A stretch of DNA of 57,135 nucleotides, filler included, from Sluysia triapertura (Eukaryota), in NCBI GenBank assembly GCA_046118255.1. It is 4 parts of 4 records of this genome, joined end to end, with 100 filler letters (N's around TTAATTAATTAA, not from the genome) between each part and the next. Parts side by side here need not be neighbours in the genome. Positions count along the whole stretch, not along the records: positions 1 to 12,989 come from JBJNIA010066624.1; positions 13,090 to 31,337 come from JBJNIA010163037.1; positions 31,438 to 45,341 come from JBJNIA010014977.1; positions 45,442 to 57,135 come from JBJNIA010178918.1. One strand, 5' to 3'. This document shows positions 1 through 57,135 of the stretch, in pieces. Positions within the stretch are counted from its first letter, which is position 1, and each line of letters begins with the position of its first letter. The notes under the pieces are model-generated. The model saw nothing but the letters and a program-made list of their open reading frames with translations, did not search any database and was not told the DNA's origin. Both the position numbers and the translations under genes were made by a program.

Positions 1-112
1 CAACAATGTTTATAATACTTCGTCTGTTACTTCTCATCAATTCTTCCTTCATTTGTAATTCTATATGTCTTTTACTCTTCTCCTAATCCAAAGTTGGACA
101 ATCCCAACATAT
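1..112 (+). repeat. Dispersed repeat family D, fragment
   Basis: caacaatgtttataat...ttggacaatcccaacat aligns by eye with 18264-18372 (caacaatgtttataat...tttggcaatcccaacat). Confidence 0.8.
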
Positions 113-364
113 ATATAATGGGGAAAAACAAAACAATAAAAAGAAAGTTTAATAATAAGGATAAAGAAATGATAATGATAACAATAACGTGATTATTATA
201 AGTTTAAAAATAATGGTATTGTTGATGTTAATATGAAAGTTATTATGTGGAAATTGTGGCAATTATATTATACGATAATAATACTAATAATTATTATATA
301 TTTTAATACGATTGGATCTGTAAAAACAATAGTTATAGTTCGTGATAATTATGTATAATGGTTA

Positions 365-757
<393 letters not shown>

Positions 758-768
758 TTAGGTTATAT

Positions 769-900
769 GATTTGGACGATGTGATTTGGACAGTGATTTG
801 GACATCTTGATATTTAATTTAACAAAAAATAATGACTTTGATATTTAATTTAAAAACGATTTATTTTATGACTTGATATTTAACAAAAAAAGATTTATTT
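769..900. repeat. Short local tandem repeats (3x gatttggac; 3x ttgatatttaa)
   Basis: Read directly from the sequence. Confidence 0.7.
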
Positions 901-1319
901 CGTGAAAATGATTTTAGTATTTTATTTATTTTATTTCTGTTTTTATAAATTAATTATTAATACTACATATTAAAAAATTATTAATATTACTTAATATTAT
1001 ATTTAGTAAAATCTGTAATAAAAATATTAGAAAAATTTTTAATAAATATTTGTTTAACAAACTAAAAAAATAAATAAAAATTTCAAACAATATGGAGGCA
1101 AGTAATTTCACTATAAATAATAATCACTTTCAGCTTAGAGATAATAAGAAATTCGGAGATACAATAAAATCATTTCCAGAGTGAATTTTTGGTTCAAGAA
1201 TAAATCAAAAGCTAGATAGATTTCCATGCAAAAGAAATTTTATTTTAAATAAGTTTCTTTAAAATCCTAATTTTATATAATAGAATTATTAAAATCAACT
1301 TAAACTATTTTTTAATTAT

Positions 1320-1790
1320 TGTCAGACCGTAAAAAGACTGACTTAACCTCTTACTAAATTCAAATAGTCTAAGGGAGACCTTAAGGCTTAAAATATTATC
1401 GTTATTATAATTGTTGATTTATATTTTGTCTTTGTCTGTGCTTATTAATATTTTTATGTTTGTGTATAATTTGTATATAATATACATACACTTTAACGTT
1501 TTCCCATCTTAATTAAAATCAATTATAGATTATAATCAGACCGTAATAAGGCTCATTTAACTTCTAAAATAACTGTACATTTGACCGACCGTAAAAAGGC
1601 TGTCTTAACTTACGAACTAAATTAAGATTTAATTTCTGTGTTGTTACCAGTAACTTAACGCTATTTGAATATAAACGTAAAAAATCGTGTTAAGTATTTC
1701 GCCATCTTTCCTAGTTTAGCTTACCACAAGTCTAATTAGACCGTCGTCGACTAACGATGTAAACCGTCTCTAATTAGCCGAGCTCGTCTC
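1320..1790. repeat. Cluster of AGACCGTAAWAAGGCT-like motifs
   Basis: Copies near 1325, 1538, 1586 and 1738. Reverse-complement copies (agccttattacggtcta, agcctttcacggtcta) at 30367-30440. Confidence 0.7.
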
Positions 1791-1989
1791 CAGAAGATAA
1801 TCTTTTGTAAGTAGGAGAGAACACTTGCAATTTTGACATGGAGTAGAATCACAAATTTAATTTAGTCTCGTATAATAGTACCAAATTCTCCAGCGTTTGA
1901 TTTTTCAACTCACTGGTACAGTAATTAAATGATTTCAATTTTTTACGTGACAAATAATTTTTATAATTGTGATTGTACTTATGTTCCTA

Positions 1990-2785
1990 TATTGTAACTG
2001 TACATTATGTTGAATAATTAGCAACGATTGGGCATCCAATCAGAATAACAAATGTATATAACAAAATTAGAGTGATTGGATGTCCACTCAACTGGCACAT
2101 ATACATATGAAACCTGTGCCTAGTAACCACCACTAAAATATGTCATTTAATGACAGATAGATAATTAAAACTTTTGTATAAAATATTAATGATGATAATA
2201 AATTAATTACAATAATAATAATTATTATAATAAAATAAATAAATAAAATAATAATAACAAATAATAATGCCAATAATATAGTTATATAAAAATACATAAA
2301 CCTTATATTCTTTACACGATCTTTTCTTTTCTTTCATTATTAAAATTCATAACATTTATTTTCTTCTTTCTTAACATAAAAATCTTTATTAAACCACATA
2401 AATAAAATTTTCTTTTAATTACAGAGCTTGAAATGAATTTACAGTATAATTTTAATGTTTTACGAATGTGTTAAAGAATAAGTGTTGAAGAATTGTGAAC
2501 TTGAAATGTTTTGGATTAATTTTAACATGTGTATTTGATAATTTGATATGCACATTGTGATTCTAATGTTGTAAAATTGTGAATTAAGAATGTTTTAAAT
2601 GAAATTTAAAATGTACATTAATGGTTTGAATGTAAGTATAATTTTGATGTTATGATATTGTGAATTTAAAATGTTTTGAAATGTAAAAAGGTTTTAATGG
2701 ATCTGAAAAAAATAAAATGTAAGAATATATGATATTTCATGTGAAGTGGTAATTTGAGTTTTAAATGAAAAGGTTGGCCACCACA
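1990..2785 (-). mobile_element. TGTGG-terminated module M1 (subfamily A)
   Basis: Terminus ggttggccaccaca at 2772-2785. The reverse complement of 2290-2720 aligns with 8310-8830. Palindromes tgtcatttaatgaca (2141-2155) and gattgggcatccaatc (about 2027-2042). Confidence 0.8.
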
Positions 2786-3096
2786 TCAGGAAAGCAAAGT
2801 ATCATTCAAGTCCACATTCCATTTATAAGTAAAATTTTCATTATTCCATTTTATTTAAGTTTAATAATATTAATTTTATTAATATTAACATTTTGTGTTT
2901 TTCGGATTTGTAAATTTTATGTTTATTACATTTGAATTATATTTTTGTATGCTTAATTTTGCATTTTTGACAGGATTTTCAACTTTTATTAGTGTTAACT
3001 GATATTTATTTGATAAAGGATAAATTATATTAATTTCTGTTACATATTAATTTGATTTTACGAGTTCAGAATTTAAATTATTCGATTTATTTTAAA

Positions 3097-3412
3097 TTAT
3101 TTCAATGATAATGCACCACAATGACTCGTATAAATCCACAAAAATATGTCAGGGAAATTTTATTCTCTTCCAGTTCTATATTATTTAATACGAAAAAAGT
3201 ATTTAAACCATAAAGTCAAATCAGAAACGATATGAGTTTTTGTAAGCTTCACAAACTATGTGCGAATTCTTTTATCTTCCTGAAATTAGACACTACGTAA
3301 ACATTTTTACTGAAAAACCTTTAATGAAGTACCTAAACTACTTCAATCTAGAGAAAGAGATAGTTAAAATGTAATGTTGGGTTTGTTAAAGGATGAGGTT
3401 TACGCACGGATG
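3097..3412 (+). mobile_element. Possible decayed Tc1/mariner transposase fragment
   Basis: Frameshifted FQ.DNAP-like motif near 3100 and GLLKDEVYAR near 3380, resembling FQQDNAPxH and WGxLKxxVY. Confidence 0.35.
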
Positions 3413-4085
3413 TCGCATATAGTAAAGTAAATGAATCAACATTTTCTAATTATTAAATTTTTACAACCAAAAATATATTTTTTTAAAATCTTGTAAAACG
3501 GTCAACCGAGTTTGAACTCGCTAACTAACTTATTATTTATATTATAATTTTTATAAGAATTTCTGTAAAGATTAGTTTTTCTTTGTGTTGATAATATACG
3601 TTAAGGATATTACATTGTTTTTAATCAAGAGTCTAATAAATTCATAAAATTTATTTTTGAAAAGCAACATCTTAGTAAGGGTTGCGTAATTATAATGTAT
3701 ATAATTTTAATTAAACAACACCTCGCAAAGGGTTGTATTATAAATTAATTAAAGAGTTACAAAGAGTTTACTCATACAAGTAAAGAAGTTTTTCTAAAGT
3801 TAATTAAGTTTTAAAAATTCCTAATAGTACGTCTCTAGTAATGGTTTAAATCGCATATATTAGGTGAACCGACTCCTTAGATATTTTGTAAGATTAGGTT
3901 TTTAATAGAAACACTTGCATAATTCAGTTGCATTTTTAATTTTCATTTTTGTTAAGGGATTCATTTAACGAATCGCAGTAACTTATAAAATTTCACAATA
4001 ATAAATTAGAGCATATAATAGCTTTCTCCGAATTTCATTCGGCACGTAAAATCTACATTTGTCAGAAAGATGAAAGTAAAACTTA

Positions 4086-4202
4086 TAGAATAAAGTAGAT
4101 TTTTAACGTGAGTCCACCAACATACTAGGCTTACCAGTCACGGCTAGCTGTTGGATTTTTTCTATAATTGAAAGGATTTTCACTAAGGGAAAATATCTTA
4201 AT
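4086..4202 (+). repeat. Dispersed repeat family E (GTGAGTYCACCAA core), copy 1
   Basis: tagaataaagta...gtgagtccaccaacatactaggcttaccagt matches 25752-25860(+) and 27180-27304(-). Confidence 0.8.
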
Positions 4203-5230
4203 GTTTGCTTTAGTTTACAAATGCTCTAAAGTTAAGGTGTGTGGGTATTTAGTTTTTTTTTCAAATTTATAATGACAATTCACAGTAATTAAGATTTTAG
4301 TTACAGCACTGAAAACCGTTTGTAATTTTAATTATAACAATGAAAATCGTTTATAAATTATTTTACTGAAATCCAATTAAAAGGATTTTTTTAAATAAAT
4401 GATTTTACGTTGTCAAAATTATACTCTGACCATAACTTTACTTATAGTGATAAACTAACGTATTTAAGACTACCTGTTCAATAATAATATAGACCTTTAT
4501 CAAATGTAGTATATTTATCAAATGAAGTACAACGAAAAAATAGGATCAATAATAAATTTATAAAATTATTCGATAATTAACTGTTAGTTAATTAAATTTT
4601 TAGACAAATCAGTTTAAAAATAGATTTTACGTGAAACTGTTAAAAGTTTCAATATTTTTTACTAAAAGTATTTTACGTATATTTTGCGAAGATACTGTTT
4701 TTAGTATCGAATCTTAAAAGGAAATAAACTAACGGTACAAAAGAATTTTAAAAGCCAAGCTTGATTAATTTTAATTTTGCGTCCAGAGCCAAGTTGATCT
4801 GAAATAATATACAACTGTGTTCAACTGCATGCAAAACTTGTATTCAATTGAGATTAGTTATGTTCAAAAATTATAAAACTCGCAAAAGCTGTATAAATTT
4901 TTGTGTTTGTCTGTTATGAGGTAATGTAAGAATTTATAAAAAAAAGTTATAATAAAATCAATTAATATTTACACAAATGTAAACCACAATATGTATGTCT
5001 GCACAAATAATATGTTAATAACAATATGTATCAATTGATTATCANNNNNNNNNNNNNNNNNNNNNNNNNNNNNNNNNNNNNNNNNNNNNNNNNNNNNNNN
5101 NNNNNNNNNNNNNNNNNNNNNNNNNNNNNNNNNNNNNNNNNNNNNNNNNNNNNNNNNNNNNNNNNNNNNNNNNNNNNNNNNNNNNNNNNNNNNNNNNNNN
5201 NNNNNNNNNNNNNNNNNNNNNNNNNNNNNN

Positions 5231-5430
5231 TTATTAATACTACCATTATTTTTTATTAATATTATATTATCACTATCATTATATTACTATTATTATTATT
5301 AATATTATCACTATTACTATTTTATTATTAATACTTTTAATACTATTATTATGCTATTATTATTATTATAAATATCATTATTACTATTATTATTATTATT
5401 GTTGTTGCTGTAAAGATTATTCATTATTAA
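5231..5430. repeat. Degenerate (TAT/TAC)n microsatellite beside an assembly gap
   Basis: Read directly from the sequence. Confidence 0.85.
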
Positions 5431-6337
5431 CAAAAGTTCTTTGTAAGATTATTTAAAATTTAATTAAATAATTAAAATGAATAATTAAAGTGTATTAAAA
5501 ATAATAAAATTATTGTTAATAGTTATAATATAGAAAAATATAGTGTAAATTAAAAATTAAGTCAAAAGTATTAGCATAATAGTAAACAATAAAGTGAATA
5601 AAATAATAGTAATTAAAATTGAGAGAAAAATAATAACAGACTATAGTGTAAATGAAATAATATCAAAAAAGTAATTTAACTACATATTACTGTATTAAAA
5701 AATTAGAAAATGTAGTTATTATGAAAAATAATCAAGTATAAATAAATGGGTTCCAGTCTTCGATTTCAAGTATTATTTGAAGGTATTTCGTATTTGGTAT
5801 TCAATTTAATTTTGGTATTCGATTATTTATTGAAGAAGAAGTTATTCATTGAAGATGTTCAAATACTGTTCGAGTTTAAGGTATTTGTTGTACAATTACT
5901 ATTTAGTCAAAGGTATTTAAATAACTGACATTTTATAATTTAAGTTACATTAATATTTATCAGAATAACATTTAAAATAATTAAATTTAAACTTAAAAGA
6001 AAATTAAGATCACGCAAAATATATTTTATATTGTGAATATTATCCGAACTATTTTTGTAGACCTTGTATTTGTTACTTACATTTGATAAATAAATTTTAG
6101 TTAGTTTAGTTTATATTATTTGATTTTACGGAGAAGAACTTGAATTTTAACATTAATCAGACAAAATTACATTTCCATCTCTTACACCAGAGACGAGTGG
6201 AAGGGTAACCTCCAGATATTATTATAAGTGTCTGAAAATAGTTATCTTAAACTCAAGTTGCAATCGTAGGATTTACAAGTAAAGTAGAAGCTATTATCAA
6301 AGACGTAAAAACTTAAAATCATAACTTTTCTCCTAAC

Positions 6338-6500
6338 ACTATTATTATTACTATTAATGATACTATTGGTATTACTGTAATTAATATTACTATTATTATT
6401 GCTATTATTATTACTAGTATTACTATTATTATTACTATTATTATTATTACTATTGTTATTATTACTACTACTATTACTATTATGACTATTATTATTATTC
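6338..6500. repeat. Degenerate (TAT/TAC)n microsatellite; source of the spurious poly-Asn ORF
   Basis: Read directly from the sequence. Confidence 0.85.
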
Positions 6501-6849
6501 TGTGTTAACATAAAGAATTAGTGCCTGAAATTTTAGATATTTCAATTACATATTTTTTGCTTCTGGTAATTATTAATTATATTATTCCGAACATAAGAAA
6601 GTTTTATTTTTCATCAAAATAAATCCTACAAAAATTTATTACCTAGCTAAAAGAAAACTAATAACTCCTGTTTATGACATGACACAAAACTGCTAAAATA
6701 ACTCTAATTTTAAAACACGAGCTTTAAGAAATCACTTAATCACAATAATATGGAAATGACAAATGACAATTTTTGTCATTATTTTTATTTTAATATTACC
6801 TAGATGTTATTATTGTATTTGTCTTTGTAATTCTGAATTGGAGATAAAA

Positions 6850-7440
6850 CGTTAAATATGAAAATAAGATCAGAATCTAATGATCTTGATTCCTCAGAAT
6901 GTGTCAAGTATCAGCTTCTCGTTGATATCGTTGAAAATGCAAATAATATCGATAATTTTGAAACTTATCATAAAAATCTCATCGTTGAAATAGAGTAGAA
7001 ATAAAAATTCTCGAATCCACTTACATAATCATAAAGTAGCTTTATACAAGGTTCAAGGTTTATCAAATCTGAAAATAGAACTGAGTATTGTTTGAAAGAT
7101 GCTTCTAATAATTTCGAAATTTCTGATTCGTTTGCTTGTTATTGCACAATAGCTAAGTATAATTTAGCCTTACCTAATATTATTACAATGATTATAATTA
7201 TAATCAAAATGTTCTCGTGAGACATTCTTTCGAAGGATTCTCCAAAATCAAGAGTAATGCCAACTTTTATTTGGAAATTGTAATATATTTTACTAATAAA
7301 GTTCATCTTTAATTGGAATTTGATCTCTTAGATTTATCTCTAAATATATCCCAAAATTTAAGTCGTTTTATTCGAATTTGACTGTGTTCAGATAGATTTT
7401 AGGTTAAGAAATTATAATATAGCTTATGTGCCCATTAGAG
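6850..7440 (-). pseudogene. Decayed ORF of unknown family, paralogous to 36640-36950
   Basis: Frameshifted translation NLKSI...RD...MNFISK..YNFQIKVGITLD versus NIKSI...RD...MNFISR...YFINITFGITFD at 36640-36870. Confidence 0.45.
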
Positions 7441-8066
7441 CCTTGGTCTTACCAAACATTTTGATAAAGGATGTGAATTATCATATTTCGTAATTTTGTA
7501 ATAAAATATTTGTAATAAAATATTTTGAATTAAAATAGGCATTGAATCAAAACATAAATATGAATTGTATTAAATAACACAAAATTTCATTTCGGTTTGA
7601 CCAGATTTTCTAGATTAAGGAAATGCATTACAGGATCATAACGACTTTCACTTTCATTAAAGAGGAGGATAGTCTCAAGTTTGCAACTCGATATGAATGT
7701 AAAAAATGATGCTACGATTACTTTTTCCATCGTATTCGATCAATTAGAATCTGGGTGATGAAAATCGAGTTGAATGTCGCTAATTGGTTTATTTAGTACT
7801 TTGAATATTTTTACTACAAATTTGATTGAATAATGAGTATTGTCAACTTTACCATTCACATTAATTTCTGTGAATTGTTAAAATAACTGAACACGATTAG
7901 AAATTAATAGAATGTTTCAAAAGAAAATGATGTGTCAAAACAATGTAAATTTTATTTTATTTTCCAAATATTAATCGTTGCCTTAATGGTTTTAAGATTA
8001 AGAATAATTATGATCTGAATTGAGTCGATCGATGGATTTAATTGTCTTTCACCACTAAAACTAGTA

Positions 8067-9390
8067 TGTGATGGTCAACCGATATTTTAAAATTTTATTT
8101 TAACAATTTACAACACAATCACTCTTCAGAACATATCATAATTCTTTATACTTTCAAACACTTTAGACATAAAATTCCGTAGCTTCAAAATCATACTGAA
8201 CATCGGAAATAATCAAAGATTACTTTAAAAAATTAATCGAAACATTTTAAATTAATTTAACATATCGCACATTTTATAACAATTTATCTTTTCTATTATC
8301 AAAACCTTTTTCATATTTTATTTCTTGCAGATCCACTAAAACTAGTCTAATTTCAAAACCCTTATTAATACACATTAAATCTTATTCAAAACATTTTAAA
8401 TTAACAAGTTTTCAACATCAAAACTATATCTTCAGTTAAAACCATCAATCTACATTTAAAAATTCATCTAAAACCTTTTATTCATTATCTTATAACATTA
8501 GAATCACAATTACATCTCATTATCAAATTTACGTCTTAAAAATTAATCCCAAATTTTTCAAGTTTACAATCCTTAACACTCAATATCTAATACCACTGAA
8601 AACATTAAATTAATACTTTGAAATCATTTTAGACATTGAAATCAAATTATTACTTCTTTAACATCTTTAGTTACGTATTATTTTCTTCAATCATTCTTCC
8701 ATCAATTCACTTTACGTTACATATCTCAGTGACTAAATAAATAAAGTTTATTTTAAAAATTTTAGTATGTCTAGAAAAAAGATAAAATAAAAGAAGCTCG
8801 TGTTCAATACATCAAGAGGGATTTATGTATTTAAATTTCGTAATTTTGCGTTTTCTATAATTTTGTTATTATTATTATTTATTATCATTATTAGTTCTTA
8901 TTGTGATTATCATTTTATTTCATTTCGTATTTTGCATAATCATGATTGTTAAATTTTATCATTGTTAATTGTTGTGACTATTTACTGTAACGTCATCAAT
9001 TGACAGTTTTTGGTTTAGTTTAATACAAAAAATTGATTAAACGTTAATTTATGACAGTTTCTATGTACAGTAGCGAATATTACATACACTCGCATGTTCA
9101 TGCTTTAATTCTGACCTGATTTGACGTCCAATCAGTCTCATTTTTATTATTATCATCATCATTCAAATGTGGACGTCCAATCGTATTCAATAGTCACCAA
9201 TCAATGTTATTAGACTTCCAATCAAAACACTACATGGACAGTGGATATTTTTATACACTTATTACAATATGTTCATAGTAAAAAATATTAATTAAAACAT
9301 TTTAGAATTACAAAAAAGACGATTTGATTAAAAAGAATAATAATTATAGTAAAATAGGCATTATCATAATTTTACTAAATTTAATTGACA
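8067..9390 (+). mobile_element. TGTGG-terminated module M2 (subfamily A)
   Basis: tgtgatggtcaacc at 8067, a C/A-rich tract homologous to M1, atgtctagaaa at 8768, (tta)n near 8866, cgtcatcaattgaca at 8991-9005, and gacgtccaatc twice plus further CCAAT boxes in 9120-9225. Confidence 0.8.
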
Positions 9391-10159
9391 ACGATATTTT
9401 ATGTTTATATTGTTTCTTACTTTATAATGTCTATGTATAATATTATAATTATTAGTGAAACGGTTGGTTTAAGATTTTATCATAATTATGGTATTCCAAT
9501 AATGTATTTCAATAAATCATTTAGTTATCCATTGCATATGCTATTCGAATATTTTCATAGAAATATAGTACTCCACTGTCAATTAAATGACGATTTAAAA
9601 TTTAGTTTTGTTAACGACAAGAACTTATAAAGATGTATGTGATGTATATCCATATCTTAAAGAACAATATAGTCATTCAATAAATGATTTTGCCAACCAT
9701 TCTATGTCTCATGAAATAAACGTATTATTGTTGAATATTATAAATCCTTTTAATAATGAAATCTATTGTAGACTGATGCAAGTACAAAATATTAGTACAA
9801 AATGCTTAACTTCTTCATTCTATCAATTTCAATTAAAAGAACTCAGTACAATTAGTACAAACGATAAAAGTTCATAAATTTAGATTTTAATCACAGTAGT
9901 TATGTATCAATTAATGAAACAAAATGAAAGTATCGAATCATTAATAACAACAATTAATGATCAAGTTATATTAATATATGTTAATGTATTTATAACGCCC
10001 CGTAGATTGATAGATGTCGATTCAATTGTCATGACAAATAGAACATTATCACCAAGGACAAACATGTCGAATATCAAATCAAAGTTTAGTCGTTTAAAGT
10101 TCTTCTATGGTACTAGCAAACCTTTCAACATGAATATATCAAGTTATGCTGATGAAATC

Positions 10160-10350
10160 AAACACTACAAGATGTCTCTCCTTCCATTCGAAACTACATC
10201 ATCTGGCGAGTGTTCAAAATACGGCAAAATTTGTCAATATTCACACGGTTTCAATGAACTTCAAGACATTTTTGGCATTCCGACATATCACAATAAATAT
10301 TATGATCGAGTAAATGCTCTTTTAGCAGACGTGACAGCAATATTATTTGA
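10160..10350 (+). pseudogene. ZFP36/Tis11-type tandem CCCH zinc-finger fragment, degenerate
   Basis: HYKMSLLPFETTSSGECSKYGKICQYSHGFNELQ resembles RYKTELCRPFEESGxCKYGEKCQFAHGFHELR. The first Cys is lost and the second finger is frameshifted (KCSFSRR). Confidence 0.65.
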
Positions 10351-12462
10351 TCCAGTTATTCGAAAACTATAATTGAAAATATCTCATGGCATATTCGAGA
10401 AGAATACAATCTATGTTTAAATTCATGTTGCTTTATATTCAAAGATAATAAAAATAAATAATTGTACCTTTTATTTCTACGTTTTATTTAAATTCAGAAA
10501 AATTAAGATTAATTTTGTATTAGAGTTTCTCATTAAAGATAATTATAAGATAAATTTTCAGTTTTATATAATAATAATAATCAAATTATTATAAATAAAA
10601 CTAATCTATTTAACCAAACACCACAAAGTATTAGATAGATCAGCTGAGCTTTGAACATGTTATTGAATATAGACGACTTAAAATTCGTAAATAAAATTAA
10701 AATATAACCTTTCTTGTAATCATTGTAACACACAACAATCATAAGCAAAAACCAAAACTTATTAACAATCAAACTCACTTAACAATAACACTCACACGTA
10801 CTTATCCATTTTTCCATACACACATACAGAATTTAAAATACTACTATTGTTTTCATTTGTACAATGTTATTATTATCACTGTCACCTTATTTTCGCTTGT
10901 TATCATCATTATGTCAATGTTATTCTTTGTAATTGTCATTTTTATCGCTTTGTCATCACTATTGTTCGCACTAAAGAAATTTCTTAACGTAACCTTACCT
11001 TGAATAAATATCTTAACAAAGTCAATTATTTTAACAAAAGATTTAGTCTAGATATATGCATCATAGTAAGTAATTGTTTTAATAATATTATGTCAGCATT
11101 AGACAAACCTGGGTTGTATAATTTAACTGAGCTTACTTTCGTAAATGATATAATACGAAAGGCTCAAATTTAAACTACGAGTTAAACGTCAAATCTAACA
11201 AGCTTTTTGTCTTTATCGATCTCATTGTAACATAAAAATGTGCACGATAAATTAATTCCCTTAAACTCGAATGCTTATTTAATCAACAACTATCAATTAT
11301 CAAAATTCCCAATTTCACCTTAAGGAATTAGTATTTTTCAATATTTGAAATCGATTTTTTCCGTCTGAAATACATAAATATAATTAATTAATATTCTGAT
11401 TATAATATAATGTCAACATATCACATTCGAGATACACAATTTATTTACTAATTTTCATGAATAAGAGTTAGGAATTGTTAAATTGTTATATTTATCCCAT
11501 AATTAAACTGGTAAAAGGACATATGTGTCCCAAAGCATTTTTTCAAAAACCATACATTCTAAAAGTCTAAAATTATGCAAACAAATTCCTTTACATATTA
11601 CAGCACATATCTTAACTGGCCAAAAGTCATATTGAAAGGGTTGAAACCATTACCAAAAAGAGTTTAGCTGAAATTTTAAATTACAAACTTAAAATAAATA
11701 AAATAAATTCAAAATCAATAAATTAAAATGATTGGTGAGTAGGTTTACAAGTACTATTTCTATTTCTCCTTGTTTTGATTCTGTTTGGTTAGATCTTCCC
11801 AATGGAAATTTGAGCAGTGGCGTGTCTGTAATCATCCAGATATTTATGCCAAACGTTCCAGGTTTTGTAGAATTATAACTCTTAAAACTACACAGCCATT
11901 TGTAGTACAGAGTTACTATTCAAAAATCAATATACTTTTTCTTGCAATTGTTATAAATTTTTTATTAATAATTATAATTTTTATTATTTTTTGTTTTATT
12001 TTTAATTATTTTTCAGGAAATTATTGGATAACAAAGAGAGTAGACAAAGTACTGATATAATAGTTTGCATATACTTGATTTGTAGTAAATTGTGTTATGA
12101 CATTCTACATGAATAAAATTTCTGTATGCTTTTTTAACTATTATTTTACTTTCAGAAGTTATTTCCATGACAACAGTCAGTAAATTGCATATATTTATAC
12201 ACTTTTGATTAATAGTTTTTAGTATCATTGAAAAATGCAGAATTTTATCACAAAAATAGCTGTCTTTAGTCTAATAATTGTTAAATTGTAATCACAATGA
12301 ACGCTGGTCTACTTAAAAGCAAGTATGCAAATATGTGGTCATTTAAATTTAGCTAAGAAGAGTAGAGAAGTATGCAAAATAAGTTATAAGATGATCACAA
12401 ATAATTAATTAGTGATATAAGGAAATTTTTAAGTATTAAAATATGTTGTTATTTTTTATTAG

Positions 12463-12938
12463 CCCAAATTCATATTCCAATGAGTGATCTTATTGCTTCT
12501 GGTTCATGTGCTACTGAAAAGTGGTATACACCATTTTCTCCTAATCAAACGACTTCCTCTCTAGTTCCGGTGCAATCATGTATTTCTCCAATCATATCTA
12601 ATCAATCAGATATTAGTTGTTCTCGTACAAATTCCATTTCCACTGTTAATACCAATGATACGACTATGTCGATGTCTCCATCAATTTCTACCAATCAGGT
12701 GCCAACTGTTCGAATTAAAATCAGATATCAATCAATAAAATTACTCATTCAGTCAAGTTATAAACCTTTACTTGATGTTTTATTCGAATCTGCATTACCA
12801 CTAGTGAAATCTATGGAAGCATTAATTAAAGTGAAATACAAAGAAGATTTGATGCGTACTCTGCTTAATGTTCTGATATATCATACACCGAATAAGGACT
12901 TATACCAGAATTTTATAGCCGATTTAATATGTACAGAG
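12463..12938 (+). CDS. Internal exon of a SynGAP/DAB2IP/RASAL2-family Ras GTPase-activating protein (end of C2, start of RasGAP)
   Basis: Acceptor tttattag| at 12462 and donor |gtaata at 12939. Open frame with TEKWY...VRIKIRYQSI...KVKYKEDLMRTLLNVL...FIADLICTE, matching the recalled TEQWY...VRLKARYQ...VKGKEEVASALVHIL...FLSDMAMSE. Confidence 0.85.
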
Positions 12939-12989
12939 GTAATATATTATCATTACTATAATTATTTTATTTCATTTATCATTAATATA

Positions 12990-13089
12990 NNNNNNNNNNN
13001 NNNNNNNNNNNNNNNNNNNNNNNNNNNNNNNNNTTAATTAATTAANNNNNNNNNNNNNNNNNNNNNNNNNNNNNNNNNNNNNNNNNNNN
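12990..13089. other. Assembly gap with TTAATTAATTAA linker (also 31338-31437 and 45342-45441)
   Basis: Three identical 100-nt blocks: Ns flanking a 12-mer that has stops in all six frames. Confidence 0.95.
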
Positions 13090-13145
13090 TATATATAGTA
13101 TATATATTGCATCTTAGTACATTAATTTATTTTATTACCTTAATA

Positions 13146-13213
13146 CAGTGGTGTCAAAGTGGCGGCCCACGGGCCGCTTGCGGCCCGTAAAGCAAAAAGG
13201 TTTGACACCACTG
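13146..13213. mobile_element. 68-bp hAT (Charlie/Buster-like) MITE
   Basis: Perfect 13-bp TIR CAGTGGTGTCAAA...TTTGACACCACTG with a GGCCC-rich subterminal region typical of hAT ends. The 8-bp flanks differ, so there is no clean TSD. Confidence 0.8.
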
Positions 13214-13344
13214 GTATAAATGGTAAGTAAAACTTAAGTCTAACTTAAATAAAATAATTTGTATGTAATAAATTTTGAATTATCATCAGTTACGTGATTT
13301 AAAATGTCATTAAAATAAAACAAAATTAAGTGATGCATTTAATG

Positions 13345-13585
13345 ATTGTGAATTAAGTTGAGTTCATTAAAGCACTAGTCATTTCTTTGATAAACCTACT
13401 TGTCAAATTGTTAGTCAACTTTGCATCATTATGCACGTTCGGCAACAACGCGTTTTCAAATTGAGTCTTGTTCCATACCACGTACACTAACTGTAGCAAC
13501 AGCCTGACTTTCAAACAACATGTCATGAAAACGCATTATATTAGAACGCTTCATTGTGGCTAAAATCTGTGCTTCACGTAACTTA
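13345..13585 (-). pseudogene. Protein kinase fragment (subdomains III-VIa), decayed
   Basis: REAQILATMKRSNIMRFHD, then after frameshifts RFIKEMTSAL...ELNLIHN, resembling RExxILxxLxHPNIVxF and xxSALxxLHxxxIIHRD. Confidence 0.6.
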
Positions 13586-13817
13586 TATAAATCTAGCTAG
13601 ATAAACCTTGCCAAGAAATATTAATAAAAACGATTATCATGTCGATTTTTAAACTGCTGCATTACAAAAATTTTTGAATTTTATTTTTTAGCATCTCGAA
13701 TTTCTTAATCATATGTACACTTTTATTTTTAAGAGCAATAATACCACCAGAACGTTCTAGATTATTGACCAATTTATGTAATAAAACAAAAAATCTTATT
13801 TTAGATATGTATAAACA

Positions 13818-13848
<31 letters not shown>

Positions 13849-14110
13849 ATATTTAATGAAATCTATTTTTATACAAATTTTTAAAGATTTAAATTAATTT
13901 TATTTTTAGATATTTCACATAATTAATTAATTTATTTTTTAATATATATTAAATATTTAAATAAATGTTCGGTGAAAGAAAATTTTCGTAAAGTTAAATA
14001 ATCATTTGAAAATATTCTACTATTTTATACAAAACATGTACTACTGCTTTGGTTAGTTGAACTTTATCTCGGAATTCTTGTAATGATTAATCCCACCTAA
14101 ATTCATCTCG

Positions 14111-14440
14111 AACTGTTCAATGGATCTTGAAATTGTTAAAAGAAAGCCTGTTTTTCGATTTGTAAAAAATGCAGTGAATCACATCATATGTCTTTCGATG
14201 GAAGATTTTTCGATTTTGCTGGCAGCTGCAATTGTGCGTTTATGGAAGATTATTGTAATCGAAAGACCGGATCTTTTAGGATTGTAGTTGAAAATGTTGA
14301 ATGTGCACAACCGTAGCCAAATCGTAAAATTTTATTACATAGACATAATAATTCATCTTATTCGTGGAACTCAACCAATCGTAAGCAAGAATCCTTCATG
14401 GCATTTGACACTAGGTGAATATGAAATTATTAGACTTCAT
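14111..14440 (+). pseudogene. von Willebrand factor type D (VWD; mucin/hemolectin-like) fragment, decayed
   Basis: NGS*NC*KKAC..IC..CSESHHMSFDGRFFDFAGSCNCAFMEDYCNRKTGSFRIVVENVEC, then IHLIRG. Matches the VWD pattern HYxTFDGxxYxFxGxCxYxLxxDxC...GSFRIxxENVxC; contains stops. Confidence 0.8.
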
Positions 14441-14444
14441 AAAA

Positions 14445-14510
14445 TGGACTGACCAGGAATCGAACCAAGGCCCTCTCGCTACGCAGTTCGATGATTGCCA
14501 TCTAACGAAA
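14445..14510 (-). pseudogene. 5'-truncated tRNA-like sequence (Ala-like pseudogene or SINE head)
   Basis: The reverse complement ...tcgaactgcgtagcgagagggccttGGTTCGATTCCtggtcagtcca has a T-loop/B-box and an Ala-like TCCA end. The 5' acceptor strand is not recognisable. Confidence 0.55.
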
Positions 14511-14689
14511 TCGAGAAATTTGATTTGACAATGAAGTATGTGATTGTTACACTGAAATTAACTTTAGATTGAGACAGAATATTCTTTTTCGCATTTGTTC
14601 ATTTTGTAATATTTATTTTAATGACTTTTTAAATAACTTTAACATTGAGTCTCGATAATCTTTGAGCTTGTTATCGAACTTAGTGTCAG

Positions 14690-14952
14690 TGATAATAATA
14701 ACGATTTAGAAAATTTAAAATCTAATAGTGGTAACAAAAAATAAATCAGATTTATTTTTAAAAATTTTATAAAATTAATTATTTCATAAGTTGAAGTTTA
14801 AAAGTTAATGTTTGGCAATGTAAATTTGTGAATTGATGTGGCGTTAACACAACATATTGAGTAAATTATGATGTGTTTACGATGAGGTTTTTGTATATGT
14901 ATGTAGAGTAGATGATATAATACAATCGTAGGTAAAGGGTCGGAATACCACA
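14690..14952 (-). mobile_element. Short divergent TGTGG-terminated module
   Basis: The reverse complement begins tgtggtattccgaccc and continues as a G-poor C/A-rich tract, then tta repeats. Confidence 0.45.
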
Positions 14953-16936
14953 ACGATTTATTATAAAATTTGAAAATATTTAATATATTTAATATTTAAT
15001 ATATTCAAATAAAAATACTATTTAATAATAACTCTTTAATATTAATGCGTAATAATTGTGCATAATAGAATATAACTTTTATTATTGCAATAGTTTGCTG
15101 AGTGTAATATAATTATCTTAAATATCGATTAAATTATACATTATAGATTAATATACTATTCTTATCTTGGTATTCCTAACAAAATGTAATTTTCTCTTTA
15201 TCTCAAAAGATAAAATATAATTATAAAAATTTAATTGACCGAATCCCACATTATTCAATTTTTGTTCAAATTACTTAAGTAAAAATAAAACCAAAATACT
15301 GCAGAATGTTTTATCTCAAAATATAAAATATATTAGATTTACAACGTAATGCCCAAATAATTAATGAATTGAGTATTATAATGGTAAAAATAACAATTAG
15401 TAATATGAATGAAGAATGAAATTAGAAGTGTTTTGAAATTGTCACATTTTATACAATAGATATATATAATTCTATTTTTACTTTAACTTTATTGATGGTT
15501 TCAATGATTTATAATTAAACTGATGCTATTTCTCTTCCGCGCTGTATTTATATATATATTAATTTGCTTCTTTACTCACTGTTGCTTTCATCAATTATTC
15601 ATTAAAATTTATTTTTAATGGCATTTAACTGAAGCAGATGAAAATCATTTTTAAAATTCTTTTTTTACTGATTTTATTTTTAAATCACTAAATTGTAATT
15701 ATCGTTGTAATAAAATTAATGCAGCTCTTATATCTACTGCAAAATTAAGACTATATAATAATACAAATCTGAAAGCCAGTAATTGATTAAATTTTTTCGG
15801 TTATTTGTAAAATTCTGTGATTAAAATGGATTTCAATTGTTTTAAGTGAATAAACATTTTTTAAACATAACTATTTATTCTTAACACTATTTATTATTAT
15901 TAAAACAACTTTTATTATTACCGCTGAAGTAATTTATTTATTTAACAACTTTTGTTTATGTAGAAATTGTTCATTGTATGAATTATTTAATTATGATTAG
16001 TGGAATTATTTTCTAATGAGAAAATATAGATAATTTATTACTTTATTGTAATATATTTAAAAAGAGTAGTTGCATCTATTTTGTTTTTATGATGTACTTT
16101 AATGTTTATATCAAATTCAATTCTTATATAAGCACAATAGCTCAAACTTAAAACCAATAAGTGGTACTTCATCTTGAAAATCATGGCGATATTGCTTTGG
16201 CTGTTTTTGTAACTTTTAAATGAAAATTGTTGCATGTTTTATATAATTTAAATTAATCTTTCAATTTCAAAACTGAGAAAATTACATTCTCTAAATTACA
16301 ATTTATGACATTTATCAATTATTAAAATAAATATCTGTTATCTGAGTTAAAGTTAAGTATCTGAAATAAATATTGGAATCAATAAATTTTAATTCAAATT
16401 AAATAACTGTTACTTAACATATTGAAAACAGTATGTGATGGAAAGAATATATAAAAAACGTAAATTCACGTCATCCTTCTTTAATGTGTTAACAATTAAC
16501 TCTATAGAGCACCATAAACAAAATTTTACAAATAAATAACCAAAACTTTATTGCCCCAATAATTAAATCAATGTAATTAAATTAAAACGAAATTATGCCA
16601 TTTTTATAATTCTTGGTTCGCGATCCCAATAATTTATCGTGAAATTAGAATTGATATCAATTCACAATATGGTAAATTTTTATTCACATGTATCCTTGTA
16701 ATCTATGGTTAACAAATAACAGACGCTCATTTGTCATACCAACTTAGATTAGTCATTTTAAGTTCCTAATCTTCTAAAAAGTATTGATTTGATTAATTAA
16801 CTTCATGTTCGTTTTTTCTTAGCTCTAACAATTATAAAATGTATTTAAGCTGGGTTCGCCTGTGTAACACGGTTTATCGTATACGGACGTGTCCACAGGA
16901 TTTTAACGAATCTAAAGATGAATTGTCCTTTCAATT

Positions 16937-17010
16937 AACCTAACTCTTTAAGTTACCTAGTATTTCGATGCGAATAACCTAACTCTTTTAGTTACTTAGT
17001 ACTTTAATGT
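16937..17010. repeat. About 40-bp tandem duplication (aacctaactctttt..gttac.tagta)
   Basis: Two adjacent near-identical copies. Confidence 0.8.
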
Positions 17011-17431
17011 TTTTATTTGAATTTCTCAACCTTTAGCTAATTTTAATCCACTTACTATAATAAAAAACGAGATATATTACTAATAATGTTTCCCTTTAAA
17101 ATAAAATACTTTTTAAGGCAAAAAATTGTATTCTAATCAAGGTTAATTACAAAAATATCAAACAAATTATCAATGAATAAAAATAATAAATATAATAACA
17201 AATATTCAATTTTAGAAGTTTAAATCCGAGTTTAACCCAGGATCAATTCTTGGGTGCAAATAAAATAGATTTTATGTGTCGATTTTAAGGCAAAATTTAT
17301 TAACGCTCCTTACAAAATACTAGCCTACTTAAAGTATTGAAAAGCTCCTTCGAGAGTAATGTCTTGGAATATACAGTATTTGACTCGAATAGCACCAATC
17401 TTTAACAAAAGTCTCGGATTCACGAACAGAG

Positions 17432-17520
17432 TTTGTTTCCAAAAATTTTTAAACGACAAACAACGTTTTCTAAATAAGATTGTTTCCAAAAATTAAGACG
17501 ACAAACAACGTTTTCCAATT
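17432..17520. repeat. About 47-bp tandem duplication (ttgtttccaaaaatt..acgacaaacaacgttttc)
   Basis: Two adjacent near-identical copies. Confidence 0.85.
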
Positions 17521-18030
17521 AGCCTTTTCTTTTCTCGGTTAATCCTTTTATTTAGTTTCTATCTATTGAGTTTTTTATATAAATAGAATGTTATTTATAT
17601 ACTCGTGTACTTTTTCTTTTGTTTACCAAACCGAATTATGATTATTAGTTTTTTGAAAAATAGATTGACAATTCCATAATTATTAGTTAAACTTCAGTTG
17701 TTTTATAGTAAATATTTACATTATAGTTTTTAAAGATTGATTAATTAATTCATAAACATTTAAGTTTTAACTAATTTTATAAACATTTTATGTACTTTTA
17801 TTAATTTTTCTTAAAATTTAAAATATAATAAGTATAATATTTAATAAAATAATCACATAATTGCAATATTTATAATAAATATCATAATTTATAATTTAAT
17901 ATCATAATAAATAGACAGAGATAATAAAGCTCGTAAAAAATTAAACGTATTTACATTACTATGTTAAACTTATCTTTATTATTTTGAACAATGGTTTTAT
18001 TTCTCAAATATTTTAAAGATTTTATACACT

Positions 18031-18567
18031 TTATAATATTACTCGAAGATCTTAGATGCTTATCAAGGTTTCAAGAGTACTTAAAGGTTAATAAGGTCTT
18101 AAATGATCCAAAGTTTTCAAAAACCTTAATACATCTAAAGGTTTTTCAAATCTATCTCAAGCTTTCATAATGTCTGAAACCCTTATATAGGTCTTTGGAA
18201 CCCTAAGATATTCTTTAGCTGTTAAGATTATTATAAATGTTTTTTCTTTCATGATTCGTATTTCAACAATGTTTATAATGTTCGATCCATCACTTGTTTC
18301 AGTTTTTCCTCATTTTATGATTTTATATGTTTTCATTCATCTCTAGATCCACAGTTTGGCAATCCCAACATATTGTTTGGATTGGTGAAGAATAAGGGTA
18401 GATATAAAGGTTCAAGACTCAAGATAACAGAATAAGGTGAACGTTATTGAGGAATGAGATAAAGGATTAAGATGAATTGTAATGATAAGATAAGCACATG
18501 AAATACGATGAGAAATAGGAAGAAATAACCATTTACAAGGTTTAATTTGTTAAAATATTAAGGTACA
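18031..18567 (+). repeat. Dispersed repeat family D, long copy, cut by module M3
   Basis: 18031-18175 matches the reverse complement of 40855-41005; 18264-18372 matches 1-112; about 18390-18563 matches 38540-38692. Confidence 0.8.
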
Positions 18568-19378
18568 TGTGGTGGTCAACCCGTAATATTATAAAAATTT
18601 TATAAAAATAACCCTTAACGTTCATCTTTTCCACACCTACCGAACAATTCATCTGTCAAAGTTAAATCATATTCACAACCTTATAACTTATACATCACAT
18701 TTACATCCAATACCGCCAATTTACACCAACAAATCTATCAAAAATATGTAACTCGACATCCATAACAACCAAATAATATCCACATTTGAAATTATTTACT
18801 TTACACCTTCGAATCAATTATAATACCTTAAATTCAATATTACATAATATTATTTCAAATATATCAAGAGTTCCACTATAATTTACCTTTCACATTTATT
18901 AAACCACACTCTTCCCAATAGGTCGTCTATTCACGATCTTCCAATACTCAAATGTCGTTCTCAATCAAGAACTTTAATTACCATCTAAGAACTCATTCTA
19001 ACATTCACCATTTCATTCCACGACATAAAACAACTATTATATCTTCAAACGTTAACCACACACATAATTTTTAAAGCAATCTCTACTCAGAAATTTTAGT
19101 TTTAAATACAATTTAAATTTATTGCAATATGTCCAGAAACCAAGAAGAATTAAAGAAAGATAGTGTACAGTTTTAAAGAATTCAGCAATTTATATGATTC
19201 AATAACCATAATAACTTTAATACTGTTTCTTTTGCCGTTATTATTATAGGATTAAATTCAAGCATTACTAATTTAAAATATGTTAAGAATCATGGAAAGA
19301 AAACAGAAAGTTAATGTTTGTTAAGAAACAAGAGATTCATGTGTTTTTCTTTTAGTATTGATAATAATAATGACAATA

Positions 19379-19439
<61 letters not shown>

Positions 19440-19730
19440 CAAATTATTATTATATATGTTATCATTATCATCATTATAATGCATTTTAATTTGTAATTAT
19501 TCTTTAACTAAAATTATGCATAAATCAGTTTCTACCACTATCAGCAGCTAATTTCTGTCAATACGTTTTAATTAACATCACTACTGATAGTGGTTAGTTC
19601 GTTAATGTGCACTATAAAATTGTACTCTTATTGGCCATCCAGCTAGAATTAAATTCTTTTTGTTCTGCCAAACAATTCTGGTTGGATGACCAATCAAAAT
19701 TTTATTAATATGTACAAAAAATTAAAACTC
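18568..19730 (+). mobile_element. TGTGG-terminated module M3 (subfamily B)
   Basis: tgtggtggtcaacc at 18568; 18568-19165 is colinear with 55001-55705; atgtccagaaa near 19128; (tta)n at 19382-19440; attggccatccagc near 19630 and gttggatgaccaatc at 19681. Confidence 0.85.
19382..19440. repeat. Perfect (TTA)n microsatellite inside M3
   Basis: Read directly from the sequence. Confidence 0.95.
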
Positions 19731-19764
19731 ACATTTATAATATCATTATAATATCGAATTACTA

Positions 19765-21430
19765 TATGGGTTACGCCATAATGATTTATTCATCAGAAAT
19801 TCTAACAAAATGCAGAAATTTAGATTAATGCTCAATTTAGAACGAAATAAATTTATTATATTAATTGCAACAATTTCAAATGATATCCGGCGATTATATT
19901 TGTCTGAGTATATAGTTCATATCGTGAAATTAATCTCGATAAAAGAACAAATTACTAAATTAGATTTTGATCATCAGAATGAATGCGAAAACTTGGTTGA
20001 AGTAATTTTTAATACTATTAAAAGTGCGTGTTCTATCATAATGAATGATAATCTATTTTCAGTCGCTACCAATAACAAACATAAAGTATCACTCTCTATA
20101 CCTAATTATCAAGAATGTTATGAAGCTTATAAGTAGATTAATTCTAATGCAATATTTAATTCGAGTGTATAGTCGTTTACGTATTATAATAATGAATTGG
20201 TCAATTCACTTAATAAATACGAGTCTATCTTGATGATGTTTTCTGTTTTGAATCAAGATGTTATGAAGAAATTTAGAATAATTTTAGTGTAATTATTGAT
20301 AGTCAATTCCAATTTATATTGACTCAAAATCCAAAATGTCACGATTTTACAAATATAATCAAACATGTTCCTCTTTATAAATATCTCGTAAGTTATAGTG
20401 ACCGTAATCGATTTACAATTTTACTATATTAGAAAATTAATGATCAAGGATAATGAAAAAGACTTTTTTGGTTTATTTAACTTTACAAAAACAGGCTCAT
20501 ATTTTTAAACTGTCTTGTAATCATGAGTCACCTTATAATGTTGGAATTATTTCAATTCGTGCAGAAACATTTCAGACACGAAGACAAAGTTACGAACTTT
20601 TAAATTTTAATAAAGAACGTTCAAAAACATGTTATCTTGACTACGTGGAAGGAAATTCATTAACCAGAGCTTTATATGATCAATGTATAAGAAAAACATT
20701 CACGCTCAGAGTCGTATTTCGAAATTTACGGAATTATTCGCAAACTTCTGCAATATTGAACAATCAAGACTATCTTTTGAATATCCGGAAAATGGTGACA
20801 CTGAAAATCTGTCGAAATTGTATCCTTGGTATGCTCCAAATTATTGCAATAAATCAAGTAAAAGTATTTTGGTGTTCATTTTGGCAATGGTGAAGAATAA
20901 CCATAACGTAGATTTTTCTTTTACTTATTTTATATATATTTTAAATCATCATTTTTATTTAGATGTTTGTTTTGGAGCTGCGCTTACTGATGTACGTAGG
21001 AGCACAAAGAAGAAAAATTTTAATTTTATTACTCCATTAAATAAAATTGTCTGTGTTATTAAAGAGTTTTTAATTGATCTTCTAATTTTTATTGCAATTA
21101 AAGTATATAAGATTTTTGAAATTGCTCTTTATAAAGAAATTGATTTTGTGAATATAAATAACGTATATATCGAAATTGATTTTAAAATTATAAAATCGGT
21201 CTATAAATCTAGACGTACTAATTTAAATTCTGTGAATTACCTGAAAACGTTATTGAATATAATAACGAGACCTAAGGTATTGTTAGTTGAACGGAGAACA
21301 TATTTAACAAATATAATAACACATAAAGTTATAATACAAAATTGGTGTCAGCTCATTAAAATATCATTACACAAGGAAACACCTCAAACGTTTTTACACA
21401 AAAAGATTAAATTCATCCAACAAAAATGAC
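19765..21430 (+). pseudogene. Probable dynein heavy chain N-terminal tail (DHC_N1) fragment, heavily decayed
   Basis: Ordered motif echoes across frames: ERNKFIILIATISNDI (ERLxxLLxxIxNxI), ESPYNVGIISIR (PPxAGxIxW), LLNFN (VNFD), LNNQDYLL...LYPGMLQI (LxxxExxL...LxPGLxxLxW). Confidence 0.45.
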
Positions 21431-21829
21431 CATAAAGAAAATTCATGCATGGTTAATATTTTTAATTTTATTTTTATTTAAGTTTTTAGATATTTGATTT
21501 TATATTATATTATAAAATATAAATTTATATTTTGGAGAATCTATGTTTGTGTTGTAACTAGATTATGTTAAATAACCTCGGGATTTGAAGACTAAGTAAC
21601 ACGAAATTGCTTATTTATAGTTAAGAATTAATTTTTACTTGTTAACTACTAAAAAATTATATTTTGGATAAATATCATTTTATAGACTGTTTTCTTTGTG
21701 ATTATTTAAAATATATATAAATTTTAGTTATTTTGATTTTGACATTTGATTACTATTAATAGAAAAGTGTTTATTATTGAGATAAGTATTATAAGAAGTG
21801 CAATTATTATTAATAATATTTTAGATTAT

Positions 21830-22335
21830 TTCAATATAGGACGAAACATAATTTTTGGTGTCGTCATTATTAAGAATGGACAACATAACTAATGAATCAA
21901 CAATAAAAGAAGTAGATAATTTTGGACACATACGCATTAAATAATAAAAATATAATATTTTTGAAATATTCATAAATAAATTACCAATTATTTTTATTTT
22001 ACAAGATAATACTGATATGATACTGCTTTACATAATGCTATACTTAAAAAGCATGTCGAAGCTGCTAATATAATTTGTTCGTTATAGAAATCATTTTTAT
22101 AGTCAATAAATTTAAAGACTTCTGCCAATAAACCACCCCTAATATTAATTATAGCATTCAACAAGCCAGATTTCTTTATTGTTCGTTTGTTAAATTTTGG
22201 TGCTCAATTAGATATATGGGATAATTTAGATAATAATCCTCTTAATTATGCGATGAAGTACAACAAATTCAATATTTTAAAATTATTGTGTGAAAATTAT
22301 CGTGTTTCATCATCGAAGCGATATGAATTATAATA
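21830..22335 (+). pseudogene. Ankyrin-repeat gene fragment, decayed
   Basis: VDNFGH, DTALHNAILKKHVEAANII and RLLNFGAQLDIWDNLDNNPLNYAMKYNKFNILKLL, with stops and frameshifts between them. Confidence 0.8.
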
Positions 22336-23239
22336 TTCTACATAAACAGTAATGGAAAATGTTAACTATTAAACTTTTATAACAATTAAATAAAAATTTT
22401 GTTGAATTTCGTGATTATAAAATTTTTAATAAACGTCATAGAAATAAAAAGCTCTCCGTAAAAGCTAACGATAATGTATTTTACTAAAATACATTTATAT
22501 TAATGAAACTAATAAGTAGAATTAAAGAATAAAAACGTACGTTGCAACATCTACATCACGACCAAAAATACCAACACAACATCTAATGAAACATTTTTTG
22601 ATAAAACTAATAATTTTCTGTCTCTGGTTTTTTAATAAATAATTCATTGTAGTTCGTTGCACAAATATGTAAACTGTTGCTTGATCTTGCATCTACCTTA
22701 CTTGATTAACCGTTAGTTAAATTATATTGCTTGCCTTGATGACTACAAAGTCGATTAGTTGCAAGTAATACTCCAGTATCACAGCATGTGTAAAATTGTT
22801 TCTTTAGGTTTATTAATTTCTGATAGTGAATAAATATTCGATTTATTAATTTTTGATTGTGAATTTATATTGGACTTCATTTATATTGAATTTATTTATT
22901 AAGCCAATATTATAATAGCTAATCGATAAAGAAACAGCAACTTTTCAACAAAATTTCAATAAAAAGAATTTTGTATTCGTAAAATAATAATTTGGTATCT
23001 GACAAAATTAGAATTTTCTATTTCGAGAACAAGAATTTAAACGATTAGAATTTGTATTTGGAGTAAAACAAATTTTTAGACGACTATTGGTTCTTCATAA
23101 AAATTATTGATTTTTTGCGATTCACCAGGTCAGAAATATTTTCAGTCTCGAATAATTTTATGATTTATATTTTAATTAATAAAATTTATTAAAATTGTAT
23201 TTAATAAATATTCATTAAATTTGTTTTTCTTTAAATAGA

Positions 23240-23700
23240 ATTTAATAAAAGGGATTGACAGTTGATTAGATTACATCTATTAAATGAGAAATGATAATTA
23301 CTGAAAGAATTAATAAAGATTCGGATCAATTGATATCTTAATTGCAGAATACCTATATAAATTTAAACATTAAAAAGCTGGGAATTTTTTTAATCACTTC
23401 CATTTCAGACTATCGAAACGAGTATTCGAATTCACGCTTTTATACAAAGTGAACATAATAAAAAAGACTTATACTGACAAAGGATTATACCATCAGTTAA
23501 ATCTAATATAAAGTGATAATATTAATACAGAAGTTTAGAATATTATTAAAGAGTAAGAATCAATAAAGAAACTTAGATTATTAGTAAAGAATAAGAGTTA
23601 ATTACAAGCATGTACAAAATCTACAAAATATAAAACAGCATTCACATTCTATAAAGAATTACTATAAAATACTAATTTTTACAGAACCAATAATCATTTC
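23240..23700 (+). mobile_element. Possible decayed retrotransposon gag remnant
   Basis: TSISDYRNEY...RIIPSVKSNI...NIIKE*ESI resembles the gag pattern SVxDYxxxF...GLxPxIKxxV...IxxAxxxE; many stops. Confidence 0.3.
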
Positions 23701-24496
23701 TGGTAACAAGGATTATTCATTAAATGAAGAATTAATACCGCAGGTGTCAACTCAAACATTGTTATAAATTCAGTGACCCTCTATAGAATAAATCTTGTAA
23801 AAACCAACAAACCCTTTTTCTGAAAAAACAGTAGTATTCCCTAAGTAGTTTACTAAATAATGAATGATTCAAATCGACGATTATATAAATAACTTCGATC
23901 TTTCTATTTATTCTATATAGTTTTATTTCATCATTACTTTTATCCAGTTCAGTGTAAGCGAAGATACTGAAACAACCCAAGAACTTCTACCTACATATTG
24001 CCATATATTACCACGAAAGTGTCACCTCGGCCTTTTCTGAGAATTCTGCTGCAACCCACAATAATTTTAATATTGAAGTTGGTCACTTACTTACCCCCGA
24101 GTTACTCCGTGTATCGCTAAACGGACTATCTCAGATACCATATACCATGATTCGTTTACATTTCCGTTGCCGGTAGTCAAAGCTTCACTTAACGAAAATG
24201 GTGTCCCCTTCACACATTTTAATCATCTCCATAAGCACTGTAATACTGTACTTTAAGCGGCGGGATTTCCCACATAATTTGCACTCTTATTTCCAGTAGG
24301 ATAACCTGATCTTCATCGCCTTTTCATAACTAATCTAAATTAAGAGGCTCAATAAAAACAGCAATAACAATAATAATAAAATTCGTGTTGAAAATTATTA
24401 TTATTGGTATTATAACGAAATATTTATAAATTTGTGAGTCTTAATGTTGATTTTTCTTATTTCAGAGATGTTTTGAAAAGAAATATTCCATGCAAT

Positions 24497-25327
24497 TTAT
24501 TTACATCTACATAAAAATTTTTGGAATTTTCTAAATAAAATCAAATAAACAACTGGATTAACAACAGTTAATAAAATAACTAAGTAATCAACAAAAAATA
24601 CATCAAGATCTAAAAGTAATTCTGGTTTAACCACAAAATGAAAAATAAAAACTATTATAAGACCTAGAATTAAATAAATCGATGATGATACTAAATTTGT
24701 TACAGTAAATCGAATAAATAAACGCTTACGATTGTTTATTTCAGTTTCAGATAATAATGATTTATTGATTGTTGTTTTCAATACAAAGCATGTGAATATA
24801 TTAATTGGAAATAATAAAACAAATGGTGTTAATATTAACATATAAAAAAGAATATATCCATACTTTGCATTCCCATCAAAATTATGCTTATATATCATCA
24901 TAATTACATCGGACATGTAAACGCATAAACCTAATAAAATACCAATTATTATTCCGATTATATAATGACGAATTTTAATTCGTTGATATAACAAACAAAA
25001 TTTAATACAAATTAGTCGATCAATACTCAATAATACCACCATGTATGAACTGCAACTCGATAACATCCAAAATATGTCAAGCTTCAAAGTTAGTACATAT
25101 GTATTTAAATCATCCAAGTCCCAATAATACAATAAGGCACATAAAATTGTCAATATATCCAAAATAACTTGAACTTTCATAATCAAAATGGATTTTTTCG
25201 GTGCCACTTGAATACGATGAATGAAAATAAAAAATATAATATTTATTACGATAAAAATAATCATAAAGAATATTTTGATAACAAAAAGTGTCCATGTTTC
25301 TCTTTTATAGTAAAACTTAAATTTCAT
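24497..25327 (-). CDS. Intronless class A (rhodopsin-like) GPCR, about 276 aa from the ATG of MKFKF
   Basis: Seven hydrophobic segments, TM1 N, TM2 D, SIDRL (DRY-like), TM5 P and NPVVY (NPxxY) in an uninterrupted frame. The track ORF's GTG start at 25453 is probably not the real start. Confidence 0.85.
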   Translation of the reverse strand: MKFKFYYKRETWTLFVIKIFFMIIFIVINIIFFIFIHRIQVAPKKSILIMKVQVILDILTILCALLYYWDLDDLNTYVLTLKLDIFWMLSSCSSYMVVLLSIDRLICIKFCLLYQRIKIRHYIIGIIIGILLGLCVYMSDVIMMIYKHNFDGNAKYGYILFYMLILTPFVLLFPINIFTCFVLKTTINKSLLSETEINNRKRLFIRFTVTNLVSSSIYLILGLIIVFIFHFVVKPELLLDLDVFFVDYLVILLTVVNPVVYLILFRKFQKFLCRCK

Positions 25328-25751
25328 TGTAAAAATAATAATGCATGCGTAATTGGCAAATTTATTTACATAATATACACTCTTGATGATTGGTTGTTTT
25401 CTTTTTAGACAAATAACTAATGAAAAATAAAAAACAAAATATTGCAAAGTCACAAAAAATTAAAATGGATGCTACACAATGTTTAAATTCAATAAAATGT
25501 AAAATTAGTTCATTTCATAATGCAACTTAATAATTTCGTCTATTGACTAATTAAATTTGATTTTATTAGATTATTATTGTTATTGTAAACTTTGACTAAT
25601 TTATTTTACAAATAATATCTATACTCTTTATGAATTCGTATGCCCGTCTCTCTTGTTCGTGATAGAAGTACTTATTAACTTATTTATTATTTATTAACTA
25701 ATTTATTATTAGACTGTTAGTAAAATATGATTTTATTTAAATCTTATCTTA

Positions 25752-25860
25752 CAGAATAAAAGTATGTGAGTTCACCAACGTATCTAGGTTTATAGGTTAT
25801 GGCTAGACCGTTGGATTTTAAAGAAATAGTAACGTTAAACTATTGGAGGTTAATCTTAAT
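25752..25860 (+). repeat. Repeat family E, copy 2
   Basis: agaataaaagtatgtgagttcaccaacgtatctaggtt...ggctagaccgttggatttt, compared with 4086-4160. Confidence 0.8.
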
Positions 25861-27179
25861 CTCTAATATATTATTAACAACGTTTAGTAATACTTCTTAT
25901 TGAGCTGCGTAAACAATTACCGAAGATATTACAAGTTGTTATTTAGAATATTTATGTCAAATATAGAATATTTAGAATATATTTGTCAAATTAACGAGGT
26001 TTAATTAAAATTCTTTATATGTTAACGATCTTATAATTTATTCGATAAAAATTATAAATTGGATCTATAAAATTCAGTAAAGTACAATATCCGATATGAA
26101 ATTTCGGATTTAAAAATAAGTTAAAGAATGTGATTTAAACAGATTAAAGTTATAAAATTTACAAAAGGTCCTTCTTAAAATTTTATCGTTATAAAAATTT
26201 TAATTTGTTTGGTAGCAATTTTATATATAAGGGATTTTATATATGATCCTGTTAAACAAGATCGATAAATTCATTATTTCCGATATAGATATAAATATAA
26301 ATATAATAAATATAAATATAATAAAATTTATATTATAATTTAAATATAATATATTATAATTACATTATGATTAATTTGTGTGTAAATTGAACATATAATT
26401 ATTATTGATTTAAATTGAACCTGTAATTATTTTAACAATTATTGATTAATCTTTGTTATTATTTAAACATTATTAATTTGTTGGATTTTTATTTTGAAAT
26501 ATTTTATTTATTGAAAATTTTATTATATTATACTATTATTTTTAATATTTTAATTATTTAATTAATTAACTTTAATTAGACTAGCGTTTAGTACCAGCTT
26601 CTGAAAAAATTATTTATTTTAATTTTAATTTTTTATTATTTGTTTCAATTCGATCAAGGTCGCAATCAAAACACAATTTTTATAAAAAGAAGCTTTGTAA
26701 ACATTTTATAAAACTTTTGAAGATTATTTAAGGATCTCCTTCCAGCTCCAATTTCGTCACAATATTCTTCACTTTTAACATTTGTTTCAAAAGCTGCGTT
26801 GGTTTAATTGTTTTAAGGACTAAAATCATTTTTAAAACTAATTTCCTGATCTTATCACAGATCAAACGAAAATATATATTTAAGAAATTAACTAGTTAAT
26901 TTAGTAAAGTATAATTTATTATTACATTATATTATTTATTATATTTTGTTTTCTTTTGAAATATTTTGAGAATAAATTACACTAACTCTTAATTTTGTTG
27001 TATTACATAACTTATATTGCTTCAACTATAAAATTAATTGTTTTATGATTTCAATAGCTAGAATTTATTTCTAGCCAGGTAAAATACCATTTAAAGATTC
27101 CATATAAAGGAATCTCCGAAAAATCATCTCATAAACTTTATTATTCTCAGTTTTTTAGATAAAATTTCATTAATATCGT

Positions 27180-27304
27180 TACTTACCTCCAGTTAGTTAA
27201 AGATTTAAATAAACTTCTAAGTTTTCAGTAGTGTTTTAAGACTGGCCCTAACTGGTAAGCCCAGTACTTTGGTGAACTCACGCTAAGCTTTTTACTTTAT
27301 TCTA
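27180..27304 (-). repeat. Repeat family E, copy 3 (inverted)
   Basis: Reverse complement reads tagaataaagta...gtgagttcaccaaagtactgggcttaccagt. Confidence 0.8.
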
Positions 27305-27429
27305 TTATTTCACTTTTAAATTTCTCACAATATTGATGGCAAAAATAAATATCATTAGCTAGCCAAAAAAAATTAATATAATCTTTTGAATAAACAAATT
27401 TCCTATTAATACAGATGGAAAATACAAGG

Positions 27430-28374
27430 TTGTCAATAAGAACTGAGACCATTTAATTGTGCTAAAATAATGATTAAAATGATTGTTTGTAAATAAGACC
27501 AGTAATGTCTGGCGAATATGCATCACGATGATGGTGTTGAATCAAATTATTAAGATCCTATGAGTTGGTCAACTGAAAATGGTCCAAGCAAATTACAATC
27601 ACTGTTGCTATCGTAAATTATAAATTTGTGTACCAACCAACACTGTCATTAGTTGACAGTTGATAAGATGGATTATAGTTTATTTAATTAAAACTGCCAA
27701 CTAATGATAGATCTGAAATTGAAATTTTTTACAATTAATAGTATTGATGATAATAATGCTGATAATAATAATAATTATTATTATTATAAAAATAAATTAA
27801 TAATAACATAAATAGAATAAATTAAAATTAATAATAATAAAATAAATTAAAATTCTTAGCATAAATTTCTTTATGTTTTTTCTTTTAAAATTTTCTTTTT
27901 TATCTAAAATTACATATTTTTTGTATCTATTTTTTATGTGCTATGTACTTTAACGTATAAGAATAAAATAAATAATACATTTATTTTCTTCATTTTCCTT
28001 TCTTTGTGTAAGTTCTATTGTCGTTTCGTGTGATTCCTAGTTCTTTTAATATTTCTATTACTTAGCACATTTTTAGATAAGGATAATGTAAAAATAGATC
28101 AGTTTGACATGGTTCTATTTGATATACGTGTTGCGAAATTGATTGTTGAAGGAAGAATATGTGACATCACAAAAATATAAAGAATAAAAATTATAAAAGA
28201 GGTTAGTAAAATTGGACATGTTCCATTTAGATTATTATTATTATGTTTTGAAATAAATTTAAAATGTAAATTTATTGATTTTCGATGTTATGAATGGTTT
28301 TAATGTTATCAAATTGTGAACTTAAAAGTATTTCAATATATTTATAATTTTGAGTAATAAGGTTGGCGACCACA
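27430..28374 (-). mobile_element. TGTGG-terminated module M4
   Basis: Terminus ggttggcgaccaca at 28361-28374, a G/T-rich tract similar to M1, a (taa)n tract at 27745-27840, and tgtcattagttgaca at 27644-27658. Confidence 0.75.
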
Positions 28375-29304
28375 AATACTTTTTTTAGTAAATGCATGAG
28401 CTTTGTTTATAATATATGTTTCATATTTTATTTTAATTTTTTTAATTTATGTTATTTTCTCTAAAACTATTCAAAGAAAATTTAACAAAGTTAAGGTTTT
28501 ATTTAAATTAAATAAATTGATTCATAACATTCTTGTAATAAATAAATCAGAATTTTATAACAATCTTATTTCACTAAATAATCATTTTAAATCTATTCAT
28601 ATTATCAATATAAATTTAAGAACACTTAATAAACCTCTAAATAAACGGTGTCCGGGTTACAAACCCCCTTACATATAATAGTGTTAACTCGATAAACCAA
28701 GGTGACAAAACGAAATAATTTAGAAATAAATATCAGGTACTAAAAATTGAAAAGGGATTTTCACAAATATATTAAAAATATATTAACGGCTAATATCTCC
28801 AAATGTTTAAAAATTTGAATTAATAGCAAAATAATTAATGGAAGATCTCCCTATAATATTTAAAATTATTTGAATTTATTAAAATAACAAAAAAAAAAGT
28901 AAAATTAAAATGGATTCCAAGAATCGTGGATTTTCAAATTAGCAAGACAGCACCTTTCTCTTATTGGATGGGACGAATTGTTCAGTCAAATAATTCCTTT
29001 TTATATTATTTCATTATCCAATCACTTTTGAGTTCTACATTCAAACATTTTCTTACAGGAATCAATTGAATCTCCATTGAGGATTAGTCTGAGAATAACA
29101 GCTTTGAAAATTACGTAGCACTATTTGTCAAATTTTATTAGGTACAGAACATAAAAAATTGATTATTGATCAACCATTACTTTATTTTATTTTACTCTAT
29201 TCAATCAACTTAAACTTAAATAATTTCTCATATTAAAATAACAATCATCAAGGTAGATAAAAATAATAAATTTCAATTAATATTAAGTTTTTCTAGCGGA
29301 AAAT

Positions 29305-29400
29305 GTTTATGGTTCTTATTCTCAAACAGATCACATTCATATGGATTCTCCTCTTTGATAGTAATCATTTAATATTCAGTTCATTATCTTTTCAACATTC
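29305..29400 (+). repeat. Family D-associated fragment
   Basis: ggttcttattctcaaaca...gattctcct...aatcattt matches the reverse complement of 41165-41268. Both translate as GSYSQT.H...DSP...SF.IQFIIFS. Confidence 0.7.
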
Positions 29401-30653
29401 TAAATATAAGAAATTTAATATTCCATAATTAAAAATTAATTAATTTGACTTTGCTCAATATTAAAATCTTTCTTGAATGAACTCAGTTAACTATATCTTT
29501 ATCGAAAGATTTTTTTGAAACAAACACATACACAATTACAACTTTTACATAAAATTACGCATTCAGACGTTATTCATAAAAACCTAATTCTTTTGGTGGC
29601 TCAAACCACTACCAACGATGTTACTACATCATAAACTCGCATCAAATCACCATTATGTGTCATCTGTTACACTTTTCTAAATTTTATCAATCTCCGAAAT
29701 ATAAACTTTTATAACTTACAAATAATAGCCACCGTTGTTATTATCATTATTGTCATTATTAGCCCGATATATTGTCTCTTAAATTGTATTTGATATAATA
29801 TCTCAAACGTTTTTTCCCGGATTTATTGTCAGTAATGTTAAACTAATTTGAAAAAGTACAGAAATGTTTTGTGATTTTTACGAATATTTTCATCCAATTG
29901 AAATTAAGGTTCACTTAGAAACTTATCGTAATCTTTGTTTACTGAACTACTTTATACATCTCGTACTTTAAACAGCCATGATCATTCTAGTTCTACATGT
30001 AACGACCGCTGTTTAAATCAATTGAAATCCTACTTAACTGTAACAGAAGACGATGATTAAAATTATCCTAATTCGGATTTCCAAAATAGTCTTAAAAATT
30101 AATTTATTTACTGTTGCGGTGATTTTAATCTCATAAACTTATCAAGTTCAAAAATATAATTCTGGAAGCGAGTCCACTTAACAAAAACATCATATATCTG
30201 GTCGAATGCGGTCAATTAGGCTTTTAAGAAATAATGTAATTCGACTTTAGAAGAGTCACGTATTACGAAAATATTTTAATTATGTGAATGGTCAAGTTAA
30301 CAGTATTCAATAGTTATCAAAATTCTTTAATTAATTATAATTTATGAGATTTTGAGATTTTAAATTAGCCTTTCACGGTCTAATTTGAAAACTTTCTTTT
30401 ATATTTTATGATATTTAGCTAGCCTTATTACGGTCTAGCAAGGATAAATGATATTTTAGTATTTAATAAACAATTACAAACTCTAGGAATATATATTATC
30501 AAAGAAATACCAAGAAGAAATTTAAAATGTAAATAAAATAATAACAATAACAACAATAATAATAATCAGTTTGGCACTTAAATCTTATGGATTTAGTGCA
30601 ATGTAGTTTATATAGAAATTAACTTAAATTAACTTAAGTAGATTTTAATTTAA

Positions 30654-31130
30654 CGATATTGAAAAGATAAGGGATTGTGTACCACAAATCTCATTATCCT
30701 TAGATAATTAAAAAGATAATGAAATGGACACAGGTGAAAATTGCTGTCAAAATTTAATCAGTAAAATCTGTCGGCTTATCACATACTAAAAAAGAATAGA
30801 TGGCTTTAATTTCCCAATTGCCAAATTTCCATTTTCCCAAATCATCGCAAAACAGCTACATAAGCAGTTGTATTTTTGCAGAAAAATTACACAAAAGAAA
30901 ATAAGATCAAGAATTATATACTTTCTTGCTGTAGGGACGCTGCCTTAATTCATGTATGGATAACGGTGACATTGAGGTTTATTATGTAGTAACTGAAAAA
31001 AATAAACATTTAGGGAAATACAGGAACAAAGATTAGTAACCATTTTTATTTTATTTTCTTGGTTAATACGGCGTCATCATTTATCTTAGATAAGCTTTGT
31101 CACTCCTGGTAATGTTTTGTTAATATTGCA
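30654..31130 (+). repeat. Dispersed repeat family F, copy 1 (about 470 bp)
   Basis: Colinear with 39091-39530 (gatattga.aagataaggg...aaatttaatcagtaaaat...gctacataag...acgctgcct...cctggta). Confidence 0.85.
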
Positions 31131-32389
31131 AGATATTTCCTTATATGCAAAATAGATCTGGAGTCCGTCCGACTAACTAGGCACGATTTATATCTGAAGA
31201 TGACGTCCTAATTAGATTTAAAAGATAATTGAATCGAGTTTTATAAGAATAATTTAAGCTGACTGGTTCCTTAACAGTTTATAATATATTAGCTGAATAA
31301 CTCTTAATGTGCTTAGTTAAACCAGCCTTCGTACGGTNNNNNNNNNNNNNNNNNNNNNNNNNNNNNNNNNNNNNNNNNNNNTTAATTAATTAANNNNNNN
31401 NNNNNNNNNNNNNNNNNNNNNNNNNNNNNNNNNNNNNATGTATTTTCGGCGGAAAAAATACGAACATATGGTTGAGTAGTTATTAAGGTTGGTTGAAAGA
31501 CACCATTTTTAATATTTGTGTATCATGAAGACTTTTATCAATGAAACATATTTTCATCTATCTATTATGGTATATCGTTAATTGCTATTCGATTAATTAC
31601 TCAACTCATATAGTTATACTCTAATACAATGATTTATATCAGTCTGAAATTCTTACACAAATTTCTTAGTAAACACTTTCGATGAAATAGCTTATATGAA
31701 ACTTGAAAACTTCAAGGTAATAAGTGATTTTAAATAATTTTCTAAGAATATTGTTTTCATTGCCTCTAATATCAATATGTTAATGTGAGGTTTAAAAATC
31801 GTCACATCGATTTCGTCTTCAAGGAAATCATTGAAAAACACAGCTAAGAATGCAGATATGAAGACATTAATAATATCTGTATTAAGTTAAACTATACGAA
31901 TTTTCCCATAAACTTATGACCTTAATAAATATGATATATTAAATTTTAATAATCGCAACATAAAACACTTAAAGCTTAAAATCATAAGTTTCAACAAAAA
32001 GGTATTATTAAAAATAAAAGTGGGAAAATAATTTTATGAACCAGTCACATTGATTTTACACTTTAAAGTGAGATATTAAATAAGGAAATACATTTCCGAC
32101 ATATGGTCCATAATTTAATCATACTATTACTTCTGTGTATACTTCAATTTTCTTTATTGAATTATAGTGGTAAAATTTTACACCATACATTCACATAAAA
32201 TAAAAATATAAGTTAAAACTTCGCAGCAAACATTATTATTTGTCAAATAAATAATTTATCAATTGATAACTAAAACCCAAAATAATTTACTTTCTACAAA
32301 AATACTGACATTGTTCCTTCTCACTTCATCATTTCTTTTGCACCAACACTTAAAAACCCCCTTCTTTTAGTAATAAAAAATAATAATAG

Positions 32390-33345
32390 TAGCAATTTTT
32401 TGTGTCATCATGTTCAAATCCTGTTTCATGTACTTCAGCCGATGAGGTAACATAAATGTATAAAATTCTGGAAAATATAAGAAAAACAAAAATTATCACC
32501 GCAAAGAAATTTTAATGATTGAATATACATCTGAGACAATACGGATAAGAATTATAGAAGAAGCTACTGCATATTATCATTACAGACGTAAAAAATTTTT
32601 TTCAAACATACAATGTCAGCACATCAACTTTATTACACGTTTCAATTGTTACATCGAGTTTGTTCCTTTGATCAGTGAAATCGACCTACATTTTATGACG
32701 ATGATATAATTAATATTTATCCTTTCGTCACTCATCAAAGTCTGCAAGCTTTTGATGCCTATAAATTATTTGATGGTAATCAGAACTATGCAGATCGTGG
32801 TGTGATACGATAAAATAGAGATTTGATTTACTTAGTCATGTTTATGATGCCGTTATTTGTAATATGTTATTAGCACATTTGAGCTATATGCTCGAAGAAT
32901 ATCAAAATGCGGTCATGTTTTAATATCATGCTACCATTTTATCTGAATGTGTTAATAGAGTTGACTCTAGTCATGTTTTTCATAAATATTTTCATTCATA
33001 AATATTCATTCCCATGTAATAAAGTTAATGTAACTCTAAATTGTATTTATCATGTTATGGAGATATTTACCAGAAATTCCAAATACTGATTCATATATTA
33101 GTATTATGTTTATTGCCAATCAAAATTGTGACAAGGCAATTAAATTTATGAAAAATCATTGGAACCTAGCAAGATATTTTATGGAGTTAAAAGCCTCAAA
33201 GCTGCAGCTACGTATAACTTAAAGCACGCATTTATGGTTACAAAGGTGATTTCGAAACAGCAGTTTCATCAGAAAACCAGTGATATAAAGTTTATTCCGA
33301 AATGGTTGGTCAAAGAAAATTTTTCAGTAAAAGCTGTATGAGTAT
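32390..33345 (+). pseudogene. CLUH: Clueless/CLUH (TIF31) central and TPR region, decayed fragment
   Basis: IIEEATAYY; PTFYDDDIINIYPFVTHQSLQAFDAYKLF (recalled [29 protein letters not shown]); LLAHLSYMLEEYQNAVMF*YHATILSE ([27 protein letters not shown]); AIKFM...YGVKSLKAA (SLRFL...HGPKALKVA). Stops, frameshifts and internal deletions. Confidence 0.85.
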
Positions 33346-34639
33346 CACGGTTGGTACAAGGTTTGTCCAGGCAATGTGTACTTTTCTTAATAAATTAAAA
33401 ATAGTAAAAGTAAATAATTTGAAAAAAATATAATTATAAAAGTTAAAAATAATAATTATTGCAAAGATTTAATCAATATTCATTGGTTTAAAATAAAAAT
33501 TGCAACATGATTCTAACCGTACTTCGACAAACAGATGCATTACATATCTGGAAGGAATATTCAACTATTCATTTATGCCGATAACATTTCGGGACGATAA
33601 ATTATAGCTTCAGCTCAAAAAATGCCATCAGATATGGTTTTGGTCAGTATGAATTTGTACATTACAAAACGCGTGATATCTTTTAAACCTATTGAATACA
33701 AAGTTAATGCATTAATGAGTGATCGATCATTTCGTAAGAATGCTATTTCAGTTAACCTGAATTAACAACCATGATACATTTGTCTTACAAAATTTATGAA
33801 ACAATTAAATTTAAAGATTTTGTAGAAACAACTGAAATTGATTTTGAGTATGCCAAAGATGATCACACGATTTAAATTCAGTCAGCAATTGATTAAATAT
33901 CCTAAAATTTCTTTATAATAAAAAATAATGCTTTTAATGAAATGTAGCATTGGATAAGACTTAATATTAATAAATTCGTTTCAGACTATGATGTGTTAAG
34001 GTAGACAAAAGCTATCTATTCAAATAAATACCTTGGGTCATAATTTCACCTTAATCATGATAAGAGGTTTCACGTAAATGCATGTCATTTCAAGAAACAA
34101 ATTTTTAATCGTCAGTACGTCTGGCTTGAAATTTTTGATGTTATTTGGAAATGCGAAACAGTATCTCTTAATATTCATAAGTTTATAAAAGACTTTATCC
34201 TTTTTAACGTATTTATATTTGTTTTTCGAATTTGGTAGAGTAGTAGTAGGCAGTGAATTAACTGTTGCTTATTTTATTATCGTAAATTGGTGTAAAAGTT
34301 ATAAAGAGTAAAGTAATGATTTTCTTATAAAATTTGTCAAATAAAAATAAATTATTACTTTTATTTAAAATATAAAGTATTAAATAGTCAAATCAAATTT
34401 ATTTCTTCAGATGTTTTAAATAATTTGTTGATTTTTGCGAAAATTATAAATGTAACTCTTACAATTCAAATTCAGTATTGAAAATTCATTTTATTTATCC
34501 ATCACATACTTTATATACTCAAACCTTCTTGTATTATATTTTTTACTTCGCTTGTCACTCAGAGACATCTTTTGCATTCGTTCACTCTATTAAATGTTAC
34601 GTCTTGCAATATTTTTATCTCTTAAACACTCTCTCTATT

Positions 34640-34825
34640 ACATTAAGAATGTTCTAACTGATCGTCCATTCTTCATGCCGTCAATTTCGTTCTTAAATAT
34701 GAACCACTTAAATGTTCATAAATTTTGACCGCCGGCAACAAACAAAGTTAAAGTTAATTTCTTAATTCAATCAAAAAAATGTACATACCTATTATTGAAA
34801 ACCACAAAATTATCGATCGACCATC
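34640..34825 (-). pseudogene. Possible kelch-repeat fragment
   Basis: LFVLDG and FVAGGQN...EEW across frameshifts, resembling LYVxGG...W. Confidence 0.35.
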
Positions 34826-35494
34826 CAAAACGAATAAAGCTAAAAATAAATTTTTGATTTTGACTCTGACAGCAAAATCATATTTAACATACATAATTTT
34901 ACTAAATGAATCTAATACAAAACTTATAAAGTGATTGTCATATGCTATTTCTGAATTTTTAAATCCTTACTAAATTTGAACTTAGCTCCTTCTTGAATTT
35001 TTATATTACCTAATGATATTTTATTTCGCCTAACTTATCTAACATTTTAACATGAAAAAACTGATTTTATATGGTTATTACATAAACTATTAAATATTGG
35101 TGAGTATTATTTAAGTCACTCATTCAATGTTTATTTTAAGAGACGAAAGATCTCTCTCTTACGCTGGAATTTAAATCATAGTAAATAATTTAATTTCAAA
35201 AAACGAATAAGGACTTAAGGTCTTGTTTGGTTGAATTATTAATTTCATATTAAAGATAGACATAAAATGGAACTTAAAGTCCAAATATTTAAGATAAAAT
35301 CGAAAAATTTAAAATTGAAACTCGGCTTAAGGCCTGTAAATGACTTATTAACAAAGGAGTAACAAAAATAAAAATCTGTCGTATTTATTAATTTATATAG
35401 CATGACTTTTGAATCAATAAATCTTACAACTTTTTTGAATTTATTTCTTTAAAAATTAGTGTAACTTGTTGAAGTTCTCTGGAATTATACAGTT

Positions 35495-35820
35495 TGTGGT
35501 GGCCAACATCACAACACATTAAAGGTTGTACTTCTACATTACCTAAAACACTCATTAGATCAAAAAGTATTAAATTTGCATTTTAAAATATTAGTAATTT
35601 AAATGGAATTTCTTTTGACACCTTTAACTTTGTTATTACACTCTTTTGATACTCCTTCATAATTCTTCATTTCGTTTTCACTCTACCTTTATCTCACCTC
35701 GCTGAACTAGAAGAATAAAAAAGAAATATTTAAAGAAAAGGAAAAGAAGAATTAAAAGAAATTTATGCATTTTTGTTTTTATATTTATTTCTTATTTATT
35801 ATTATTATCATTATTATTAC

Positions 35821-35862
<42 letters not shown>

Positions 35863-36230
35863 CATTGATTATTATTATTATCACACTAAATTTTTAAAAA
35901 ATCTTTATTTGTGCCCCATATCTTATCGTGACAGAACTTGTCACAATTTGATTTATCTATTTTAAATAAAATGAAACATTTACAGCTACTAATTATTGGT
36001 TCCATTCAAAAATGACAATTATTGAATGGCCAATAAAATTATGATGTAGTTTGGCACAAATCAACTAGCTGGCAGATAATTAGTAGTCTCAACACATTAA
36101 TTTGCCTGATCACAAGATTAACCACAATTTATTCAGCCACAGTGTTAACTCAATAACTCTCATCGCAATATAATATATTCAGATACAATAAAGATTCATA
36201 AAAATTTTTAAGCTTTCGCCATTGGAGTTA
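35495..36230 (+). mobile_element. TGTGG-terminated module M5
   Basis: tgtggtggccaac at 35495, a G-poor tract, atttatgcatttt at 35761, (att)n at 35797-35880, and attgaatggccaat at 36021. Confidence 0.75.
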
Positions 36231-36499
36231 ATTATATCAAAATCTAAAGTTTAGATTCTAAACAATACTAATAAATGAAAATTAAATTGAGAGATAGAAC
36301 TGCTAAATGTAATGCCATCTCAACAACAAAATCATTCTGCCAAAATAAGAATACAAGAAATTCAACAAACAAAACCACTTTTAAAGATGAGTGTATTGAA
36401 AATTATAAGTCATTAAATCAAAATCATTTAAAATCACGGCTACAACTTCGTCTTCTAATAGTGTTATGAACTCGAATAATTCAAATTTCAAAATGATGT

Positions 36500-36955
36500 A
36501 CTTTTATTTTATTATTAAGATAGATGAAAATTCTATTATTCCCACAGAATGTTTAAAAATCGTATAAAAAAGGTAATCAAGCTGAAAATATAAATTCTAC
36601 TCCAGAACTAAGTGATACTAAGATTATCATTTTCTCTCATTCATTTAATATAAAATCTATCGAAGATTTAGAGACAGAAGAATTTCCAAGTAATATTAAA
36701 GTTCGAGATCTAGATCAAGAAAGTCAAGAAAGTTTAATAATGAATTTTATATCTCGTCCTTTTTCTACAAAATTAACTAGACACTATGAATATGAATTGT
36801 GCAAGCGCTCTCTGGATCATATTCCTTACTTCATTAACATAACATTCGGTATAACATTCGATGTTATAGACATTAATCGCAATTTTGTTAATATTAATAT
36901 TAATTCCTATTTAACTATTGTTATTAATTGTTTTCATTTCTTTAGATACATTTAG
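36500..36955 (+). pseudogene. Decayed ORF of unknown family, paralogous to 6850-7440(-)
   Basis: Shared NxKSI, MNFIS and GITxD motifs in the same order. Confidence 0.45.
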
Positions 36956-38539
36956 ACATATTAAACATCATAATCGATTAATCATATGTTATTTGATCAT
37001 TAAAGTTATCATTATTTATAATAAAAAACATAAATACTTTACTAATAACTAAGATTCATTTACTGATGTCATCAATTATTGTAATAATGATAATCAAATG
37101 CAAGATTTAAAATTGTAATTTAAATATCAATTCATTAATAGTTGGAATTATAGTCACCTTAATATGTCTTACCTTATAACCGAAGATCGATTTGTCGAGA
37201 TAGTAACAATCTTGATGATAAATTTCTCTTAAATATATCATCTCATAGTTAAATTATCAACAAGTGAAAGTTCATAATGTTGTTTCAACGACAATTATAA
37301 GGATAAACTACAAATATCGAAGTATTAAAATGTACTTAACATTTCAGTCCGACTCAATACTATGATTCATACCTCTACGATCCACGTACTATTCTATTAT
37401 TCAACAGACATAAAGGTAGTCTATTTATTTTATGGAGTATTACATTTTAGTCTTTATTATTATCTTTTTTATATGATTTTTACCTTGATTTAGATTTAAT
37501 TAGTGACTTACTCTCAACACGTTCAATGATATTTCAACATTCGTCATTTGATAACTTATGTTTAATAAAATATTTTGTTGTAAATCAGTTAATTTCTGTA
37601 TCTAATAAATGTCTTAAAGATTATTTCATTTCTTTAATTTTTTTAATTACCAAAAAAGATTTTAATAAGTATGTTTTAATAACGTCTGTTAATGAATATT
37701 CGTTACATAAATTAAACAAGATAAATTCTAAAGAATATTTAATATATGAATTCAAATTTTATTTTGATAATTATTTATTTAATAAACATAAAATTAATTT
37801 CAATTACACAACACTAAAGTATAATCTAACTTACATAGTTTTAATTCATTGTAAAATCCACTACATGTTCAGAATAAAAACTTAATTTTCATTTCTTTTA
37901 GATCCCTGTTAATTCGGGATCCTACATAAAATCAAAATTTTTAACTCGCTAGAATTAAAGCGAAAAATAAATCTTAGTTTTCATAATCCTATTCAGCAAA
38001 TTCCATTGACAGCCATTATAATCCACTTTACTTATTTCTTACGTGTATAAGACTAATATCGTAAGGGACTCACATATAATTCAAATCAATTTAATCATTA
38101 AAATTGGTAAAATCATATATAATTTTATTAGGTTTAAAGTAACGGATGATTTGAAGTGACAGACGACCGTACTGCATTATATATATTCGAAATTTTAGCC
38201 GGAATGAAGGTACATTTCGCTCAGTCATTTTCAATTATAAGATTAATATGGGCACGTAAAAATCTATTAACATTTAAATTTTATATGCTTAAACTTGGGC
38301 GGTTCTTCGATAATTATATTGATATGTGATATTAAAGTTGAACTAGAGCTTGCCTTTTAATACAATAAAATATCCAGTAACTAGTTAACAATTATAAATA
38401 TTGAATTACTATTAATTTTAAACAAAAGAAAATCAATTATTATAAATGTACATTTAATTTTTGTTAGAGTATTACTATTACATTCAAATAGAAATTCATA
38501 TATTTTTTAATAATTTCTTTTTGCAAAGTCGTCATCTAA

Positions 38540-38692
38540 TAAGAAGAAACATAAGGGTTACAACTCAAGATATGGTATAACGATGAATTGTAATAACAAA
38601 ACAAGCATATAAAATACTGGAATCAAGACAAATAAATAAAAAGTATGAAGAAATAACCCTTTTAAAGTTTTTATTTGTTAAAATCTTAAAGT
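38540..38692 (+). repeat. Repeat family D fragment (no module follows)
   Basis: gatgaattgtaat...aagca.at.aaatac...gaagaaataacc...tttgttaaaat.ttaa is shared with 18470-18562. Confidence 0.8.
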
Positions 38693-39090
38693 TAATTAAA
38701 ATTTAATTAAATTTTGTTTAATTAGATAACATAATAAAACATGTTTGCTCAAGATATAATAATATTAGATTTATTTTATAGTACTTTTTATGATAAAGTG
38801 TTACGAAGCACGTCAACATAGATAATGTAAAAATTAGTTATTCTAGTTTTTATAATTTAAAATTAAAGTTAAATATGTTCCGATGTGTAAATATAAGTAA
38901 AGCATATATTAAATTGATGTTTATAAAGATGCCAATTCAAATATGTTATTGAACTTGATAGGCAACGATTTATTAAAAAGATTCCTATAGAAAAACAAAT
39001 TTATTATTCTATTAATGTTATCCTTAATTTAAGTTAATAATTTGCGTTATTGATAGAATAGCTACATAATAATTATATTAAATTGTAAAG

Positions 39091-39530
39091 AATGATATTG
39101 AGAAGATAAGGGGGTTGTTTACCACACATTCCATTATTTTTAGATAATTAAAATGATAATGAAATTGGAAACAGGCAGAAATTATTGCCGAAATTTAATC
39201 AGTAAAATAAACAGTTTTAATATTCGTCTTGTCCAATTTCGAATTTTTAATTTCCTAAATGATCGTAAAACTGCTACATAAGTAGTCATATTAAGACAGA
39301 ACAAAATAAGACAGATAAAGAAGAAACTCAAGAATCTTTTAGCTTTAGGAACGCTGCCTCAACTCATTTGTGGAAAACAGTGAAATTGAGGGGCTTATTC
39401 TTCAGCGAAAAACTAATATAAAGATTTAGAAGTTTGTTTATTGTATTGTTATATTTTAATAAACGGATGTCAACGTTTATTGATTTTATTTAAGTTGTGT
39501 CAGCCCTGGTAGTGATGTTTTAATATTTAG
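39091..39530 (+). repeat. Dispersed repeat family F, copy 2
   Basis: Colinear with 30654-31130. Confidence 0.85.
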
Positions 39531-40494
39531 AGATTTATAACTTTGAAGTAATAATAAAATTATATATTGAAGACGTGTTAAAAAAATAATTAGTTTTATT
39601 TATATAATGGGAGTGTATTGTTATAAAAGAATTTTCATTGTATAACTATGATATTTTAAAGAACATATTGAGGTTCTGGATTTGTTTAGTTATTGGGTTG
39701 TAATTTGATAATTGAAAATAAAAGTATAAAAGACATAACAATTTACTGAAACATAACAACTCGATAGGGATAATCTGGCCATTATTAGCTTTTATTTGGT
39801 ATTTTGACACAAACTTTTCATCAATAAATATTCACATAATTCAAACTATGGCAAATAAAACTTTCAAATATTTCTATGAGTTTTACCAAACTTATTGAAG
39901 ATAGTTCCACATTACTTCGAAGTGCTTTACAAAGTTCATTTGATCAATTAAAGTCGAACTACATTCATTTCGATGAAATATTGGTTGTTTAAACTAATTC
40001 TTTAATTGAAATGGATAAAAAAGATGAACTGTACGACCTTCATACTGATAATTTTAAGTGATCGAAATTAGATTATCTGAAAAACTAGTAAGTTATCATT
40101 TTTTTGTTTGATTGAAGCACTGAAACAAATACTGAACAGAATTCCGATATAACAGACAAAAGAACTTAAATTAAAGTAATTATGTAATTTTCTCAATACA
40201 AGATTGTGAAAGATCTCCACATTTGTAATGTTGTTTAGAACAAGAAGATGGCAGAAACATGATAATATAGATTAAGCAAACGTAGATTAATATTTTAATC
40301 TAATAAAGAGCAGTTACGAATATTAGTTTAATTTAATATTGCCTTTAAGGTATAGAGCGAAAATGAATATTGAATAATAAAATTACTATTAGTGTTGAAG
40401 TATTAATGGCGCTTAAGGCTCTTATAAAATGGACATTCCATCTTAAGGCCTTTAACGAAAAAATAGTTGAATCGTAATTATTAAAAGCGTAATT

Positions 40495-40780
40495 TTGGGT
40501 GCCTAGAACATAAGGAAAGCGATAAAATTGTAAATCAATAAATTTAGAAAGAAGAAACAATTCATATGAAATAATTGCTATTGTGAAAACGTTGTATCGT
40601 CCCTTAGAGTTGTGAGTGATAGGAGTTGGGTAGGAATCTAGAATTTCCTAGACGTTTCAATAAATTGTTAAATATTTCAGAATCGAATTGTGTCCCTTGA
40701 TCAGTTATAATTCTTTTAGATACGTTGAACCTCGACACTCAATGAGTTATAAATATACTGGCTATGGTTTCCATTGTAAC
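40495..40780 (-). mobile_element. Ty3/gypsy-type integrase core (rve) remnant
   Basis: VTMETIASIFITH*VSRFNVSKRIITDQGTQFDSEIFNNLLKRLG...SYHSQL*GTIQRFH matches the rve consensus W+SRFG+P..I.TDQG.QF.S...YHPQ.NG.+ERFH. Two stops; catalytic E appears as Q. Confidence 0.9.
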
Positions 40781-40789
40781 AGAGTTATG

Positions 40790-41310
40790 ATATATAGAAT
40801 ATTATAAACATCGTTGGAAATGAAAATATTTATAATAATGTTAATATATGCAAGACTTTATGCAAGTTGAGATGGACTTGAAAAACCCTCCGAAGCATTG
40901 GGCTACCTTTGAACTTGTGAACTTTCGGATCCTTTGGGACCTTGTTGACCTTTAAGTATTCTTGAATCATCGATAAGCATTTGAGACTTTCGAGTAACCT
41001 TATAATTAAATTAATTAAGAAAAGTGCATAACGTTTTGAATAACGTTTAAATGCGGAATGCTACGTTAAATTTGAAACTGTGTATATATTTGTTTTAAAG
41101 GCTAATTTTGACGAGTACATGTAAATAAAACCTTATTATTGAGCATAGTCAAATGATTAAATAATGAAAATATAATGAATTGAATTTGAAATGATTGCAA
41201 TGAAATAGGAGAATCTAGAAGTATATATGAAGTGTCTGTAGAGTGGTTTGTTTGAGAATAAGAACCTTTATCAAACCAATTCGAGAAACATTTTTGGAAA
41301 ACTATCCTTG
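40790..41310 (-). repeat. Repeat family D copy with a short collagen-like Gly-X-Y stretch
   Basis: The reverse complement aligns with 18031-18175 and 29305-29400, and translates KGQQGPKGSE near 40925-40957. Confidence 0.7.
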
Positions 41311-42359
41311 ATATTACTGATTAAATTAGTAAGTTTGTCATATATAGTGTGAACACTCATTTTTTTGAGTTAAAATTTATACTTAAAATATTAAGTTTAC
41401 GGTTGGTCCTTAAGGCCAATCGCAAAATCAATTCATAATCTAAATTCATTGCTCTTTAGTTGGCCCTTATGGTCAATTATAAAATCAGTATCATAAGGCA
41501 AAGTCTCTAGGCTAGACCTTTATTATAATTTAACTTTTATCATTATTATAATTTTATTATTTATAAAGTTTTAGCATTGCTCTGTTGAATTTTATAAATC
41601 TACAGTAGTTTTATTTTAATTTTATTTATTGTATAATAAAATTACAACCTTTTGAGTCTTATTTTATTAGAATTCTTTTAACGTGAATATTGTAAAATAA
41701 GTCGAGCTTATATTCTTCATATTATGATCAATATTAAGATCTAACCAAAAGTTAAAGACTTTTAAAGAACAATAGGTTCTATACAAATAGTATCAACTTT
41801 ATTTTTACGTTAACTCAAATATTACATAATCCAACGTTGGTCTTGATTATTTTAAAGCTATTTAGTATCAGTTGACATAAACGACGATTTTGCCTACTAT
41901 TGTTTAAGTTAAGGCAAAGAGTATTTTTTTTTCGATTAATCTTAATAATTGTTTTCACGTAATTTTACAGGTACGCCATTAATAAGTCGTATACTGTAAA
42001 CGGATCCTGAATGATAATAAATTATTTTGCTGTAAGTTAAGTTTAATGTATTAAGAAAAATCCCAGCAGTATTTTATGCGTGTTGTTTGATGATTTGGTA
42101 TGTTGAATTTTGTTAAATATCTTATTTATGATGAGCGTATTATTCTGTATTTGAATGTGTTTTTGTTTACAATTATAATTAATTTTGAGTTCATTAGACC
42201 GAGATAATAATTTTAATGGTATCTTGAAGCTACCTTTAAAATAGCTTTAGTAAAGAATTATAAGATTTTTAGTAGAATATTAAACTTTCATTGAAAACAG
42301 AAATAAAAAATTATCAAATCAAACTTACATATTACATGTAAATATAGAAAATTTTTGTT

Positions 42360-42580
42360 ATGAATTGTGGTTCCTCCAATTCCATCGCATGTTAAAATGA
42401 CATTCTCTTTTCATTTATTACCATTAGTTGATATGATAAACTTTGTACTCTTAAAATAGAGTTCAACAAGTCCTTAAATATTGATAAAAATTGAGTGAGA
42501 AATTTATCTGCTTCGAGATTCCTTTGGTATGCTTTTTTCCATGCAATGATTATTCCAGTTTTCAAAAAAAGTGTACTTCA
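42360..42580 (-). mobile_element. Possible gag N-terminal remnant
   Basis: FFENWNNHCMEKSIPKESRSR*I...GLVELYFKS, upstream of and co-oriented with the integrase remnant. Confidence 0.3.
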
Positions 42581-42771
42581 ATTTTTTCAATAATTATAAA
42601 AACAATTATTTATTTATTTTAATAATAATTTGTAATGATTATGGTAAAACAATTATTTTAGGAATAAATGTAAACTAATTATAATTATAAAGTAAGAGTA
42701 TAAATTTAAACTGTTATTATTTTCAAAAATTATTATTTACAGGAATGTTTTTTATTATTTTTACTTTACAT

Positions 42772-43050
42772 TGTGGTGTCCCAGTTATACATAAATTCTC
42801 AACAAATTCAATTACAAATATTCCATACACATTACAATCTCGCTACATTTTGTACCCACGATAACATCTAAAATAAAATTATAAATATATCCAAACTATT
42901 ATCAGGTTTGGTTCGCCGATATCGCCTCCCTCACCAGCATTAACATCGTATTATTATTGTATATTTTTCTTATTATATTATTACCTTTTACTTTTTAAAT
43001 GATAGAATACAAGATGAAAATATTTTATAAACATTATAAGTCTATTTGGA
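42772..43050 (+). mobile_element. Short divergent TGTGG-terminated module
   Basis: tgtggtgtccc at 42772, then a C/A-rich tract and tta repeats. Confidence 0.45.
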
Positions 43051-43059
43051 AACCATCTA

Positions 43060-45000
43060 AGAAATAATTCTGCCACCTTGTGGTGGTTTAGTGCGGTTGA
43101 TATTAATTAAAAGTTTTATTTTAAGCTTAAAACTACGAAAATACATTGACTTTTTAGTTTTATTTACTTTACTTGATTTTATACATTGTAAGGTAAAAAA
43201 ATCTTTAATCTTTTTATAAAATATCAATAAAGTTAACAAAGGTTTTATTAGGATCAACAGGAAATTTAACATTCTTTAATATTCTTGTATTTATAATGTT
43301 TTTCCAAGTATATTTCGACTTCGGTTATTAGAACGTTCTAAAAAACAAAAAAGAATGTAATTGTGCATCAATGTTAATAATAATGTTATGAGTAAGCTTA
43401 TTATTTATAACAGACCATTTCTGAAAATCATTTAGCCATTTGACCACAATTTTTATCAAGGAGTATGTACTTGAGATTTTTCTTCACAAGAGTCATCATC
43501 CATACATCTAATTATTTCTTTAACTGGGCATAAAATTGAGTAATGAGCAAGAATATCGACTGGAACTGTTGTCAACTTTATAAATATACCGAATGATTTC
43601 TCAAATTATTTGTTTTTGCACAACATTCTTAAATATTGACAATCAATTTTGGAAGTTACGATTGTGTGTTTATTCACTAAGTACGCTGTTTTAACTGATA
43701 TTAATGCGAACTTGTAATCTTCGTTCTGTGAACAAGCTTGAACTAATTATAAACTTGTAATATCAACTAAATCGCATATTCGATTAATGTCTTTATCTAT
43801 CCTAGGACTTGTGGCCGATTGTTCGTAGTCATTATCGTAATTGGAAATTGTCGAAGATGGCATGAGAAACATAAAATTAGATGCACCGTCATATACGTTG
43901 AATTGATAAACAGAAGGAATGTCTTTTGAATTACAGATGGTAGTGAATAATTCCTTATTATTTTTGCATTCGAACCAAGCAGCCTATAACTGTCATACAT
44001 ATCTTTATTTGTTTTCCGCACAACTTTAGTATCTACATTAATGTTTGGCAACTACTAAACTTTAATAATAAAAATGACCTTAAGTTTATGTTTATATTTA
44101 TATATTTATAACACTGTTGTTCTTAAAGATAAGGCGATTTTATACTTAAATCGCTATTACATACTTAAAATACTAACAATAACAATGTGAAAACAATAGT
44201 AAATGTATTATTTTGAGTGAAACAATCTATGTATACGTATTGTTGTCATTATGTTGTAAGTATGAAATTAATTGGGTTTTAATCGTTGTGATTTGGAGGA
44301 AAAAGGTTATTCTGGAAGTGTGACTCAACACAAATTGCATAAAGGTCTAATACATTACATATCAATTGATTAAAATTATTTGAAGACTCAAGCATATTAA
44401 GCTTTTTCTGGCTTCTAGATTTGTGTAACTTAGCACTTCTTATGATATTTATTCGTCATTTCTTCTGAATTGGTGACAAATTACATTAATATGTTAACAT
44501 CACATTCTTTTATTTATTTCTTTAAGAATGTCGTCATTTTCGCTGATGCATCTACATCAAAGCTTATATTAATTATTATCTCAATGTAAATTAAGATGAG
44601 ACGTTGCTTTATAACTGAAACATATAAAAATTTCTTTATGCTCAAAATTAATTCTTATAAAAATAAACATCGAAAATAATAGTAATAATCTATGCTGATT
44701 TCAAAAATATTATATTTAGTGGTTTTGTGTTCTTAAGGCGTTTGAATTTATCTCGAGTCTTATGATTTGATGATATTGTTATGTTTTTTAGCTTTATTAA
44801 CAAAATAGCATTATTCTTAAGACATTTATAATGAAGTTTCAAGAGTGAATATACGATACCGGAAGTAATTTTAATATTAGACTTAAAGTAACGGTTGCTT
44901 AAACCTCCACTAGAACTTATCAACATGCCTTCTTTGTTAGCCGAGCATCGTGTGGTCTTTCTTTCAATTTCCTTCAACGAGTCATAAGCCCTTATGTTTA
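43060..45000 (-). mobile_element. Internally deleted Ty3/gypsy remnant: gag, Zn-knuckle, protease and integrase tail
   Basis: In order: KEGMLISSSGG...RDKFKRLK (gag-like), CNLC..SH (CCHC-like, frameshifted), IKV**LPNINVDTK...TTNNRPQVLG (aspartic protease DTG and TANG...VLG echoes), INRTKP (HxxRLKP echo). Confidence 0.5.
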
Positions 45001-45589
45001 TAAATACAAATTTAATAAAATTAACTTTAAAATTATTAAAATTTTTATCATCATTTATTTTAGTTAAATATAATAAACAAATGATCCATACATCATTGTG
45101 TAAACACACAATCCTTAATTTATGTATGAACACAATATATGTAAGCACACAATCAATAATTTATGTATTAATAATTGATGTTATAGTTTATTTATCAAAA
45201 TTTAAAGGTCAGTACCAGTTATTTATCATTTATTTAATTTATTAATAATTTGGAATAATTCATTAATTTTATTTGAAAATAATTTATTAATTGGACTATA
45301 TATTATTTTAAGTAAGTTATTTTAATATAATTTCAAAAGTTNNNNNNNNNNNNNNNNNNNNNNNNNNNNNNNNNNNNNNNNNNNNTTAATTAATTAANNN
45401 NNNNNNNNNNNNNNNNNNNNNNNNNNNNNNNNNNNNNNNNNGCCGATGCATTTTATTTCTGCGTGCATTTTTAAATTTGAAAAAAACGCTCATGAATTAT
45501 TCCTCAACCCAATATTTTAAATAAATGAATAAATAAATATCAATTTAAATTTTTTAAACAAACAATTTATGATATTTCATGTAAACCAG

Positions 45590-45789
45590 GTGTCTTGTTT
45601 TATTGTATCGCGAACACAGAACGGCATATTAAATGTATGAAACTGTTACTTAGCAACAATGTAGACATCAACACAACTGCCAAAGATGGCAAAACTGTGC
45701 TTATATCAGCTTGTGAAACGGCCGATGAAAATGAAGAAATATGCTTGATGTTGCTTAAACAAGAGATAGATGTTAACATTAAACAATCT
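45590..45789 (+). CDS. ANKEF1: ANKEF1 (ankyrin repeat and EF-hand domain protein 1), internal exon
   Basis: cag| acceptor and |gtaagt donor. GVLFYCIANTERHIKCMKLLL...GKTVLISACETADENEEICLMLL matches the recalled ANKEF1 GVLFYCILPTKRHYRC...[23 protein letters not shown]. Confidence 0.85.
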
Positions 45790-46609
45790 GTAAGTACTAA
45801 TTTTATTTAAATTTATTATCTTGATATTTCATTTTGGATATTCTTTGGTTAAATTCTTAAGTTATACCATCATTATAATAATTATAAAAATAATTTTATA
45901 GTAATATAAGAATAATAAAAATAACAATCATACAACTTAAAATAAAACGAAAACCTCAAAGAAGCACCCTGAAAGTCAGAAACTAAGAAAGAAATATCTC
46001 AAAACACAGATAGACATTGTAGATTAACTCCTATATTACATCAAATTTATTATTAATATTATTATTTATTAATTAATAAAATCCATTAAATGTTTTTTCA
46101 GCTTTGATCAATGTTCAAGCTTCTTATAAGGTTAAATGTTAATAAAATACATATTACTATTCTCATTATTAATTAATTAATTAATTATTTAATCAAGTAA
46201 ATTAAAGTGTGTCATGTAAAATCTGCAAATAAGTATCAATCGAATAGTTCACATAAGGCTGCGTTGACTATCAGATAAAATTATATATTATATTTTATAA
46301 TTCTTATAAAACAAAATTAAATAAAAATTACTCAATTATTTATAAAGAGTAGAAACAATGAAAGAAAAAATATTTAAATGTTATAATTAAAGCTGTAATA
46401 ACCTTTAATTGTGTTAATAAATTATGTTACCTGGATTTTAACCCTCAATGTATCGAAGAAACTTAATTCTTAAATATAAATTTTAAATGGATTTTAAAAT
46501 ACTAATTTTGTTAAATAAAATGGGTACTGCCTTAAAAAATACATGGAAAGCCGGTTCTGATGCTAATAAATTAACTAAATATCTGGCGAACAAAAGAATA
46601 TTGTATTTT

Positions 46610-46710
46610 TTCCAAACTAAAAATGGCGACATAGTAAATAAAATCTTGAAATTTAAAATTTTCAAAATGGCGATTAGAGCGAAACTAAAAATTTTCAAAA
46701 TGGTGATTCT
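46610..46710. repeat. Three AAAATGGYG motifs in a short repeat remnant
   Basis: aaaatggcg near 46620 and 46664, aaaatggtg near 46697. The last two share the context aaaattttcaaaatgg. Confidence 0.5.
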
Positions 46711-47479
46711 CATTAAACGGATGCTAGTGCATTCTACTAGAACATTCTAGAATAAAAACAATAAAAAAAATTAATTTTTTTGGAAAATAATTATTTCTAA
46801 GTGATTTTAAAGGTTTTAAGTGACTTACAAATGATTTTGGGGGGTTTGTGATGACAACGTAACAGTATATAAGTCCAAAGTAAAACGAATATTGATCGAA
46901 TCTTTTGAATGAATTTTCAAAACTCCACGCAATTGTGAAACAATTTTCAGATTCTATTTAAACTCAGCAAGTATTCAAATATAATCAATTACTGATAATA
47001 AATTAAATAATAATGGTTTTTGTCGAGGTACCAAATGAATAAAATACCCAACTTCATAATTTATTCCTTTCACAGTTGGAATAAAACAGCTTTGAATATA
47101 AAATAATAAAAAAATATAAAATATTACGATAAAAACCTTATAATTTTAAAACTGGTGATAAAGTGATTGAATACGATTCGATGTTAAGTAAAGAAAAATC
47201 TCCAAATTTGCATAGGCAACGCAAAGAACCTTATGAATAAGGCTAAAAATAAGGCTAAATATAGGTTCTAAGAAAACTGAAAATATACATGAAAATAGTT
47301 GTGAATTAGCAGTTAAAGATTCTCCTTTTACTTAAGTTCTAAAATAAAAAATGATAAAATATGTTTTTTACAGATAAGTTCTTCGAAAATTCTTAATTTA
47401 AACTTAAAATCTATTTTTATTTTATTGATATTTATATTGAATAGTGGTTTATTTGTTCCAAATGAAATCTGTAAATTAA

Positions 47480-47810
47480 TACACAATGAATCTCCAATTA
47501 GAATCAAACGAAATGACTTTTTTACTTCTGGTGTCCTGGAAAAATAAATTCGCCGGTGCTTTGCTCCCATGTAAAGTTTTCCATAATCTGTGTAGTTTAT
47601 CATCATAAACGTAAACCTAAATTTACATTTATGAGCACGTCGAATATCTAAATCTTGTTATTGCGAATTGAATACTGAATATTTCTTATGGCTCAAAAAA
47701 TTTTAATTTATACGAATACGAAATTTTCTTTCCTTATCACTTTTATATTCATTTCGATGATTTTACTGCGAACGAGTTAGAAAGCTTATTTCATGCAAAG
47801 GAATAAAGCT
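47480..47810 (-). pseudogene. Possible papain-family (cathepsin L-like) propeptide fragment
   Basis: HRNEYKSDKERKFRIRI (I29 H..Y....E...R..I), DYGKLYMGAK, and a frameshifted NWR where DWR is expected. Confidence 0.35.
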
Positions 47811-48020
47811 CCTTCATAATGAAACTTTTAATAGTGTCATTTCAGTACTTCTATCATATTAGTGCTAATAACCAAATTCGAACTATAATAATATCCTTGG
47901 ATCATGTAACCCAAGATAGTGTAGTCATTCTTTCCATTGACTAATTTTTATAACAACTAGAAAAAAGATTGTCTGTACTCTTAATCAATTTTAAGAATTT
48001 AAGACCAAATCACAAATATA

Positions 48021-49560
48021 ACGGAAAACATCAAATAGTATGTGGACATCAAATAGTAGGTGTAACAAATAGGTGGGATCGAATAGCAGGTGGAGTCCGC
48101 TATTTGTATTTGTTTTTGTTTTAATAATTTGTTCTTGTCATCAACCCCACCATGACGAAAAGAACATTCAGAACATTCATAGCATTTATGGAGGTAGGCT
48201 ACACGGCCTATTCCGCAGCGAAGCACTTCTTCATTCGAGATAAAGTCGAGTGTGCGGATACAGTATTTAAACAATGATTCAATAATAAGGAAAGAATTCA
48301 AAAACAACAACCTAACATGAAAAGAGTATCGGGTGCGGGTAGAAATCCATCCTTAGGTGTGTTTGAGGAAATTACAGCAGATGAAATAATAGAGCTCAGA
48401 ATGATGAAAATAAAAGTTACAAGAGCTATTCAACTCGCAAGGGACGCCGATATTGAATTAAAAGCAACCGGGCCCTGGTTGGATGTGTTTATGTGGAGAA
48501 ATAATTTTTCTTTACGCAGAGCCACAAACTGTACACTGTGTGTATTGCTGACAAGGGAAGTTTCTTATATGAAATTTTTACAAAAACACCTTTCAATGAT
48601 TGAATTGTCGAAAACGTTATTAATGGATCGGACGTCTGTATATTTTGAAGACAATCGAAAGGTAACAATTGATGTAAAAGGCAGAAAGCACGTTATTATA
48701 AAGGCAACAGGATTTTCTTCAATGAGAGTTACAGCCATGATATCAATGTGGGCTGATGGCAGGAAATCGCAGTCTACAGTAATTCACAAAGGTAAGCAGA
48801 CGAATGAATTCAAGATGGACGGGGTTGTTTATAGCGTTTCCCAAGATAAAGCGTGGATCAATCAAGATATTGTTGTCAAATGGATTGACCTGATGTTTCC
48901 AAGGATTGACTATCTGAAGGAAAGTGTATAGTGTGGGATTCATGAGGAGCCCACGTATCCGAAAAGGTTAAAGATCACTTTGGAAAGAGATATATTTTCA
49001 TCATATTTTCAAGCGGGCGATATTGGAGTGAATAAGGAATTTGAGGATAACATTTTTGAAAAGATAAACCAATGGAAGAACTCGAATTTCGCTCAATACA
49101 CAAGAGCCGGTAATCCCAGACCGCCCGGACATGACGTCGTGAATTCTTGGATTAGAGTGTTTGGAAGGAACTATCCATCAACAACATTCAAAGATCAATC
49201 AATGCAGTAGGATTTTCTGTAAATTATTCTGATTTATATGGTGAAGCTTTCGTTAAAAGGTATCTATCGGAAGTTAATGAAGACAATAACTGCAGCAACA
49301 ACGAAGAAATGCTCGATGATGATGAGTTTGTTATTATTGATGAATAAACGTCTTTGTATTTTGTAATCTTCTATACAAAAGATATTTTTCTACCTAAGAT
49401 TTTTATTGTTTAAGAATAATTTCTGTTAAATACAACTTTATTTTATTGCAATTTTTTCTGACAGCATCGAATAATAGGTGTAATCAAATAATATGTGCAT
49501 TTTTTTTAAAATGCACCTATTATTTAAATAGTATGACACTTACTATTTGATGTTTTCCGT
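48021..49560 (+). mobile_element. pogo/Tigger-family DNA transposon with both ends intact and a decayed transposase
   Basis: Perfect 20-bp TIR ACGGAAAACATCAAATAGTA / TACTATTTGATGTTTTCCGT flanked by TA on both sides. CENP-B-like KAT.PWL..FM.RNNFSLR, DDE motifs MD(R)T, VWDS..AH and QAGD; stops and frameshifts. Confidence 0.92.
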
Positions 49561-49927
49561 TAATTTAACTAATAAAAACTTTAAATTATCACACGAAAAT
49601 AATCAATTAACAATTTACTTTCAAAACTGATTATTACCTACTTCTAGAGCAAATAATAGCACGAAGATCAAGTTAATTACAATATTTTCGTTCATCTTAT
49701 CAGTTATGGTTCTTATTAAATAACTATATTATTTTCTTTCATCTTTTTCTTAATACTAACAACAAAATACCTGCATGGATTCTCATAATGGAACATCATC
49801 GGTTCAAATAGGGTTTTCAATAAAATGTCACACCATAATTTACATACATTATAATTACTAGAATGATTGATATTGATTTTAACAATCATGTTATTAAACT
49901 AATATTTATCTAAATATTATATTATAG

Positions 49928-50134
49928 GCAACAGGTAAAACAGCCCTAATGGCAGCATCTGGTGCCGGAAAATCCATTAAAACGGCATCACCAGTAGTAT
50001 CTGCTTGTTTACGACTTGGAGCTGATCCAAATGATTTAGATCGTCACGGAAAAAGTGCAGTTCATTATGCAGCTAAATCCGGTAATTTTCGAGCTTTAGT
50101 AGCATTAAGAGCATTTGGGGCAGAACTTAATTTG
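49928..50134 (+). CDS. ANKEF1: ANKEF1, next internal exon
   Basis: tag| acceptor, phase 0, compatible with the 45789 donor. ATGKTALMAAS...GADPNDLDRHGKSAVHYAAKSGNF matches the recalled STGRTALMEAS...HAAHFAAKGGF. Donor |gttaga at 50135. Confidence 0.85.
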
Positions 50135-50546
50135 GTTAGACAATTTTTTCTTATTTTCATAATCATTTTAGTTTTAAAATAATTTTATATTGTGAAAAAT
50201 TTTATTAAAATGTAACATATATCGATTAATTTTTGAATACGGAAAATTGGGATTACTTTAAATAACGAGAAATTAACGACTTTTATTACTTTTTGTAATG
50301 AATTGATGTTTTGTTAAAGAAGAAAAATATAGTCATATTATTAGCAATATTCCAACTATTTTTGCATATTTATTGATAATTACACGACAAGCTCTTCGGA
50401 ATTATTCATTAATATTTTCAAAATTAACTGGTAAATATTTAGAACAAAGATATAGTCTAAAATTTATATAACATATTTTGTTTCTTGATTTAATTTATTA
50501 TAAGTTAAATGTACTCTTTCGTTTTTACAAAATTTCCTTTAGTTCT

Positions 50547-50790
50547 TGTAGTGTTTCAACCACGCGCTGTAATCCCATTGTCGTTCTCATATAAATTCAC
50601 GCAACTTATAATTCCACATATCACCTCTTCAGCTTACGCAATACAAAAATCCTACACTAAAATATATTTAAATTATTAACCGTTAAATTTGCCAGCAATT
50701 ATATTACACCACATGAACGTCACACATTATTAATTCATTGTACTCGACATAATTCATAAATTTTAAAACGTCTGGTCACAAAATTGTAAT
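50547..50790 (+). mobile_element. Short divergent module (tgtagtgtttcaacc terminus)
   Basis: Terminus-like motif, tgtcgttctca shared with M3, and a C/A-rich tract. Confidence 0.45.
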
Positions 50791-50919
50791 GTTTTTAAGT
50801 CAGTTAACTTGTTAAATTTATAAAAATTTTTTAGAATTTTAAAATATAAAGCTTTTAGCTTAATATTTATTATACAAGTTATTTTTAAATTAAAAGAAAA
50901 ATGACAAAATTCACTAAAT

Positions 50920-52300
50920 CTATTCATCATTAAGTTTAATACATAAATTAATGTTAAATCTTCCAAAATATGCTATTTGAAATATTTGTATGTTCCTGAA
51001 TCTAAAATAAAAGACAAATAATAAAAATTTGTTATGAGATTTATAAATTTTTACTTTATTTGGATCAGAATCGTTGATTTCACATAAGAAATTTGTCTTC
51101 GGGCCAATTTCTGTATTGATTAAATTATTCGCCGCAGAGAATAATAATTGTTCCAATCTGCTTTTATGTGATGTTGGGAAGCTGCCGGGGAGTGTTGGTG
51201 CTTGAAGTTGGCTGATAGTGTGTAAATCTGCATGTAGCTCCAAATTTTAGACATTGGCCGTTCTGATTAGATATTATGGGACAAAATATCCCAAACATAT
51301 TAACAGCATGATTCGATGGCTATATTGTGCATCCTCAGGATAACTTAAAACATTATTTTGATGGTAAGTGTTTGACTCGTGCATCGAATCCAGCACCATT
51401 CTGTCTTTATTTGATTGTTTTATCTTTTCAGCTATGGTTTCTTTTGTAACTTTAACATATAGACTATGATCAGAGACGTGCGAATAAATATTATAATTGA
51501 TTAATACTACATCAATTCTTTTCGACTTAATTGCTTCATAAATTAATTCTTTCACATCTTTGTGATCCGTTTTATGAACTTCTTTTACAATTACATTAGT
51601 CAACATACTACAAAAATCTATTATGTCTTTTAACCTATCTACACCAATATGAACTGCTTTATTTATTGAATCCAATAAAGCTTCAGCTGTTTTATCAAAT
51701 TCAGTCATTGTATCATTTTTATAGTCACGTTTATTATCATAATCTTGATTAATGCTTTCGTTTGAACTTGTATAACCGTTCTCAATTTCATTATCACGCT
51801 TACTTGACTTATCGTCGGATGATTCCGAAATTATTATATGAAATTTATCCACCAAAGATTTTCCAATACCATGATATTTATCTATATTAATTAGGTTCAT
51901 TCCTGTAAGCATAATAATCGATGAATAATGTAAATTTGTTGTGGATGTAAATATCAAATTATCTTATAAATATTGATCTTTTCGAAATATTTTGTAGCAG
52001 GTATACTGATGCAGCCAAATTTGAATTACCAAATTTATAGTATTTTCTTTTAATTGTTTAGAACGAATATTGTATTTCAATGCATATTCAACTAGATACA
52101 CTAAACATTGAATGTCACAGAAATATTCGGTTTGACGAACTATATGATCAACGAATTTTTTAAAGTTTTCTTCATCTTGTGGACAATTACTAATTTTAAT
52201 ATATGATTCGGTTTTACAATGATTTTTGAAATAATTCGAAGATATTGATAACGACAAATTGTGAAGATTAAATTTTTGATAATTCACTCTTATCACGATA
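50920..52300 (-). pseudogene. BTB/POZ-domain gene in one reading frame broken by three in-frame TAA codons
   Basis: IRVNYQKFNLHNLSLSISSNYFK...IKI...DEENFKKFVDHI...LVEYALKYNI fits the BTB consensus. Track ORFs 51964-52296, 51274-51957 and 50920-51243 share one frame. Confidence 0.7.
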
Positions 52301-52349
52301 TTTTAAAAAATTCACGTTTGAAATTACTGTTTACTAATTGTAGTCTAAT

Positions 52350-53060
52350 TATTAACAAACAAAGAGACTTATATTAATTGTCTGTAGTGAAAAAGCAGAC
52401 AGTTATCACAAAATTTTTGTTTGTCTGTACTTTTAACGATAATCTGCGTGTAGCATTATTCAATTTTTTAATGCAATATTCATGAATTGTCCTTATTGGC
52501 TGTCTAACCAGGGTGATATAAACAATGAAAAGAGTTATTCTGATTTGCCAATAATATACTGAAATTTATATCATGTTGAGAAACCGACCACTATCAATGA
52601 TGACAACACTTTATACCTAGCAACTCATAGTGTCACCATAGATATTGGCAATTAAATTAGCAAATTGATAAATGAAAATAAAAATGGTGATAATAATAAC
52701 AACAATGATGTTATTAATATTATTTAAATACATAAATCTTTTAAAATTTATCTTAATTATTACATGATATTTCTTTTGATTCCTTTAAACTTCTCAACAT
52801 ATTTTAAAGTCAAAGATGATGAAAATTAAGAATAATAACAATAATAACAAGAACAACAATGTTATCGCTATTATTATAATAAATACATAAAGTTCTTAGA
52901 TTATTTAAAACATAATCTTTCCTTATACTCTTTAATATTTCTTACACATTTAAATTGTTAAATTAGACAAGCCATAAAGGATTATAAATTTGTGATATTA
53001 CAGCTTAATGTTACGTATTTTGGATAAGGTTTTAAGGTGTAATAGTGACGCTAATGTGTT
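52350..53060 (-). mobile_element. Module M6 (internal landmarks present; TG terminus not found)
   Basis: attggctgtctaac near 52495, tatcaatgatgaca at 52592, taa-rich tracts, aaatacataaa twice (reverse complement of the shared tttatgtattt landmark), then a G/T-rich tract. Confidence 0.6.
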
Positions 53061-53515
53061 AAATGAACACCTTTTTCGTAAAATTACCTTTTTTGTCAAA
53101 AGTTGTTTCTTTTATTAAAATTAAGTTTTAACTAAAATTTACCTATTAATTAAAAGTATATATTAATTAAAAACAATAATTTAATTAAAAATTATTAATT
53201 AATTAAAATTTTGTTTTAATGCGTCATCATTTCTGCATTAATTTCTTTTATTACTTTTATTATAATTTTAATTTTAATATTAATTTTAATTTATAATTAT
53301 ATTTTTCAATTTTGATTTTTGTATTTTTATTTTTTATATTTTTATTTGATTTCAAAAAATACTATATAATGACTTTCTGCAATTTTCTAAAAAGTATATT
53401 CGTATTAGTGCTCAGATGATGTATATTCACGATAAAAGTTATTGAGATTTTTATTTCAAATATTATGGGTTTTCTTATGCAAATGTTAAACAGATTCAGA
53501 ATAGATTACAATATT

Positions 53516-53720
53516 GTTAGAGATCAAACATTTCTCAGCAATAACGTCGTTAGAGATGAAGCAATTCTCAGAATTAACGTCGATAGAGATGAGACGTTGT
53601 TAGAGATGAAGCATTTCTCAAAAATAACGTCGATATAGATGAAAAATTTCTTAGAATTAATGTTGAGAGAGATGAAATATTTCTCTGCGATTATGTTTTT
53701 ACAGACGAAACTTTTCTCAT
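53516..53720. repeat. 33-bp minisatellite, about 6 copies, one truncated
   Basis: Unit resembles gttagagatgaagcatttctcaraawtaacgtc. Confidence 0.85.
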
Positions 53721-55000
53721 AATGGAATTCGTGAAGGGTTCAAGGCTAATTCATAACATTTTTAGAGATATTAGTAATTTTGAAAATTGTTCTCAACCAG
53801 TTAGACTAATGCTTTCTAAAACTGTTCATTACATTTGTTATACATTAAATAATCAAGTTATACGTAGTAAATTGTTTAATTTGCAAGATGACTTAAGACA
53901 TTGAGTTAATTTAAAATATTATAATGAACGTTCTTAAAGTGTATTATTTACTGAATTTTCTTGTTTATTTTTTCAGATAAAGAGTTATAGAGTAAAATGT
54001 TTAAAGTCCGTTGCACATTTGACGACGATTGTGAGTCGTTCGTCACTAAGTACGTCGACTATACCGTCTTTAAACAATAAAACAAAAAGACTACTTAAAA
54101 TTTTAAATTTGAATTTACGTGAATTAAACGCTAAAAGGGTACATGCTTATGAAGTCTTGAAGGAAAAGACTTGTATATTTATGCAACAACTTTGAACGGT
54201 CAATGACGTCAGTTAGAGGATATTATATGATTGTTTTATTTAGAATTGTTTAAGTCATCAAGTTTTAGCATAGATGCTTTAGATAGTAACTATCTTATTT
54301 ATGAGACAGGTGGATTGCTCGAAGAATATATTGGAACCTTTATGTCGTGTTGCGCGAGACGTTGCCTATTTCCGAGTCATGACTTTTCAAATTGTACGTG
54401 GTCTTTTTTATTATCAAATGGACATTGTTTGTTATTTTATCTATCATTTTCGTTTTATTGCTGTTATTTTTACAATTCGCATAATATATGGAGATTTTTT
54501 ATATTTTTCATATTCAGTTTATATTATCAAAGACCTTAAGTCCACCTTTACAAAAATAAATTTTTAATAGTTTTTAAGTTTAATAATTCTTATTTTAAAT
54601 TAATGTTTCGTATCACGATTTATGAAGTACTAAACAATAAACAATTAAATAATAAAACATTAAATACAATAACATTAAATTCTTCTATCACCAAAATATT
54701 AAATTTATTTCATTTATTTAACGATAATTCTAAATGGCTGTCTTGAAAATCAGTTGTCTATACAGACTTTCACAAATATGTTATGATTATTAAAATAGAT
54801 ATTATCAAAAATGTTAGCGAACAAAAACTCAAAATTTATTTTAAAGGATAGAAAAATTTAAAATCATTTTAGTATTTTCTTTTAAATATGTTCATGAACG
54901 AATAATTTAGCAAAGGTCGTTGAAAATATTCGTTGTCAGAGCTAAACTTTTCTGAATTTAATGTCTTTCTGAATTCAAACTGTTTCATAGAAAATATTTA

Positions 55001-55710
55001 TGCAGTGGTCAACCTTCATAACCATTAAAGTTTTACTAGAAATTAATATATTTTCCTTTAACACTTTAACATCCACACATCTATTTCCTTTATACTCACA
55101 AAACAGTTTACCTACTAAAAACAATTCATACCTACAATTCCACAACATACAAATCACAATTACACCCAACATTACCAATTTACATTAACATATCCACCAA
55201 AAACATGTTACTTGAGACTCATAACAACCAAACAGCAACTACATTCGAATTTACCCACTTCATACATTCGAATCAATTACAACACCTCAAATACATCATT
55301 TCCATTACACAACCACTAAAAACACATAAGATAACAACATTCAAAAAAAACAAGAAAATAAACCACGTATAATAGTGTACAATAACCTTCAAAATATAAT
55401 AAGAGTAGTACTAGAATCTACCTTTTCACATTCATTAAATTACACTTCTCAAAACGTCTTTTAATCACGATTTTCCAATGCTCAAGTGTCCTTCTCAATC
55501 AAGAATTTAAACCATCATTTAAAATCTACTCTAACATTCTCAGTTTCACTAAACAACATAAAAACTATTAACAGAACTCCAAACGTCAATCACATATATA
55601 AATTCATGTAAACTAATCTTTGTCCAAAGACTTTAGCTTCAAATATATTTAAGCTCAATATAATATGTTTAGAATTCTAATGATTCAAAGAAAGATCGTT
55701 TTAATGAGAT
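55001..55710 (+). mobile_element. Module M7 (subfamily B), truncated before the TTA tract
   Basis: tgcagtggtcaacc at 55001; colinear with 18568-19165 (ccaatttaca, cataacaaccaaa, ttcgaatcaatta, ttctcaatcaagaa). Confidence 0.85.
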
Positions 55711-57135
55711 ATATTATATTTTTTAATTCTCAATTACTTGTAGAGAATGTGCTTAAAGAGAAAAGATGTAATATTACACTAATTCGAATGAATGAGGATG
55801 AATTTATGATTTTCTTAATTGATTTTCTGAAAGGCTGCGCTGTAATAAAGGAAATATTGTCATTCCGTTTAACATTTTGGTTACCGTGTATAGTAAAGAA
55901 AATTTAAATTATGTAGTACAATATAATGTTTTAGTATACGTTGTACATTGATTAGGTTATGCCACATCCTTTCATAATGAATCAATAATACCGTTTGGTA
56001 ATTATTTATTTTATTTTGCATTAAATATGAAGGGAGAAATAAATATTTGTAGTAATTCTGCCCATCATTTGACAAGTTATCTCATTCATTTCGACGATGA
56101 CAATATAACCATTGAATTCATATTCGTAATTATTGATCGATCTTATATAGATGTCCTAAAATTATTAGATATCAGTTTTTTGAATTACAAGACAAATATC
56201 ATCCGTAAGAAGTCTAAAAAAGATAAATTAAATAAAAGTGCTGTTTATGATGACATTATTAGTGATAGTTTTGCAAGCTCTGTAAGAACATTAGTAAAGG
56301 TGATGATTATATTTATAATATTTATGCAAAAATAATGTGCAATTTTTCCAAGTACGATTCAACAACTGCTTTTACACTATTGGAAATTTACTTTTTTACA
56401 AGTTAATATTAAAGTTAATCCAAATCAAACTGAGCATGTGGTTTGCGTCAACTTTACAAATTTTGCAGGATCCTGATAATGACAATAAAGCTAGTGACAA
56501 TGACACGACTTTATTATACTATTCAAATTTTCATCGGACACATGATATGTATTCTATTAGAACGGTTATCTGTCGGCCTTCCAAGCATCATAATGTAATT
56601 ATTTTTATTATTTATTCTACCTATAATTTGAATTTCCATTTTATTTTAGACAATCAATCAAGGGCAGGACTCAGTGACCAGCATAGAAATATAACATTAA
56701 AGTTCAAATTTTTAGTTATAAATAATAATAAATTTACATTTATGTGAGAATCTGAAGTGAATTTTATAATTGTGATAATTGTGATTTATGTGAACTATGT
56801 TATTTATAAATATTAATTAACGGTGAAGGTAATAAATTTGTAATTATATTATATTATAAAAAATTATTATAAATATTATGAATATTATATTAAAATTATA
56901 AAATACAAATTAATAAAAAAATTTTAAAAAAGAAAATAAAATATTAAATACTATAAAATTTTTTAATAAAATAAATTTAAGACCTAAATAATTAAATAAA
57001 CTTAATTTTAAAAAATTTAAATAATTTAAAAAAAAATTGAAATTTGTTTAAATGGAACAAATAACACGTCTAGAAACAAAATCGAGTATATAAGTAAAGT
57101 ACAATTTGTGGGTTGTACACAATATTCAATTTTGT

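What the first reader, a model, noticed from the sequence alone, without database searches (positions are those of the whole stretch)
1990..55710. Candidate gene-capturing element family: TGTGGTGGYCAACC modules, each pointing into a different gene fragment
Seen: seven clear copies (M1 ending 2785 -, M2 8067 +, M3 18568 +, M4 ending 28374 -, M5 35495 +, M6 about 52350-53060 -, M7 55001 +) share one order of parts: sharp TG terminus with unrelated outer flanks, G-poor C/A tract, AAAGATCGTGT and TTTATGTATTT landmarks, (TTA)n, then a palindrome array. M6 lacks a visible terminus and M7 lacks the later parts. Reading inward, each is followed by co-oriented coding-like DNA of a different kind: NK1 homeobox (M1), ZFP36 CCCH (M2), dynein and ankyrin (M3), GPCR (M4, about 2 kb away), an unknown ORF family (M5), BTB (M6) and unidentified ORFs (M7). 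Known: TG...CA termini mark integrase-mobilised elements (LTR retrotransposons, Ginger), and Pack-MULEs and some LTR elements carry host fragments. Inference: a non-autonomous, promoter-bearing element family that captures host sequence and may be mobilised by gypsy-type integrases like the remnants nearby.
Basis: partly seen in the sequence, partly recalled or inferred. Interest (0 to 1): 0.9.

Follow-up and report, generated by a model that had tools for sequence, protein, structure and literature searches.

The report
Repeat heading decayed animal gene copies
In this very AT-rich animal DNA, an old repeated element of about 1 kb keeps turning up just in front of, and pointing into, mostly broken copies of unrelated genes, which suggests a jumping element that carries host genes, though it is not shown that the two move together.

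Summary
The module is real. The 14-bp terminal motif occurs 6 times (0.04 expected). Outer flanks are unrelated, and the order G-poor tract, (TTA)n, palindrome array holds in M1-M4 (0 of 2717 background anchors). Only M1/M2/M4 and M3/M7 align as sequence (69-80%), so this is an old family with subfamilies. Coding-like DNA inward is strongly co-oriented (21 sense against 3 antisense ORFs; permutation p about 1e-4). Homeobox, TIS11-type CCCH, BTB, ankyrin and class A GPCR are supported; dynein is not. The GPCR is an uninterrupted 7TM frame 2.2 kb from its module.

No shared second end, no consistent target duplication and no link to the gypsy-type integrase remnants was found. Ginger and LTR-retrocopy membership fail on tested features. 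The layout is closer to Helentron-type (HINE/DINE-1) elements, but their defining paired subterminal repeat is missing.

Best reading (0.5): a non-autonomous, promoter-bearing left arm that carries downstream host DNA one-endedly. Main rival: a stand-alone repeat sitting at gene starts. The organism, genome-wide copies, parental genes and empty sites could not be checked.

The parts
2020..2785 (-). Module M1: terminal motif, G-poor tract, purine tract, (TTA)n, TGTCA-N5-TGACA and paired TTGG-N4-CCAA palindromes
   Evidence: 78% to M2 over 252 bp
365..757 (-). Homeobox copy broken off at helix 3, 1.27 kb inward of M1 (NK1 label is from recall)
   Evidence: Pfam Homeodomain E=5e-5; best PDB hits GBX1, BarH-like, Msx1; match ends at query residue 59-60
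8067..9275 (+). Module M2; CA followed by an exact copy of the 5-bp left flank at 9275 (possible TSD, weak)
   Evidence: chance about 0.1 over five modules
9599..10369 (+). Decayed TIS11/ZFP36-type CCCH gene; the aligned finger lacks its first Cys
   Evidence: PDB 1rgo E=1.3e-4; Pfam zf-CCCH_UNK E=1.2e-5
18568..19717 (+). Module M3
   Evidence: 73% to M7 over 594 aligned bases, colinear from the terminus
19741..21426 (+). Decayed coding region of unidentified family (frames of 131, 149 and 249 aa; one intron-like 55-nt GT-AG stretch at 20908)
   Evidence: no dynein or other convincing hit
22103..22330 (+). Ankyrin-repeat piece, 2.4 kb past M3; link to M3 not shown
   Evidence: Pfam Ank_2 E=4e-6
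24500..25327 (-). Uninterrupted single-frame class A-like GPCR, 2.2 kb inward of M4
   Evidence: ESM Atlas features 0.96 to a 7tm_1 cluster, recognition 3035; no Pfam hit; no homologue
27550..28374 (-). Module M4; a partial inverted echo of the terminal motif near 27561
35495..36085 (+). Module M5 (short, weak G-poor tract)
36275..37882 (+). Decayed coding-like region, unidentified
   Evidence: frames of 64, 132 and 144 aa; no Pfam hit on read-through
52480..53060 (-). Partial module M6: no terminal motif, no G-poor tract, landmark/(TTA)n block present twice, palindrome array
   Evidence: array matches M3's at E=0.01
51167..52330 (-). Decayed BTB ... CCCH gene whose BTB domain starts about 190 bp after the M6 array; in-frame stops and a frameshift
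   Evidence: Pfam BTB E=5e-4, CCCH E=0.0017; middle 229 aa has no homologue
55001..55703 (+). Module M7: homology to M3 ends at the purine landmark; no (TTA)n or array
55704..56744 (+). Decayed coding-like region joined directly to truncated M7, unidentified; intron-like 55-nt stretch at 56595
40348..41060 (-). Decayed retroelement integrase remnant (related pieces at 18031-18175+ and 29344-29579+); no sequence link to the modules
   Evidence: Pfam rve E=0.024; weak PDB integrase hits E=0.26-0.57; self-match; gypsy label from recall

Best explanation
The module is the conserved left arm of an old non-autonomous mobile element family. It has a fixed TG end with a 12-bp subterminal motif, a degenerate G-poor repeat tract, a microsatellite, and an inner array of palindromes and CCAAT boxes that probably acts as a promoter. 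The element picked up host DNA lying downstream of this arm. The pick-up was at the DNA level and one-ended, most simply by running past its weak inner hairpins as rolling-circle (Helitron/Helentron-type) elements do, or by gap repair. It then deposited module-plus-gene units that have since decayed. Shown: the family, the boundary, the order of parts, the co-orientation and the decay. Inferred: promoter activity, DNA-level capture, joint movement and the enzyme. Within this reading I put a rolling-circle enzyme slightly ahead of an integrase or DDE enzyme (about 0.28 against 0.22 of the total).
For: Sharp shared end with unrelated flanks; M3 and M7 are colinear from the first base. Homologous modules precede unrelated sequences: M1 homeobox against M2 CCCH, and no shared cargo protein match between M3 and M7. 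Orientation bias, p=8e-5. The best stop-free path beats antisense and shuffles in 6 of 6 regions yet spans only 131-263 codons, so the frames are coding-derived but broken. M7 passes from module sequence straight into coding-like DNA without the array. No second end or TSD, as expected for rolling-circle elements (PMC4224331, PMC4067079). The order subterminal motif, central repeats, microsatellite, palindrome matches the HINE/DINE-1 description, and DINE-1 is linked to gene duplications (PMC4067079, passages). Hairpin bypass is the prevailing model for Helitron capture (PMC6431247). Inner arrays fold better than shuffles in 4 of 6 modules (z -2.1 to -3.6).
Against: No cargo occurs twice, and no parental gene or empty site was available. 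The 5' end is TG, not TC, and only 2 of 6 copies have a TT context. No paired 3' subterminal repeat: best 3-4 mismatches in 12, common in background. Only 1 hairpin-plus-CTRR end was found, in M1. No transposase or RepHel was found in the window. Intron retention is not significant (3 vs 1.2 expected, P=0.12). M4's neighbour is intact and distant, and M1's homeobox is 1.27 kb away. Three decayed coding-like regions have no visible module (31440-34240, 43400-45160, 53400-54560). Capture of full-length genes by Helitrons is called exceptionally rare (PMC6431247). M2 has a possible 5-bp TSD right after its array.
Confidence: 0.5

Rival explanations
1. The module is a complete stand-alone element of about 0.6-1.2 kb (solo-LTR-, MITE- or HINE-like). 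It inserts, or is retained, just upstream of genes and gene duplicates in one orientation. The genes were duplicated by other means and decayed in place.
For: M2 reads TG...CA with an exact 5-bp flank copy about 50 bp after its array. M1, M2 and M3 have a similar ATGT(A/T)CA word 20-55 bp after the last CCAAT. Decayed coding regions without a module exist. The GPCR is intact and 2.2 kb away. TGTNR is met in 5 of 6 copies.
Against: The TSD holds in only 1 of 5 modules with an array and a terminus, and chance gives about 0.1. It needs both a promoter-proximal target preference and an orientation bias. M7's truncation leads directly into coding-like DNA.
Confidence: 0.27
2. One reading: an integrase-mobilised element (Ginger-type TIR transposon or LTR retroelement) with cargo between two ends. 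This reading is counted inside the 0.5 of the best explanation.
For: 6 of 6 termini start TG and 5 of 6 fit TGTNR, the Ginger/Gypsy pattern (PMC2836005). Integrase remnants occur in the window. Convergent pairs M3/M4 and M5/M6 exist. One inverted 7-of-8 end with a 4-of-5 flank match lies at 10625 for M2.
Against: No 40-270-bp TIR pair: M3 and M4 do not align beyond motif and microsatellite. No second LTR or shared right end. No PBS or PPT is visible at module ends. No CCGG-type flank. Intron-like stretches argue weakly against an mRNA route. The 10625 word sits in a C/A-rich tract where such words are common.
Confidence: 0.22
3. The inner array is the host's ordinary promoter architecture (CCAAT boxes with TALE-type TGACAG sites; assignment recalled). 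The genes are leftovers of segmental or whole-genome duplication, and the terminal motif with its tract is an exapted or co-duplicated upstream repeat.
For: Motifs are conserved while spacers are not. The BTB gene starts right after the array. Motif-less (TTA)n-plus-palindrome stretches occur at 6340-6780 and 10610-11105.
Against: 73-80% identity over 250-600 bp between modules in front of unrelated genes. A sharp common end with unrelated flanks. M3 and M6 arrays match by sequence (E=0.01).
Confidence: 0.15
4. The coupling between repeat and coding-like DNA is chance in a window crowded with decayed genes.
For: Only seven modules, chosen after seeing the sequence; 17% of random 2-kb windows hold 300 aa or more of sense ORF.
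Against: 21 against 3 ORFs inward, no bias outward; permutation p=8e-5.
Confidence: 0.06

Closest known systems
HINE / DINE-1 (non-autonomous Helentrons; PMC4067079)
   Same: Non-coding; a 12-bp motif 2 nt from the 5' end; central repeats; microsatellite; palindromes at the other end; no TSD; reported association with gene duplications.
   Different: No matching 3' subterminal inverted repeat; TT context in only 2 of 6; here 6 of 7 copies lead into a different co-oriented gene within about 1.3 kb.
Gene-capturing Helitrons of maize and bats (PMC4224331, PMC6431247)
   Same: Heterogeneous host cargo behind a conserved 5' end, no TSD, promoters carried with cargo.
   Different: 5' end is TG, not TC; no shared hairpin-CTRR end; no RepHel seen; the BTB cargo starts at its N-terminal domain.
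Pack-MULEs / animal Pack-TIRs (PMC8277862)
   Same: Non-autonomous elements holding DNA-level host sequence.
   Different: No TIR pair or TSD. That survey found 370 cases in 100 animal genomes, against 7 modules in 57 kb here.
Ginger1/Ginger2 transposons (PMC2836005)
   Same: TGTNR 5' end in 5 of 6 copies.
   Different: No 40-270-bp TIRs, no 4-bp TSD, no linked integrase gene.
LTR-mediated retrocopies (PMC5131818)
   Same: Element sequence fused to a co-oriented gene copy.
   Different: No flanking LTR-element sequence on the far side, no PBS or PPT, intron-like stretches remain in some cargo.

Membership tests
Ginger | 5' end TGTNR | tested here: met
   5 of 6 termini (M7 is TGCAG); pattern from PMC2836005
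Ginger | TIRs of 40-270 bp | tested here: not met
   No inverted partner beyond 8-14 bp
Ginger | 4-bp TSD (CCGG/CCGT, or within RTATAY) | tested here: not met
   Flanks and TSD scan; copies are old, so decay could hide some
Ginger | Integrase-type transposase between the same ends | tested here: not met
   Integrase remnants share no sequence with the modules; other genomic copies not testable
LTR retroelement / LTR-mediated retrocopy | Two direct LTRs around the cargo | tested here: not met
   No second copy or shared right end behind any cargo
LTR retroelement / LTR-mediated retrocopy | PBS after 5' LTR, PPT before 3' LTR | tested here: not met
   Read from module ends; host tRNA set unavailable, no tRNA in window
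LTR retroelement / LTR-mediated retrocopy | Cargo lacks introns | tested here: inconclusive
   Intron-like stretches in M3, M6, M7 cargo, but 3 vs 1.2 expected, P=0.12; parental genes unknown
Solo LTR | TG...CA with 4-6-bp TSD | tested here: inconclusive
   Met in M2 only; chance about 0.1
Helitron (canonical) | 5' TC | tested here: not met
   6 of 6 start TG
Helitron (canonical) | 3' hairpin plus CTRR | tested here: not met
   One site in the window, at M1's inner end; none for the other modules
HINE / Helentron | 12-15-bp subterminal motif 2-4 nt from the 5' end | tested here: met
   12-bp motif after TG in 6 copies; criteria from PMC4067079
HINE / Helentron | Matching inverted subTIR near the 3' end | tested here: not met
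   Best 3 mismatches of 12 (M4, M5), otherwise 4; background windows reach 3-4 routinely
HINE / Helentron | Central repeats, microsatellite, 3' palindrome | tested here: met
   degenerate sub-repeats in the M1 tract
HINE / Helentron | At least two T on each end, no TSD | tested here: inconclusive
   TT context in 2 of 6 left ends; right ends undefined; criterion
HINE / Helentron | Autonomous RepHel partner with the same ends | not testable with these tools
   Genome not available
Pack-TIR / Pack-MULE | Host sequence between TIRs with an intact parental copy elsewhere | not testable with these tools
   No TIRs found in the window; parental genes not searchable (searches found no homologues)

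The most novel reading that the evidence does not exclude
A one-ended, promoter-bearing gene carrier in an animal. Diverged lineages keep only short cis-signals (terminal motif and paired palindromes). Each lineage carries a different, often near-complete host gene placed right behind the element's promoter. At about one unit per 8 kb it would have copied a large share of the host's gene set, and it fits neither Helitron, Helentron, Pack-TIR, Ginger nor LTR definitions.
Probability: 0.25. Interest if true: 0.85.

Novelty: new variant of a known kind. Interest (0 to 1): 0.58.

Why it matters
Gene capture by mobile elements at the scale seen in plants is thought to be rare in animals: one survey found 370 Pack-TIRs in 100 genomes (PMC8277862), and capture of whole genes by Helitrons is called exceptionally rare (PMC6431247). 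Seven modules in 57 kb, six leading into different co-oriented genes, would point to a high-volume route for gene duplication that supplies its own promoter. It would also mean that gene counts and gene-family expansions in this genome are inflated by element-borne copies. A fixed end that is easy to search makes the capture models (end bypass, gap repair, template switch) directly testable once the genome is in hand. If the rival holds, it is an ordinary repeat with a bias towards gene starts.

Tried and rejected
Organism and parental genes: protein searches with the GPCR, the RasGAP-like exon, the ankyrin exon and the M6 middle frame returned no homologue. The organism stays unknown; animal status rests on gene content. 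Dynein: nothing in Pfam read-throughs, PDB sequence searches or the Atlas; a remote resemblance cannot be excluded. Structured RNA or SINE head: 0 Rfam hits at E up to 0.5, no tRNA. G-poor tract as coding remnant: no codon-position bias between M3 and M7 or M1 and M2. Terminal motif as a PBS behind an LTR: rejected because outer flanks are unrelated. The repeat at 18457-18564 / 38568-38692 as a family right end or an empty site: only those two copies exist and no continuation was found. Cargo as intact spliced genes: no stop-free path beyond 263 codons. An altered genetic code: rejected by eye, since the stops before the BTB domain fall at positions expecting different residues (recalled) and host exons read normally. 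Consensus RNA fold of the arrays: 7 pairs, 1 with a two-sided change, uninformative. TTCACAA-N4-ATAAC sub-motif: not above chance (24 vs 22.6). One search used the wrong frame and is disregarded. Exact-motif literature search found one unrelated mouse paper, listing only. Not run: structure prediction, prokaryotic contig scan, phage and plasmid searches (not relevant to an animal repeat). Dfam, Repbase and the source genome were not available, and viral and metagenome contigs stayed unchecked.


Full report
Setting. The window is about 25% GC and falls into five blocks separated by N gaps. Three gaps hold a spacer with stops in all six frames, so the blocks may be unlinked contigs; this is inference. 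The gene content is animal. There is a SynGAP-like RasGAP exon at 12461-12939 (PDB 3bxj, E=0.017). There are two ankyrin exons at about 45590-45790 and 49934-50134; the first matches ANKEF1 (PDB 9fqr, one stretch over residues 2-62), and a decayed DDE transposase lies between them (Pfam DDE_1). Four homologue searches returned nothing, so the organism was not identified.

The module. The motif TGTGGTGGYCAACC matches 6 times at up to 2 mismatches against 0.04 expected, at the stated coordinates. The six outer flanks are unrelated (0 of 15 pairs above the shuffle maximum). A G-poor tract begins at the motif in M1-M4 and M7, weakly in M5, and is absent from M6. (TTA)n followed by a palindrome landmark is present in 6 of 7 modules. 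All three parts in order occur in M1-M4 and in 0 of 2717 overlapping background anchors. I found two better ones in the inner array, both defined after seeing the modules. TTGGNYRTCCAAYCA has 15 hits against 1.66 expected, 13 of them in M1, M2, M3, M5 and M6. TGTCA-N5-TGACA has 7 hits against 1.73, 3 of them in modules. The last CCAAT is invariant in the 5 arrays aligned.

Relationships among copies. Only 2 of 21 pairs align strongly: M1-M2 (78% over 252 bp) and M3-M7 (73% over 594 aligned bases, colinear from the terminus). M1-M4 share 85-111 bp, and the M3 and M6 arrays match weakly (E=0.01). There is no codon-position bias in the tracts and no Rfam or tRNA match. This is an old non-coding family with at least two subfamilies in which short motifs outlast the spacers.

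What lies inward. Within up to 2 kb inward there are 21 sense and 3 antisense ORFs of 60 aa or more. The outer flanks of M1-M5 give 6 and 8, and M6 and M7 share one outer region. A permutation with seven random anchors gives p=8e-5. M2's count includes low-complexity frames. The best stop-free spliced path exceeds antisense and shuffles in 6 of 6 regions tested (M4's was not included) but reaches only 131-263 codons. Identities are as follows. M1: a homeodomain broken off at helix 3, 1.27 kb away (NK1 is a recalled label). M2: a TIS11-type finger lacking its first Cys. M6: BTB and CCCH. M4: a class A-like GPCR, uninterrupted and 2.2 kb away. An ankyrin piece lies 2.4 kb past M3. The M3, M5 and M7 neighbours are unidentified, and dynein found no support. 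Coding-like frames start 44-241 bp after the array in M2, M3, M5 and M6. M7 loses homology to M3 at the purine landmark and runs directly into coding-like DNA. Intron-like 51-57-nt stretches occur in several cargos, but a stricter count is not significant (3 against 1.2, P=0.12).

Against coupling. Three decayed coding-like regions show no module (31440-34240+, 43400-45160-, 53400-54560+); the first two start within about 200 bp of a gap, the third does not. A motif-less (TTA)n-plus-palindrome stretch at 6340-6780 is followed by nothing above shuffle level. No cargo occurs twice; the only cargo-to-cargo protein match is between the two CCCH fingers.

Ends and enzyme. A scan up to 12 kb inward found no shared second end. 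M2 alone has CA plus an exact 5-bp flank copy just after its array, with a chance expectation near 0.1 over five modules. The termini fit the Ginger/Gypsy TGTNR pattern in 5 of 6 copies, but Ginger needs 40-270-bp TIRs and 4-bp TSDs (PMC2836005, passages), which are absent. LTR-mediated retrocopies are flanked by LTR-element sequence on both sides (PMC5131818, passages), also absent. The integrase remnant at 40348-41060 is weakly supported and shares no sequence with the modules. Canonical Helitrons start TC and end hairpin-CTRR (PMC4224331, passages); here the start is TG and one such end exists, in M1. HINE/DINE-1 elements have a subterminal motif near the 5' end, central repeats, a microsatellite, a 3' palindrome, no target modification and a link to gene duplications (PMC4067079, passages and section 6). 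That layout fits best, but the paired 3' subTIR is not found and the TT context holds in 2 of 6. So the element works most like a Helentron-type carrier without passing any family's membership test.

Most likely working. Shown: family, boundary, order, co-orientation, decay. Inferred: the array is a promoter (CCAAT and TGACAG as NF-Y and TALE sites is recalled knowledge); host DNA was taken up downstream of the arm by bypass of the inner hairpins or by gap repair; units moved and decayed. I give this 0.5 in total, of which about 0.22 is the integrase or DDE form. A stand-alone repeat at gene starts gets 0.27, a host promoter on decayed duplicates 0.15, and chance about 0.06.

Novelty. Nine literature searches (result listings, with six papers opened) showed no description of this motif or arrangement. 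The library omits most subscription papers, no supplements were read, and Dfam and Repbase were unavailable. Gene-carrying elements are a known kind. What would be new is the density (7 in 57 kb, against 370 Pack-TIRs in 100 animal genomes; PMC8277862, abstract and section 8) and a cargo that can begin at the gene's start (whole-gene capture is called exceptionally rare; PMC6431247, passages).

Noticed in passing
window 12990-13089, 31338-31437, 45342-45441: 100-nt gaps with a central six-frame-stop spacer; the blocks may be unlinked contigs.
   Followed up: partly
window 8051-8064 and 8335-8348: A 14-bp word just outside M2's terminus is repeated exactly about 270 bp inside M2; possibly a templated insertion or the remnant of a tandem copy.
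   Followed up: no
window 18457-18567 and 38568-38692: A purine-rich repeat ends exactly at M3's terminus, giving a CA|TG junction; the second copy follows M5's cargo and has no module.
   Followed up: yes
window 32440-33400 +: Frameshifted coding remnant that resembles the TPR region of Clueless/CLUH (recalled; no Pfam support). It has no module, but the block starts 1 kb upstream at a gap.
   Followed up: partly
window 10610-11105 + and 6340-6780 +: Module-like stretches without the terminal motif (G-poor tract and/or (TTA)n plus TGTCA/TGACA palindrome).
   Followed up: partly
window 4059-4147 +, 25747-25819 +, 27241-27330 -: A separate short repeat of 60-90 bp in three copies, two of them between M4 and the GPCR.
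   Followed up: partly
window 13146-13213: 68-bp GC-rich element with perfect terminal inverted repeats; looks like an hAT-type MITE (recalled).
   Followed up: no
window 48130-49344 +: Decayed DDE_1 (pogo-type) transposase inside the 4-kb interval between two ANKEF1-like exons.
   Followed up: partly
window 30652-31162 and 39091-39750: Another two-copy repeat, about 70% identical, unclassified.
   Followed up: no
window 53514-53901 +: 33-bp-period tandem repeat in an open frame, between the outer flanks of M6 and M7.
   Followed up: no
window 14140-14313 +: Isolated von Willebrand D domain fragment (Pfam E=1.7e-5), not near a module.
   Followed up: no
window 1297-1613 and 30361-30440: A short motif in several copies between M1 and its homeobox and, by eye, again near 30400; may be a further nested repeat.
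   Followed up: no

What the first reader, a model, noticed from the sequence alone, without database searches (positions are those of the whole stretch)
2026..2155. Two fixed-spacing palindromes conserved across diverged modules: ATTGG-N4-CCAAT and TGTCA-N5-TGACA
Seen: ATTGG-N4-CCAAT variants in M1 (attgggcatccaat, attggatgtccact), M2 (tgtggacgtccaat, atttgacgtccaat), M3 (gttggatgaccaat), M5 (attgaatggccaat) and M6 (attggctgtctaac). TGTCA-N5-TGACA variants at 2141, 8991 and 27644. The spacing persists while surrounding DNA barely aligns. Known: CCAAT is the NF-Y box and TGACA is a TALE (Meis/Prep) half-site. Inference: binding sites for a dimeric protein, kept by selection, forming a portable promoter or mobilisation site placed next to the cargo.
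Basis: partly seen in the sequence, partly recalled or inferred. Interest (0 to 1): 0.75.

Follow-up and report, generated by a model that had tools for sequence, protein, structure and literature searches.

The report
Inverted repeat modules with CCAAT clusters
Two diverged, oppositely oriented copies of a roughly 1-kb non-coding DNA module each carry a cluster of CCAAT-type boxes and a TGTCA/TGACA near-palindrome; these look like protein-binding sites, but one window cannot show whether they belong to a gene switch or to an old mobile element.

Summary
The motifs are real. M1 (+ strand) has boxes at 2026-2041 and 2074-2089 and a palindrome at 2141-2156. M2 is an inverted copy with four boxes (9118-9223) and a palindrome at 8991-9006. 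A third palindrome sits at 9576-9591.

- **Not chance:** ATTGG-N4-CCAAT with at most 1 mismatch occurs 4 times against 0.30 expected. GTCAT-N3-6-TGACAG occurs 3 times against 0.01 expected.
- **The "palindrome" is lopsided:** the GATTGG half is invariant in 6 of 6 boxes. The other half matches in only 23 of 36 positions.
- **The best-conserved part lies elsewhere:** a C-poor array of ~84-bp tandem repeats (2431-2680 vs 8629-8385) is 78% identical between the copies.
- **Searches that found nothing:** ORFs with a protein-family match inside the repeat, RNA families, structured RNA, transposase or viral domains, sharp ends with target duplications, and relatives in public collections.
- **Setting:** AT-rich intergenic DNA of an unidentified invertebrate, possibly a nematode, between a homeobox exon and CCCH and RasGAP genes.

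My best reading is a duplicated cis-regulatory cassette with NF-Y-type boxes plus a homeodomain- or bZIP-type dimer site. Binding-site arrays near the ends of an old foldback-type transposon are the main rival. Interest is modest.

The parts
1990..2791 (+). Module copy M1 (whole arm, fuzzy outer end)
   Evidence: Collinear with M2 in inverted orientation. blastn gives 2431-2680 vs 8629-8385 at 78%. The windowed identity profile is, and the outer shared word ATATTGTAA at 1989/9270 is.
2026..2041 (+). Box M1-1: GATTGG-N4-CCAATC, a perfect 6+4+6 palindrome
2074..2089 (+). Box M1-2: GATTGG-N4-CCACTC (right half matches 5 of 6), 48 bp after box M1-1
2141..2156 (+). Second motif, M1 copy: TGTCA-N5-TGACA, extended to ...TGACAG
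2160..2300 (+). AT-rich simple-sequence spacer (7-13% GC) with TATA-like strings
   Evidence: TATA-like strings are not informative in 77% AT DNA.
2431..2720 (+). Array of ~84-bp tandem repeats in M1, 3% C on this strand; the best-conserved part of the module
   Evidence: It contains no ORF, and RNA folding gives z-scores of -0.85 and +1.46.
2773..2791 (+). Short GC-richer patch shared with M2; innermost recognisable homology
   Evidence: Read: 16 of 19 identical to 8079-8060 on the - strand.
8060..9270 (-). Module copy M2 (whole arm); longer than M1 because it has more repeat units and more boxes
8189..8629 (-). Array of ~84-bp tandem repeats in M2, 4% C on the module strand
   Evidence: Unit matches at 8578-8498, 8417-8367 and 8253-8189. 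RNA folding gives z = 0.0.
8991..9006 (-). Second motif, M2 copy (one half reads CGTCA)
9118..9133 (-). Box M2-4 (right half matches 5 of 6)
9167..9182 (-). Box M2-3 (right half matches 3 of 6), 49 bp before M2-4
9187..9202 (-). Box M2-2 (right half matches 0 of 6), 20 bp before M2-3
9208..9223 (-). Box M2-1 (right half matches 4 of 6), 21 bp before M2-2
9487..9500 (+). Degenerate box (2 mismatches) 76 bp from the third palindrome; weak evidence
   Evidence: About 6 such matches are expected per window by chance.
9576..9591 (-). Third copy of the second motif, outside the M2 arm
   Evidence: 3 matches against 0.01 expected

Best explanation
M1 (about 1990-2791, + strand) and M2 (about 9270-8060, - strand) are two diverged, inverted copies of one non-coding module. 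Each copy carries, in order: a cluster of CCAATC boxes, a GTCAT-N3-4-(T)TGACAG near-palindrome, an AT-rich spacer, and an array of ~84-bp repeats.

I read the two motifs as protein-binding sites of a cis-regulatory cassette (promoter-proximal or enhancer-like) that was duplicated. The boxes are most likely read one at a time by the CCAAT-binding trimer NF-Y, or by another factor that needs only the GATTGG(A) half. The second motif is most likely read by a dimer of a homeodomain (TALE-type) or bZIP-type factor.

The palindromic look of the first motif is probably a partly decayed feature of the repeated unit, not the thing being recognised.

**Shown:** the motifs, their clustering, their order and orientation, and their higher conservation than the immediate flanks.

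**Inferred:** that proteins bind them, which proteins, and that the cassette regulates transcription. The cassette may itself have been spread by a mobile element, so this does not exclude the transposon rival.
For: - **Enrichment and clustering:**
- **Same order and orientation relative to the homologous repeat array in both copies:**. The two aligned boxes are 48 and 49 bp apart.
- **Conservation:** motif cores 23/23 and 16-mers 40/48, against 108/163 for the rest of the region and a 323/552 background.
- **Recognition unit:** the left half is invariant in 6/6 and the right half matches 23/36, which points to a single-box unit. All seven clustered boxes are exact CCAATC.
- **Spacings compatible with NF-Y:** box pairs 41, 48 and 49 bp apart can be co-occupied (rule in PMC4982600).
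- **Orientation toward genes:** both clusters face outward toward gene-like sequence, namely the homeobox ORF at 739-362 on the - strand and the CCCH ORFs from 9385 on the + strand. Read in those gene directions, the boxes are CCAATC.
- **Precedent:** CCAAT boxes next to TALE sites are a known pairing in animal promoters and enhancers (bioRxiv 10.64898/2026.02.16.706105). NF-Y-bound CCAAT arrays carried by repeats are known from LTR12.
- **Nothing else explains the region:** no coding or RNA-gene explanation.
Against: - There are only two copies and no expression or binding data.
- The conservation test was chosen after seeing the motifs, and the aligner favours matches.
- M2 boxes 20-21 bp apart and the palindrome halves 10 bp apart are closer than the 24-bp minimum for two NF-Y trimers.
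- The canonical 11-bp TALE/NF-Y spacing is absent. Here the box-to-palindrome distance is 53-113 bp.
- The three TGACAG copies sit in an arrangement that I do not know as a TALE dimer site.
- The best-conserved part of the module is the repeat array, not the motifs.
- The two outward genes are unrelated, so a shared promoter is not an obvious need.
Confidence: 0.4

Rival explanations
1. The two arms are the long, degenerate terminal inverted repeats of one old, non-autonomous foldback-type DNA transposon spanning roughly 1960-9290. The repeated boxes and the near-palindrome would then be binding sites for its transposase near the ends of the element. The 84-bp arrays would be the internal sub-repeats typical of such arms.
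For: - Inverted arms about 5.3 kb apart.
- The arms differ in length because they hold different numbers of sub-repeats and boxes (2 against 4 boxes), as in foldback-type elements (from my own knowledge, not tested here).
- The short motif repeats sit near the outer ends of both arms.
- The interior has no recognisable host gene and contains an assembly gap and microsatellites.
Against: - No sharp termini or target-site duplication: 13 candidate end pairs against 6-24 in shuffles, none with a duplication.
- No transposase or any mobile-element domain in any ORF tested.
- The arms diverge unevenly (78% in the array, about 66% at the outer end). Neutral decay of once-identical arms would not be expected to do this.
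- A third palindrome lies outside the arm.
- No other copies could be found.
Confidence: 0.25
2. The motifs are neutral leftovers. An inverted segmental duplication copied a stretch that already held short tandem units containing GATTGG, and M2 later gained two more by a local ~21-bp tandem duplication. The apparent conservation arises because only units that still contain the word are recognised.
For: - Boxes were located by searching for the word itself, so the 6/6 invariance is partly circular.
- M2 boxes 1-3 are spaced 21 and 20 bp, as a tandem duplication would give.
- The right halves decay freely (23/36).
- A degenerate GATTGT lies 58 bp upstream of M1-1.
- Spaced palindromes with GC-containing arms are not rare here: 14 hits, about 10 distinct sites, in 12.8 kb.
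Against: - Both aligned boxes and the palindrome survive in both copies while the sequence between them is near the alignment baseline.
- The second motif occurs a third time elsewhere.
- TCCAATCA is the most recurrent GC-containing 8-mer of the whole window.
Confidence: 0.2
3. The matches are pure chance in AT-rich DNA.
For: With 2 mismatches allowed the first pattern is expected about 6 times per window.
Against: Zero of 200 shuffles reach the observed counts for the stricter patterns. The clusters also sit at matching places in two homologous arms.
Confidence: 0.02

Closest known systems
NF-Y (CCAAT-binding trimer) box clusters in promoters and in repeat-borne promoters such as human LTR12
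   Same: Several exact CCAAT boxes in direct orientation within about 100 bp. Some spacings (41, 48, 49 bp) allow co-occupancy. The boxes are carried on a repeated module next to tandem repeats, which echoes LTR12 arrays (PMC4982600).
   Different: Half of the spacings (10, 20, 21 bp) are below the 24-bp minimum. The inverted-pair arrangement is not a known NF-Y mode. No start site or binding data exist, and the organism is unidentified.
DECA-CCAAT composite element read by PBX/PREP (TALE), NF-Y and Sp2
   Same: A CCAAT box and a TALE-type TGACAG site lie in the same ~150 bp, three times in this window.
   Different: The defining geometry (GAnnGAC, 11 bp, CCAAT) is absent. The distance here is 53-113 bp, and the TGACAG sits in a near-palindrome instead of an asymmetric decamer.
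Foldback-type / long-TIR DNA transposons with sub-repeated arms
   Same: Inverted arms of unequal length built partly of tandem sub-repeats. Short motifs are repeated near the outer ends. The interior is non-coding.
   Different: No defined termini, no target-site duplication, no transposase and no other copies seen. The arms are only 66-78% alike.
NFI-type palindromic site
   Same: The half-sites share the TTGG / CCAA letters and an inverted arrangement.
   Different: From memory, the known spacing between those letters is three bases longer. This is a lead only, and I did not test it with a matrix.

Membership tests
NF-Y CCAAT box | Exact CCAAT pentamer | tested here: met
   Seven exact CCAATC boxes in two clusters.
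NF-Y CCAAT box | At least 24 bp between two boxes that are bound together | tested here: inconclusive
   The rule comes from PMC4982600. Spacings of 41, 48 and 49 bp pass. Spacings of 10 bp (palindrome halves), 20 bp and 21 bp fail, so not all boxes can be used at once.
NF-Y CCAAT box | Location about 60-100 bp upstream of a transcription start, or occupancy by NF-Y | not testable with these tools
   No expression or binding data are available, and the source organism is not identified.
DECA-CCAAT composite (TALE/NF-Y/Sp2) | GAnnGAC core placed 11 bp (tolerated 10-12) from CCAAT | tested here: not met
   The regex scan on both strands and in all four orientations found 0 matches.
TALE (MEIS/PREP-type) site | TGACAG hexamer | tested here: met
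   Present in all three copies of the second motif. A core hexamer alone is weak evidence.
Long-TIR / foldback DNA transposon | Inverted repeats at the two ends | tested here: met
   2431-2680 vs 8629-8385 at 78%. The motifs are in mirrored order.
Long-TIR / foldback DNA transposon | Sharp matching termini flanked by a target-site duplication | tested here: not met
   13 candidate end pairs against 6-24 in shuffles, none with a flanking duplication.
Long-TIR / foldback DNA transposon | Transposase gene, or many non-autonomous copies elsewhere in the genome | tested here: inconclusive
   No Pfam mobile-element domain in 26 ORFs. The genome is not available. Metagenome and viral pattern scans gave only chance hits.
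Structured non-coding RNA gene | Rfam match or a fold better than shuffles | tested here: not met
   No Rfam hit in the modules and no tRNA. Fold z-scores were -0.85, +1.46 and 0.0.

The most novel reading that the evidence does not exclude
The module is a member of a dispersed, lineage-specific repeat family that carries a ready-made NF-Y-plus-homeodomain binding cassette. It would seed new promoters or enhancers next to genes in a very AT-rich, poorly sampled invertebrate lineage (possibly a nematode). That would be a repeat-borne regulatory cassette comparable to LTR12 in primates, but with a different architecture: inverted CCAAT pairs, a spaced TGACAG near-palindrome and a C-poor 84-bp array.
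Probability: 0.15. Interest if true: 0.55.

Novelty: new member of a known kind. Interest (0 to 1): 0.3.

Why it matters
If the motifs are bound and the module is dispersed, it would be an example outside vertebrates of a repeat spreading CCAAT-type and homeodomain-type sites together. It would also give a handle on promoter structure in a genome where 77% AT makes most promoter signals unreadable. If it is only a local duplication, it is an ordinary piece of intergenic regulatory or decaying DNA.

Tried and rejected
- **RNA genes:** Rfam at E up to 1 gave only a weak snoRNA-like hit at 1093-1178, outside the modules. There are no tRNAs.
- **Structured RNA:** folds of the repeat arrays on both strands are no better than shuffles.
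- **Coding content:** no ORF of 80 aa or more lies in either arm. Pfam on 26 ORFs of the window gave only the homeodomain and a sub-threshold CCCH finger, with no mobile-element or viral domain. tblastx of the left against the right flank found nothing shared.
- **Transposon ends:** a systematic scan for end pairs and target duplications gave nothing above shuffles.
- **More copies:** blastn of the arms against all 239 fetched loci gave only 22-30-nt matches.
- **Organism:**
  - Exact-product look-ups failed.
  - The word search with the homeobox ORF found nothing.
  - The representative search with the RasGAP exon gave 43% identity at most. The named hits were mostly nematode gap-2 / Ras-GAP proteins. 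The source is therefore not in the protein collections.
- **DECA-CCAAT geometry:** absent.
- **A third copy of the array end at 195-345:** not convincing.
- **Literature word search for the palindrome:** noise.
- **Sigma-70 and terminator scan:** not meaningful for a eukaryote.

Full report
**Observation.** The quoted motifs are present at the stated places.
- On the + strand, M1 has GATTGG-N4-CCAATC at 2026-2041 (perfect), GATTGG-N4-CCACTC at 2074-2089, and TGTCA-N5-TGACA at 2141-2155.
- M2 is an inverted copy. Read on the - strand it has four GATTGG boxes starting at 9223, 9202, 9182 and 9133, and the second motif at 9006-8991.
- M3, M5, M6 and the site at 27644 lie outside this piece and cannot be judged.
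Loose matches in unrelated pieces should therefore be given no weight.

**Is it more than chance?** Yes, for the strict forms.
- ATTGG-N4-CCAAT with at most one mismatch: 4 found, 0.30 expected, 0 of 200 shuffles reach 4.
- Exact GATTGG: 11 found, 2.83 expected. Seven of the 11 lie in two clusters of 64 and 96 bp.
- GTCAT-N3-6-TGACAG: 3 found, 0.01 expected.
- TCCAATCA is the most recurrent GC-containing 8-mer in the window.
- A single spaced palindrome is not remarkable here. There are 14 perfect hits with GC-containing arms, about 10 distinct sites, in 12.8 kb. The signal is the recurrence, not the symmetry.

**Anatomy of the module.** The two copies are collinear and inverted. From the outer end inward each has:
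1. **A box cluster.** M1 has two boxes 48 bp apart. M2 has four, at 21, 20 and 49 bp.
2. **The second motif.** It lies 53 bp (M1) or 113 bp (M2) further in.
3. **An AT-rich simple-sequence spacer.** Its GC content is 7-13%.
4. **An array of ~84-bp tandem repeats.** In M1 it spans 2431-2720. In M2 it spans 8629-8189 and has more units.
5. **A short GC-richer patch.** It lies at 2773-2791 and 8079-8060.

The array is the best-conserved part, at 78% over 250 bp. It is strikingly C-poor on the module strand, with 3-4% C against 18-19% G. In a global alignment, identities are:

| Region | Matches | Identity |
|---|---|---|
| Motif cores | 23/23 | 100% |
| 16-nt motifs | 40/48 | 83% |
| Rest of the motif region | 108/163 | 66% |
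| Repeat array | 196/250 | 78% |
| Unrelated flanks (aligner baseline) | 323/552 | 59% |

This test is post hoc and rests on two copies.

**The first 'palindrome' is one-sided.** Across the six boxes the left hexamer is invariant. The right hexamer matches its mirror image in 6, 5, 4, 0, 3 and 5 of 6 positions, which is 23/36 in total. That exceeds what base composition would give, so an inverted pair was probably part of the original unit. What is kept now is the single GATTGG(A) half. The 6/6 figure is partly circular, because I found the boxes by that word.

**What it is not.**
- No ORF of 80 aa or more lies in either arm, and the interior ORFs have no Pfam match.
- No ORF tested in the window (26 in all) has a transposase, integrase, reverse-transcriptase or viral domain.
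- There is no Rfam family or tRNA in the modules.
- The arrays do not fold better than shuffles on either strand.
- A scan for matching termini with flanking duplications found nothing above shuffles.
- Pattern scans of metagenome and viral collections returned only chance matches.

**Setting.**
- The window is 23% GC with no CpG depletion (observed/expected 1.02). It has an assembly gap at 5045-5230, which I left as it is.
- To the left, on the - strand, is an ORF with the first two-thirds of a homeodomain at 739-362. Pfam gives 23.6 bits, and the nearest solved structures are GBX1, BARHL, engrailed and Msx1.
- To the right, on the + strand, are a sub-threshold CCCH-finger ORF at 9902-10372 and a RasGAP/SynGAP-type exon at 12438-12941.
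- The RasGAP exon is at most 43% identical to anything in 1.8 billion representatives. The named hits are mostly nematode gap-2 proteins.
- The source is therefore an unsampled, fast-evolving, AT-rich invertebrate, possibly a nematode. I could not identify it.

**Mechanism, with its shown and inferred steps.**
- *Shown:* two motif types recur, cluster, keep their order and orientation, and outlast their flanks.
- *Inferred:* they are protein-binding sites.
- For the boxes, the simplest reader is the CCAAT-binding trimer NF-Y, which binds asymmetrically and is present in all eukaryotes.
  - NF-Y covers about 30 bp (bioRxiv 10.64898/2026.02.16.706105), and two trimers need at least 24 bp between sites (PMC4982600).
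  - It could therefore use the boxes 41, 48 and 49 bp apart. It could not use both halves of a palindrome (10 bp apart) or neighbours 20-21 bp apart.
- This fits the one-sided conservation.
- For the second motif, both halves are kept in all three copies and one end always reads TGACAG. A dimer is therefore plausible, of TALE-homeodomain type or, given the GTCAT/CGTCA halves, of bZIP type.
- CCAAT boxes next to TALE sites are a documented pairing. Its defining geometry, an 11-bp gap to a GAnnGAC core, is absent here. The module may work like that composite, but it is not a member of it.
- Both clusters face outward toward gene-like sequence and read CCAATC in those directions, which suits promoter-proximal or enhancer use. 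The two genes are unrelated, and I have no transcription data.

**Rivals.**
- The main rival is an old non-autonomous foldback-type transposon spanning about 1960-9290, with the motifs as its binding sites near the element ends.
  - In favour: inverted arms of unequal length built of sub-repeats, and a gene-free interior.
  - Against: no termini, no duplication, no transposase, uneven divergence along the arms, and a motif copy outside the arm.
- A neutral-relic reading (segmental inversion-duplication plus a local ~21-bp tandem duplication, with ascertainment bias) cannot be excluded from two copies.
- Chance is excluded.
- The cis-regulatory and transposon readings are not exclusive, because a mobile module can carry host-factor sites.

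**Novelty and interest.** Clusters of CCAAT boxes, homeodomain-type palindromes, and repeat modules with sub-repeated arms are all known kinds. This is a new instance in an unidentified genome, with no evidence yet that it is dispersed or active. Interest is modest at 0.3. It would rise to about 0.55 if a genome census showed a dispersed family carrying a conserved binding cassette.

- Everything rests on one window and two to three copies.
- Apart from one short decamer-like regex, none went into a tool. None is written out here, and the conclusions do not rest on them.
- At one point I also reasoned about what the box spacer might once have been. No such sequence was saved, used or reported.
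- The homeobox subclass, the preferred flanking bases for NF-Y, the NFI spacing and the foldback-element comparison come from my own knowledge. They are leads, not tests.

Noticed in passing
768-805 (+): TGATTTGGAC occurs three times in tandem (period 12-13). It lies 30-65 bp upstream of the ATG (739, - strand) of the homeobox ORF. It is one base longer than the TGATTGGA(C/T) boxes of M1 and M2.
   Followed up: partly
1297-1613 and 1681-1860: Three copies of a ~55-nt unit with a GACCGTAA core and a small hairpin lie at 1297, 1511 and 1559. Next to them is the GC-richest spot of the window (40% GC), which holds two CTAATTAG homeodomain-type sites. This may be another regulatory cluster upstream of the homeobox gene.
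   Followed up: partly
362-739 (-): This ORF encodes roughly the first 44 residues of an ANTP/NKL-type homeodomain (Pfam 23.6 bits; nearest solved structures GBX1 and BARHL). The rest of the homeodomain is not within the window on that strand, so a long intron or a truncated gene is likely.
   Followed up: partly
437-520 (-): The stop-free tail of the homeobox ORF gives a marginal RasGAP-like match. The match begins at residue 440 of a Steinernema Ras-GAP, exactly where the match of the right-hand RasGAP exon (12633-12941, +) ends at residue 439. The E-value is about 0.07-0.1 in the tblastn setting, so it may be chance. It is unexplained.
   Followed up: partly
9599-10372 (+): Two ORFs lie in one frame, separated by a single stop. 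The second has a CCCH-finger match below the Pfam cut-off (25.6 against 31.1 bits). It is either a diverged or a decaying zinc-finger gene.
   Followed up: no
12438-12941 (+): An exon of a SynGAP/gap-2-type RasGAP, at most 43% identical to any of 1.8 billion representative proteins. The named hits are mostly nematode. The exon runs to a GT at 12942, and the gene continues beyond the piece.
   Followed up: yes
2431-2720 (+) and 8189-8629 (-): The 84-bp arrays are almost free of C on the module strand (3-4% C against 18-19% G). A GGATTAA word is kept in both copies. The cause of the strand bias is unknown.
   Followed up: partly
5231-5430 and 6338-6499: Two (TATTAC)n-like microsatellites about 77% alike. 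The first abuts the assembly gap at 5045-5230. The second gives a spurious poly-Asn ORF on the - strand.
   Followed up: no
832-900, 3653-3742, 4294-4356: Small tandem duplications of 34, 51 and 31 bp.
   Followed up: no
305-316 (+): A 12-mer, AATACGATTGGA, is shared exactly with box M2-3 (9176-9187, - strand) and is followed by TGGATCTG, which also ends both arrays. An alignment did not support a third module copy here.
   Followed up: yes
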